Shown: positions 1 through 64,000 of the stretch, one piece after another
Layout of the letters: the number at the start of each line of letters is the position of its first letter
Numbering within the stretch: the stretch's first letter is position 1
From: Chiloscyllium plagiosum
Taxonomy: Eukaryota
DNA length: 64,000 nt
Direction: 5' to 3'
Assembly: GCF_004010195.1 (NCBI RefSeq)
Contig: NC_057757.1
Coordinates: 9,915,768-9,979,767, forward strand
The notes under the pieces: generated by a model
Database searches by the model: none
What the model was told of the DNA's origin: nothing
Seen by the model: the letters and a program-made list of their open reading frames with translations, nothing else
Made by a program: the position numbers and the translations under genes

Positions 1-304
1 AGGTTGGAGCGCAGAGCTGGTCGGGAAGGTAAGTGATTGATATATAAAGAACTTACCTCGATGCCAACGGTCTTTTCACAGCAGAGAGCGGCGCGAGCTG
101 GGCGGAAGTGAGGTTGGAGCACAGAGCTGGTCGGGAAGATAAGTGATTGATACTTGAGTGGGTGTGTTCTAGACCCCAGGCCCTACATAGTAAGTCCGTT
201 GGCGTCGAGGTAAGTTCTTTATATATCAATCACTTACCTTCCCGACCAGCTCTGCGCTCCAACCTCACTTCCGCCCAGCTCACGTCGCTCTCTGCTGTGA
301 AAAA
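1..304. repeat. 110-bp CpG-containing unit in tandem (1-152) plus an inverted copy (196-304); probably the 5' UTR of a CR1-type LINE inserted into L1 ORF2
   Basis: AGGTTGGAGC(G/A)CAGAGCTGGTCGGGAAG(G/A)TAAGTGATTGATA occurs at 1 and 111, and 196-304 is the reverse complement of the unit. The GGGAAGGTRAGTGA motif also occurs in the 5' UTR of the CR1 at about 58600 (minus). Confidence 0.75.
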
Positions 305-2795
305 TTGGCTTTGAACAGCCGATCCAGAACTGGAGTAATGCATATGCCCAAATACACAAAACCCCTCTGTGACCACTTAAATGAGAATCCATAGTCACCT
401 TCAAGAGCTGGTTCCTTCGTAAAACCACCCATAGTCTCTGATTTCGCAAAATTAATCTTAGATTCACTACAGTGTCGAAACAGTCCACACTGACCCTCCG
501 AAGAGAAACCCACCCAGACCCATTGCCCTACATTCACCCCTGACTAATGCACCTAACACTATGGACAACTTAGCATGGCCAATTAACCTAACCTGCACAT
601 CTTTGGACTGTGGGAGGAAACCATATCTTGTACCCCGAAAAAGCGCCAAACGCGCAGATGCATTGTATCAGGCGAGGCACTGAAACTGCTGGATTTGTGA
701 AAGAAATTAGGATATCGTCTGCATACAACAAAATCTTATGTAATTTTGATTTCACTTTTGGAGCTGGTATATTGCGATCCCCACGAATGGCCTCTGTCAA
801 TGGTTCAATCACCCCCAAGGTAAAAAGCAACAGTGAAAGGAGACAGCCCTGCCAGCTGCCCCTAAAAATATTAAAATTATTTGAATGCACCACATTGGTG
901 ATGACGGCAGCGAGAGGGCCACCGTAGAGAACCTTTACCCATCTTATAAAGACTTCGCCCAAGCCAAACCGCTCCAGAGTATAGAAAAGGTATGGCCACT
1001 CAACTCGGTCAAATGCCTTCTCTGCATCTAGAGAAATCACCAATCCCTGTATTGACTATTGTTGACATGCTTGAATTGCATTAAGCAGCCTCCTAACATT
1101 ATTGGAGGATCTGTGACCCTTAATGTAGCCTGTCTGATCCTCTTTAATAATAGAAGGTAACACAGTCTCCAGCCTTAATGTGAGAGTCTTGAAGAGGATT
1201 TTAAAGTCCACATTTAAGAGCAAAATGGGTCTGTACGAAGCACAGTCTTCCAGATCCTTCACTTTTTAAAGATAAGTGAAATATTGGCCTCTCTCAGAGA
1301 TAGTGGAGACAATCATGACGGTAGGAATCATTAAACATATTGAGCATCGGGCCTGACAGTATACTTATAAATTCCTTACAGAATTCAATGGGAAGGACCG
1401 GGCACCTTTCCATTCTGAAGCTGCCTCACAGTTTCCTGCACTTCTTGGTCTGATAAACGGGACTGTTGTTCGGGAGTCATACCCGGGAGCTTCAGATCCC
1501 TAAAAAAGGATTCCATTTTGGCCTGCCCCTCCTCACAGTCCTCAGATTGGTATAACTTAGAGTAAAATCTCTGGAATGGCATATTAATCTTTTTGGAGTC
1601 ACATGTTAGATTCCCAGACCCTTCCCTAATCGCTGTGATGGCTTGTGGGGCACTCCATTTTCTGGCGAGATATGCTAAGTATTTGCCTGGCCTGTCACCA
1701 TGCTCATATAACCTTTGCTTTGCAAAAGCCAGTGCCTTCTTTGCCATCTGTGTGAGCACAGAATTCAATGCAGACCACAGTGCCATAATCCTCTGTACTT
1801 GACCAACGAGGGCCTGTTAAAATAAGCTTTCTTGGCCGTGCTTTGAGGAGACGTTGCTGCTCACCCTTCTGCCTCTTCCTACTGGCAGAATCTGAAATAA
1901 CTAACCCCCTAACATTGGTTTGGCAGTTTCCCAGAAAACGGATGAACTATCAACTGAGCCTATGTTGAAGTTTAGGGACGTCTGAAATTCTCTAGAGAAA
2001 TACTCCACAAACGTATTATCCTTGAGGATAAAGGGATCCATTCGCCAGTACCTCAAACCCACTGTAACATCCTTAATCTTAACCATAAAGTACACTGAAA
2101 CATGATCAGAGATGGTAATATTGCCAATCATAAAAGATGCCACCAAATCCAGGGTTACCGCAGGGGTCAGAAAAAAAAGCAATCCTAGTGTGACATCTGT
2201 GCGATTGGAGAAAAACGTAAAATCCCTATCTGTAGGGTGGAGACACCTCCAGACATCCATCGACCCTAACTCCCCACACAGTCCCATTAACTGTTTAGTT
2301 TGTACAGAGGGTGTCGAGGGACCTTTGGACAACCTGTCTATTGTGGGATCCATGAGTCAGTTAAAATCTCCCCCTATAATGATGTGCCGGGACTCGAGAC
2401 TGATCAGTTTAGAAAAAGCGTCCACCAAAATTTTTAAGGGGATGAGCTGGAGGGCAATAAACATTTAAAACACCATATTCTTCCCCATTTATCAAGGCTT
2501 TAAGAATTACAAACTTCCCGTCTGTGTCTTTAACACACTCTAACAACTTAAATGGGAGAATCTTCCGAACCAATATATCCAGTCCCCTACTTCTGGTATT
2601 AAATGATGAAAAATAAACTCGGTCAAAGCCATTCTGTTGTAATTTCAGATGCTCCTTGTCATCCAAATGTGTCTCCTGCAACAAAGCAATATCCATATTC
2701 TCCTTTCCAAGACTCAAGAGTACCTTCTTCCTCTTAATTGGTGAGTGAGTTCCTATGATATTCCAGGTACACCATTTAATCAAATCATTAGCCAT
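301..2795 (-). pseudogene. L1 ORF2p (APE endonuclease plus reverse transcriptase), frameshifted
   Basis: Motifs WNIIG..KRKKV, DIALLQETHL, NVYCPP, ISDH, YRPILLLNVDFKIL, SLDAEKAFDRVEW, QGCLLS and LYADD are present. GYKI continues as INFAKSE..FVYLGI..LFKANF across the SINE insertion. Confidence 0.93.
460..624 (-). mobile_element. 5'-truncated HE1-type V-SINE inserted in L1 ORF2
   Basis: Matches the 3' half of the SINE copies elsewhere in the window. It is flanked by the direct repeat ATCTT at 455-459 and 625-629. Confidence 0.9.
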
Positions 2796-3382
2796 AATCT
2801 TCTGCAATAACATTTAAATTCCAGAGAGAAGGAACCAGAACCACAAACTACTGTCACATGATCCACCAAATATAAAAACTACATAAACTAAAACCACTAC
2901 GTTTAACAAACTTACAAACATATTGAAAATTAAAACAACAAAAGATAAAAAACAAACCAACATATAAAGCGCCAACAGCGCTGAGTAGGAGAACTCACCC
3001 CTGCCTAGAGGGGCAGCTACCCATCCCAAACTGCCCATAAGTAGCCATCTAACCATCCCAGCCACCTCCATTTCTCATAGCCAGAGCCCACTGCAAACAC
3101 AAGCATAAAAGAGTTAAAAACCCCTAGAATATCAATATGAATAAAAAATTATTTTTTTAAAAAAATGGGGAATAAATACCCCACCCATCCTTTGGTATAT
3201 CCTAACTTAGAAATTGAAAATGTACATTTCAAACGCCGCCAAACATAGTTTAAACCAGATTATTAATAATAGAAGAAAAAAAAATAAAGCTCCAACCGGA
3301 CTTCCTCCGTTTCTTTCACAGAATGATAAACACATACCCAAACAACACTATTTCTACATACTACAATTGTTCAAATTAGGTT

Positions 3383-4134
3383 AGAAGTCTCTTGCCTTCT
3401 CCAATGTGTCAAAGAGATGTATGGATCCATCTAAGGTGATCCGAGCACTGCCGGATACCTCAGGGAGATTTTCGTTTCTGGATCACCGCTGCTGAGAAGT
3501 CCTGAAAGAACATGATCTCAGAGGCCTCATAAATTAGAGCCTTCCAATCATTCGCCTGTATTCTGGAAGCCTCCGTGACTCTCTCTTTATCCCGGTAATG
3601 ATGGAACTGCACCAGGAGAAGACGAGGATGTTGACCCAGACCTGGTCTCCACACTGTGACCTGCTGAGCCCACTCTAACTTCAGTCCTCTCATGCCAGCC
3701 TCCAAGTCAAGGAATTTCAGCAGCCAATCCTCAACAAATTCTGCAGGCTGCTCACTTTTCTTGCCCTCAGGCAGACCAATCATACAAATGTTTTTTCCCC
3801 TGCCCCTGTTCTCAGGATCATCCACTTGGTGGTGCAAACTATGGACCTGCGTCTCCAGGGCTTGGATCCTATCCTTGAATGAACTGGCATCAGCTTCCAT
3901 CACTGTGATTCTGTGCTCCACCTCATCCGTCCTTTTCTCCAGGTCTCCCAGCTGCTGCTCATGCTTCTGCAGCATGACAGTGACTGGAGCCAGCTTCTCT
4001 TCAATCTGTTTCCCCAGCATCTCGCGAGATTTCGTGAGCTTGTTCACCAGGGCCTGGAAAGTAATCAGCTCTGAGGATCCTGCAGGCTGAACTGCAGACC
4101 CAGCTTCTGATGCTCCTGTTCCCTTTTTCGGCAT
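3383..4134 (-). pseudogene. L1 ORF1p (coiled-coil/RRM RNA-binding protein), open for 224 aa then disrupted
   Basis: ORF 3460..4134 has a heptad-like LEKRTDEVEHRITVME segment and DDPENRGRGKNICMIGLPEG, matching the L1 ORF1 DLENRSRRNN..GLPEG motif. A C-terminal remnant ITLDGSIHLFDTLEKARDF* lies near 3383. Confidence 0.9.
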
Positions 4135-4205
4135 CTCTGGACAACTGGAAACACAGTTAAGTTAATTTTTATAAGTTTCTTGGGACTCCACAATCTTTCC
4201 GGAGC

Positions 4206-4446
4206 GCCAAGATATCACGATGGCCTGGGTTGGGCAGGTTAAAGGATCGTCTTGCTTGTGCTGTGATGCGGATCTCTGCAATGCGATCTTCTTAGATCGC
4301 CGCCATCTTGGATTCCCTCCCCCCGCCAAGATATCACGATGGCCTGGGTTGGGCAGGTTAAAGGATCGTCTTGCTTGAGCTGCGATGCGGATCTCTGCAA
4401 TGCGATCTTCTTAGATCGCCGCCATCTTGGATTCCCTCCCCCCCCC
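4206..4446 (-). promoter_or_regulatory. L1 5' UTR made of two 119-bp monomers, each starting with a G-run followed by a YY1-type motif CAAGATGGCGG
   Basis: Near-identical units at 4206-4324 and 4325-4446. The minus strand begins GGGGGGGGAGGGAATCCAAGATGGCGGCG. Confidence 0.8.
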
Positions 4447-4610
4447 TGAACTGACATTGTTATCAGTAAATTTGTTTGGATTGCGAATCTCAGCAGCTGT
4501 CTTTACAATGGGGTGGCAACAAGTTACTCTCCAAGTAACAGTGATAATAAACTGTGATATCAAAGCATTCTTGAAAGCAGCTATTCTCCTCACTCTAGTC
4601 TGCTCCTTGT

Positions 4611-5395
4611 AGAGTCATAGATTCAGAGAGGTCCACAGCATCGAATCAGGCCCTTTGGCCCAACATGTTCATGTGCCCAGTTTTCACAATTAAGCTAGTC
4701 CCATTTGCGTGAGTTTGATCCATATCCTTCCATTCCTATCCCACCCATGTACTTGTCTACATGTTTCTCAAATGACAAAATTGAACTCATTTCCACCACT
4801 CCCTCTGTAACCTGTTCCAGACACTCATCACATTCTGTGTGAAATAAATGGAACCTTTTGTATCGCTCCCCTCTCACCTAAAACTCATGTCTTTTGATTT
4901 TAGACTCCCCTACCATGGGGAAAGCTGTTGGCTATCTACCTTATTTATGCCTCTCATCATTTTATAGATTTCTATAAGATCACCCCTCAGTCTCCTATGC
5001 TCCAAAGAAAAAGAATTCCCAGTCTAATCAGCATCTCCTTACAACTCAAACCTTCCAATCCATGTAGCATCCTAGTAAATCTTTTCTGCACTCATTTTAT
5101 ATTATTAACATCCTTCCTATAGTAGGGTGACCAGAACTGCACATAGTTCAGATACAGTGAGCTGAATGGCCCCTGTAACAATGTGAAGCTGTTTCCCTTG
5201 GACCACAGCAGTGCTGGAAAACATTTTCATGTTGTAGTTGAACGTTTTCCAATTGCGGCCTTACCAATGCCATGTGCAGCTGCAATAAGATGTCTCAACT
5301 CCTATACACACCACTCCTATACGCAATACTCCTATACACAATACTCTGATCAATAAAAGTAAACGTACCAAAAACCTTCTTCAACGCTTTCACTC
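4611..5395 (-). mobile_element. CR1 (HER1-like) LINE 3' fragment
   Basis: Has an (AGAGTCAT)-type tail and VRGERYKR-like C-terminal ORF2 remnants. Confidence 0.85.
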
Positions 5396-6079
5396 AAGCA
5401 GTACATTTTCTAGGGATTACAGACATCCAGACACAATGCAAGGGAGAAGTGCCCTCAGAATAAAGGCACTGCAACAGAAAAGCAATATTGGGCTGATGAA
5501 AGGTTAAGATAGAGTAGATTAATGGAGATGCCATTTTGGAGTGGCTGCTTTTTTTGGAAGTGAAGGTTGAACAGCTTCTGTGAATGAGTGTCTTTTGACA
5601 CTGTTTTGTAACCACAGCCAGATTTAGAGGTTGTTGGGTAATTAGGCTTTAAGTTCCAGGGCGGACCTAAAAAAATTGCAGAGGTCCTGTAAAGACAGTA
5701 AGAGGGAATCGAGAGGAGTAGGCTGCAGTGGGGAGGGGAAGGTGAATAATCACTGGGGAGCCTAATAGGGGCTAGCATGAAAATGATGTCAATAGAATGG
5801 TCTGGGTGGTCTCTTTAACAATACAATCGCAAGCAGTGTTGGAAAAGCACTTCCCACTTGTAGTTAAAACCTTTATTGAGTTGTTGGAGAAGCTGCGGTG
5901 CTATATTGGAAAGGCAGCTGAATTAAAGATTGAGATAAAGGCTGTGATATTCAGCAGTTTGCTGCTCATCACAGCAAGGAGACTTACCACAGTGTTCATG
6001 CATGGGGAGCACTGAGCAGCACATACCGTGTAACCCCCTGGACCGTGGCTGAAGGAGAAATGCTTGAATTGTTACAAAT

Positions 6080-6275
6080 GCTTCTTAGATCTGAGATGAG
6101 GAGAATTTCTATGTACTCTAAGGGTGCGGAATTCTCTATCATAGAGGCTTCAGAAGCTCAGACTTGGAGCATGTTTATGATTGGGAGATTTCTGGAACTG
6201 AACAGCCATGATTGTATTGAATGGCAGTGAGAGAAGCTGAGTGGGCTGAGTAGCCTACTCCTGTTTCCTATGTTG
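6080..6275 (+). mobile_element. Old CR1 3' end
   Basis: GAGATGAGGAGAATTT ... GGGCTGAGTAGCCTACTCCTGTTTCCTATGTT 3' UTR. Confidence 0.6.
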
Positions 6276-6714
6276 TTTCTATCTTTACATCTCCAGTTGC
6301 CTGGAGCTGAATCTTTAACCCAGCCTGAAACCTTGCCTACAATTTCTTCAGTTCATCCATGGGAACACAGACTCCCTTCAAACTATCTGCTCAAACTCAG
6401 CTAAAAGACTATAGGATTGTTGATACATACATTCACAGTTCCTTTCCATTCTGAGAGTGCTGATCCTGTGCTGAGGAGAAAAGATACAACTGCTGACATT
6501 TTGTCTGGCTGTATATAAGGACACAAAGAAAAAGTACATCTCCCTTACACCATTTGTTCAAGACATGTAGCAATCCGAAATGTGTTACTCTCTGCATGCC
6601 CAGTTCTGTGATTGGTTGGGTCTGAGTTGATGTCAGCTCTCAGGGACACAATGCCTACAAACATTTTCAAGCTGTCCCTTTTGACTGCTACACGATTTCC
6701 AAATCCTCCACATG

Positions 6715-7385
6715 GAGTCATGGAATATAGAGCTGTACAACATGGGAACAGACCCTTCGGTCCAACCTGCCCATGTCAACCAGATATCCCAAATTAATCT
6801 AGTCCTATTTGCCAACATTTGGCCCACATCCCTTCCTATTCATTTACCCATTCAAATGCCTTTTAAAAGATGTAATTGTACCAGCCTCCACCACCTCCTT
6901 TAGCATGCATCATCCTCTTCATGAAAACGTTGACCCTTAGGTTCCTTTTAAATCTTTCACCTCTCACCTTAAACCTATGCCTTCCAGTTTTTGACTCCCC
7001 TATCCTGGGGAAAAGACCTTGACTATTCACCCTACCTGTGCCCCTCATGATTTTATAAACCTCTATAAGGTCACCCCTCAGCCTCCGATGCTCCAGAGAA
7101 AACAGCTGCAGTCTATTCAGCCTCTCCCTATAGCTCAAAACCCCCCATCCCTGGCAACATCCTTGTAGTCATGATTCGGAGATGCCGGTGTTGGACTGGG
7201 GTGTACAAAGTTAAAAATCACACAACACCAGGTTATGTGCTTCCAATTAAACCTGTTGGACTATAACCTGATGTTGTGTGATTTTTAACTTTGAACATCC
7301 TTGTAAATCTTTTCTGAACCCTTTCAAGTTTCACAACACCTTTGGATAGCAAGGAGGCCAGAATTGAACGATGTACTCCAAATGT
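6715..7385 (-). mobile_element. CR1 3' fragment with a PLE hairpin insertion
   Basis: ORF remnant SYRERLNRLQLFSLEHRRLRGDLIEVYKIM. Confidence 0.9.
7168..7293 (-). mobile_element. Penelope-derived mini hairpin element (family B)
   Basis: Inverted arms CAAAGTTAAAAATCACACAACACCAGGTTAT and ATAACCTGATGTTGTGTGATTTTTAACTTTG, with the tail on the left. 12-bp TSD AACATCCTTGTA at 7156-7167 and 7294-7305. Confidence 0.85.
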
Positions 7386-8924
7386 GGAATGTTTATAAGC
7401 ATCACACAGGCACATCTACGTGCACTTCCAGGGCTCCCCACCTCCCTGAAAATGATGTAGCCTCATGGGAGCAAGAGGAGATGTGTGAGATTTTTAACAA
7501 GATTCTTCCTGCGAGTGCCTTGATTGTTTAAGCACTTTACCACTCAGAGTAATCCTCCGGATTCCAAAATGGTCTGTGTGTGCGCTCCAGTGGCACTGAA
7601 GGTATCAGTTGGCCTTGGCAGCCTTTATGAGGGTGCCTCTGTGTATGCATTGCTGCAGTACTGAAGGTTCCAGGTGCAATGATGTCAGCACCAGTGCATG
7701 CACAGACTGCCATGTCCTCATTCCACCTTCATTTGTATTTGAAAGTGACACCCAATACCCTGTGGTGCCTTGACCACTTCCTCTTGCACTGCCTCCCCAT
7801 TCCTCACCCCCATTTAGTCCAGAATAGGGGACATGTGCTTCGTGCTGTCAATTTCAATCCCATTTTAGTGGTTGATTTAGCAAAAATTGTTTCTTCAATT
7901 GCTGACTGTTTTGATTAATTATTTAACTCGCGGCAGTGCTGCAGTAAACAAGCTGTTGCTTTTCTGCCAGTCTTTTGTATTATTAATCTTCCAAATGTTT
8001 TCAGGGATCAGTCTACTGGACAACACCCAAATAACATGCAACCCCCAAAAAAAACTCCATCGTAACTGTCAGTTTTCTGTTTTGATTGAAATGTTTTCAC
8101 TTACTACAGTCATCATAAAAGTTTTCATCACTTCTGAATAACATTTGCTGTTTGAGTCACTAATGGTTGCCATTGGACCATTTGAATTAGTATTCAAATT
8201 AGATTTATTGTGACATGTATATCATGTGTGCCAAGTGTTGCCATACTCCTGCACCATCTTGAAACTCAGAATATAATGCAAACTTTTACTACAACAGAGT
8301 TAATCTTTCCCTCTTCTTCTTGTTACCCTCTGCTACTTCCCCATTCGCTGCTCGACCGTCCTCAACAAAAGCCTGGTTTGGGCATGTCCCTACCTCTGGC
8401 TCAAGAGACTCCAGGTTCAAGACTTGCCAGTTCCAGAGTTGTGTAATAACATCTTTGGACAGGTTGACTAGGAAAACAGCTGGGAAGCCCAACCCCAATG
8501 TGATTTTGTAAATACAGGCTCTTAGTCATTTCATTGCCTGTTTTAAGTGAAGTGGATTGACCATTGTGTTTGCACAAAAACCAAGCTAACAAATTCAATA
8601 GAGGCCAATCTGACTTTAATATCTCAATACAATTTCATGGTATTTCAGATATAATTATAGTCATCAATTTAGTAATTGATGAATAGTATTATCATTTCAA
8701 TCTCTTCAGGCCAGATTACAAACCTGGAAGACAGAGCCGATGATAGAATAAGACTGGGAATGTATGAGACTGGAGAAATGATTTCAGGAAATACAGTGCC
8801 TGAGGTGAAAGAGAAATGAGTGGTGGGAGACGACAGTGGGGAGGAGTAAGCAGTGAGAGAGAATGAAGGAGGGAAAGACACATGTTCACAGGTCCTGTGT
8901 ATGACTGGACAACTCGGTCAGAGG

Positions 8925-9835
8925 GTCATTGAGATGTACAGCACAGAAACAAACCCTTCCATCCAACACGTCAATGCTGACCAAATATTCTCCATTAATC
9001 TAATCCTATTTGCCAGCCTTTGGCCCATATCCCTATGAATCCTTTTTACTGATATACCATCCAGATGCCTTTCAAATTTGTAATTGTACCAGCCTCCACC
9101 ACATCCTCTGGTAGCTCATTCCATACATGCACCACTGTCTGCGTGAAAAAGTTGCCCCTTAGGTTCTTTTTAAAAGCTTTTTCCCTCTCTGACCCTAAAC
9201 CTATGCCCTCTAGTTTTGCACTTCCTTACCTTAGGGAAAAGACCTAGTCTATTCACCTTATGATGCCCCCTCATGATCTTATAAACTTCTGTAAGTTCCC
9301 TCCTCAGATTGCATTGCTCCAGTGAAAATAGCCCAGCCTATTCAGAATACTTATCCTTTCCATGCCCTTCATGGTTTAATAAACCTCAAAAAGGTCACCC
9401 CTTAGTTTCTGATGCTCCAGGGAAAATAACTCTAGTCTATTCAGTTTCTTCCTGTAGCTCAAACCCTCCAATCCTGGTAACATCCTTATAAATATTTTCT
9501 AACTCTTTCAAGTTTCACAACATCTTTCCTATAGCAGGGACACCAGAATGAATGCAATATTCCAAAAGTGGCCCAATTGATGTCCTGTACAGCTGCAACA
9601 TGACCTCCCAACTCCTATACTTGACCAATAAAGGAAAGCATACCAAACGCCTTCTTCACTATCCTGTCTACCTGCAACTCTATTTTCAAAGAGCTAAGAA
9701 CCTGCTCCCCAAGGTCTCTTTGTTCAGCAACAGTTCCCAGGCCTTGCCATTAACTGTCTAAGTCCTGCCCTGATTTGCCTTTCCAAAATGCAACACCTCA
9801 CAATTATATAAATTCAACTCCCCCTGCCATGCATC
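8925..9835 (-). mobile_element. CR1 3' fragments
   Basis: CR1 3' UTR and ORF2 C-terminal remnants, with about 100 bp represented twice near 9250-9440. Confidence 0.85.
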
Positions 9836-10904
9836 GCAACATGGGTGAGCTTTCAGCAAGAGGTGATGGATTGGGAGGTGCAAAGTTCTGAGGCCAGAGC
9901 AAAATGACACCTCTGTCTGTCGACTGCAGTGTATCACATTATAAACTCATACTCCTAGTTTGCAAAGTCAGATTTTCTTATTTGATTTCCAAATGACGTT
10001 TGTACTCTCGGGTATGGCCATCTCCTGACTTCTGCCTAGTTTGACATTTAGTGAATAGACAGTGATCATCAGCCAAAGCTTATCGCCACTGAGACTATAT
10101 GTGAATCAATAAAATCAGGGGCTCCTGTTTTGTCAGTGCTAACTGGTGCAAGTGCTCTGGAAGCAGATTAAACTTCCATCGCACAATATTTCTTAGCATT
10201 TCAAATGCGTACACAAGATGAAAGAATTTATAGGGCATTGATTTTCTTTTAATGGTCAACCATTACAGATGATCTTTTCAATATGGTTTATTGAGAACAA
10301 ACTTGCTGAGGTGGGGAGTAAGTAATTACAATGAGCTGTAAGTATGTCAGACCGGTGACAGAGCTGGGTACAAAGAATTGTGTTCGAATAAAACTGGCAT
10401 CTTGTCCAATTAAGATCAGTTGCTCCTATAATGAAGACGGATTAATTGTGATAGGGGTTTCTTTTGAATGTTAATCCATCGGAGGAGGTGGGCTGTAGTA
10501 ATTACAGGGAAATTACCAGCAGGAGACATTACAAAGCATCTGCTCTTCCGAAAAAGCAGAAACCTAATGAGCCAATTTCCACTTCCTGGTGGTAGAAGGA
10601 TGTCTTTCATTAGAATCACATTCATAGAGGCTCTGATGAAGAATAGATTGCCTCTGTCTGATTCCCCCCCAGATTAATTAATGAAAAAAAGGATGATAAT
10701 TTGAAATGAAACTCCTCATGAGTCTCCTTTTCTATTCCACACAGGTCTTTATATCGACCCCTTTTCTGTCATCATCAATGTGTTGGCATTAAATACTTTT
10801 CTTGTTATTACAAGCAGCTATGTTAGTCTGTGCTGAAAGAAGTCTGAGAGCAGTGTGTATCTCTCTAAATTCTGACAACCCAGCTCAGATAATCTGAAAA
10901 TACA

Positions 10905-11140
10905 ACCATCGAGGTATACAGCACAGAAACAGCAGATATAGAGTCATACAGTCAAATAGATATACAGCACGGTCCAACTCGGCCATGTCGACTAGATATC
11001 CCAGCCATCCTTTGACCCATATCCCTCCAAACCCTTCCTATTCATATACCCATCCAGATGCCTTTCAAATGTTGTAATTGTACCAGCCTCCACCACATCC
11101 TCTGGCAACTCATTCCATACATGTACCACCCTCTGCATTC
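10905..11140 (-). mobile_element. CR1 3' end
   Basis: Same sequence family as 8925-9150. Confidence 0.8.
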
Positions 11141-11277
11141 TGTTTCTCATTCACCGGTTTGACATCTTGGAATTTCTTGGCTGTTGAGGATTGGAGGGGA
11201 CCGTTCTTGATGCCTTTGGCACAACAGTTGTTAAATGTGAACATCTGAGCATGTTAAAACCATATGGAAGTGAGCAG

Positions 11278-11548
11278 TGAGAAGAGAAAGATTTAAGAGG
11301 GACCCAAGGGACAACTTTTTCACACGGGGGTGGTGCGTGTATGGAATGAGCTGCTGGAGGAAGTGGTGGAGGCTGGTACAATTGCAACAATAAGAGGCAT
11401 ATCTGGATGGGTATATGTATAGGAAGGGTTTAGAGGGATATGGGCCAAATGCTGGAAGATGGGACTAGATTAATTTAGGATATCTGGTCAACATGAATGA
11501 GCGGATCAAAGGGTTTGTTTCCATATTGTACATCTCTCTACTCTGTGA
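11278..11548 (+). mobile_element. CR1 3' end
   Basis: GAAAGATTTAAGAGGGACCC ... CTCTACTCTGTGATTC tail. Confidence 0.8.
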
Positions 11549-11934
11549 TTCAATCACTTAGATTTAAACTTTCTGTGCTTTTCATGAGGATCACTGGTTT
11601 GCCCCTCTGTGACACAAAGATTGGGCGAGATTTTCCTGAATCAGATTTAGAAAAGTTCACAAAGTACAACATAGCCAGTGAGCCTATTTTCACTTCAGTG
11701 CCTCTTTCTTATAGGGATACAATTATTTCAATGTTCTTACTCTTTGTACGATTCACATGGTTATCAGTAATTGGAGCTACCAGCCTAAGTAATCATAATT
11801 TAAATCCCACTAGTGCTTCTGATGGAATTTCAATAGAATGACTAAATCTGAAATTGAAAACTAGACTCAGTAATAGGGACCATGACAACTCACACTGGTT
11901 GTTATTAAAAAGCAACCTAGTTCCCTTAAAGACA

Positions 11935-13000
11935 GACTGGATTGGTTATTCCTGGAGTTTAAAACTGAGAGGGATCCCATAGGATCCTATTAAAATTTAA
12001 CAGGATTAGATGGTGCAAATGCAATCAGATTGATCCTAATGACCGGGGAGTCAAGAACCAGGGGCCATTGTCTCAGGCTATGGGATTGGTCATCTAGATG
12101 GAAAGACACTCCTGAGTGCTTTAGTGCATCCTTGTGCATGAATTGCAGAAAATTAGAATGCAGGTAATAAGGAAGGCAAATGGAATTTTGGCACTTATTA
12201 GAAAAGTAGGGGTAATGTTGCTGCAACTGTACGAGGCATTATTTGATGGTACCCAGAGTATTGCCTATGTTTTTGATCCCCTTACTTGAGGAGGGATGTA
12301 GTTGTATAGGATACAGTTCAGAGGAGGTTCACTAGCTTTATTCCAGATATGAGTGGCTTGTCTCATGAAGAGAAGTGGAGCAGTTTGGGCCCATAGTGTC
12401 TGGAGTTTAGAGGAATGAGAGGAGATCTCATTGAAGTGTATAAGATACCCCAAGAGCATTGACAGTGTAGATGGAGAGGGGGTATTTCCTCATGTGGGGC
12501 AATCTAGAAGGAGAGGTCCACATTTTAGGATGAGGAATAGTAGATTTAAAATAGCAATGAAGAAAAATTATTTCCCTCAATGCTACCCCAGAGTGTGTGG
12601 ATGCTGTAATACTGAGTAAATTTGAGGAGGAAATAGACTAGTAGTATGTTGAAGGGCTATGGAGGGTGGGCAGGAAAGTGGAGTTCAGGCCGAGATGAGA
12701 TCAGCCATGATCTAATAAAATGGCGGAGCTGTCTCGAGGGGCTGAATGGCCTACTGCGGCTCCTAGTTCTTATGAGGAGAAATTTCTTGACCCAGACAAT
12801 GGACAGCCTATTAAATCCTCTGCCACTGACAGTAGTTGAGGTCAAAACATTGAATGTTTTCAAGAAGAAGATAGGTGTAGTCCTTAGAGCCAAAGGGATT
12901 GGGGAGAAAGTAGGAACAAGGGGATGATCAACCATGATCATATTGAATGGCAGAGCAGACAGGAAGGGCCTGGTGCTACTCCTATATTCTATGTTTCACA
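11935..13000 (+). mobile_element. Nested CR1 3' fragments interrupting a tRNA-derived SINE (about 11760-11925 and 13000-13190)
   Basis: RGDLIEVYK-type remnants. The SINE pieces match the family at 27483-27676. Confidence 0.7.
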
Positions 13001-13267
13001 AATTTCCTTTAAGGAAGGGAATCTGCTATCCTTGCCTGGTCTGGCCTATATGTGAGTCCAAACCTACAGCAGTTGGCTCTTAATAGCTCACTGAAAATGG
13101 TCTGGTAAGCACCTCAATTTGATTAGGAGCAGGCAAACATTTTTGTTAGTTTCAACAGTGATGCACACACCCCATTAATGAATAACAATAAAAGGAGCAC
13201 TTCTCAAGTATGACTTAAATGGAGAACACTGCTGATTCCTGAGGTGCAGAGTGCTTTAGAGAGTTTT

Positions 13268-13445
13268 AAAGTCAAAAGTCACACAACATCAGGTTATAAT
13301 CCAACAGGTGTATTTGAAATCATAAGCCTTCTGAGCGCTGCTCCTTCATCAGAAATCTTGTGATTTCAAACAAACCTGTTGAACTGTAATCTGGTGACTT
13401 GTGACTTTGTCCATCCCAGTCCAACCCTGAAGTTTCCACATCATC
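13268..13445 (+). mobile_element. Penelope-derived hairpin element (family B) with a degenerate minus-strand hammerhead
   Basis: Inverted arms with the tail GTCCATCCCAGTCCAAC on the right. The minus strand reads CTGATGAAGGAGCAGCGCTCAGAAGGCTT. Confidence 0.75.
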
Positions 13446-13512
13446 GATGTTTTAGTGTCTGCATCACAAAACATTAACACGCGTGTAAAGCATGTTATTG
13501 AGAAGGCCATTG

Positions 13513-13844
13513 GATTAGATTAGATTACTTTAGATTACTTCCAGTGTGGAAACAGGCCCTTCGGCCCAACAAGTCCACACCGACCCGCCGAAGCGTAATC
13601 CACCCAGACCCATTCCCCTACATTTACCCCTTCACCTAACACTACGGGCAATTTAGCGTGGCCAATTCACCTAACCTGCACATTTTTTGGATTGTGGGAG
13701 GAAACCGGAGCACCCGGAGGAAACCCATGCAGACTCTGGGAGAATGTGCAAACTCCACACAGAGAGTCGCCTGAGTCGGGAATTGAACCTGGGTCTCTGG
13801 CGCTGTGAGGCAGCAGTGCTAACCACTGTGCCACCGTGTTGCCC
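13513..13844 (-). mobile_element. HE1-type V-SINE, full length
   Basis: Minus strand has a tRNA-like head with A box TGGCACAGTGG and B box GTTCAATTCC, the V domain, and a (TAATC)n tail shared with CR1 3' ends. Confidence 0.95.
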
Positions 13845-13992
13845 ACTTTTTTTTGTATATTTTTTTTTCCTCCCCGGGGTCTCCCCGCCCCCGCCTCCGC
13901 CTCCGCCTCCACCTCCACCTCCGCCTCCCGGCCCGAGCCGCCGTTTTCGGTTGACCGAGCCCGCTGCTGTCGGCTGCCGCCCGAGTGCCATG
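13845..13992. other. CpG-rich segment with a (CCTCCG/A)n run abutting the SINE head
   Basis: Many intact CpGs in an otherwise CpG-depleted window. An A/T tract at 13847-13868 joins it to the SINE. Confidence 0.7.
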
Positions 13993-14529
13993 CCCTGAGC
14001 TATCCCTTATTAGGAGTGAAACAAACCTAAGAGGAACAACATTATTTTTCCATTATACAGGGCATTGTTGAAACGATGTCATGAATATGATGAGCAGTTT
14101 TGGTCTCCTTATTGAAGGAAGAATGTAGGCAGGTTGGGAAAGGGTCAATGTACAGGAAATGTTAACTCTGTCGTGCTACTAGACCTGCTGAATTTCTCCA
14201 GCAATTTCTGTTTCTGTGTGTTTCAGATCTGCAGAAGTTCTTTGTTTTCTATCACGAGGTTGGTGCTTAGAATGAATAGCTTTTCTCGTGATGATAGGTT
14301 GGGCTTATTTCCACTAGAGGTTAGAAGAGTGAGGGGTGACTTGATTGAAGTGGATACAATCCTGAATAGAATGGACCAGGTGGATGTTTCATCTTGTGAG
14401 TTCATCCAGAATCAGGGAGCACTGTTTTAAAATTAGGGGTAGCCACTTTAGAGCTGAGATTAGGAGATTCCGTTGTTTCAGAGAGTTTTGTGATTTTAGA
14501 ATACTATTCCCCATAAAGCCAATGGAAAG

Positions 14530-15590
14530 TGAGTCATAGAGTGGTAGAGTCTTGGAACTGTACAGCACAGAAACAGACCCTTCGGTCCAACACATCCATG
14601 CTGACCAGATAACCTAAACTAATCTAGTCCTATTTGTCAGCATTTGGCTGATATCCCTCATGTACCCATCCAGATGCCTTTTAAATGTTGTAATTGTACC
14701 CACTTCCACCATTTTCTCTGGCAGCTCATTCCATGCACGCACTACCCTTTGCATGCAAATGTTGCCCCATAGGTACCTTGCAAATCTTTCCCCTCTCACC
14801 TTAAACCTATACCCTCTAGTTTTGGCCTCTCCTACCATGGAAAAAAGACCTTGTTCTTTCATCCTATCAATGTCCCCTCATGATTTTATAAACCTAGATA
14901 AGTTCACTCCTTGGTCTCTGTTGCTCCGGGAAAATAGCTCCAACCTATTCAGCCTCTCTTTATAACTGAAACCATCTAATACTAGGAACATCATTGTAAA
15001 TCTTTTCTGCATCCTCTCAAGTTTAACAACATTGTTCCAAAGCAGGGAGACCCGAATTGAATGCAGTATTCCAAAAGTGGCCTAACTAATGTCCAGTGCA
15101 GATTAGAGTGGTGCTGGAAAAGCCTTTGTAGAGAGAGGAGGATAACTTCTTCAAGGTAGGCATCCTTGGAAGAGGATTTGCACTAAGGTTAAAATCAGCT
15201 AGGCGAAAGTGCTTTTCCAGCACCACTCTAATCTTGTCTCTAATGTCCAGCGTATGCAGTACTCACTTTTGCCAATGTCCAGTACAGCCACAACATGTCC
15301 TCCTAACTTCTACACTCAATACATTGATCAATACAAGCAAGTGTACCAAACACCTTCTTCATTCTGTCTATTTGTGACTCTACTTTCAAGGAATTATGCA
15401 TTTGCACCTCAAGATCTCTTTGTAAAGCAACACTCCCCAGGACCCTACTATTAGGTGTTTACATCCTGCCCTGATTTACCTTTCCAAAATGCAACACATC
15501 ACGTTTAACTAAATTAAACTTCATCTGCCATTCCTTGGTCCATTGGCCCATCCAATCAAAGTCCCATTGTGCTCTGAGGTAATGTTCTTC
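14530..15590 (-). mobile_element. CR1 3' fragment
   Basis: TRGYRFKVRGERF and WQMKFNLVK ORF2 remnants. Confidence 0.9.
15102..15273 (+). mobile_element. Penelope-derived mini element (family A)
   Basis: Inverted arms GATTAGAGTGGTGCTGGAAAAGC and GCTTTTCCAGCACCACTCTAATC plus a tail. TSD AATGTCCAGT(G/A)CAG at 15088-15101 and 15274-15287. Confidence 0.8.
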
Positions 15591-15819
15591 ACTAGGGTCA
15601 TAAGATAGTGGGAGATGGATTCTCCAGAGAGAAAGCACTGTTAACATTTTAGATCCAGTGACCCTTCAGAAAGAATCTGTTTTCCCAGCATTTTCTGATT
15701 TTCAGCATCTGTCGTTCTTTGGAAGCTAGGTCCTTGTTCGTCAGGGAAATCAAAGATAACCAGGGTTAGATGGGAATGTGGAATTCGCAACATAAATAGA
15801 TTAGTCATGATTTTATTGT

Positions 15820-16015
15820 TAGAAGTTACATGACACTACGTTATAGTCCAACAGGTTTATATGAAATCTCAAGCTTTCAGAGCTTAGGGACTTCACCTGA
15901 CGAGGGAGCAATGTTCTGAAAGCTTGTGATTTCAAATAAACCTGTTGAACTATAACTTGATATTATGTGTCTTCTGACTTTGTCCACCCCAGTCCAAAAC
16001 CGGCACCTCCACGCC
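15820..16015 (+). mobile_element. Penelope-derived hairpin element (family B)
   Basis: Inverted arms and a tail, flanked by the imperfect repeat CATGATTTTATTG / CATAGTTTTATTG. Confidence 0.8.
15893..15929 (+). ncRNA. Minimal type I hammerhead ribozyme motif
   Basis: TCAC-CTGACGA-G-GGAGC AAT GTTCT-GAAA-GCTT-GTGA. Stem I TCAC/GTGA is perfect, the core is intact, and stem III is the palindrome AAGCTT. Confidence 0.7.
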
Positions 16016-16299
16016 ATAGTTTTATTGAATGGCTGAGATGACTAATGGGACTGAATTGTGTAATTTTTACATATGAGTCATTCGATGGTCATGAAAAGCA
16101 TTATATAAATGTAAGTCCAACTTATTTTCATTTTTTGTCAATTCAATAAGATCCTTTGGGGTGGCTGATATCTTGCAACTCAGTTCAGGTCACTGGGATG
16201 GGGGTGGGAATTGAGCCGAATCCCAGCCTCAGCCACATCACCATGCCTCAGCCTCAGACACACTATTCCCACTCAGTGATAAGCTGAGACTGAACAATT

Positions 16300-17048
16300 A
16301 TGGTAAGGTAATGGTAAGGCCACACCTGGAGTATTGTGTCCAGGTTTGGTCTCCTTACTTGAGGAAGTTAAAAATCACACAACACCAGGTTATAGTCCAA
16401 CAGGTTAAAGGAGCAGTGCTCTAAAAGCTAGTGCTTCCAATTAAACCTGTTGGTCTATAAGCTGGTGTTGTGTGGTTTTTAACTTTGTGTACCACAGACT
16501 AAAACACACACATCTCCAAATAATTACTTGAGGAAGGATGTGATGGCACTGGAGCCAGTTCAGAGGAGGGTCACCGGGTTGATTCCAGGCATGAAAGGGC
16601 TGACAAACAAGGAGCGATGAATATCTTGGGCTCGCACTTGCTGGTGGGCGTGGGGAATCTGATTGAAGCAGATAAAACGCTCAAGGGGATTGATAAGGTG
16701 GATGTTGAACAGATCTTCTTCCTCATGGGACAGTCTCGAATAGGAGGACCTCGATACAGAGCAAGGGGAGATAGGTTCAAAACTGAGGTGAGGAGAAACG
16801 GCTTCTTTCAGAGGGTGGTGAATCTGTGGAACTCACTGCCCAAGAGTGCAGTGGAGGCAGAATCAATTAATCAAGATTTAAGAAAGAAATAGATATGTTT
16901 CTGATGAAAAGCAGGATAAAAGGGATATGGAGAGGAGGCAGGAAAGTGGAGTTGAGATCAGGATAGGATCAGCCATGATCATGATAAATGGTGGAGTGGG
17001 CTCAAAGTGCTGAATTGACTACTCCCGCTGTTAGTTCCTATGTTCCTA
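16300..17048 (+). mobile_element. CR1 3' fragment
   Basis: [12 protein letters not shown] and FFQRVVNLWNSLP remnants, with a 3' UTR ending TTCCTATGTTCCTAT. Confidence 0.9.
16368..16523 (+). mobile_element. Penelope-derived hairpin element (family B)
   Basis: Inverted arms and a 13-bp TSD TTACTTGAGGAAG at 16355-16367 and 16524-16536. Confidence 0.85.
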
Positions 17049-17684
17049 TTTGTGTCTGGGGGTAAAAACGCTCTTGCTAAACAGAACCTACAGTGTGTTC
17101 ATTGACTGTGTGAACTCCAACATCTGTGAGCTCCCATTCACTGACTGCACAGTGTTTTCATATTTACTGGGTAGGAAGGAGCTTTCACCTGTGCTTCTGG
17201 GAGGAGGCCTGTGCACATAAAGAGACCTCTTTCATAACTGTTTGGAAAAATGCAACAGAATGCTCCCGACATCGAAAAGACTGAGCTGCACTTCTCATGT
17301 AATTCTTCCACATTTCTGCCCACAGGACCCGATCAGATTCCTTCCATCAAGTCAAATAAGTTGGAGTTAGCTGCTAACATACAATAAACAAAAACGTGGC
17401 TAAGACAAGAGTGTCTTTTTGTTAGATTACCACATACTTTTCACCTATCACAGAGGCCCTGCTAGATCACTCCAAGGAAAGAGCAAATCCACTTGATGGA
17501 TCTTACACAGAGACAAGTTGTGGTGAGGATCTAGCTTACAACAATGGCCAAAGAGAACTGAATAGAGGACAGAAGAAAATAACTTGCAGCGATAAAGTTC
17601 TAATGTTCTAAGGCTGCCCCAAAACACTTTGGAGCTAATTAAATGCTTTTCTCGTGTAATCACCAGTTTTGTTGGCAAACATAA

Positions 17685-18040
17685 AAAATATAGTTACAAA
17701 GCACTTTTCATGACTGCTGGCTGTCTCTCAGCACTTTACTGCCAACAAAGTGCTTTCTTTTTGAAGAGCATTGCAGTAAACACTAATTTACATTGAGCAA
17801 ACTCTCGCCATCAGCACTGTGATTTTTTTTTGTAATTTTAATTGAAGGAGAAATATTGGGCAGGGCACTGGGGATAACCTCCTTGTTCTTCTTTGAAATG
17901 ATGTCACATGATCCACCTGAACCAGCAGATGGCCCTCTGTTCAGTGCCTCACTCAAAGCATGGCATCTCTGACACTGTAGCACACACTCAGTATTGCAAT
18001 GGAGTGCCAGGGTGGACTTTGGGCTTCAGTCTTGGAATTC
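17685..18040 (-). mobile_element. DeuSINE-type (SacSINE1/AmnSINE1-like) ancient SINE
   Basis: The minus strand resembles the Deu domain as recalled: ACTGAG..TGCTACAGTGTCAGAGATGCC...GAAGAACAAGGAGGTTATCCCAGTGCCCTGCCCAATATT. Confidence 0.65.
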
Positions 18041-18284
18041 AGGGACAAGTTTGCCAATACAGAAGCAACCGAGACAAAGAAAGCAGTTAATTTGCACACA
18101 GTTATCTCATTAGTCAATTTTTTATTCCCAGCTATGGAATATTAATAGAACATACTATTTCAAGTAATCCTAATTGGAAATCTCTTAGCAACCTAAAGAT
18201 GTAGATTGGGCACCTATTTAATACCTTATCTGTAGAATGGTACTGTTCAATATGCGACAGTCCCTCAGTACTCCATGATGTGCA

Positions 18285-18480
18285 ATGATATGGCGGTGCT
18301 GGTGTTAGACTGGGGTGGACATAGTGAAAAGTCAAACAACATCAGTTATAGTCCAACAGGTTTATTTAAAATCACGAGCTTCAGGTGAAGTGACTTCACC
18401 TGGTGAAGGAGCAGCACTCCAAAAGCTTGTAATTTTGAATAAACTTATTGGACTATCACCTGGTGTCATGTGACTTCTGT
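18285..18480 (-). mobile_element. Penelope-derived hairpin element (family B), older copy
   Basis: Inverted arms with the tail on the left, and a decayed core CTGGTGAAGGAGCAGCACTCCAAAAGCTTG. Confidence 0.75.
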
Positions 18481-19074
18481 CATGGATTTGCCAGCCTCAC
18501 CATCACAGCTCAACTGCACAATAGCTGAACTCAATTAGGGCTGGAACATATGAAAGCTGGACTGTGTAATAGCTGGAGGATATTATAGATGACCGTATTA
18601 TATCTATATCGTGTTATATCTGGACCATGTTATAGCTTTACTACATTATGTCTGGAATCTTATAACTGGACTGTGTAATAGCTAGCTGCATTGTGTTGTG
18701 TTTGTGCTCTTGCCTGTTGGATTTCTCTGCCAGCTAGTTTTCTTTTTCTCTGGGTGATTTCTGCATCGGTTATAATTGTGACTGACAGACGTAATCACTG
18801 GAAAGCCATCAATGTGGCACTAGGAGACACAAGATCAGCAGGGAGTGTCAAACACAGGACATGGCTCAGAGCCTGTGTTAATTGGAAGACTGGCATCTTG
18901 TCAGCCAGTTCACTTCATTGACAATTATACCACACCAACACAATGCCATTGGGGAAGCTTCATATTAATGCTCATTTAATCCGACTGCTTGCCTGACACC
19001 GAGAATGGGTTATTTGCGGTTTGCTCCAGCTAAACATTGGAAAACCCAGTGCAGAAACTTTGAAAGATTTACAA

Positions 19075-20250
19075 TAGAGAAGGAGGCCATTTGGCCCATT
19101 GAGGCTGTGGTGGCTGAGAAAGAATTATCCAGCTATATCCCATCTTCCAGCTCTTGGTGTTTAGTCCAATAGAACTTTGAGTCCAATTGATTTTTAAATA
19201 TCATAGGAGTTTCTGCCTTGACCACCCTTTCAGACAATGGGTTCCAGGTCCCCACACTCTTTGGGTTAAAAAAAGTATCACTGTATGATCCTGCTAATAA
19301 TTCCACCAATATTTTTCATTTATGTCCCTGCCCATTGATCTCAGTGCTAATAGAAAGAGATCCTTCCTATATACTTTACCCAGGCCATCATAATTTGCAC
19401 ATTTTATCCTTAGCTTCCTTTCTTCTAATGAAAACAACCTCAGCCTCTCTGATGTTGCTTACAGCTATCATTTTCTATATATGACAACATCCTAAGTGAT
19501 CTCTTTTGCACTCTTTCTAGTTGCTGTACTACAATGATTTGAACTATACAGAATACTCTAGCTGTTGCTTAACTAGTGTTTCATCCAGCTCCAGTGTAAC
19601 CTCCCTGTTCTTATAATCAAACCTTCAGCCAATCGAGAAGTGTGCCCTTTTGCTTCTTTAGCTACTTATCTGCCTGTCTAGTCACATTCAGGGTTCTGTG
19701 GGCATGCATTCCACTGTCCCTTTTGTCCCCTATAATCTCAGAATCATGTTAAAAATCACACAACACCAGATTTGGAAGCACTAGGTTTTGGAGTGCTGCT
19801 CCTTCATCAGGTAGCTGTGGAACAGGATGATAAGACGCAGAATTTATAACAAAAGATTATAGTGTCATGCAACTGAAACGATATAGTGAATGAACTCAGA
19901 ATGAAACCTGCAACCCATTCTAAAAGATGAAAGACTCAATAGCAATCTAGGTGTGTTTAATATAGTGTTTCAGTTGCATGACACTGTAATCTTTTGCAAT
20001 AAATTCTGTATTTTATGATCTTATTCTCCACAATCACCTGATGAAGGAGCAGCGCTCCAAAAGCTAATGCTTCCAAATAAATCTGTTGGACTATAACCTG
20101 GTGCTGTGTAATTTTTTACATTGTCCATCCCAATCCAATACAGGCTCCTCCACATTTCAGAATCATGGCATTCCTTAGCTTTGTTTGTTACTTGTTTGTA
20201 TCTCCTCACAATTGGACTTGTTCACCTGTTCTATCCTGTTAAAAAGTATT
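19075..20250 (-). mobile_element. Old CR1 fragment hosting the 408-bp PLE palindrome
   Basis: Degenerate CR1 3' UTR and ORF2 sequence on both sides of the insertion. Confidence 0.65.
19749..20156 (+). mobile_element. 408-bp Penelope-derived palindrome with hammerhead motifs on both strands
   Basis: Arms at about 19749-19890 and 19960-20120 are reverse complements. CTGATGAAGGAGCAGC(G/A)CTCC occurs on plus (20038) and on minus (about 19811). 11-bp TSD TCAGAATCATG at 19738-19748 and 20157-20167. Confidence 0.85.
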
Positions 20251-20724
20251 TGAAGTGTCATAGCAATCAAGGCTATAGACCTAGTGCTGGAAAGTAGGAC
20301 TAGTGTTATGTAATAGTATATTTTTGACAACACAGACCTAATGTGCCAAAGAGCTTCTTCTATACTGTATGATTCTAAAGCTCTATATTTCTGTGTTCCC
20401 CAGCTTATGGAACCAGAAATAATCTGGAAATCGCAATCTTTAAAGTCTTACATTTTAATTTCTTTCCGATCCTTTTAACTGAACCCTTCCCCCTCTTTTT
20501 TCCTGGATAACATAGACTACAGCCTCTAGCTATCCAAAATCTGTCTTCAGGCTACTTGGCACTCTATGACTAGGAAGGCAACTTAGAGTCATAGAGTCAT
20601 AGAGATGTACAGCATGGAAACAGACTCTTCGGTNTTTATATCTTTCCCCTCTCACCCTAAACCTATGCCCTCTAGTTCTGGACTCCCCGACTTGTACTCC
20701 AACTTATTGCAGTCATGTCTGTAA

Positions 20725-23110
20725 TTCTGGCAGATGGAGTTTAGTTTAGATAATGGTGAGGAAAGGCAAACCAGGACAGGGCTTAGTTTATGGTAGGAAC
20801 ATGGGGAGTGTTGCTGAACAAAGAGGCCTGGGAGTGCAGGTTCATTGTGTTATGACATGGGGTAACCCGCTCTGCTAATTTAAACCGGCAACACAGAAAA
20901 GATTCAGACTGTGTTGTAATCTGTTACAATTTGAGAAGCAAACAACTATCCCAAAAGTCACTATTTAAAGTAAAAATTAACAACTTTATTCTTTAAGCTG
21001 AACAGAGAATACTAACGAACAATTATTTACAACTCCTTTCTCCTAAACCTATCGTTTACTTCCCTTTCTACAATACTAGTCCATTTAAGATTTACAAAAT
21101 AACTTATTTCAAAACCAGGCAGCTTTCGGTTCTTCTCTGTACTCCTGTCTTCTTTTCTTCTTCTTGGGGATTCTGCTTCACGAGGCTTTGATAGATAAAG
21201 TACCTTTCAGAGAGCAGCTCTTTCTGCTCTTTTTGCCGCTCTAGCTAACTGTTCAAAATGTCTGATATCCAAAACATCGGATCATTTAATTGGTTTTATG
21301 TCATCCAAAATAGTAAGATTCAAATTTGATTGGATGTTTGTATTTGGAGCATAATTTAAACTTGATTGGCCAAATTTTGAATGTGCTTTTGTATCTTGGC
21401 AACACATCACCAGGATTGTGTTTCAACCCAAATGCTACATTTTTAAAAGTTCAGCACACTTTGTGCTAGCCAGAAATTTCAGCTCCCTTAAAGTTACAGT
21501 ACACTCACAACTTCATAACAATAGTTCTTTGAAACTAGAGTTACAGCTTGACAAGGTAGTGAAGAAGGCATTTGGCATGCTTGCCTTTGTTAGTCAGTGC
21601 ATTGAATATAAGAGTTGGGGCATTGTATCGCAGCTGTACAGGACATTGGAATGCTGAATTCAATTCTGGTCTCCCTGCCATAAGAAAGATGCTGTTAAAC
21701 TTGAAAGGGTTCAGAAAAGATTTACATGGATGTTGTCAGGGTTGGAGGTTTTGAGTTATAAGGAGAGGCTGAATAGATTCAGGCTATTTTCCCTGGAGCA
21801 TCAGAGGCTGAGGGGTAACCTTATTGAGTAGTATAAAATCGTGACGGGCATGGATAGGGTAAATAGAGAAGGTCTTTTTCTTGGGGCAAGGGAATCTAAA
21901 AGTAGAGGACATAGGTTCAGGGTGAGAGGGGAAAGATTTAAAAGGGATCTAATGAGCAACGTTTTTATGCAGAGGGAGGTGCGTGTATGGAATGAGCTGC
22001 CAGAAGAAGTGGGTGCAATTACAATATTTAACACAGAACATAGAATGGCACTGCACAGTACATGCCCTTCGGCCCTTGATGTTGTACCGGTGTTTTATCT
22101 TACTCTTAAGCTCAAACTAATCGACATACCCTTCATGTTACTATCATCCACGTGCCTATCCAAGAGCAGCTTAAATGGCCCGAATGTATCTGACTCTACT
22201 ACCATTACTGGCAGTGTATTCCACACACCCACCCACACACCCACCACTCTCTGTGTAAAGAACCTATCTCTGACATCTCCCCTAAACCTTCCTGGAATCA
22301 ATTTAAAATTATGTCCCCTTGTGATGGCCATTTCTGCCCAGGGAAAAAGTCTCTGGCTATCCACTCTCTGCATTCCTCTCATCATCTTGTACACCTCTAT
22401 CAAGTCACCTTTCATCCTTCTTATCTCCAATGTGAAAAGCGCTAGCTCCCTCAACCTTTCTTCATAAGACATGCCCTCCAGTCCAGGTAGAATACTGGTA
22501 AATCTTCTCTGAACCCTCTCTAAAGCTTCCAATCCCTCTTATAATTAGGCAACCAGAATGGATCACAATGTTCCAAGTGTGGTCTAACCAGAGCTCTATT
22601 GAGCTGCAGCATAACCTCACAGCTCTTAAACTCAATTTAAATGGCATCTGGATGGATAAATAGAACAAAGGACAAAGAAAATTTACAGCCCAGGGACAGG
22701 CCCTTCAGCCCTCCAAGCCTCAGCCGATCAAAATGTACTATCTAAACCTGTCAGTCAATTCCTAAGCATCTGTATCCCTCTGCTCCACACCTACTCATGC
22801 ATCTGTCCAGACGCATCTCAAATGAATCTACCTAATGAAAAGAAAGGATTTAAAGGGACTGAAAACAAGTTTTGATGAAGGGTTGTCTAGATTTGAATGT
22901 TAGCTTGCTTTCTCTGCACAGATGCTGTCATGACCCTCTGTGATTTCCAGCACTTTTTTGTTTTCAATACAGATACCAGCCTCTTCGGCAATTTGCTTTT
23001 ATAGGGTTTAGAGGCCAAATGCTGACAAGTGGCACTAGATTAATTTAGGCTATGTGGTCGGCATAGAGAAGCTGGACTGAAAGTTCTGTTTCCATGCTGT
23101 CCAATACTAT
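20725..23110 (+). mobile_element. CR1 fragment carrying a solo LTR and two oppositely oriented CR1 insertions (about 22035-22635 and 22662-22830)
   Basis: Collinear plus-strand ORF2 C-terminus. The minus-strand ORF 22095..22532 reads LERVQRRFTSILPGL..WNTLP. Confidence 0.85.
20848..21520 (-). mobile_element. Probable solo LTR (Ty3/gypsy-like)
   Basis: Termini TGTTATGA...TCATAACA form an 8-bp inverted repeat with TG..CA ends. The flanks ATTG/ATAG are a 4-bp TSD with one mismatch. It cleanly interrupts CR1 and has AATAAA on the minus strand. Confidence 0.75.
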
Positions 23111-23696
23111 GACAGTATAACTGATGGATATCCTGTCACTGTCACTTTTGTTGGCTTCCTCTTCTCCCAGTTTCCTGTGACAGTTCCACAGTTGAGGCAC
23201 CCATGGTGCTGTTAACTTGTTTACAATTATATTCCCCAGGCAAATAGCCATCCTGCCAGTCGTCAGATCTGGATTCCCACTTTGAAAGCAATGTGTGTTT
23301 GGGGGACTCTTGTGCTATCTATCTGGTGCTGCCTGACTGTCACAACATCACAGTCCACCTACACATGCTAAAGCTGTGAGGTGACCACCTCAAAAGAAAA
23401 AGTGCTATCTATATATCTCTCAGCCTCATGAATACACCAAGGGGACTATAGCTGCTCAAGCCCTGAACCCCAGCTCCCTCAGCTGAGAGTACTTACTGCA
23501 CGTGTATTTATCTAGAGTGCATGAGGTATTCTGAAGTTCCCATGTGGAACATATTGTGTTTTCCACAAAGGTTAGGTGCATTTCCTAGGGCCTTGACAGC
23601 TAGGGGCATAGCCACTGATATTGTAATGATTAAAATTCTCAAAGCATATAGATCTCAGGAGCTTGTAAGCCCAGAGGGGATCACAGAGACGAAGAA

Positions 23697-23933
23697 GACT
23701 GATTGTGTGGAGTTTGCACATTCTCTCTGTGTCTGCGTGGGTTTCCTCCAGGTGCTCCGGTTTCCTCCCACAGTCCAAAAATGTGCGGGTTAGGTGAATT
23801 GGCCATGCTAAATTGCCCATAGTGTTAGGTGCAGGGATAAATGTAGGGGAGTGGGTCTGGGTGGGTGTGCTTCGGCTGGTCGGTGTGGACATGATGGGCC
23901 AAAGGGCCTGTTTCCACACTGTAAGTAATCTAA
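23697..23933 (+). mobile_element. HE1-type V-SINE, 5' truncated
   Basis: V domain and tail ACACTGTAAGTAATCTAA. Confidence 0.9.
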
Positions 23934-24147
23934 GAGTGTGATGAGTGTGTGCGATAGGGTATGGTCTGTACAGTGGAGTTTTGAATGAGCTCAAGATTGT
24001 AAGGAGTAAAACAAGGGAGACTGACTAATAAAATATTAGAATAGTGAAGTCTAGAAGTAGCAAAGACATGAATGAGAGTTCAGAAGGAGTAGGCCAATAC
24101 TATAGAGGTAGATATCAGCTGTCATAATGCTTGTGGGACAATATATT

Positions 24148-25982
24148 AAATTGAATTGAATTGAATGTATTGCCACATGTACCAAGGCACAGTGAAAAGC
24201 TTTGTCTTGCGAGCAATACAGGCAGATCACAGAGTTAAATAGCATAGATAAGTAAATAATAGGTAAACAGAGGCAAAAACCAAAACATAGGTACAGGCGA
24301 ATGTTAAGAGTATGTGCGTCCATTCAGTATTCAGTAACTGTTTCAAAACCAGCTGGTGCATGTGTTCAGGCTTTTATACCTTCCCCCCGATGGTAGAGGT
24401 TGTAGAAAAACATTGCCAGGGTGGGATGGACCTTTGAGAATGCAGGCAGCCTTTCCTTGACAGTGGGCCTGGTAGATGTATTCTATAGATGGGAGGTTGG
24501 TGTTTGTGATTGTCCGGGCCGAGTTCACCACTCTCTGTAACTGTCTCTGATCTTCACCACTCTCTGTAACTGTCTCTGATCTTGAATGGTACAGTTGCCA
24601 TATCAGGTAGTAATACATCCAGACAGAATGCTCTTGATGGCACATCTATAAAGGTTGGAAAGGATATTCACTGTCATGCCAAATTACCTCAGCTGCCTGA
24701 GGAAGAAGAGATGTTGTTGTGCCTTTGTAAACAGTGCTTCCACATGAAGAGTCCAAGAAAGCTTGTTGTTGATGACCACTCCCAGGAGCTTGACTCTCCC
24801 CACTTGATCCACCTCTGTGCTGTTAATGTGTAGGGGGAGGCATGAATAACATCCCACCGAAAGTCAATAATGAGTTCCTCGGTTTTGCCGGCATTGAGAG
24901 CCTGGTTGTTCTCAGTGCACCATTTTTCCAGGTCTTCCACCTCCCGCCTGTAGTCTGCTTTGTTGCCATTTGAGATTCGACCGACTACGGTGGTGTCATC
25001 AGCGAATTTGTAAATGGTTTTGATCAGGTATTTGGTGACACAGTCATGGGTATACAGTGAGTACCGTAGGGGCTGAGTACGCACTCCTGGGGGGCTCCAG
25101 TGTTGAGTGTTAGTGACGATGAAATATTGTCCCCAATCTTCACTGATTGTGGCCTGTGGGTCAGGAAACTGAGGATCCAGTTGCAGAGAGTGGGGCTTAG
25201 TCTGAGATCACTAAGTTTAGTAATCAGTCTCGAGGGGATAATAGTGTTGAAGGCTGAACTGTAGTCAATGGATTCTTATGTAGCTGTTCTTTGTGTCAAG
25301 ATGTTCTAGAGAGGAGTGAAAGGCAAGTGATATGGCATCTGACGTGGATTTGTTGGTTCGATCGGCAATTGGAGTGGGTCAAGAGTAATGGGGAGGCTGG
25401 AGTTGATTAATGCCGTGACCAGCCTTTCAAAGCACTTCATGACCACCGAAGTTAGGGTCACTGGGTGGTGGTCATTGAGACATGCTTCATGAGCCTTCTT
25501 AGGCACAAGGATGATGTTGGCCTTGTTGAAACAGGCAGGTTCAGAGGGCTACTGTAGGGAGAGCTTGAAAATGTCTAAGAAGACCTCTTCCAGTTGATCT
25601 GCACGTGCTCTGACTTCATGGCCTGGTACTCCATCTGGTCCCAATGCTCTGACCTCTGGTGCAGTGACTGTTGGGATAGGTCCATCAGGACTTGGCAGAG
25701 TAGATGTTAACTCTTTGCTGCAAATCTGCTCAAAACAAGCATAGAAGGCACTGAGACAATCTGGGAGGGATGTGTCATCGTCTGCTATCTTGCATTGTCT
25801 CTTTTTAGAACCTGTGATGTCATTCAGTCCTTGCCATAGTTGCCGGGTGTCTATCTGGGTCTCTAGTTTGGATTGGTATTGGGTCCTTGGCTATCTTAAT
25901 GGCTCTGCAAAGGTCATACTTGGATTGAGTGGGTCTCTTGATCTGAAGGCCTCACACCTGGTTTTTAGCAGGTTCTGTATGG
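24148..25982 (-). mobile_element. Rex1/Babar-type LINE, 5' truncated
   Basis: [51 protein letters not shown] and WCTENN..LN.GKT.ELIIDFR, with a (TTCAA)n tail at 24149-24166. Confidence 0.9.
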
Positions 25983-25986
25983 AGAT

Positions 25987-26223
25987 ATAGGTGAAACTCA
26001 GCATCTTAGTGATGGTAGGACCATATAGGGGATATTGGTGGAACTTAGCTGTTTTAGTGATGGTTGGAAAATACAGGTGATATAGGTGGAATTCAGCATC
26101 TTAATGATGGTGGGACAATGTAGGGAATATAGGTAAAACTCAGCATTGTAGTGATGGTAGGACAATATAGGAGATATGGGTGGAACGCAGCTGTCTTAGT
26201 GATGGTGGGACAATATAGGAGAT
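25987..26223. repeat. 47-48-bp minisatellite, about 5 copies
   Basis: Unit ATAGGTGAAACTCAGCATCTTAGTGATGGTAGGACCATATAGGGGAT. A related unit lies on the other side of Rex1 (about 24100-24143). Confidence 0.85.
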
Positions 26224-27482
26224 CAACTTGACCTCAAGTAAAGTGGTGAAAAAACTGGGTCAGTCTCTAGTTTCCAGAGAAGGGAAGTGGAGCCAGTAAT
26301 TGGCCAGTGGCGTATGGAGTGTGGCCTGAATGTGATAACCTCAGTTTTCCAACATGTAGCAGCAGGAAATTCTAGTTTTCAAAGTCCAAATCTGCATTTT
26401 CCAATTGATATTTCAAATGGAATTTGTGTAGTCCTTGCATGTGTGAGTCTATAGCTGCTGACATATTTCGCTATATTGACGCTGCCTTCTTTAAACGTTA
26501 TTAATAGAATTCGGCAGGAATCATTTCTACAGGAAACAGAAATTTCTTTTTTTTTCACCCAAATGCCAGTTACAATCGGATCAAGTCCAAATTCTTCCAA
26601 AAGTTACATGCTCTTATATTATCAGTGAATGAACACCACACATTTCCTCTTTTACTTTGAGTTACAAGTTGAGTAAAACAGAACTAACTTGACCAGTGTA
26701 TTTAGGATTATGAGTAAATGCCTTTTTTCTCCAAAGAAGAACTAACAAACTCACTTCCTTTTGTAAATAGAACCAGTGGTGAAGAGCAAATATTTGCAAC
26801 TGTGAAACAAGCAGCAAGCTGATGATTATGAGCTAATGCGTAAATCTAAACCCCTTTTTCATCAACACCATAGAAGAGGATGGAGATTGGGAGTGTGCAA
26901 GGAAAGAAAGCAGCCAATGTGGTGGAGGGAATGCTGGGAGTACCAGCTGCTGGGATGGGCAATAAACATTGCCACAGCCAGCAGCACTCACAATCTATGA
27001 GTGAACATTAAAATGAAACTAATGGCCATTACGGGGTGCTCCAATTTGACTTACATCTGATCCAATTGGTGTAGAGATTCCTGGGTCTACGTAATAGTGT
27101 CTTGCCTCAATAGGTGTAGGCCAATCAGACTGTATCCACAGCATCACTAGTAGTGGTGGTCAATGTTGGTACTGCAGGAGATATGCATGAGGTCTTTGCC
27201 CTTGGCTGTATTTGGTTGGTGGTATTGCTGGATTCAAGAAGGTAATCACTCCCTGCAATGCAGGAAACATAGCAGACAATTTCTATGAAGTAAGATCCCA
27301 CAAATGGTATTGCAGTCTATGTTGAATCATCTACATTCTTTAGCACTTGGGGCGAATGGGATCAAAGGTTATGGGGAGAAAGCAGGATTAGGCTATTGAG
27401 TTGGATGATCAGTGATGATCGTGATGAATAGTGGAACAGGCTCGAAGGGCTGAATGGCTTCCTCCTGCTCCTATCTTCCTAT

Positions 27483-27676
27483 AAGATATTAGTGAACCAG
27501 ATGGGTTTCTCTTGACAATCGACAATGGCTTCACAATCATCATTAGTCCCTTAAATCTTTTATCAAATTCAAATTCCACCATCTGCCAGGTCAGGGTTTG
27601 AACCCAGATCCCCAGAACATTAGCTGAGTTGTTGGATTAATAGTCTAGCAATAATACCACTCTGCCATTGCCTCCC
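27483..27676 (-). mobile_element. Second tRNA-derived SINE family, 5' part
   Basis: Minus strand reads GGGAGGCAATGGCAGAGTGGTATTATT...GGGTTCAAACCC..GGCAGATGGTGGAATTTGAATT. Related pieces lie at about 39475-39575 (+), 50480-50680 (+) and 62050-62215 (-). Confidence 0.75.
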
Positions 27677-27694
27677 ATATGCACACCATAATTT

Positions 27695-28242
27695 TTTTAA
27701 TTTCAAAAGTATACTTTATTCATAAAAATATTTTGATATCTGTACAGTTGGTGATGCCATTCATATGTATACATTGCATGTCTTTACATATAGAGATAGA
27801 CTGTGTCATTTGTATTTACAAGTCTGTATGTTAACAATCCAGGTGTTTAGCTGAGGTGTCAGCGGAGTCCAATTACTGAGTCGGCCCCTTGTTCTTCTTA
27901 GGCAGGCAGATGTTACACAGTGGTCTTTCCCTACCACGCCTTGGCGGCAGCTGCCCCAAGCTTCAGCACGTCTCTCAGCACGTAGTCCTGGACCTTGGAA
28001 TATGCCAGTCCACAACACTCAGTCGGGGTCAGGTCCTTCAGGTTCCGGACAGACCAAGGAGCGTCTTTCACCGAGTTGATGATCCTCCAGGCACAGTTGA
28101 TGTTCATCTTGGTGTGCGTCCAAGGGAACAGACTGTAGAGCACGGAGTTCCACGTCACGGAGCTGCTCGGGACGAACCTCGACAAACCCCATTGCATTCC
28201 TCTCCAGACTTCCTTTACATAGGCACATTCCAGAAGGAGGTT
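27695..28242 (-). mobile_element. Tx1-like (L1 superfamily) 3' fragment
   Basis: ORF remnant LLLECAYVKEVW...INSVKDAPWSVRNL..VQDYVLRD, with AATAAA and an A-tail on minus. 15-bp TSD TGCACACCATAATTT at 27680-27694 and 28243-28257. Confidence 0.85.
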
Positions 28243-28257
28243 TGCACACCATAATTT

Positions 28258-28445
28258 CTGTCTCAAGAGGTCAGATGTGGCCTCAGTTTAACTTCTCACC
28301 CCTAAAAGAGCAGCAGCTTCAATGATGCAGAACCCCCTCAACATGGCACTGAAGGCTAACCTATTTATACTCTCATGTCCCGAGAGCAGGGGTCAAGTGC
28401 GCAATATCGTGAGGTGCATGTACGACCAACTGAGTTATGAACAGC
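28258..28445 (-). mobile_element. DeuSINE-type fragment (its 3' part lies at about 27250-27340)
   Basis: GGCCTCAGTTTAAC(T/G)TCTCA motif shared with the copies at 17930 and 37050. Confidence 0.55.
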
Positions 28446-29549
28446 ACTAAGCACAGTGTGGTTGGCTGGATTCCCTGTTTCTGCAGTCTCATGAAGATTA
28501 TTCGCTGTATAACTGTGCACACATCTCTGAAGTGGGCTAAAGTGAGCAGAGTAAAGTTCTCTTCATCACCTTAATTGAGATGACAGCAATTCCTCTGGTA
28601 CAGCTGAAGCAAACCTGTTACCGACAACAGATGGGGCTCGTCTTGAGCTGAGTTGGCACATATTGTTACCCTCTCCCCACCATCTCCTACCTCTACAGTC
28701 AGGAAGAGGGAGCACAGCCGAGGCAGTGAGGAGGGGGGTGCTTTGTGTGTGAGTGACTCCTGAGCATTGAAATTGAGTGGGATTGCAGTCTCAATGAGCC
28801 TGTGGCGTCTTGTAATTGAAACGAGGTGTTTCTATTGCTGGGGTAGTAATAATTTACGACAACAGGGCTGATGAATTATGGATGTTACCGCTGACTTTCT
28901 GTTGCCAGCCTATAAATAGGCTTTAAGGCAGCAGTTTAGCTCCACCTTTTCATTTCTGACCCACTTTATTTTTTCCCAGAACATCAATTGGTGCCAATGT
29001 GCAGGAGCTGAAGTATAAATCAACTGTGATTCCCTGTTCCACTTTCATTGCTTTGAAGATATGAGGGTCTTTCGAGCACCCCAGCCCCCCGAAGAGCAAT
29101 TAGAAAACACCAAACCAATTTTAATTTCAATATTCTTTCTTAGAATAAGGACATTGCTGGCAAGGTTGATACTTGCTACCCAACTGAACTACCTTGAGAT
29201 GGGAGTGGCACAACTGAACATCAGTGGGACACGACAGTGGGCTGCTTTCTCTCAAACACAGGCACAGACAATAAATACAGGCCCAGCCAGTGGTGCCTAC
29301 ATCCACGAATTAGTTTTTTAAAAAAAGGTCACCATTGAATCATTGCATTGCTCTGACTGAACTGTGCATTTCCATCCAGGACATCTGATCCAGCCTCTCC
29401 AGAAATGCAGAGTCTCCATAATACCGAATTGCCAGGGGTAGGCAGGGTGCATGTATTTTTTTACAGCATAATCTGTTGTATTCCAGTAAATCTGCACTCA
29501 CGGACACACTGAAAACCTTTGGGAAATTTAAATAGAGGTAAGTGAGTAA

Positions 29550-30158
29550 GTAGTCATAAAGTGTGATGTTGGAAAAGCACAGCAGGGCAGGCAGCATCCG
29601 AGGAGAAGGAGAATTGACATTTCGGGCATAAGGTCTTCATCAGGAACGTTGCGGGGGAAGGGGCCTAAGGCAGTTGAGAGATACATAGGAGATGGAGTGG
29701 AGCTGGGGGCAAGGTAGCTTGGAAGGTGATAGGTAGACGAGGGTGGCTGTGATGGTGTTATGGAGGGTGGCGCGGATAGTTGGAAAGGAAGATGGACAGG
29801 TAGGACAGTTCAACTTGGCAGTGTCGAGTTGGAGAGTTGAATCTGGGATAAGATCCCACTCTGCAAAGGACATGCAAGTCCTGGTCCTCCTCCACAGTCA
29901 AATGCTAGCCACCAGACAATTGGAGGAAGAACACCTCATCTTCACCTCACCTTGAGACTCAACCACACAACATCAATGTTGATTTCACCAGTTTCCTTAT
30001 CTCCCCTCTTTCCAACTTATCCCAGATCCAACCATCCAACTGGGCACCATCCACACAGGACTCTCCTGTTCCTTGGATGGTGCCTGACCTGCTGTGTTTT
30101 TCCAGCACTGCACTATTGGACTCTGATCTACAGCATTTTCAGTCCTCACTTTTGCCTC
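29550..30158 (+). mobile_element. Penelope family A insertion with an inverted 3' arm
   Basis: A minus arm (29560-29850) with hammerhead core CTGATGAAGACCTTATGCCCGAAATGTC is joined to the plus-strand GIY-YIG end (HSAKDMQVL..LEEEHLIF) and tail. 12-bp TSD GTAAGTGAGTAA at 29538-29549 and 30159-30170. Confidence 0.85.
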
Positions 30159-30185
30159 GTAAGTGAGTAAATATTCCAATGATCA

Positions 30186-30829
30186 AGTGACATGGTGGAA
30201 GGTGTTCTGGACCCCCTCAAAATATATTAAGAAGGTAGCCCAGACCCTAACCTTTTCTTATTTCAAAGGTAAATGGATTCCAGACACAATTCAATTGGTC
30301 AAATTACTTGATAGTTAAGCAAAACACAATTTATTCAAAGACTACAATTAAAATACAACAAAAGAAAGAGGAACTTGGAAGAATTGAACTCTACTCGAAA
30401 CTTTAAACAGAATAATAGATTATTTCACTACTAAACAGTAACTCTTCCAATATAGTAATATCCCATAAACACACCCTTGGCATTAAAAGGCGAATTCAGA
30501 AAACAGTTTTGCCTCACATGCAATCCAGCAGCCAGTGAAGAGAACACTCAGCTTTCGGCTGTAATCAAGAGAGGGAGAAATAGCTTCCACTTCTCCAAGG
30601 CTCTAACGGCAGCCACTGCCGAAGAAACTAAAAACCTAAAATCCATGGTTCTGTGGGAACTTGACCACACCCATTCTGTCTGCTCCTATTATTCCAACCT
30701 TTCAAAACAACACCCAAGGCTTCACAAGTTGTTGATCATCTCAGAGACTGCTCTTCACCTGTTCCCCAAATTCTCTCCAAAAGAAACCAGAACAGAACAC
30801 ACCTCTTAAAGCCACAGTAGATCATCACA
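30186..30829 (-). mobile_element. Possible solo LTR
   Basis: Ends approximately GTGACA...TCACA. Size, composition and a TTTATT signal are similar to the LTR at 20848. Confidence 0.45.
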
Positions 30830-32136
30830 AAAGTTAGGGTTTGAGTTAGGGCTAGAGTTAGGGTTGCGTTAACCTTACCCCTGTTGCAGGTACCATGACA
30901 GGGTTAAACAGGCCAGCAAGCAGATTGGAAGTGACGTAGGTTGCTAGGGTGAAAGGGCTTGTCAGATTGGTAGTTGCTCAAGTCAGACCAGTGCTCAGTT
31001 GGGGATTTCATGGTGGAGTTGGATGGTCAGGGGCATGTTGGATTGTTGGATCTGGTCAGCTTGGGACTGTTGAGTTGTGTGGGGCAAAGGCAGCAGTTGA
31101 GGGGTTGTGTTCTTGGATGGACAGGGGAGATTGTGGGGTGCGCAACGGGACACCAGGCCATTATATCAGCTCCACTGACAGCATATCTTTCACGGCACAA
31201 GAGGGACGCAGCTGCACTTTTGCATGCATTTAAAACAACTCATTGTGTGATGGACTTCAAATAGATGATGCCATCCATTTGGAACCTGAGTAACCCTGAC
31301 AAGCCAAGCTAGGATCTTGTATTCAATGCTGCTCAGTCTTGCAGCCATCAGTCTCGGACAGTAAGCAGTCATCTTCACACTCTCCTTACCTCCAGCATTA
31401 CAACAGAGCCATTGTTGGCTTGGTGAAGTTATTAACGTGAGGCGACTCAATTTATTTAGGTAATTAGCTTCACAAATGGTTGCTTAAAGGTAACGGTTGA
31501 ATGCATCACTGTGGATGTGAGTGAGTTTAGACAACCTGTAATTTAATCAGATGACACTGACAGCGAGTGCAAATCTGTATCAATATTGCAGCCGGGAAGA
31601 ATTTGAGGATAATGAACGTGCCTCAATGGCCACTTTTCCCATTGTCCCATGAGAGTTAATCACTGAGACTGCTCTGCATTGTTTTCCCCAGCATCACATT
31701 TTCGAGAAATACAATCCTGACAGACAGCTAATGAGGCTTAAAATGCAGCGCTTTGTTTAGGTAACAGAAGTTGAAGGCCATTGCTGTAGAGATTCCCACG
31801 TTAATTTAAAAAGAATATTTGACCTTTCTTCACTCTCTCCTATTGAGATTGTTTTCTGTAGAACCCCTCGTTCCCAGATTCATTGTCCATTAACTCTATA
31901 GACAATGACCCACTGGCTCTGCCTTTATTGCATTCTGGGTTCTGTTCGTATTTTATAGCAACACTAACAGCCCAGCTGATCCCATTCGAATGGTCACACA
32001 GGGAACTCCAGCACATTTTAGTACATGTTTTTATTCACTTGTTCCAGCTCTTTCCCATCTGTCAGCCTCTTCCAAGGGCATGTATTCTGTGTCTCACAAA
32101 ACCACTCCCCCAACATACGACCCCCTCTGCAACACA

Positions 32137-32225
32137 ACATACACACAGTACACACTCACCCTGCTCCCACCACACACAGTACACACTCACCCTGCCTCCA
32201 CCATACACACAGTACACACTCATAC
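32137..32225. repeat. About 32-bp CA-rich minisatellite, 3 copies
   Basis: ACACACAGTACACACTCA(CCCTGC) is repeated. Confidence 0.8.
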
Positions 32226-32249
32226 TCCTCTATAAATGTGTCAATCATC

Positions 32250-33270
32250 CAAGGAACAGGAGTAGGCCATTCAGCCCCTCAAGCATGTTCCACCATTCAG
32301 TGAGATCATGGCTGATTTGTGGTTTAACTCCACATACATGCCTTTAGCTCATATTCATTAATACCTTTGTTTGACAAAATCCATCTGACTCAGATTTAAA
32401 ATTGACAACCACTCCAGCATCCACTGCCATTTGTGGAACTCTTTGTGTGCTTTCCAACATCTCCCATGAATAAGGCTACTGAGTAAGATGGGGTCAGAGG
32501 CAAGGTGACTGCATGGATAGAAGCTTGGCTGTCTGGCAGAAAGCAGAGAGTGGAGATAAAAAGGTCCTTCTCAGGATGGCAGTGATGACAAGTGGTGCTC
32601 CGCATTTCACTTTATACATTAACAATCGAGATGAAGGAAGTGAGGGCATTCTGGCTAGGGTTGCAGATGATACAAAGATAGGTAGAGGGACAGGTAGCGT
32701 TGAGGAGGAGGGCTGGCTGCAGAAGGATTTGGACAAGTTAGGAGAGAGGGCAAAGATGGGGCAGATGGAGTATAATGTGGGAAAGTGTGAGGTCAAAGAA
32801 TTTGGTAGGAAGAATAGAGGCATGGAATATTTTCTAAATGGGGAGAAAATTCAGAAGCTGAAATCCAAAGAGACTAGTCAAGGATTCTGTCAAGGTAAAC
32901 TTGCAGGATAAATCAGAATTTAGGAAAGCAAAGGCAGTGATGGCATTGATTTAAGAGGATTTGAATATGTACGTCTGAGGCTCTATAAGGATCTGGTCAG
33001 ACTACATTTGGAATATGGTGCAAAGTTTTGGGCTCTATCTCTCAGGAAGGATGTACTGGCCTGGAGCATGTTCAGAGGAGGTTCACGAAAATTGTCTCAG
33101 GAATGAAAAGCTAAACATATGAGGAACACTTGAGGACTCTGAAACTTGGTGGAGTTTCGAAGGATGAAAGGCAATCTAATTGAAACATATAGAATACTGA
33201 ATGGCCTGGTCAGAATGGATGTTGAGAAGATGTTTCTAATGGTTGGAGAGACTAGGACCTGAGGCACTAG
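32250..33270. mobile_element. Two CR1 fragments (32250-32460 minus; 32470-33270 plus)
   Basis: ADDTKIG..LQKDLDKLGE..QMEYNVGKCEV in ORF 32513..32911. Confidence 0.85.
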
Positions 33271-33989
33271 GTAAGAGGGAAACAGGAATAAGGCAGTCAG
33301 AGGAAAAGGAGATGTGTTGCTGTAAATAGCCCACAATGGAGATTCTCTGGAAAGAGAAAAGCAAAGTGGTAAATGGACAACTGGAAATGGAAGAAAAAAC
33401 ATCAAAAACTTCTCTCTTTGTCGAGCAAGTGATTGAAAAACTGCCCTGTATTTTAAGGTGTAAAATACATGAAGAAAGCAGCTAGGTCCATTAACTGTAG
33501 TCATCATTGGTTCACTATTGCCTCTTGTATCTTGTGCAATCTAAACTTTGTAGCTTTGGAATGACGTGTCCTACTTTACCATTACCTATTGTTTGAATGT
33601 CTCTGTTTGCATGCATTCATTGTTTCGCAAGGACCATTTAATTGCAGGTGTTCCTTGCTTGTAAGTGTCCATTGTTTGTGTTCATTTTCTGTGATTGTTC
33701 ATTATTTCTGTCTGTTCACCATTCCCATGTTTGTGTTCATCATCTGTGATCATTCTTTGTTCACAGGTAATTGTCATCTTTGGATGTTTGTTGTCTATTT
33801 GTGTCCATTGAAGTATGTGATGTGAGCTTGCCTCCAGCAAGGTGTTTACCTGGGGCAGCAATACTTATCCCATAATATAAGGCATGGACATTACAATATT
33901 GAAGAATCCAGCAATCATTTAAGACAGGTAACTAATTTAGACAAATATTACATTCCTCAGACACCTAAGTAGCCTCATGTTATCTATTA

Positions 33990-34192
33990 CAGTGTTTCTC
34001 TGTAACCTTGCGCTATAGAAAATCACGCTATGGTAAACCACTATAGAAAATCACACTGTGGAAGATTGCTAATAGAAAAAGGCTATACCCTTTCAGTAGA
34101 AAGTTCGCATTATCCAAACAATGTCCACAATTTGTCATTCACGTTAGAGCAATTCACGCTAATGAAATTCACGTTTGTAGCAGCATGACCTG
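33990..34192. mobile_element. Possible Tc1/mariner (Tigger/pogo-like) MITE
   Basis: TA-CAG...CTG-TA ends and internal short repeats (CGCTATAGAAAATCAC, AATTCACG). Confidence 0.45.
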
Positions 34193-34239
34193 TAGATTGT
34201 AAATGAATTGCATTGATCAGCATACTTTCAGTAGCCTTT

Positions 34240-35452
34240 CTGGTGACTGACTCAACACGGACATATAGTTCAAACCCACCGACTCCCACAGCTACCTGGA
34301 CTACACCTCCTCCCACCCTGCCTCCTGCAAAAACGCTATCCCTTATTCCCAATTCCTCTGCCTCTGCTGCATCTACTTCCAGAAGCACCAATTCCACCAT
34401 AGAACACCCGAGATGACCTCCTTCTTCAGGAACCACAATTTCCCCTCCCACATGGTCAATGATGCCCTCCAGCACATATACTCCATTTCCTGCACCTCCG
34501 TCCTTGAACCCCACCCCTGCAATCGCAACAAGGACAGAATTCCCCGATCCTCACCTTCCACCCACCAACCTCTGGGGACAACTCATCATTCTTCACCATT
34601 TCTGCCACCTACAAACAGACCCCACCACCAGGGATACATTTCCCTCCCTACCCATATCTGTGTTCTGGAGAGACCATTCCGTCTACGACTCCCTTGTTAG
34701 GTCTACACCTCCCACCAACCCACCCGGCACCTTCCCCTGGCACCATAGGAAGTGCAAAGCCTGCACCCACACCTCCCCCCCTCACCTCCGTCCAAGGCCC
34801 CAAAGGATCCTTCCACAGCAGACACAGATTTTCTGGCACTTCCATACACGTCATCTACTGTGTCCACTGCTCTCGATGTGGTCTCTTCTACACTGGGGAG
34901 ACAGGGCGCCAACTTGCGGAATGTTTCAGAGAACACCTCTGGGACACCTGCACTAAACAACCCCACCACTCCATGGCTGAACACTTTAACTCCACCTCCC
35001 ACTCCGCCAAGGACATGCAAGTCCTTGGCCTCCTCACTGCCAAACCTGGAGGAAAAACCCGACCCCTGGAGGAAAAACACCTCATCTTTTGCCTCTAACC
35101 TCCAACCCTATGGGACCAATGTTGATTTCACCAGTTTCCGTATCTCCCCTGCCCCCACTTTATACCAGGTCCAACCCTCTATCTCAGCATAGCTCTCTTG
35201 AACTGTCCTACCTGTCTATCTTCTTTCCCACCTATCCGATCCACAATCCTCTCTGACTTATCACTATCTCCCACACCTCCATCTACTATTGCATTCCCAG
35301 CTACCTTCCCCCCAGCCCCACCCCTTTCCTATTTATCTCTCAGCTCCCTTGGGCCTCCCCCACATTCCTGATGAAGAGCTTATGCTCAAAATGTCGACTC
35401 TCCTGCGCCTCAATTGCTGCCTGACCGGCTGTATTTTTCCAACACCACACTC
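34240..35452 (+). mobile_element. Penelope-like element (family A, Neptune-like), RT C-terminus plus GIY-YIG endonuclease, decayed
   Basis: FKPTDSHSYLDYTSSHP..CKNAIPYSQF, C-x2-C linker, VIYCVHCSRCGLFYTGETGRQLAECFREHL. The 3' end has CTGATGAAGAGCTTATGCTCAAAATGTC at 35368. Confidence 0.92.
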
Positions 35453-36374
35453 TTTGGCTACTTTTAACAGCCTTGTCTATCATTACTGATTGCCAATCAT
35501 TCCTGAGTATTATTTGCTTATGTTGCAGGGACATATTTCAGTTATCCCTCTATCCCCTGCCTCAGAATAAAACACATTGGAGACTTCATTACACCAGAAA
35601 TAATCAATAATCTCCTGCTTTTTTATATTTTGCTTCACAATCTCCGAGCCATCAGTTCTGAACACGGTGTTTTACGGCTCTCTCCGGGGTTGTTTGTCAC
35701 TGATGTAGGATTTTGTCGCTCCTATGTGTGTCTGTGTAGAGGAATCATATTTTCCACTGCCTGAAGGGAAATGAGTTCAGGCCTGGATATATCCGTTGTC
35801 AGTATTGCTGACTAGATTGCAATAAATTATAAACCTACTGAGAGGACTTGTTCTGTTCTCAAACACAAAACCATGTGTGTTCACCATAGATGTGCAGGAA
35901 TGTGATTTGAAACAACCTCCCCATCTTGACTGCAGTGAAATCTGCCTGGTCGGTCTGCCACTGGGGAGGGTGGAAGCTAATTGACCTGTACTGCTCAATA
36001 CTTCCCCACTCCAGCAGCAATCGCCTCCTATTAAATCCTTAATGAAAGGCAACATGCCAGCAGCTGGGAGCCTGTGCATTCTCATCTCACTCTGAAATGA
36101 GCTGTCGCCACATTTGTCTGATCTGCAGCAATCAAGTATTCATTGAAGCATGGAGGAATGGAATGAGGGACAAAGGAATTAGGAGAGACTAGAAGGGTCT
36201 TTGTGCTGCAGTAGTATTATCCCTGTCTCTGGACTGGGAAGATTCAAGTCCAACCTGCTCCAGAGATGGTGGTAACATCTCTGAACAAATATGTAATAAC
36301 ATCTCTGAGCAGGTTGTTGAGAAAAAAATGGGTTAAAAATATGTCTGTGAACAGCATCCAGCAGTTCTCAGAAT

Positions 36375-36463
36375 CGAAACAGAAATTGCTGGAAAAGCTC
36401 AACAGGTCTGGCAGCATCTTGGAGTGAAATCAGAATTTCAGGTCAAGTGATCCTTCTCAGAAT
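36375..36463 (-). mobile_element. Penelope 3' terminal fragment
   Basis: GCTGGAAAAGCTCAACAGGTCTGGCAGCATC motif, bounded by the direct repeat TTCTCAGAAT at 36365-36374 and 36454-36463. Confidence 0.65.
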
Positions 36464-36892
36464 TGTATTGGAGGAGTCCTCTGCGTAAGATCCTGACTTG
36501 CAGACTGGGAAATAGCCTGCCAATTTATCCTTGCCTCTGAACCAGGGAGTCTTTGTTCCCATCTTGCGACGGAGGTGCATCATAATATCCCTATGCAATT
36601 TGATTTGAAAACATTTAGGAACCACTGAATAGATCACATTTGCCTGTTAGCACCTCGGTAGTTGTGTGATACAATGAGAACAGAGTTGTTAATTAATCAC
36701 AACAGTCAGCCAAAAAAGAAACTGCATTTGGATGCCTTAAAAGTTGACATTTTAAGGCACTTTTTCAGACGGTTAAGCATTTTAAAATTGCGATGTAGGA
36801 AACACAGCAACCAAGCACACCCATTATGGAACACAGTAACAGCCAATTAATCTGTTTTCTGTCAAAAACAGAAACTCAGCAAGAAAGCAGAA

Positions 36893-36927
36893 TTAATGTT
36901 TCGAATCCAGGGACTCTTCATCAGAAC
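36893..36927 (-). ncRNA. Hammerhead ribozyme-like motif in a small PLE fragment
   Basis: Minus strand GTT-CTGATGA-A-GAGTC CCTG GATTC-GAAA-CATT-AAT. Confidence 0.55.
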
Positions 36928-37072
36928 AGGTTTTGTATCAGATCTTGGTTTTAAATGAACCTGTTTGAGCCACTAGCAGGATCTCCTCCTTTCTTCTTCA
37001 AAATAATACAAGGGGATATTTTGTAATCACAAAGAGGGGGATAATAAGAGCCTCAGTTTATCTCTGTATGTG

Positions 37073-37160
37073 GTAAAAACAATGACTGCAAATGCTGGAA
37101 ACCAGATTCTGGATTAGTGGTGCTGGAAGAGCACAGCAGTTCAGGCAGCATCCAAGGAGC
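37073..37160 (-). mobile_element. 88-bp Penelope family A 3' terminus inserted into a DeuSINE fragment
   Basis: Perfect 14-bp TSD TATCTCTGTATGTG at 37059-37072 and 37161-37174. Confidence 0.85.
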
Positions 37161-37489
37161 TATCTCTGTATGTGTGAACTGCTATCTCTGTCAGTGCAGC
37201 ACACTGCACTCGTACACGCACACTTTGGACTCAGGGGCAAAAAAGTGCTGAGCTGTGACTGATACAACATAGCTGTTCACATGAGACCACATGAGGCAGG
37301 AGACTCCCCTTACGGAACGCTGTGGGAAGCAGGGAAATAGAATCCATCACTTGGATCTGCCAGCTTTTCCCAGTGCAGCCCACTGTGAGATGAGCCTTAC
37401 TCAAGGTGGCACCACACACTTTGGTAACCCCAAGTGGCCCTGTGAAACATAGATGATTTGGAGTTGGGAACCACGTGTAGTGTGTAAAA

Positions 37490-38360
37490 GTTTGCGGATC
37501 ATACTAACATGAGTGGTGGTGCAATGTGTGCAGAGCACTGTGAAACTTTGCAGAGGGACATAGATAGTTTAAGTGAGTGGGCAAAGGTCTGGCAGATGGA
37601 GTACAATGTTAATAAATGTGAAGTCAACTTTTTTGGTAGGAATAACAGTAAAAGGAACTAATGCTTGAATGGCAAAAAGTTGCAGCATGCTGCTGTGCAG
37701 GGGGACCTGGATGTCCTTGTGCATGGATCACAAAAGCTAATTAAGAAGGCAAATGTAATTTTGTCTTTCATTGCAAAAAAGATTGAGTTTAAAAGCAGAG
37801 TGGTTATGTTGCAGCTGTATAGGGTGCTGGGGAGGCTACATCTGGAGTACTGCGGGCAGTTTTGGTCTCCTTACTTGAGAAAGAATGTACTGGCACTAGA
37901 GGGAGTGCAGAGATTCACTAGATTGATTCTGGATTTGAGGGGGTTAGCTTCTGAGGAAGACTGAGTAGACTGGGATTATATTCATTGGAATTTATAAGAA
38001 TGAGGGGGAATCTTATAGAAACATATACAATTATGAAGGAAATAGACAAGATAGAATTAGAGAGGATGTTTCCACTGGTAGGTGAAATTAGGACAAGAGG
38101 GCATACCCTCAAAATTAGAGGGAACAAATTTAAGCCTGAATTGAGAAGGAACGTCTTCACCCAGAGGGTTGTGAATCTGTGAGGTTCCATGCCCAGTGAA
38201 GTAGTTGAGACTTCCTCAGTAAATATTTTTGAAACTAAGATAGAAAATGTTTTGAACAGTAAATGAATGAAGGGTTATGGTGAGTGGGCGGGTAGGTAAA
38301 GCTGTGGCCAGGAAAAGACCAGTCATGGTGACCTACTCTTCTGCTGGTTCTTTGTTCTTA
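37490..38360 (+). mobile_element. CR1 3' fragment
   Basis: KFAD, LEYCGQFWSPYLRK and FTQRVVNL remnants. Confidence 0.9.
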
Positions 38361-41244
38361 TAACCTGATGCCAGGTGGATCACAGACCGAGGGCATTGCT
38401 GGACCCAAGCAATAAATACATGTTTTGCAAAGGTCAGGCTTGAGGCTGGCACACACTCACGTTAACTCAAGGGCCTAGCAATCAAATTACAGACAAGATC
38501 ATTGTTGACTCTTTATTATGTTGTAAAGTTTCAGAAGTGCTCTGGAATTTTCCTGCAGGTTTTTGCATTTGCCAATTTGTCAAGGAGTGTTGCTGCCTCC
38601 TCATGGTGATGTTAAACAGTAGGTGATGTGCCCACACGAAGGATGCAGCTGGTAGGGGTTTGTGCGGGGCAGCAATGCCTCTGGGTCTGCAGCATAACAT
38701 GGAGATGGAACAGAGGCTGCAGAGAGGACCATCTCCTTGCCACCTCTGTGCCAGATTGGCATTTGACTCCTCTATGCTCCTGGACAACTGGAGGTTGCCT
38801 ACCTGACGGGGCAATGTGCCCAACATCTCAGTGTTGATGCCCAACTGTGTTATTCTTTCTGCTGTCCTTCTGACATCCTCAATTGAACCCTCTGTAGCAG
38901 AACTCACTTTGGTCTCTGGACACTAGCAAACAGACCACTCTTTACCCCAGGGGTGGCTGTAGCCCACTCACTTGAGTGACTCACCATAGGCTGATTGCCA
39001 CTCAATATCAGGCAATCAAATAATCACAATGTCTGAGCTGGTGGCTCTGAGTGTCAGATCAAGTGATGGGAGGTTGTGCAGGGTCTCACCATCATTTGGG
39101 GAAGATTGTGATGAGACCAAAGAGGGTAGATAGGAAGCAAAGGGCCCATGGTCACAGATAATCAGCAGCTCATTCATCAAGTTAGCAAGTTCAACATGAA
39201 TATTGGACCTCATCTGCAGCAAATGTCTCTATTTGTAAGGGCTCTTGTGCTGCAGTGGTAATGTTCCCAAATCTAGGTCAGAAAGTCTGGATTCAAATCT
39301 GACCTGCATCATAACATTTTGCAATGGTTTCAATAGAAATACCTATTTTCCTGGCACTTCTGAAGTACATGGGGAGGCTGATAGTTCACCTGTCAGCACC
39401 TAACCTGTTATCAACTGAGTTACTGCTCCCTCAAGTCCCAGAAAATGTAGATTGAGCCTTCCTGTGATTACTCAGGGGAGGTGATGGTCTAGTGGCATTA
39501 TCACTAGCTTGTTAATCCAGTGATCTGGATTCAAATCCTGCCATGGCAGATGGTGGAACTTGAATTCAATTAAAAGGAATTGGAGTCAGACTGCAAGGGG
39601 AGGTGGTCAGTATGGACTTGTGTGAGATACAGGTTGAGGGCAAAGGTTCAGCTGAATTGAGATAGAAAGCTCCTGACCTACTCATCCCTTCTTTTCTTTA
39701 TTTGCATTTCATGTGGTATTTGGAAGATTAACCAGGAAATGCAGACTCAGCCTATCCCTTATTGGAGAACTGGATTGGTAGTCAGAGACATCTCAGGAAA
39801 GGTCTCTTTTCTACTTTTTAGGGACAGTGGGCACAGGAATGTCTGTGCCCAACACACAGCCATGGTCATTATTGATGCCAATGCAGGTCTATCAAGTTTG
39901 GGATAATCTCAGTTTTGACATCAGACCCTGTCAGAGGGTGGGACTCTCCATGTGGCTAACCCAATCAAATATCTCAACTTATCACATTCAGGTGCATGGA
40001 GACCCCATGTACAAGGATGTGCAAATATCAGCAAGAGAGGAAGATCAAGAAAACACAAGGCTAATATTTAATTATCTGCAACATAATGATCCCCCTGTTA
40101 CCATTAATCCACCAGAGAAGACAGGTGACACCAACATGCATTCAAGACAAAGTGTTTGAAAAGGAAACAAAATTTAAAGCTGTTTCCTGGCCAACCTGGG
40201 TTTGCCGCAAACAATATTGATGTCACTTTCGACAAACTTGCAACTCCTTTAGGAAATAAATAAACTGGAAATACTGATCAACGTTTAGGGAGATACTGAA
40301 CAGGCTGGGGCTGTTTTCCCTGGAGCGTCGGAGGCTGAGGGGTGACCTTATGGAGGTTTGCAAAATTATGAGGGGCATGGATAGGATAAATAGGCAAAGT
40401 CTTTTCCCAGGTGGGACTAGACTGGGTTGGGATATCTGGTCAGCATGGACAGGTTGGACAGAAGAGTCTGTTTTCGTGCTGTACATCTCTATGACTCTAA
40501 GTCATGGTATACATCAGCACCAATGACATAGCTAGGAAAAGGAATGAGGATGCGAAAAGTGAATATAGGGAGTTGGGTTAGAAGCTAAAAGGCAGAATGA
40601 GCAGAGTAGTAATCTCAGGATTGCTACTGGTGACATGGGTTAGTGAGGCTAGGAACAGAGAACGGGTGCAGATGAACATGTAGCTGCAGAGGTGGTGTGG
40701 GAGGGCAGGCTTCAGATATGTGGATCATTGAGTTACGTTCTAGGGAAGGTGGGATCTGTACAAGGAGGACAGGTTACACCTGAACAGGAAGGTACCAATA
40801 TCCTGGTCGGGAGGTTTACTAGAGCTCCTCGGGAGAGTTTAAACTAGTTTGGCAGGGGGTTGGGAATCGGAGCTACTGATTAGAGGGTGGGGTAGCTGAT
40901 GAACAGGCAGATACAGTGTTCAGAGAGTATGTGAGGAAGGATAGACAGTTGGTAGAGCAAAGTCGCCGCTAGTGTGATGGTTTGAAATGTGTCTATTTTA
41001 ATGTAAGAAGAGTCAAGGATGAGGGTGAGGAACTTAAAACATGGATCAGTATTTAGCACTGCGATATTGTGGCCATTATGGAGACTTGGATATCACCAGG
41101 GCAGGAATGATTGTTGGATGCTCCGGGATTTACATGTTTCAAAAGGAATAGGGAGGAGGGTAAAAGAGGTGGGAGTGGCATTGTTAATCAGGGATAGTAT
41201 AACAGCTACAGAAAGAGAGGTTATTAAGGAGGGTTTATCTCAAC

Positions 41245-41410
41245 TAGGCAAAAGTGAGGACTACAGATGCTGGAGATTGGAGTTGAGAGTGTGGTGCTGG
41301 AAAAGCACAGCAGGTCAGGCAGCATACTAAGGAGCAGGAGAATCGACGTTTTAGGCAAAAGCCCTCCATCAGGAATGAGGCTGTGAGGCAAGGGGAGGTG
41401 AGATAAATTA
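41245..41410 (-). mobile_element. Penelope family A 3' fragment at the site of a CR1 internal deletion
   Basis: Tail plus GTGGTGCTGGAAAAGCACAGCAGGTCAGGCAGCAT and a mutated hammerhead core. Confidence 0.8.
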
Positions 41411-42490
41411 AGGAAAACCCCAAGGCATTCTACAGTTGTGTGAGGAACAAGAGGATGGCCTGAGTGAGGGTAGGGCTGATCAGGGAGAGTGGAGGGAACT
41501 TGTGCCTGGAGTCGGAAGAAGTGGGGAGATCCTTAATGAATACTTTGCTTCAGTATTCACCAGTGAGAGGGACCTTATCATTTGTGAAGGCAGCATGAAA
41601 CAGGCTGATATGTTTGAATAGGTTGATGTTAAGAAGGAGAATGCGCTGGAAATTTTGAAAAACATGAATATAGGTAAATCCCCGGGCCAGACAGGTTACT
41701 ACGGGAAACAAGGGAAGAGATTGCTGCACCTTTAGTGGTGATCTTTGCGCCACACTGTCCATTGGAGAAATACCAACTGATAGGAGGGTAGCAAATGTTA
41801 TTCTCTTGTTCAAAAAAGGGAATAGGGATAACGCTGGGGATTATAGACCAGTCAGTCTTATGTAAATTATTGGAGAACATTCCGAGAAACAGGATGTATG
41901 ATTGTTTGGAAAAACATAGTTTGATTTAGCATAGAGATAGTTAGCATGTGGTATATATGGATTTTAGTGAGGTGTTTGATAAAGTTACCCGGCGTAGGCT
42001 CATTCAGAAAGTAAGGAGTCAAGGGATGAAGGAAAATCTGGCTGTCTGGATACAGAATTGGCTGACCCATAGAAGACAGAGAGTGGTGGTAGATGGAAAG
42101 TAATCAGCCTGGAGTTCAGTGACCAGCAGTGTTCTGTAGGAATCTGTTCTGGGACCTCTGCTCTTTGAGACTTTTATAAATGACTTGGATGAGGAAGTGG
42201 AAGGGTGGGTTAGTAAGTTTGCTGGTAATGCGGCTATTAGTGGAGTCGTGGATAGTGTGGAAGGCTATTGTAGGTTGCAATGGGCATTGATAGGATGCAG
42301 AGCTAGGCTGAGAAGTGGCAGATGGAGTTCAACCTGGAAAAGTGTGAAGTGATTCATTTTGGAAGGTCGAATTTGAATGTGGATTACAGGGTTAAAGGCA
42401 GATTCATGGCAATGTGGAGGAACAGAGGGATCTTAGGATATACGTCCATAGATTCCTCAAAGTTGCCACACAAGTTGAGAGGGTTTTTTT

Positions 42491-42797
42491 TAGATTACAT
42501 TACATTACAGTGTGGAAACAGGCCCTTCGGCCCAACAAGTCCACACCGACCCGCCGAAGCGCAACCCGCCTATACCCCTACATTTACCCCTTACCTAACA
42601 CTACGGGCAATTTAGTATGGCCAATTCACCTGACCCTGCACATCTTTGGACTGTGGGAGGAAACAGGAGCACCCGGAGGAAACCCACGCAGAGAGTGGGA
42701 GAACGTGCAAACTCCACACAGTCAGTCGCCTGAGGTGGGAATTGAACCCGGGTCTCTGGTGCTGTGAGGCAGCAGTGCTAACCACTGTGCCACCGTG
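42491..42797 (-). mobile_element. HE1-type V-SINE
   Basis: A and B boxes, V domain and tail. Confidence 0.95.
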
Positions 42798-43894
42798 GCA
42801 TATGGTGTTTTGGCTTTCATTAGTCGGGGTTTAATAACCATGAGGTTATACTGCAGATCTATAAAATCCTGGTTAGACCACACTTGAAATATTGTGATCT
42901 GTCCTGGGCGCCTCATTATAGGAAGGATGTAGAAGCTTGAGAGAGGGTTTAGAGAACATTTACCCAAAGGGCATGTCTTATGAAAAAAGGTTGTGGTAGT
43001 CAGGGTTTTTTTCATTGGAGCAAAGAAGCATTCAAGGTGACTTGATAGACATGTACAAGATGATGAGAGGCAGAGATAGAGTGGATAGCCAGAGACTTTT
43101 TCCCAGGACCGAAATGGCCAAAATGAGGGGGCATAATTTTAAAGGGATTGGAGAAAGATTTAGGGGAGATGTCAGAGGTAGGTTCTTTACACAGAGAATG
43201 GTGGGTGCCTGGAATGCACTGCTAGCAGAGGTAGTAGAGTCAGGTACATTAGGAACATTTAAGCAACTCCTGGAAAGGCACATGGATGATAGTAAAATGA
43301 AAGGTATGTTGATCTTCGAGTGGGATAAATGGTCGGCACAACAGCAATGGCCGAAGGGCCTGTACTGTATTGTACTGTTCTATGTTCAATGTTATCATCA
43401 GGAGCTATGAATTGTTCCACCTCACTGGGCATAGTGCACTGGAAATCAAGATCCACCATTCCCATGTCATCACAAAGCTTAAAGATTTTTAAAAGTACGT
43501 AGAACTCCACAATTAGCCATCTTTCACCCAGGTCACCAAACAGGATGGAGACCAAGCTTCTGTAGTGAACAAGAATGATTATTTATTACAAATGAAAATA
43601 AACTACTAACAACTGTCAGTATATAACTTTACAAGTTAAAATTCTGACCCCTTTGTTAATTCCCTCTTACATGCAGACATACATAGAGACAGACACAGAT
43701 AGAAAGACAAAAAGCGCTCTAATGGTGGAGAGAAAAACAGGGACACAGTGCAGTGATCCCTGCTCACGAGTTTACTGAGACAATTCTTGCGCTGATCAAA
43801 ATGCTGCTTCTCAATGTTCCTTCTCCAAATATCTTTACTTCTTTGCAGGGAGCACAGGGTCACTGGCTCACATCTATAAGGATCTCTGACTTAT

Positions 43895-44865
43895 TAGAGT
43901 CATAGAGATGTACAGCACGGAAACAGACCCTTCAATTCAACTCTCCCATGCTGACCAGGTATCCTAGAGCAATCTATCCCATTTGCCAGCATGTGACCCA
44001 TATCCCTCTCAACCTTTCCAACTCATACACTCATCCAGTTGCCTTTTAAATGTTGCAATTGTACTAACCTCCACCTCTTCTTCCTTCCATACAAAGCACC
44101 ACCCTCTGCATGAAAAAGTTGACTCTTTGATCCCTTTGAAATCTTTCCCCTCTTACCTTAAACCTATGATCTCTGGTTTTGGAGTCCCCTACTCTGGGGA
44201 AAAGACCTTTGCTATTCACCCTATCCATGACCTTCATTATTTTATAAACCTCTTTGAGGTCACCCATCAGCCTCCAATGCTCCAGGGAAAATAGCCCCAG
44301 CCTATTCAGCCTCTCCCTAGAGTGCAAACCCTCCAACCCTGGCAAAATCCTTGTGAATCTTCTCTGGATGCTTTCAAGTTTAACAACATCTTTCCTATAG
44401 CAAGGAAGCCATAATTGCATGAAATTAGATTAGATTAGGTTTTTTTTTTATTAGATTAGATTACATTACAGTGTGGAAACAGGCCCTTCGGCCCAACAAG
44501 TCCACTTCGACCCGCTGAAGCGCAAGCCACCCATACCCCTACATTTACCCATTACCTAACAGTACGGGCAATTTAGCATGGCCAATTCACCTGACCTGCA
44601 CATCTTTGGATTGTGGGAGGAAACCGGAGCACCCAGAGGAAACCCACGCAAACACGGGGAGAATGTGCAAACTCCACACAGTCAGTCGCCTGAGGCGGGA
44701 ATTGAACCCGGGTCTCAGGTGCTGTGAGGCAGTAGTGCTAACCACTGTGCCACCGTGCCGCCCTTTATTCCAAAAGTGGCCTAACCAATGTCTTGTACTG
44801 CTGCAACATGTCCTCCCATCTCCTATTCTCAGTGCACCGACCAATAAAGGCAAGTATACCAAAAG
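43895..44865 (-). mobile_element. CR1 3' fragment
   Basis: ORF 44064..44420 reads WLPCYRKDVVKLESIQRRFTRILPGL. Confidence 0.9.
44426..44763 (-). mobile_element. HE1-type V-SINE, full length
   Basis: Starts GGGCGGCACGGTGGCACAGTGG on minus and ends in a (TAATC)n tail. Confidence 0.95.
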
Positions 44866-45001
44866 TAATTAAGTCACAAGTTAAAGCAACTATTGAAGTG
44901 AAACTAAATTCATTTTTTCAGACTGGAAGTGTTCTCTTTTCTGCACAGAACAGAAACAGACCAATCAGCTAATTGCTACTGGGCAAACATACATTTACAC
45001 A

Positions 45002-45946
45002 TAAGGTAAAAACAATGACTGCAGTTGCTGGAAACCATATTCAGGATTAGAGTGGTGCTGGAAAAGCACAGCAGTTCAGGCAGCATCCGAGGAGCAGGAA
45101 AATCAACGTTTCGGGCAAAAACCCTTCATCAGGAATACAGGCAGAGTGCCTGAAGGGTGGAGAGATAAGTGAGAGGAGGGTGGGGGTGTGGAGAAAGTAG
45201 CATAGAGTACAATAGGTGAGTGAGGAAGGGGATGAAGGTGATAGGTCAGGGCGGAGGGAGGGGGCGTGGAGTGGATAGGTGGAATAGAAGATAGGACAAG
45301 TCATGGGGACAGTGCTGAGCTGGAAGTTTGGAACTGGGGTGAGGTTGGGGAAATGAGGAAACTGTTGAAGTTCACATTGGTGCCTTGGGGTTGAAGTGTT
45401 CTGAGGCAGAAGATGAGGCGTTCTTCCTCCGGGGGTCGGGTGCTGAGGAAGCGGTGGTGAAGGAGACCCAGGACCTGCATGTCCTCGGCTGAGTGGGAGG
45501 GGGAGTTGAAATGTTGGGCCACAGGGCGTGTAGTTGATTGGTGCGGGTGTCCCAGAAATGTTCCCTAAAGCGCTCAGGTAGGAGTCGTCCTGTCTCCCCA
45601 ATGTAGAGGAGACCGCATCTGGAGCAACGGATGCAATAAATGATATTAGTGCAGGTAAAACGTTGATGGATATGGAAGGCTCCTTTTGGTCCTTGGATGG
45701 AGGTGAGGGAGGAGGTGTGAGCGCAGGTTTTGCAATTCCTGAGGTGACAGGGGAAGGTGCCAGGGAGGGTGGGTTGTTGAGGGGACGTGGACCTGACCAG
45801 GTAGTCATGGAGGGAACGGAAGGCGGAAAGGGTGGGGAGGGAAATATATCCCTGGTGGTGGGGTCCGTTTGGACGTGGCGGAAATGTCGTCAGATGTGGT
45901 AAAAACAATGACTGCAGATGCTGGAAACCAGGTAAAAACAATGACC
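45002..45946 (-). mobile_element. Penelope family A element (GIY-YIG domain plus 3' end) with reiterated 3' ends at its 5' junction
   Basis: CHLRNCKTC..IIYCIRCSRCGLLYIGETGRLLPERFREH. 12-bp TSD TACATTTACACA at 44990-45001 and 45947-45958. Confidence 0.92.
45101..45137 (-). ncRNA. Minimal hammerhead ribozyme motif
   Basis: Minus strand TATTC-CTGATGA-A-GGGT TTTT GCCC-GAAA-CGTT-GATT. Confidence 0.65.
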
Positions 45947-46190
45947 TACATTTACACACAGCCCTTGGCTCGAGGTTGTGTGCAGCCACAGTTTGAATAA
46001 GCAGCTATGAACAGCGGTTCCTCTGAGTGCCAGGATACTTGCTTCCAAAACATGCAGTAATCTTTCAGCAATGCTCAGTTATAAAAACAGTTCTTTTCCT
46101 ATTGCAGTCCACAGTCAAAAATGCAGAAAAAGAAAAAGACACCTTGCTATCGGGAAGGATGTTATTAAACTGGAAAGAGTGCAGAAGAAA

Positions 46191-46471
46191 TTAGAATTCT
46201 TACAGTGTGGAAACAGCCCCTTCGGCCCAACAAGTCCACACCGACCCGCAACCCACCCACACATTTACCCCTTCACCTAACACTACGGGCAATTTAGCAT
46301 GGCCAATTCACCTAACCTGCACATCTTTGGACTGTGGGAGGGAACCGGAGTACCCGCACACAGACACGGGAAGAATGTGCAAACTCCACACTGTCGCCTG
46401 AGGCAGGAATTGAACCCAGGTCTCTGGCGCTGTGAGGCAGCAGTGCTAACCACGGTGCCACCGTGCCGCCC
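46191..46471 (-). mobile_element. HE1-type V-SINE
   Basis: A and B boxes and V domain, with small internal deletions. Confidence 0.92.
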
Positions 46472-46842
46472 CGATGTTGCAAGGACTCAACAGTCTGAGT
46501 TATAGGGAGAGGTTGGACAAGCAAGGATATTTTTCTTTAGAATGTAGGAGACTGATGGGAGATCTTATAGAAGTGTTTGAGGTCATGAGAGGCATGGATA
46601 GGGTGAATGTACTCAGTCTTTTTGCCAGGGTTGGGGAATCGAGGACTGGAGGGTATCAGTTTAAGGTCAGAGGGGAAAGAATAAAAGGGAACAGAGGGTG
46701 GTATGCATATGGACTGAGCTGCCAGAGGAAATGGTTGAGGCGGGTACATTAGCAACATTTAAATGGCATTTGGACAAATACATAGATAGGAAAGGATTAG
46801 AAGGATATGGGCCAAGTGCAGGGAAATGGGGTTAGAGTGATT

Positions 46843-47164
46843 TGATTAAGATTAGATTTGATTACATTACAGTGTGGAAACAGGCCCTTCGGCCCAACAA
46901 GTCCACACCGACCCGCCGAAGCGCAAACCACCCATACCCCTACATTTACCCCTTACCTAACACTACGGACAATTTAACATGGCCAATTCACCTAACCTGC
47001 ACATCTTTGGACTGTGGGAGGAAACCGGAGCACCCGGAGGAAACCCACGCAGACACGGGGAGAATGTGCAAACTCCACACAGTCAGTCGCCTGAGGCGGG
47101 AATTGAACCCGGGTCTCTGGCGCTGCGAGGCAGCAGTGCTAACCACTGTGCCACCGTGCCGCCC
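46843..47164 (-). mobile_element. HE1-type V-SINE, young full-length copy
   Basis: CpGs are retained, with a complete head and tail. Confidence 0.95.
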
Positions 47165-47334
47165 AGTGGATGGACATTTTGCTCAGCACAGACCAGTTTG
47201 GGTCAAAGGGCCTGTCTCTGTGCTGTAGGACTCTCTGTGACTCTATGACATGATCTTTACAGGACTGTGGAGGTCCAGGCTCTGATTTCCTCGCCACCAT
47301 TTCACTGACCAGGAATCTTTCCTGCTTTCCTATT

Positions 47335-47925
47335 GATATACCCATCCAGATGTCTGTTAAATGCTGTAGTTGTACCAGCCTCCACTATTTCCTCTGGCAG
47401 CTCATTCCATAAACGCACCATTCTCTGCGTGAAAACATAGCCCCTGAGGTCCCTTTTAAATTATTCCCTTCTCACCGTAAACCTGTGACCTCTACTTTTG
47501 GACTCCTATATTCTGGGGCAAAAAACCTTGGCTATTCACTCTATCCATGCCTCTCATGATTTTATAAACCTCTATAAGGTCACCCCTCAGCCTCTGACGT
47601 TCCAGGGAAAATAGCTTCAGCACATTCAGGCTCTCTCTATATCTCAAGCCCTCCATTCCTGGCAACATCCTTGTAAATCTTTTCTGAACCCTCTAAAGTT
47701 TCACAACATCCTTCCAATAGGAGAGAGACCAGAATTGCACACAATATTCTAAAAGTGGCCTAACCAATGTCCTGTACAGCCATAACATGACATCCCAACT
47801 CCTATACTCAATGCTCTGACCTATAATGGTAAGCATACCAAACACCTTCTTCACTATCCTGTCTACCTGCAACTCCACTTGCACTCCAACGTCTCTTTGT
47901 TTGGCAACACCCCCCAGCACCTTAC
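47335..47925 (-). mobile_element. CR1 fragment
   Basis: LYRTLVRPLLEYCVQFWS. Confidence 0.9.
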
Positions 47926-48197
47926 TTAAGATAATTAATTAAGGTATTGCAGATCCTGTGAGGTTCAACTGATCCTGTTTTTAGGAGCAGACCTATTGCT
48001 GTAGCGTGTTGTCACACCAGGAGTTCCAATCCCTTCTCAAAAGGATAGATTTGCCTGAAAAGCTGCACAAATTCAACAAACAGGAGATGACAAACTTGTA
48101 GCTTTGTGATGTTGTGCTGAACTTGGTCCAATTCTATCATTACAGTTTGTTGAATTTAAATTCAGTTAATAAATATTAAATAAAAAGCTGGTAACTG

Positions 48198-48420
48198 GGA
48201 TAACACGGTGGCTCAGCGCTACCTCACGGTGCCAGGGACCTGGGTTTGATCCCACCCTTGGGCGACTGTCTGTGTGGAGTTTGCACATTCTCTCTGTGAC
48301 TGCGTGAGTTTCCTCCCACAAACCAAAGATGTGCAGGTTAGGTGGATTGGCAATGCTAAATTGCTCAAAGTGTTCAGGGATGTATAGACTAGCTGGATTA
48401 GCCATGGGAAATGCAGGGTT
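48198..48420 (+). mobile_element. V-SINE variant, 3' truncated
   Basis: CACGGTGGCTCAG...GGGTTTGATCCC..GGCGACTGTCTGTGTGGAGTTTGCAC. Confidence 0.8.
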
Positions 48421-50280
48421 AACAAAAAAAAGGACGAAGAAGATGAAATATGAGGGTAAGCTAGCCAGTTACATAAAGAAAGACTATAAGAGTTTCTTTA
48501 GACATATACAGGGCAAAAGAGAGGCAAAAGCAGACATTGGACCACTGGAAAATGACGCAGGAGAGATAGTAATGGGGAACTTGGAAATAGCTGAGGAACG
48601 GAGTAATTACTTCGTGTCTTCACGGTGCAAAACACGAGTAATATCCCCAAAATTCAAGAGAATGAGGGGCAGAGCTGAGTTAGATGGCCATCACCAAGGA
48701 GAAGGTGCTAGAAAAGCTGAATGGCCTGAAGGTGGATAAATCACCTGGACCAAATGCACTACTCCCCAGAGTTCTAAGGGAGATAGCTGAAGAGGCATTA
48801 GTGGTGATCTTTCAGGAATTTCCGGAGCCAGGAGGGTCCCAGAGGACTGGAAAATTGCTAACGTGACACCTTTGTTTAAAAAGGGAATAAGGCAGAAGAC
48901 AGAAAATACAGACCAATTAGCCTAACCTTGGTCGTGGGTAAGATCCTGGAATCCATTGTGAAGGATGAGATTTCTGAACACTTGGAAGTGTACGGTAAAA
49001 TAGGCATGGTTTCATCAAAGGAAGTTCATGCCTGACAAATCTGTTAGAATTCTTTGAGAAAGCAATGAGCAGGTTCGACCAAGAAGAGCCAATGGATGTT
49101 ATCCAGCTGAACTTCAACAAGGTGCCGCACAGGAAGCTGCTGAGTAAGGTAAGGGCTCATAGTGTAAGAGGCAAGGTGTTAGCATGGATAGAAGCTTGGT
49201 TATCTGGCAAAAAGCAGAGAGTAGGGATAAGAGGGACTTTCTCAGAATGGCAGCCAATGACAAGAGGTGCTCTGCAAGGCTCAGTGCACGGACCAGAACT
49301 TTTCACTTTGTACATTAATGGTCTGGATGAAGGAACTGTGGGTATATTGACTAAGTTTGCAGATGATACAAAGATAGGCAGAGGGACATGAAATATTGAG
49401 GCAGCGGTGAGGCTGTAGATGGATTTGGACAGGTTAGGAGAGTGGGCAAAAAAGTGGCAGATGGAATATAATGTGGGAAAGTGTGAGGTCTTGCACTTTG
49501 GTAGGGAGAATAGAAGCATGGACTATTTTCTAAATGGGGAGAAAATTCAGAAATCTGAAGTGCAAAGAGACTTGGGAGTTCTAGTCCTGGAATCTGTCAA
49601 GGTAAACTTGCAGGTTGACTCAGTAGTTAGGAAAGCAAGTGCAATGTTGGCATTTATTTTTAAAAGGACTTAAATATAAAAGCAGGGATGTACTTCTGAG
49701 GCTCTATAAGGCTCTGGTCAGGCCACATTTGGAGTATTGTGTGCAGTTTTGTACCCCATATCTCAGGAAGGATGTACTGCCATGGAGCGTGTTCAGAGGG
49801 GGTTTACAAGAATGGTCCCAGGAATAGAAAGCTCAACATATGAGGAACATTTGAGGACTATGGGTCTATACTCGATGGAGATTAGAAAGATGAAGCGTTC
49901 TAACTAAAACATACAGAATACTGAAGGGCCTGGATAGAATGGATGTTGGGAAAATGTTTCCATTTGTAGGAGGCTAGGATCTGAGGGCACAGCCTCAGAG
50001 TAAAAAGACCTTTTGAAAAGTAGATAAGGAGAAATTTCGTCAGCCAGAGAGTGGTGAATCTATGAAATTGACTGCTACAGAACGCTGTGGAGGCCAAGTC
50101 ACTGAGTATATTTAATGTGGAGATAGATAGGTTCTTGATTGTCAATTAGATCAAGGGTTACCAGGAGAAAGTGGGAGAATGTGGTTGAGAAACTTATCAG
50201 CCATGATTGAATGATGAAGCAGACTTGATGGGCTGAATGGCCTAATTTCTGCTTCTACGTTTTATGGTCTTATGGTTATG
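48421..50280 (+). mobile_element. CR1 ORF2 RT region to the 3' end
   Basis: KSPGPN, YRPISLT, HGFIKGSSCLTNLLEFFE, QGSV.GP.LF.LYIN and KFADDTK motifs with frameshifts. Confidence 0.93.
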
Positions 50281-51099
50281 AGATAGGTTTGGTCTGGTTG
50301 GAACGGAGGGTCGATGTGGACTCAATGGACCGAATGGTCCACTTCCATGATTTTATGATTCTAACTATTTTTATCATATTATACAACACCTTGAGGCAGG
50401 TGGGACTAAAACCCAAACCTTCTGGATGAGATAAAGTCAAACTACTATTGAGCCACAGGACCCTCATTAAAAGAGAATATCAGTAATGGTGACCACCAGG
50501 TAAATCTTGTAAAAATCCACTTGTTTCACTAATGCCCTTCAGAGAAGGAAATCTGCTGGTCTGGCCTACATGTGACTCCTGACTCACAGCAACATTATTA
50601 TCTCCTAATCCCTCGTACATAGAGATGAATCACTATTGCTGACCCCACCTGAGACATCCACATCCCATGTAAGGATAAAGGTAAACAAATTAAGCCCTTG
50701 TTGGCATATGCTGAACGGGCTCCATATTCTAACTGAGGAAGCTACCCATAATTCATGAGTATTGTCCGATAGTTTTTAAATATTCACAGACTCTCCAGCA
50801 CTGTGACACTGATCATTTTCCCATTGAATCCTAACAATATAAAAGATCCAACGGTGTTGAGGAGTCAAGACGAACAAACATTGAGCTGAAATTTGAATGG
50901 AGGCCAAAGGAAAATCCAAAAGTGGTGAATAAAAATTATTTTCGATGAAGGGGGTCAACCAGCTATTCTGAGCTTTGAATAGAACTTCCATCCTTGATTC
51001 CCTCATTATTTTAGGGGCATTATTGACCAAAAATGGAACTAGATCAGTCCAATCGACATTCTCGTTGGAAGGGCAGGGTAGAGACAGAGCATTCTGCCT

Positions 51100-51575
51100 C
51101 ACCTTTTGACTCCTCAGTCTACCATCTGCAAGTCTAGGAACCTAATGGAAATTTTTTCCAGGATGAGTGCAGCTGCAATAAAACTCAAGAATCTTGACAA
51201 GGCATGAGATGACGCAGTTCATTTAATTGATAATAAGAACCCACCTCATATTGGTGAACTAAGACAATGGTTTACCACCATAAGCACACACTGTAGCAAG
51301 TCTACATCAATCGGAACTCCCATCTCTACCAGAAGAACAAGAGCATTAATGTTGTGGTAGCATCATCATCCCCATGTTCACCTTGAAGCCAAATACGATC
51401 TCAACTTGTCAATATATCAGTGTTCACGTGTCATTGTTAGGCTAAAATTTTAGAACTATCAAAACAGGGCTCCACCTGCACCATAAGGATCACATTCAAA
51501 AAGAAAGCTGGTCACTGTCCTCTCTGGCACAATTATGGAGATTGGCCTTACCAGTGTTGACTGATTCATTTAACA
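51100..51575 (+). mobile_element. Ancient LINE 3' fragment whose tail resembles that of the second SINE family
   Basis: Degenerate ..GGATGAGTGCAGCTGCAATAAAACTCAAGAATCTTGAC.. and a GGCACAATTATGG..GGCCTTACCAGTG end. Confidence 0.45.
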
Positions 51576-52322
51576 GACACTTGTCTCATTTCACATTGCT
51601 TCAGTGTCTTTACATGTTTAGATACCAGACAAACGGGAGGCTGGAAGAACACAGCAAGCCAGGCAGCAGCAGGAGGTGGAGAAGTCAACGTTTCAAATAT
51701 AACCCTGCTTCAGGACCTGGAGAACAAATTTCAGAGTTAAATGGAGAGCTGATTTCAGCTTTCAGCTTCAGGTAGACTCTTGAGATGGTGATCTAACTGG
51801 TTTGACATTGGAGTTGATTAGTCTGCGATTTGAATGCTATAGCAAATAGTCACACTAATTATATTCACATAAAGAACGCCATATTTTAGACATGCAATTC
51901 AGCCCATCCTCAAAAGTAAAATGTTTACAATGCTTGACTAAACCATTTACAAGTTTTTTTACTTTCATCCTTCATTAAGTTTTTCAGAGGAATGGTTTGG
52001 AATTGTTATTTTTCCTGGTCACTGTTATTCCTGAAAATTGGACAGAATATCTGTTGCTGCCCATCTAATAATTGTCTTATGACAAAATGGAGATGCATAC
52101 AGTTCCTCACGGACAGAGTTTGCATTGTTTAATCATTGCCATATGTTGGGTTGGAAATTATATCCAACCGGCCTTTGAAAATATGTGACACTGATCAGTT
52201 ACACATCTCATTCTAATCAAGTCAACCTTCCTATGTAATTCACTGCCTTTCTCATGTTGTATGTCATCCTCTGTGATATCCCTTCATTCTGGAACTCTTC
52301 AAAGTATCTTCAAGAATTGTGG

Positions 52323-52546
52323 AGGAGCAATTTACTGCAGTTGCTGGAATCTGTTCTGAAAACATGAAATGCTGGGGATCACAGGGGGTCAGGCAGCATC
52401 CACGGAGAGAGAGCAAGCTAACGTTTGAGTCTAAATGACTCTTCATTAAGGCTTCATCTAGAGTCATCTATACTTGAAAAGTTAGCTTGCTTTCTCTCCA
52501 TGGATGCTGCCTGACCTGCTGTGATCTCCAGCAATTTTGTTTTCAG
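52323..52546 (-). mobile_element. Penelope-derived hairpin (family A relative)
   Basis: Inverted arms GGTCAGGCAGCATCCACGGAGAGAGAGCAAGCTAAC and GTTAGCTTGCTTTCTCTCCATGGATGCTGCCTGACC, with the tail on the left. Degenerate flank repeat TTCAAGAATTGTGG / TTCAAATATTATGG. Related fragments lie at about 14135, 15625, 22870 and 51635. Confidence 0.75.
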
Positions 52547-53049
52547 TTCAAATATTATGGGCCTGAATCAGTTCACTCAACTTGATATCTGCAGAAATAT
52601 TGACTTCATTCCAAAAAGAATTTGAGGGTTTTTTTTTTGGTTAGTTTTAGAGTATGATAGATTAATAAATGTCACAGGAGACAAATTAAATGTCAGTTTT
52701 TGGTGTTATTAAGAGGTGGAGGAATGATTGCGTGTGGAAATGGTGGCACAGCTGTTTAAGTTTTCCTCTTGTCTTGGTTGCTGTTGCTGATGACTGTTGC
52801 TGATTGTTGTACGGCAATCACTGGTTGTAGATGATTTTTTAAAAAACCTGATTAAATTCAATTTAAACTTAGGTTAGCACTGATCAGTTGGCGACAGTCT
52901 AGCTTTTACTGTTGGAAGGCTCTAGGTCCAACTCACTCTAAACATCAGCATCCTAGAATGATACTGAATAAATGTTTTTTGAGGTGCAACGTCTTGATTT
53001 ATTTCTTGTTTGCCCTTATTTACCCTCCCCCTTAAGGTATAATTGTAGA

Positions 53050-53290
53050 AGATGCATCACCTGCCCTTCGACCTCCCGTCTTCTCACTAGTCAAGGCCCC
53101 AAGTATTCCTTTTAAGTGATTAAATTGTACTTCTTTCAATTTAGTACACTGTATTCATTGCTCACAATGTGGATTCCTCTGTAGACCAAACACAGGCAAG
53201 GTAACTGCTTTCAGAATCACCTCAGGTTTGTTGACAAGCGCAACTCCAAGGTTCTGATCATTCGTCAGTTTAGTCCTCCATCTTGTTAAG
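53050..53290 (+). mobile_element. Highly decayed Penelope GIY-YIG fragment
   Basis: CTSFNLVHCIHCSQCGFL remnant homologous to 34850-34890. Confidence 0.6.
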
Positions 53291-53319
53291 ATGCTGACTT
53301 TAAGGACATTGTTGCATTG

Positions 53320-54300
53320 GTGTTGTAGTTCAGAGAAGATTCACTTGGCTGATTCCTGGAAACAACCACATATGCACAGGTTGAACATGTTGTGCCTATA
53401 CGCACTAGCATTTAAAATAATATGAAGTAATCTTGTTTGAACATAGAAAATTTCTATTAGGATGCTGATTTGCTCATAAGGCCTTAATCTAGAGTACTAT
53501 TTACAGTTTTGGTTTCCTTACTTGAGAAAGGATGTATTGGCACTGGAGGGGGTGCAGACAGGTTCACTAGGTTGATCCTGGAGTGGAGAGAGTTGGCATG
53601 TGAGGAGCAATTCATTGGAACTTAGAAGAATGGGGGAGGGGGGGATCTCATAGAAACATATAACATTATGAAGGGAATAGATAAGATAGAAGCAGGGAGG
53701 TTGTTTGCACTGGTGCGTGAAAATAGAAGTAGGGAGCATAGCCTCAAAATAAGGAGGATCAGATTCAGAACTGAGTTAAGGAGGAATGTCTTCACCCAAA
53801 GGGTTGTGAATCTGTGGAATTTCCTGCCCAGAGAAGCAGTTGAGACTACTTTATTGAATGTTTTTAAGGCAAAGATAGATAGATTTTTGAACAGTAAAGG
53901 AATTAAGGATTACTGTGAGAGGGCGGGTAAGTGGAGCTGAGTCCAGGAAAAGATCAGCCATGATCTTATTGAATGGTGGAGCAGGCTCAATGGGCCAGAT
54001 GGCCTACTCCGACTCTTATTTCTGATGTTTTTATGTAGATCTAGTTGTTTCAAATAAGGGGTTCCCTACATAAGAAGGGGATGAGGAGGAATCTCATCTT
54101 TCAGAGGGTGATGAATGTTTGGAGTTTAGTCCCCCATTACGCAGTGCAGGATGGACCATTGAAATGTTAAAGACTGAGTTAGATGGAGTTTTGATTGACA
54201 AGGAAGTGAAGGGTATGAAGGCCAGACAGGCCCTAAGGCCTCAATTAGAATTACCTGGGGCCTACCTCTGTCCCCATTTCCTATCTTCTTATGTAATGCC
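53320..54300 (+). mobile_element. Nested CR1 3' fragments
   Basis: ORF 53668..53940 reads FTQRVVNLWNFLP. Confidence 0.85.
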
Positions 54301-54818
54301 TATTATCTGAAAATGGTGCAATGGACAATTACTCAAATATATTAGAAGCAAATGCTATTGACACCTTGTCTCGACATTATCTGAGCATCTAATTTAATCA
54401 TCTCTGGTACCAATTTAGTTTCGCCTGATTAAATGTTGACTGAAATCTCATTCTAAATCTTAGTATCCCCATGAATTTGAATATTAAAACTTGTCCAATC
54501 TAATAGTTATTGACTAACTATATTGCAGACAGTTGTTAAGATGTATCATTCCTTGCCATGTAACTATTATACCTGTCTATTTTGTTTATCCTGTGTTCCA
54601 GATAATTGATTTGTTCTTTGAAGCTCGATTGATTCATTTCAATTGCGTTTATAGATTCACTGGTATGTAATGGAAGGCTGGAGTGTGTATACTGTTTGTA
54701 TTGTCTTCTGAAAACTGTCGATTGTTAGCACTTTTCTCACCTGTGACACTCAAACCAACAACTTCAAACAGCAAGGCCTACAAACCTACAAACTCAAATA
54801 GCCTTCAAAACTCTTGAC

Positions 54819-55033
54819 CTGAAAATGTGTTGCTGGAAAAGCGCAGCAGGTCAGGCAGCATCCAAGGAACAGGAGAATCAATGTTTTGGGCATAAGCCCT
54901 TCTTCAGGAATGAGGAAAGTGTGTCCAGCAGGCTAAGATAAAAGGTAGGGAGGAGGGACTTGGGGGAGGGGCGTTGGAAATGTGATAGGTGGAAGGAGGT
55001 CAAGGTAAGGGTGATAGGCCGGAGTGGGGTGGG
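54819..55033 (-). mobile_element. Penelope family A 3' fragment
   Basis: Nearly identical to 56006-56140 and to the reverse complement of 56341-56520. Confidence 0.85.
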
Positions 55034-55858
55034 CACGAAGAGGGCTAAAAAGGGTCATGAAATAGCTTTAGCAAACAGAGTTAAGGAAAATCCCAAAGCC
55101 TTTTATTCATATATAAGGATCAAAAGGGTAACTGCTGAAAGGGCTGACCCACTCAACGACAAAAGAGGAAAGATATGCGTAGCCTCAGAGAAGATTGATG
55201 AGATTCTTAATAAGTACTTTGCATCGGTATTCACCAAGGAAAGGGACATGGCAGATGGTGAGGTTAGGGATAGGTGTTTGATAACTCTAGGTCAAGTCAG
55301 CATGAGGAGGCAGCAAGTGTTGGTCTGGTCGCCACATTACCAAAAGGATGTAGATGCTTTGGAGAGGGTGTGGAGGAGGTTCACCAGGATGTTGCCTGGT
55401 ATGGAGAGCACTAGCTATGAAGAGAGGTTGAGTAGATTAGGATTATTTTCATTAGAAAGACAGAGGTTGAGGGGGGACCTGATTGAGGTCTACAAAATAG
55501 TGAGAGGTAGAGACAGGGTGGATACCAAGAAGCTTTTTCGCAGAGTTCGGAACTCAAATTACTAGGGGTCACGAGTTCAAGGTGAGAGGGTAAAGGTTTA
55601 GAGGTGATATACATGGAAAGTTCTTTATGCAGAGGGTGCTGGGTGTCGGGAAAGCATTGCCAGAGGAGATGGTAGAGGTGGGCTCGATAGCGTCATTTAA
55701 GATGTATCTAGACAGATACATGAATGGACAGGGAGCAAAGGGATACAGATCCTTAGGAAATATGTGGCAAGTTTACCTCAAGGATTTGGATCAGTGCAGG
55801 CTTGGAGGTCTGAAGGGCCTGTTCCTGTGCTGTAATTTTCTTTGTTCTTTGTTCTTCT
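55034..55858 (+). mobile_element. CR1 ORF2 fragment with a large internal deletion and 3' end
   Basis: KRAKKGHEIALANRVKENPKAFY is joined directly to VWSPHYQKDVDALERV. Confidence 0.9.
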
Positions 55859-56005
55859 TGTTCTATACAGACAGTTGCCCGTGGCTTGAATTGAACCCAG
55901 GTCTGTGAGGCAGCAGTGCCATCCCTGACTGATATCTTCCCTCATTTTCTACCTTTAAGGCACTTCTTAAAGCTTAGTCCCCTTTGACCAAGCTTTTGAT
56001 CATCC

Positions 56006-56555
56006 CTTCTTCAGGAATGAGGAAAGTGTGTCCAGCAGGCTAAGATAAAGGTAGGGAGGAGGGACTTGGGGGAGGAGCGTTGGAAATGCGATAGGTGGAA
56101 GGAGGTCAAGGTGAGGGTGATAGGCCGGAGTGGGGTGGGAGCGGAGAGGTCAGGAAGAAGATTGCAGGTTAGGAAGGCGGTGCTGAGTTCGAGGGATTTG
56201 ACTGAGACAAGGTGGGGGGGGGGGGAAATGAGGAAACTGGAGAAATCTGAGTTCATCCCTTGTGGTTGGAGGGTTCCTAGGCGGAAGATGAGGCGCTCTT
56301 CCTCCAACCATCATGTTGCTATGGTCTGGCGATGGAGGATCCTCCTTCCACCTATCGCATTTCCAACACGCCCCCCCAAGTCCCTCCTCCTACCTTTTAT
56401 CTTAGTCTGCTTGGCACACTCTCCTCATTCCTGAAGAATGGCTCATGCCCGAAACGTCGATTCTCCTGCTCCTTGGATGCTGCCTGACCTGCTGCGCTTT
56501 TCCAGCAACACATTTTCAGCTCTGATCTCCAGCATCTGCAACCCTCACTTTCTCC
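56006..56555. mobile_element. Penelope family A inverted pair (minus 56006-56338; plus 56341-56555)
   Basis: EEERLIFRLGTLQPQGMN on minus. The plus arm ends in the tail CTCTGATCTCCAGCATCTGCAACCCTCACTTTCTCC. Confidence 0.88.
56427..56462 (+). ncRNA. Minimal hammerhead ribozyme motif
   Basis: ATTC-CTGAAGA-A-TGGC TCAT GCCC-GAAA-CGTC-GATT, with a canonical GUC cleavage triplet. Confidence 0.65.
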
Positions 56556-57112
56556 TTTCCCCAATTTAGCAAATTTCCTTTTGGGTCACTCTTGTCTTTG
56601 TCCATGAGTATTCTAAAACTTACAGAATTGTGATCACTATTCCCAAAGTAATCCTGTACTGAAACTTCAACCACCTTGCCGGGCTCATTCCCCAATACCA
56701 GGCCCCTTTCCAAATTGGGCTATTTACATACTGCTCTAAAAAAACGCTCCTGGATGCTCCTTACAAATTCTGCTCCATCCAGACCTCCAACACTAAATGA
56801 ATCCCAGTCTATGTTGGGAAAATTAAAATCTCCCATCACTATCACCCTATTGCTCCTACATCTTTCCATAATCTGTTTACATATTATCTCAAGTTCGCTG
56901 CTGGGAGGCCTGTAGTACAGCCCCAACATTGTTACCACGCCCTTCTTCTGCCCATATTGTTTCACTTCTGAGTCCTCCATAGTGCTCTCCTTCAGCACAG
57001 CTGTGATATCCTCTCTGACCATTAATGCAACTCCTTCACCCCTTTTACCTCCGTCTCTATCCAGCCTGAAGCATCTTTATTGTTATATTTAGTTGTTAAT
57101 CTTGCCCTTCCC

Positions 57113-57343
57113 TCAAGACATGGGTTCAATTCCCACCTCAGGCAACTGTGGAGTATGTACATTCTCCCTGTGTCTCCGTGGGTTTCCTCCCACAGTCCAA
57201 AAATGTGCAGGTTCGATGAATTGGCCATGCTAAATTGCCTGTAGTGTTAGGTGTAGGGGAATGGGTCTGGGTGGGTTGCTCTTCAGAGAGTTGGTTGGGC
57301 TGAAGGGCCTGTTTTTACACTGTTGGGAATCTAATCTAATCTA
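57113..57343 (+). mobile_element. HE1-type V-SINE in CR1
   Basis: B box GGTTCAATTCC, V domain and CTAATCTAATCT tail. Confidence 0.85.
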
Positions 57344-58630
57344 TTCCCCTTGGTCACGCTGACTTTATTATCTAGTCCCTTACAGACTTTAGTTATTACC
57401 TCCTTACTATCCACTAACCTCCTCATTTGGTTCCCATCCTCCTGCCACATTGGTTTAAACCCTCCCCAACAACGTTAGCAAATGTGCTCCCAAGGACATT
57501 GGTTTCAGTCCGGCTCAGGTGTAGACCATCCAATTTGTAATAGTCCCACCTCCCCCAGAACCGGTTGCCATGTCCCAAAAATCTGAACCTCTTCCTCCTG
57601 CACCGTCTCTCAAGCCACACAATCATCCTGTCTATTCTTTCATTTCTACTCTGACTAGCATGTGGGACTGGTGGTAATCCTGAGATTGCGACCTCTAAGG
57701 TCCTACATTTTAACTTGATTCCGAACTCCCTAAATTCTGCTTGTAGGACCTCATCCCATTTGTTTATCTATATCATTTGTGCCTTTATGCACCACGTCAA
57801 CTGGCTGTTCACCCTCCCCCTTGAAAATGTTCTGAAGCTGATCTGAGACATCCCTGACCTGTGCCCCTGGGCGGCAACATACCATACGGGAGTCTCGTTT
57901 TCGACCACAGAATCATCTATCCATTCCCTTTACAATTGAACCCCTCTGACTCTCGCCCTTCCACTCTTTTTCCTGCCCTTCTGTACAGCAGAGCCAGCCA
58001 GCTACTGCTGCCTTCCCCTGGTGAGCCATCTCCCCCAGCTATGTCCAAAACCGGATACCTGTTTTGGAGGGAGATGACCACAGGGGACACCTGCACTGCC
58101 TCCCTGGTTTTTCTCTGCCTTTTGGTCACCCATTCCCTTTCTCCCTCAGCAATCCTAATCTGCAGTGTGACCAATTCACTAAATGTGCTATTTCTGACCA
58201 ACTCAGCATTGCACATGCTCCAAAGTGAGTCCATTTGCAGCTTCAGAGTCATCATGCGGTCTAACAAGAGCTGCAGCTGGACACACTTCCTGCACGTGAA
58301 GGAGTCAGGGACGTCCCTGAGCTCCCACATTGAGCAAGAGCAGCATAACACAGGTCTGAGATCTCCTGCCATTTTTACACTTAAGCTTAACTTAGTCCAA
58401 CCATAATATCAATCAATAGATAAATGAAAAAGGAAAATAAAGAAAAAAATGTTTACCAATCACATGAGAAAAAAAGAAATAGAAAAGCCTTACATTATCA
58501 ACACACCATTTAGTTTTTTTGGTCAGAGGAGGAGGTTGGTTGGGAGACTCCACATGTGTTGTGTCTCGGGTTCAGCTGCTGCTGAAATGTATCAGGTCAC
58601 TCACCTTCCCAGAGCGCAATTCGACTGGTA

Positions 58631-58746
58631 CCACTCAGCTCCTCACTCTCCCTGCTCCCACTCAGCTCCTCACTTTCCCCACTCCCACTCAGCTCCTCAC
58701 TCTCCCCGCTCCCACTCTGCTCCTCACTCTCCCTGCTCCCACTCAG
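58631..58746. repeat. 27-bp tandem repeat, about 4.3 copies, at the CR1 5' end
   Basis: Unit CCACTCAGCTCCTCACTCTCCCTGCTC starts at 58631, 58658, 58685, 58712 and 58739. Confidence 0.9.
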
Positions 58747-59504
58747 ATTACCTGGAGCCTTAATCTGTAATTCTTTATAAGCACTGCCCTCTCTTCCTAT
58801 TCCCTGTAAATAGTGATGAATAATGAAGCCTGCTAAAGCTCATTGCAAACATATAAGCCTCACATTCCTCCATGCTAGAGCAATGACTGGATCCATGGCA
58901 CCAGAAGCAAAATGGCAGGAAAGGCCTGAGTGAAGCCCACAGATGGTACAGTGATATAGGGAAATAGGAGTCAGCCCAATGATCCACCCCAAAAGTGCAG
59001 GGTGGGGATAGCACCTGACAAGAAGCTCATTGGTGATAGGGATCAAACTGCAGAGAGCAAAAGCCCATGCAAAAGCTGGGAGACCACAGCAGAAGGAACA
59101 GAGCAGGGAGTGTGAGAAACGACAAGTAAACAAGACATACAAAACCTAACTCAGCCTCTGAGAGTAAATGATTAGAGTGAATTGAAGGAACTTTCAGTGG
59201 TGGGGTAGGGACATAAAATCAGAAAATCCACCATCTATACGACAAGGCACGGCCGATTCCATTAAAGAATCCCTTTGGCAGGAAAGCAGCCAAGTCAATT
59301 TTAGAGAGAGTCTCAAGTGCAAAGAGAGACACCAGAGCATAGATGCAGCAGCTACGTAGAAAATTAACCACAGCAGTCTGTGGGCACCCTGGCAGCAGGA
59401 GGCACCCAAGAGCTGGATGAAGTCTTCCTGGGGAAGGTGGCAGGTCCACCTGAACTCTCTGACTTGGGAAGACCCATAGAATGAGCTCTTGTATGCTGGA
59501 GTGG

Positions 59505-59925
59505 ATAAAGCGTGGCGCTGGAAAGCAGAGCAGGTCAAGCAGCATCTGAGGAGCAAGAGAGTCAACATTTCAGTCTTACCCCTTCATCAGGTCTGGGAAG
59601 GGGGAAGGTGGCTGAGAGATAAGTGGGAGAGTGGGTATAGGTCTACGGGAAAAGTAGTTGGGATGGCGATAGTTGGGTGAAGGTAGATGAGGTGTTCCTC
59701 CTCCAGTTGGGGGTGGTGTTGGGTAGGTGGTGGAGGAGGCCCAGAATGGACATGTCTTCAGGGGAGGGGGAGGGGGAATTTGAAATGTATGGCTACAGGA
59801 AGGTGGGGTCGGTTGGTGCGTATGGACTAGAAATATTCCCTGAAATGTTTCATGGGACAAGTTTGTGTCCGGTCTCTCCGATGTAGAGGAGACCACATTG
59901 CTAGTAATGGATGGAGTGAATGAGA
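59505..59925 (-). mobile_element. Decayed Penelope family A fragment
   Basis: GLLYIGETG-like remnant near 59870-59895 and a 3' end with CCTTCATCAGG. Confidence 0.75.
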
Positions 59926-60019
59926 TATGTTGGGAAAAACTAACTCGCAATAATATTGTGGAGGCTGAATTTGTGTATTAGTTTCTTAGAGCTATACAGG
60001 GCAACCACTTTATCTGTTG

Positions 60020-60516
60020 TGGTTCTGTTCGCCGAGCAGGAAGTTTTTGTTGCAAACGTTTCGTCCCCTGGCTAGGCGACATCATCAGTGCTTGGGAGCC
60101 TCCTGCGAAGCGCTTCTTTGATGTTTCCTCCGGTGTTTATAGTGGTCTGTCCCTGCCGCTTCGGGTTGTCAGTTTCAGCTGTCCGCTGTAATGGTTGGTA
60201 TATTGGGTCCAGGTCGATGTGTTTGTTGATGGAATTTGTGGATGAATGCCATGCCTCTAAGAATTCCCTGGCTGTTCTCTGTCTGGCTTGCCCTATGATA
60301 GTAGTGTTGTCCCAGAAGGCAAATGTGCTAAACCCCACTACATTCGTCTTGCTCATGTTGGGTATCGGGTCCTTCGTTCTGGTGAGTTGTTGTCTGAGCA
60401 ACATGAATTCGACTGGGACAACAACTGGGACGAAACGTTTGCAACAAAAACTTCCAGCTCGGCGAACAGAACCACAACAACGAGCACCCGAGCTACAAAT
60501 CTTCGCACAAACTTTG
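60020..60516 (-). mobile_element. Penelope family C (Poseidon/Penelope-like), internally deleted GIY-YIG segment, inverted terminal arm and 37-nt tail
   Basis: LTRTKDPIP..KTNVV / FWDNTTII..REFLEAWHS..SINKHIDLDPIY. Arms at about 60015-60068 and 60428-60480. 17-bp TSD AACCACTTTATCTGTTG at 60003-60019 and 60517-60533. Confidence 0.9.
60051..60092 (-). ncRNA. Hammerhead ribozyme motif (best preserved copy)
   Basis: Minus strand GCA-CTGATGA-T-GTCGCCT AGCC AGGGGAC-GAAA-CGTT-TGC: stem I GCA/TGC, 6 of 7 pairs in stem II, and palindromic AACGTT in stem III. Confidence 0.75.
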
Positions 60517-61084
60517 AACCACTTTATCTGTTGGTATGGTTACCACGATTTCATGTTACCTATGGTTTACTGCAGCCTGAACATATTACATGAAACATTC
60601 TAGAACCAGGGACAACTGGGGGCTGCCAGGGAGGTAAATTTCCCATTTAAATGAATGGGTTTGCTCCTATCCATGGTTTCGGGCATCCGCAGTGGGTCTT
60701 GAAATGTAGCCCCTGTGGATATGGGGGACTACTCTACATTGAGGAAACAAACAGGGATTGGGCTATTTTATGTCTAATATTATGCAAAATGGCTGATTAA
60801 TAATCCTGATGTAATAGACCCCTTAGGAAAAGGTGAGCATAACATCATTTATTTTACATTGTAAAAGTTTGCAAATACTTGAAAAACACAATTGAAAACT
60901 AGGAAAGTATGATGCTATAGGGGACAAAATGGCTATTGTGACTTCAAAAAGTACAAATTTGATGTATGATGCTAAATTGGCAATTTAATAAATTAATTGT
61001 GTAAAATGAAAATATATTCCCTTAATGCACAAAAATCTGGCAAGAGGTGTTCCAACTGTGGCTAACAACAACAAAAAGGCAGTT

Positions 61085-61810
61085 GTGTTCCTCCAGGTGC
61101 TCTGGTTTCCTCCCATGATCCAAAGATGTGCAAGTTAGGTGAATTGACCATGCTAAATTGCCCCATGGTGTCCAGAGATGTGCAGGCTAGGTGTGTTAGC
61201 TATGGGAAAAATGTAGGATTGTAGGGGGATGGCTTTGGGTAGGATACTCTTCGGAGGGTCAATGTGGACTTGTTGGGCCAAATGGCCCGTTTCCACACTG
61301 TAGGGATTCCAAAGTATTCATAATCCACCTAAACATCTTTAGACTGTGGGAGGAAGCCGGAAAATGTATGTGTGGGCGGCATGGTGGCACAGTGGTTAGC
61401 ACTGCTGCCTCACAGCGCCAAAGACCCAGGTTCAATTCCCGCCTCAGGCGACTGTCTGTGTGGAGTTGGCACATTCTCCCCGTGTCTGCGTGGGTTTCCT
61501 CTGGGTGCTCCGGTTTCCTCCCACAGTCCAAAGATGTGCAGGTTAGGTGAATTGGCCATGCTAAATTGCCCGTAGTGTTAGGTAAAGGGGTAAATGTAGG
61601 GGTATGGGTAGTTTGCACTTCGGCGGGTCAGTGTGGACTTGTTGGGCTGAAGGGCCTGTTTCCACACTGTAAGTAATCTAATCTAAAATCTGGAGGAAAC
61701 CCACATAGACACAGGGAGAATGTGCAAACTCCACACAGTCATCGGAGGGTGCATTTGAACCCAAGTCCCTGGCCCTCTGAAGCAGCAGTGCTAACCACTG
61801 AGCCCCCTGC
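61085..61810. mobile_element. V-SINE cluster: plus copy 61085-61310, and a minus copy (about 61325-61810) split by a young plus copy 61373-61687
   Basis: The minus copy's GGAGGAAGCCGGAAAA resumes as TCTGGAGGAAACCCAC after the nested full-length copy. Confidence 0.88.
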
Positions 61811-62358
61811 CACTCTTCAGATCTTACATAAACAATATGAATCAGTATTCTGTTGGATGCAAGAGAAAAAGGAATGGATTGTCTTGGTGGTTGATGCTGC
61901 AGTGAAGAAAATTCTTCAACCTCCCTTCATTGAATGTTGGGGCAGAGCAGATATTAAAGTCTAACTGAGAGGAGAAATGCTTGCTACCCATTGTTACATT
62001 GAAAGAGAGATCACAGAGACCCTGTCTATGTTTCCTAACCACTATTCATCATTTTATTCTTACATGGGATGTAGGTGTCACATGTTTCCCTTCGCTAACT
62101 GAAATATTCCAGAGTGCCATTCTGTTCAAGAAGGCAGTCAACAGTTAACCACATTTCCTAGGTGTGGAGTCACCAGACTAGGGAAGGATGGCAGATTTCC
62201 TTCCCTAAAGGACAGTACTCCATATAAGGTAGCAGTGGTGCCAGTATGTCTGACAAACCACCATGACACCTCCCTTATTTGGTCAATGCAGGAGGCTGCA
62301 GGTTACAGGTTACAGGACAGCTCACACAATTTTTAATCTAGGTCAGAGTTTAAACTAG

Positions 62359-62535
62359 AGCTGAAATTGTGTTGCTGGAGAAGAGCAGCAGGTCAGGCAG
62401 CATCCAAGGAGCAGGAGAATTGACGTTTCAGGCATGAGCCCTTCTTCAAGAATTCCTGAAGAATTCGTGCTGCGCTTTTTCAGCAACACATTTTTCAGCT
62501 CTGATCTCCAGCATCTGCAGTCCTCACTTTCTCCC
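62359..62535 (+). mobile_element. Penelope-derived hairpin (family A)
   Basis: Inverted arms centred on GAATTC, with a tail. 15-bp TSD CAGAGTTTA(A/G)ACTAG at 62344-62358 and 62536-62550. Confidence 0.85.
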
Positions 62536-63194
62536 CAGAGTTTAGACTAGCTTAACCAAAGTCTGTAGCAGATTCGATTGTATCACTTAACCAGCGTCCT
62601 AGCTATTTCCCCTGCTGGCCACCTGACCGCATCCCCATTGTCTTTCCTGAGTGAACGTTCCTTTTCTTAAAGGAAGTAAAGCTGAGGTAAAATAGTTTAC
62701 TTATTGCATAGAATCTACCAACAACAACTCTGGAGACTGTCTGATGAAGAGGCTCCTTGCAGTGTAGGAAGTCAGACCACTTACAGAGAAGCAGGAACAA
62801 AACTTCATTCTAGTTCAATCATCAGTGGATGTAAATGAGGCTCAAAGTAATCCTGCAGCTCAACAAATTGGCCACAGTATGAGATCTCTTGGATTATGGA
62901 GTTAGAGACAGGTCTTCAATTACAAGACAGTGGTCTCACAGCTCTGACGTAGATTCATGAACACGGATGCTTTGAGCAGGGTGGAAAACACCTGACCTGC
63001 ATCAACGGAAGGTAAACTTTCTGCAACCTATCTTTCCAATCATGGAAAGAAAGCATTAATACAAATTTGATATATTTGGAGAATTACTTTAAACTTCAGG
63101 AAAGACCCATCAAGAAGAAATCAATGACTACAAGGAGAAAGGAAGTGGCTAAACAAGATACAGGACATGCTCAAGTCCAAATTTGGATCATGGG

Positions 63195-63535
63195 GTTGGG
63201 ACAGTGGCTTAGTGGTTCACATTGCTGCCTCACAGCGCCAGGGAGCCGGGTTCTATTCCACCTTCAGGCTACTGTCTGTGTGGAGTTTTTGCACATTCTA
63301 CCCATGTCTGTGTGGGTTCCTTCTGGATGCTCTGATTTCCTCCCACAGCCTAAAGATGTGCAGGTTAGGGTGGATTGACCATGGTTAATTTGTCACATTG
63401 TGTCCATGGACGTGCAGGTGAGATGGATTGGCCATGGGAAATGCAGAGTTACAGGTATGAGTATGGGTGGGGTGCTCTTTGGAGGGTCAGGGTGGATTCG
63501 ATGGGCTGAATGGCCTGCTTCCATGCTGTAGTGAT
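63195..63535 (+). mobile_element. Older V-SINE variant
   Basis: GTGGCTTAGTGGTT..GGGTTCTATTCC head, V domain and CR1-type tail. Confidence 0.85.
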
Positions 63536-64000
63536 TCTTCGAAACAGCCAACATTTAGAAAATCAATAAGCAGTGTAACTGGCAGCCATCACATTAACAG
63601 GGTATTTACCCACCTGGGACTTTTTAAAAAGCTGTCAAACTGGGGGAGCACGTTATCAAGCTTCAGGGGTGCACAATGCCTTTTTGGAGACTAGATTTGT
63701 GTATCTGAAAGAGCTTGATTTGACATAGTTTTAACAACTGAAGTAGGCTAACCACGTTAAAGGGAGTGCTGATCACAAAAGCCCCACTCGCTGCCCTCTC
63801 ACAACGCAGCAAACCATGGGCACTTCACAAAAAGAAGCTTCCAAGTTGAATGTCACAGATATCTGACAGACATCATCAATGTTCTCATGCAATTAATATC
63901 ACAAAGAGACACAAAGAGATGGATGATTGATGGATGACATGGAAATGTTCAGATCTCTAAAGGGGGGTGAAATTTTCCCTCAGGTAATGGCTTACAGCGA

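Follow-up and report, generated by a model that had tools for sequence, protein, structure and literature searches.

Small hairpin repeats in a Chiloscyllium plagiosum genomic window: probable truncated insertions of Penelope-like elements

Results and Discussion

Hairpin Repeats in the Window

We analyzed a window of 64,000 nucleotides of Chiloscyllium plagiosum (contig NC_057757.1, positions 9,915,768 to 9,979,767). Twenty-one segments derived from Penelope-like elements (PLEs) were found, and they cover 10.7% of the window (Table 1). The 12 copies named in the original prediction, in families A, B and C, were all located where it had placed them, and every one forms a local inverted repeat. 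Nine or more related copies had been missed, none of them a local fold-back. The three families are dissimilar in primary sequence, as had been claimed (no blastn match >9 nt among them).

Arm-to-arm identity in the listed fold-back copies was 76–100%. Every one of the 12 hairpins has exactly one tail, which measured 34–40 nt in nine copies, in agreement with the predicted length of about 33–40 nt. The tail-less arm ends near the tail start in 11 of the 12; the exception is A56006, in which the 3' end of the left arm is missing. In about half of the hairpins the tailed arm exceeds the tail-less one in length, and in the others it is shorter, so either arm order occurs. The listed copies are 126–608 bp long, not 90–400 bp, and the description as non-coding fails for A29550, A56006 and C60020, which contain GIY-YIG coding sequence.

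Table 1. PLE-derived segments of the window (positions are those of the window; fractions are matched positions of the target-site duplication, TSD).
Feature	Position	Strand	TSD or flanking repeat	Structure
B7168	7156..7305	-	7156-7167 / 7294-7305 (12/12)	tail 7168-7205; tailed arm up to 7236; tail-less arm 7237-7293 begins precisely at hammerhead cut site; hammerhead absent
B13268	13268..13445	+	not found	inverted arm without tail 13268-13352, its mutated hammerhead beginning at C3; tailed arm from 13353
A15102	15088..15287	+	15088-15101 / 15274-15287 (13/14)	22-nt inverted arm; 87-nt spacer 15124-15210; arm and 40-nt tail; hammerhead absent
B15820	15806..16027	+	weak (11/13)	inverted arm 15819-15883; tailed arm from 15884 with complete minimal hammerhead motif 15897-15925
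B16368	16355..16536	+	13/13	inverted arm 16368-16406; tailed arm from 16408 without CUGA box
B18285	18286..18480	-	not found	left-end tail; 10-bp palindrome at joint 18382-18402; mutated hammerhead 18400-18428
B19749	19735..20167	+	13/14	longest B copy; tail ends 20153; hammerheads 19782-19810 (minus) and 20038-20066 (plus), G12 mutated in both
A29550	29538..30171	+	12 identical, 16/18	inverted arm 29558-29852; sense piece from 29854 with GIY-YIG C-terminus, arm and tail; internal deletion within sense piece, ending near cut site (30059)
Family-A copy (unlisted)	34233..35449	+		RT thumb, CX4CxxC linker, GIY-YIG remnant, 3' region; mutated hammerhead 35368-35395; tail and inversion absent
A-related stub	36365..36463	-	10-bp direct repeat	5' end at hammerhead 5' edge; tail and inversion absent
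Hammerhead-bearing segment	36855..36935	-		core 36895-36924, stem II GAGTC/GATTC; boundaries approximate
Family-A stub	37059..37174	-	14/14	88 bp; tail; inversion and hammerhead absent
Family-A copy	41246..41407	-	no clear TSD	tail; mutated hammerhead; inversion absent
Family-A copy	44990..45958	-	12-bp direct repeat 44990-45001 / 45947-45958	putative Neptune-type linker and GIY-YIG 45372-45895; intact hammerhead 45105-45132; tandem pair of additional tail-only pieces 45901-45946
A-related stub	51597..51713	-	8-nt repeat overlapping hammerhead 5' edge	
A52323	52322..52546	-	degenerate at best	divergent A-related subfamily; left-end tail; two mutated hammerheads that meet close to their 5' edges
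Family-A tail-less arm	54816..55033	-		mutated hammerhead; possible relation to A56006
A56006	56004..56556	+	absent	inverted piece 56004-56340 with GIY-YIG end; 12-nt palindrome at joint; tail ends 56556; hammerhead 56431-56458 in sense piece, first stem II pair broken
Old family-A copy	59500..59940	-		GIY-YIG remnant; hammerhead 59564-59590
C60020	60003..60533	+	17/17	inverted piece 60020-60398 (putative Poseidon-type GIY-YIG remnant, internally deleted); short sense ORF piece 60396-60422; arm followed by 37-nt tail; intact hammerhead 60055-60088 overlapping last codons of ORF
A62359	62344..62550	+	14/15	inverted arm 62359-62453 with C3-mutated hammerhead; tailed arm 62468-62535; 11-nt fold-back piece besides the two arms

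Link to Penelope-Like Coding Sequence

Family A is continuous with RT/GIY-YIG remnants, apparently of Neptune type, at 34233-35095, 45288-45895, 29854-30049, 56188-56340 and 59649-59930. They match proteins P0001-P0006, and the Pfam GIY-YIG match (E 1.8e-4) is slightly below the curated cut-off. Family C matches the RT-bearing protein P0008 (aa 311-462, E 5e-43). The assignment to PLEs is thus shown for families A and C through GIY-YIG coding sequence. For family B it is likely; no ORF was found in any of its six window copies, and tblastn of PLE proteins matched none of them.

A CX2-5CxxC linker between RT and endonuclease is, by the definition in PMC8557442, a trait of Neptune/Nematis. It is present in the 45372-46004 frame of family A and in P0001. 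This motif, and Neptune being the clade reported for vertebrates, suggest that family A is Neptune-type. The linker before GIY-YIG is absent from P0008, P0009, P0017 and the family-C window piece, by which family C would be Poseidon-type (Penelope/Poseidon clade); the cysteine stretch itself is deleted in C60020.

Hammerhead Motifs

Four mismatch-free cores with paired stems were found in the window, compared with 0–1 per shuffle in 10 shuffles. The label "hammerhead-bearing" is correct for each family but not for most copies. Only 4 of the 12 have an unmutated core (B15820, A29550, A56006 and C60020), and stem II is broken in two of these four; the motif is absent from B7168 and A15102, the CUGA box is absent from B16368, and the core is mutated in five copies. 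The reading as minimal type I hammerheads holds for families A and C and probably extends to B. Stem II pairing was kept in 57 of 64 cells (16 anchored motifs, one mis-anchored row left out). For the proposed covariation, the independent families number only 3–4. The GAGTC/GATTC version of stem II does exist but lies outside the listed copies. Stem I has 2–4 pairs, short of the ~6-bp stem I in the canonical hammerhead of non-LTR retrozymes.

The active hammerhead fold was not consistently obtained among the lowest-energy folds of monomers and dimers, and in B15820 the motif is buried in a long stem. It is likely that the hammerhead comes with the pseudo-LTR, is dead or missing in most stubs, and is not needed for making them. 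No hammerhead was matched in Rfam up to an E value of 5. Three family-B copies gave sub-threshold miRNA matches in Rfam.

Target-Site Duplications and Empty Sites

The predicted layout with flanking TSDs was strong in 7 of the 12 copies (12–17 bp, score ≥11; 2 of 300 random boundary pairs reached this score) and weak in two (B15820 and A52323). No TSD was found at the boundaries of the other three (B13268, B18285 and A56006). Uninterrupted paralogues of the host repeat, overlapping by exactly the TSD length, were found for B7168 (6/6), A15102 (3/4) and B16368 (3/3), which shows that the target was duplicated upon insertion. For the remaining 11 of the 14 elements in this test, no paralogue across both flanks was found. 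The small hairpin repeats of families A and C are genuine TSD-flanked stubs of PLEs, and those of family B are likely to be so too.

Inversion Joints, 3' Ends and 5' Ends

All 11 simple inversion joints in the window differ from one another. A15102 has a spacer instead, which is probably the antisense of sequence beyond the tail; a protein search of it was uninformative. We also surveyed relatives of family A in related shark sequence (best word share 0.51), where joints are visible only inside 260 nt at 85% likeness. Among the best 15 of 61 joint rows, with some joints in X1 uncounted, seven opposite-strand joints occurred in 1–3 contigs each (depth 13–59, against 16–19 for long single-copy contigs) and five go-back joints in 1–2 contigs each.

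Loose 3' ends piled up at the tail end, 56556, with 844, 877, 559 and 133 records in X1, X9, X21 and X17; their flanks are unrelated (agreement 0.33–0.45). A second pile lies at the tail start (56511-56516), about 40 nt from the first. The pile at 56512 partly resembles a subfamily sequence variant and not true ends. The distance from cut site to tail end is +77 in family C, about +87 to +95 in B and +98 in A.

Among 36 segment 5' ends, 11 fall at −43 to −20, the hammerhead 5' edge, and one at +1, the cut site (12 of 5000 sliding-zone simulations were equally extreme). These ends were delimited by hand and are non-independent (the 11 come from eight elements), three are 1–3 nt off, and the zone was picked post hoc. 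In X21, 168 loose ends lie at 56427 (−32), and the cut site 56459 has no row among the best 24 of 870 loose-end rows. The clustering suggests that copying reached the start of an uncut transcript.

Origin of the Hairpins

The best explanation, which we hold with good confidence, is that the copies are 5'-truncated, TSD-flanked insertions of endonuclease-bearing PLEs (family B likely included), with the hairpin likely assembled anew at each insertion. An RT-GIY-YIG protein, predicted to act as a dimer, would cut both target strands 12–17 bp apart. One cut end would prime at a start site at the tail end of the element RNA and the other at the tail start, after which the two short cDNAs would be joined head to head, in many cases with the help of microhomology. 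These start sites would lie only ~80–130 nt from a likely transcript start just upstream of the hammerhead; many cDNAs would therefore run off the RNA 5' end and leave stubs. The 5'-end clustering suggests a simple reason why stubs are common. Both the two-ended priming and the transcript start are steps that we infer; in Penelope, transcription starts within the pLTR (PMC8557442). Non-inverted stubs of these families, some tailed and others tail-less, are present as well, together with tandem re-starts of the tail; this is the spread expected of truncation products. Of the two options in the original prediction, stereotyped abortive insertions are backed by the differing joints, the few contigs per family-A joint, the piled 3' ends and the absence of hammerhead-bearing tandem arrays.

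A single cDNA that snaps back (or primes itself on antisense RNA) and is then copied could replace the two priming events and leave the rest unchanged. Arkhipova et al. (PMC3846280) attributed such inversions to self-priming. Palindromes at the joints (10 bp in B18285; 6 bp in A29550, A56006, A62359 and B13268; ≥6 in 28 of 500 random sites) and the 11-nt piece of A62359 are in accord with this idea, which we consider possible but rather unlikely. A snapped-back copy cannot outrun its template, and yet either arm can be the longer one. Moreover, the palindrome is ≤5 bp at 6 of the 11 joints, and A15102 and C60020 contain third segments.

Family B, perhaps with others, might instead be non-autonomous: a short ORF-less RNA (3' region, hammerhead, arm and tail) starting at the hammerhead 5' edge would be copied twice by a PLE dimer acting in trans from the two cut strands, so that a new one-tailed hairpin, its mirror half added, arises at each landing. 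We regard this as improbable. All six family-B copies are ORF-less hairpins of 126–405 bp reaching only −161, whereas five family-A copies reach coding sequence; PLE derivatives of that kind exist (PMC8557442; bioRxiv 10.64898/2026.07.22.740005), and differing joints are compatible with them. However, the 5' ends of the six copies spread from +27 to −161 with no fixed boundary, both arms of B19749 include 130–160 nt of AT-rich upstream sequence, families A and C yield the same short forms from autonomous parents, and six copies are too few to expect one of ORF length. If it were true, shark genomes would amount to a vast natural archive of paired priming and transcript start, sufficient to settle the origin of PLE inversions.

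Some arms may have been copied from hammerhead-cleaved RNA, so that ribozyme cutting set their 5' ends. In B7168, the tail-less arm has its first base at N1.1 (7237), without microhomology, A29550 resumes at the cut site after its deletion, and one X9 contig has an opposite-strand joint at 56459. The lone 5' end at +1, against the cluster at the hammerhead 5' edge, makes this very unlikely. The A29550 deletion is flanked by near-identical short sequences and was left out of the 5'-end count, and 56459 is no site where many molecules begin. In PMC11167929, too, no reads ended at the cut site, and insertion proceeded normally when the ribozyme was dead.

Replication of ready-made hairpins as whole units, in the manner of retrozymes (with RNA that is ribozyme-cut and circular) or MITEs, is hardly credible and for the window already largely refuted: strong folds (−56 to −76 kcal/mol in four copies, without shuffle control) and a plausible hammerhead in two listed copies are outweighed by the differing joints (in family B, those of the six window copies), the lack of any amplified joint among the family-A joints listed, the absence of hammerheads from all 12 tandem-repeat rows, the motif sequestered in the B15820 fold, the short stem I of the motifs, and asymmetric ends with TSDs of 12–17 bp. 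The original prediction had named unique internal junctions in every short copy as grounds to reject an independently replicating family, and the 11 differing joints of the window give that result.

Comparison with Known Systems

The architecture is already known: an inverted truncated copy, a tail of 30–40 nt, a TSD and a minimal hammerhead have each been published for PLEs. Craig et al. 2021 (PMC8557442) draw the same insertion architecture for EN+ PLEs in their Figure 2, and Arkhipova et al. 2013 (PMC3846280) described such insertions with 9–10 bp TSDs and a 31-bp tail. Those complex insertions share with the shark copies head-to-head inverted ends, a tail at a single end, TSDs, common 5' truncation, joints with palindromes or microhomology, and partial tandems. 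The shark copies differ in being mostly 126–600 bp, with little or no ORF, and very dense; their TSDs are 12–17 bp, compared with 8–10 bp in rotifer.

In the portions of Frangieh et al. 2024 (PMC11167929) that were accessible, the Poseidon element PAc of Anolis carolinensis has its cut 26 nt and its RT start 111–118 nt into the ORF, i.e., 85–92 nt apart. Cleavage and extension take place on both strands, two RT start sites enclose the tail, and insertion is normal in hammerhead mutants. The shark copies likewise have the hammerhead ~80–100 nt upstream of the tail end and two 3'-end positions 30–40 nt apart. Family C would also be Poseidon-type and family A Neptune-type; PAc is known from in vitro tests, the shark copies from sequence. 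Those portions leave the inverted arm unexplained and report no 5'-end clustering at the hammerhead 5' edge.

The excerpts of Cervera and de la Pena 2014 (PMC4209133) at hand describe metazoan PLE hammerheads that agree with the shark motifs in the CUGANGA / GAAA core, the single unpaired base ahead of stem II, a first pair of G-C, a short stem I and a palindromic stem III of two bases; there, too, several families share a genome, and opposite-strand pairs lie 100–700 bp apart. Stem II in the shark is mostly 4–5 bp, stem I 2–4 bp and most copies are mutated; sharks are unnamed in those excerpts. Non-LTR retrozymes (Cervera and de la Pena 2020, PMC7229834; Li et al., bioRxiv 10.64898/2026.07.22.740005), present in one chondrichthyan genome, are also short, non-coding and pLTR-derived with a type I hammerhead. 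However, they form head-to-tail tandem units with a hammerhead in each and circular RNAs, whereas the shark hairpins are head-to-head, dispersed, variable in length and have at most one intact motif. Thus, no new kind of system is present, and the useful addition is the 5'-end clustering at the hammerhead 5' edge. Young short copies with clean TSDs are handy material on the origin of PLE inversions and tails.

DNA-transposon MITEs are similarly short, with inverted ends, TSDs and mostly no ORF. MITEs are defined, partly after PMC8969392, by inverted repeats at the two outermost ends and by a structure that is uniform within a family; in the shark hairpins, an unpaired tail lies outside one arm, the interior varies per copy with all joints different, and the TSDs are both long and variable. 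They are linked to an RT-GIY-YIG protein and not to a DDE transposase. PLE-derived hairpins could nevertheless be mislabelled as MITEs or miRNA-like stems.

Architecture of the Hairpin Copies

We studied the copies using the window sequence, public sequencing runs of related sharks and published papers. All 12 hairpin insertions listed in the original prediction (five of family A, six of family B and one of family C) were found, and each of them is a local fold-back, 126–608 bp in length, with arms that are 76%–100% alike. As predicted, each copy has one tail, that is, an unpaired stretch outside one arm, and its length was 34–40 nt in the nine copies measured. The target-site duplications (TSDs) predicted for these copies were strong in seven of the 12, at a score that 2 of 300 random boundary pairs also reached; they were weak in B15820 and A52323 (copies named by family and window start) and absent in B13268, B18285 and A56006. 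Among 14 elements checked for empty sites, a usable paralogue existed for three, which lie in common host repeats, and for none of the other 11. In the uninterrupted paralogues the duplicated stretch was single (6/6 for B7168, 3/4 for A15102 and 3/3 for B16368).

The longest stretch that the three families have in common is at most 9 nt. At least nine unlisted related copies in the window have no local inversion, and examples are included in the table below. The tandem tail-only pieces at the 5' end of one long family-A copy look as if copying had restarted several times at the tail end.

This architecture is known from other Penelope-like elements (PLEs). An inverted truncated copy with a one-sided tail of 30–40 bp is described in PMC8557442, and PMC3846280 reports inverted pseudo-LTRs (pLTRs) that have a TSD, a tail and palindromes at the joint. 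Minimal hammerheads, including opposite-strand pairs 100–700 bp apart, are reported in PMC4209133; the curation guide PMC8969392 names inverted pLTRs, and the whale shark genome paper PMC8455134 has Penelope among its listed elements. We found no paper specifically on shark PLE hairpins, or on PLE stubs mislabelled as MITEs, in a literature search that fell short of most subscription journals. The copies are real, Penelope-derived and of known architecture, in a little-studied lineage.

Family Identity

The coding remnants of the window matched Chiloscyllium, Hemiscyllium and Stegostoma proteins, and the predicted derivation from Penelope was borne out, in families A and C by coding sequence. 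Five family-A copies, two of them among the 12, continue upstream into RT-thumb, CX4CxxC-linker and GIY-YIG sequence, which by the motif definition in PMC8557442 classes the family as Neptune/Nematis-type. Because family C matches residues 311–462 of an RT-bearing protein without the linker, it was assigned as Poseidon-type; both clade labels were set by motif and protein match, not by tree. The family-C hammerhead overlaps the last codons of the ORF. The end geometry of family B is that of A and C, but its six window copies hold no ORF and the frame of the family-B sequence is broken by a stop; its PLE status is inferred. The family-B pattern had no matches among metagenome and viral contigs.

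Three matched proteins (P0012, P0014 and P0015) are isoforms predicted for shark genes (5'-nucleotidase domain protein 1, MAP3K7 and another) with family-C GIY-YIG ends, which would reflect either exonisation or annotation read-through. The listed family-C copy, C60020, is a mosaic. Its inverted arm has lost GIY-YIG sequence internally and contains a short filler; on the sense side the ORF jumps to hammerhead stem II via a repeated 8-mer. The two breaks lie at nearly the same ORF position.

Hammerhead Motifs

Perfect cores with paired stems numbered four in the window vs. 0–1 per shuffle (10 shuffles), and cores with at most two mismatches numbered 17 vs. 4–8. The description of the copies as hammerhead-bearing was upheld in part: four of the 12 have an unmutated core (two of these with a broken stem II), five have core mutations, one is missing the CUGA box and two have no hammerhead. 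Across 16 core-anchored motifs (one mis-anchored row was dropped), 57 of the 64 stem II cells were paired, and the pair types in stems I, II and III vary between families. The stem covariation suggested previously is real, with a base of three or four families only. An Rfam search of the window gave no hammerhead match, and we regard the listed hammerheads as putative ribozymes.

Insertion Mechanism

The copies are best explained as stubs of RT-GIY-YIG elements, probably built anew at each insertion. According to PMC11167929, the protein of PAc, the Anolis carolinensis Poseidon PLE, cuts and extends both target strands and is predicted to form a dimer; its reverse transcription begins at two internal sites bounding the tail, and insertion is independent of hammerhead cleavage. 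The distance from cut site to start in PAc (85–92 nt; PMC11167929) agrees with +77 to +98 in the shark copies, where +1 is the first base past the hammerhead cut. On the model of PAc and the copies, each cut end of the target would prime at one of the two sites, giving one tailed and one tail-less cDNA, which would then join head to head. Penelope transcription starts within the pLTR (PMC8557442), so a transcript starting just upstream of the hammerhead would give cDNAs of 80–130 nt.

The self-priming model put forward for inversions in PMC3846280 is a less likely alternative, and palindromes of 6–10 bp at 5 of 11 joints speak for it (among 500 random sites, 28 have one of 6 bp or more). However, the longer arm is tailed in some hairpins and tail-less in others, and since either arm can exceed the other, two priming events fit better than one fixed snap-back.

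The family-A copy A15102 has a spacer whose first letters agree with the tail end at 8 of 9 positions and then resemble the majority letters behind the tail in the mapped runs. This suggests that its template continued past the tail, and the spacer may be the ORF start. A leucine-rich-repeat protein, the sole match of the 30-residue spacer frame, was rejected as a chance match, leaving the spacer's identity unconfirmed by protein search.

Positions Where Copying Stopped

Of 36 segment 5' ends, 11 fell at −43 to −20, at the 5' edge of the hammerhead, three at −19 to −1, one at +1, eight at +2 to +98 and the other 13 farther upstream. Within the −43 to −20 zone the stop rate was about sevenfold higher, and an equally extreme result came up in 12 of 5000 sliding-zone simulations; this statistic is indicative, as the ends were delimited by hand and are non-independent (the 11 zone ends come from eight elements). 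In run X21, an independent source, 168 loose ends lay at −32, and its top rows included no position at +1.

Copying from ribozyme-cut templates is an unlikely alternative for some arms. The 5' end of B7168 falls right at +1, which is also where a deletion in A29550 stops; one or two cases are insufficient, and this reading is not established. Joint enrichment at the cut site was also weighed and was unsupported.

Joints in the Window and in Related Sharks

The simple inversion joints of the window are distinct in 11 of 11 cases; A15102 has its spacer instead. Four runs from related sharks were mapped to the sense portion of a single family-A copy (56341–56600). A 3'-end pile of 844, 877, 559 and 133 records, respectively, marks the tail end, and a second pile lies at the tail start, 40–45 nt earlier, a subfamily variant apparently making up part of it. 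The joint survey covered family A, not B, in relatives, saw joints within 260 nt only and used the best 15 of 61 joint rows and the best 24 of 870 loose-end rows, with some X1 joints uncounted. The seven opposite-strand joints listed occurred in 1–3 contigs each, at depth 13–59 vs. 16–19 in long single-copy contigs, and the five go-back joints listed in 1–2 contigs each. Thus, a check for shared internal junctions, as put forward in the original prediction, gave distinct joints in the window and few contigs per listed family-A joint in relatives.

Retrozymes are tandem repeats (PMC7229834; bioRxiv 10.64898/2026.07.22.740005), and the retrozyme-like or MITE-like replicating class proposed for the copies fails where testable, because the joints are all distinct and none of the 12 tandem-repeat rows in the window is an array with a hammerhead. 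The reads of X21 map to either strand (peak about 900 vs. 1500) and derive from numerous copies, and are therefore uninformative on dedicated transcription. In each of the two DNA runs, the commonest opposite-strand joint connects tail start to tail end (56516–56555; three contigs each).

Other Features of the Window

Unlisted copies and other elements by window position (single positions are copy starts)
Position	Strand	Feature	Remarks
1–303		Young inverted repeat, cut by window start	Arms 95%–97% alike; no relation to families A–C by blast; sub-threshold miRNA match in Rfam
588–4161	−	Broken ORF1, endonuclease and RT frames	Presumably an L1/Tx1-like element
23228–23266	−	Hammerhead-like motif, long stem II	One core mismatch; outside mapped families; within chance range of the fuzzy scan
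36386		Unlisted copy	No tail, no local inversion
37073		Unlisted copy	Tail and TSD, no local inversion
45007		Unlisted copy	No local inversion; extra tail-only pieces in tandem
45901–45946		Tandem pair of additional tail-only pieces (31 and 15 nt)	5' end of long family-A copy, inside TSD
53047–53340		Very old GIY-YIG remnant	Distant kin of family A; hammerhead search beside it found none
54816–56556		Two family-A pieces, about 91%–93% alike	1 kb apart, LINE-like fragments between; could be a single insertion that was disrupted, or a local re-copy
60298–60440		C60020 (family C)	Four-piece mosaic
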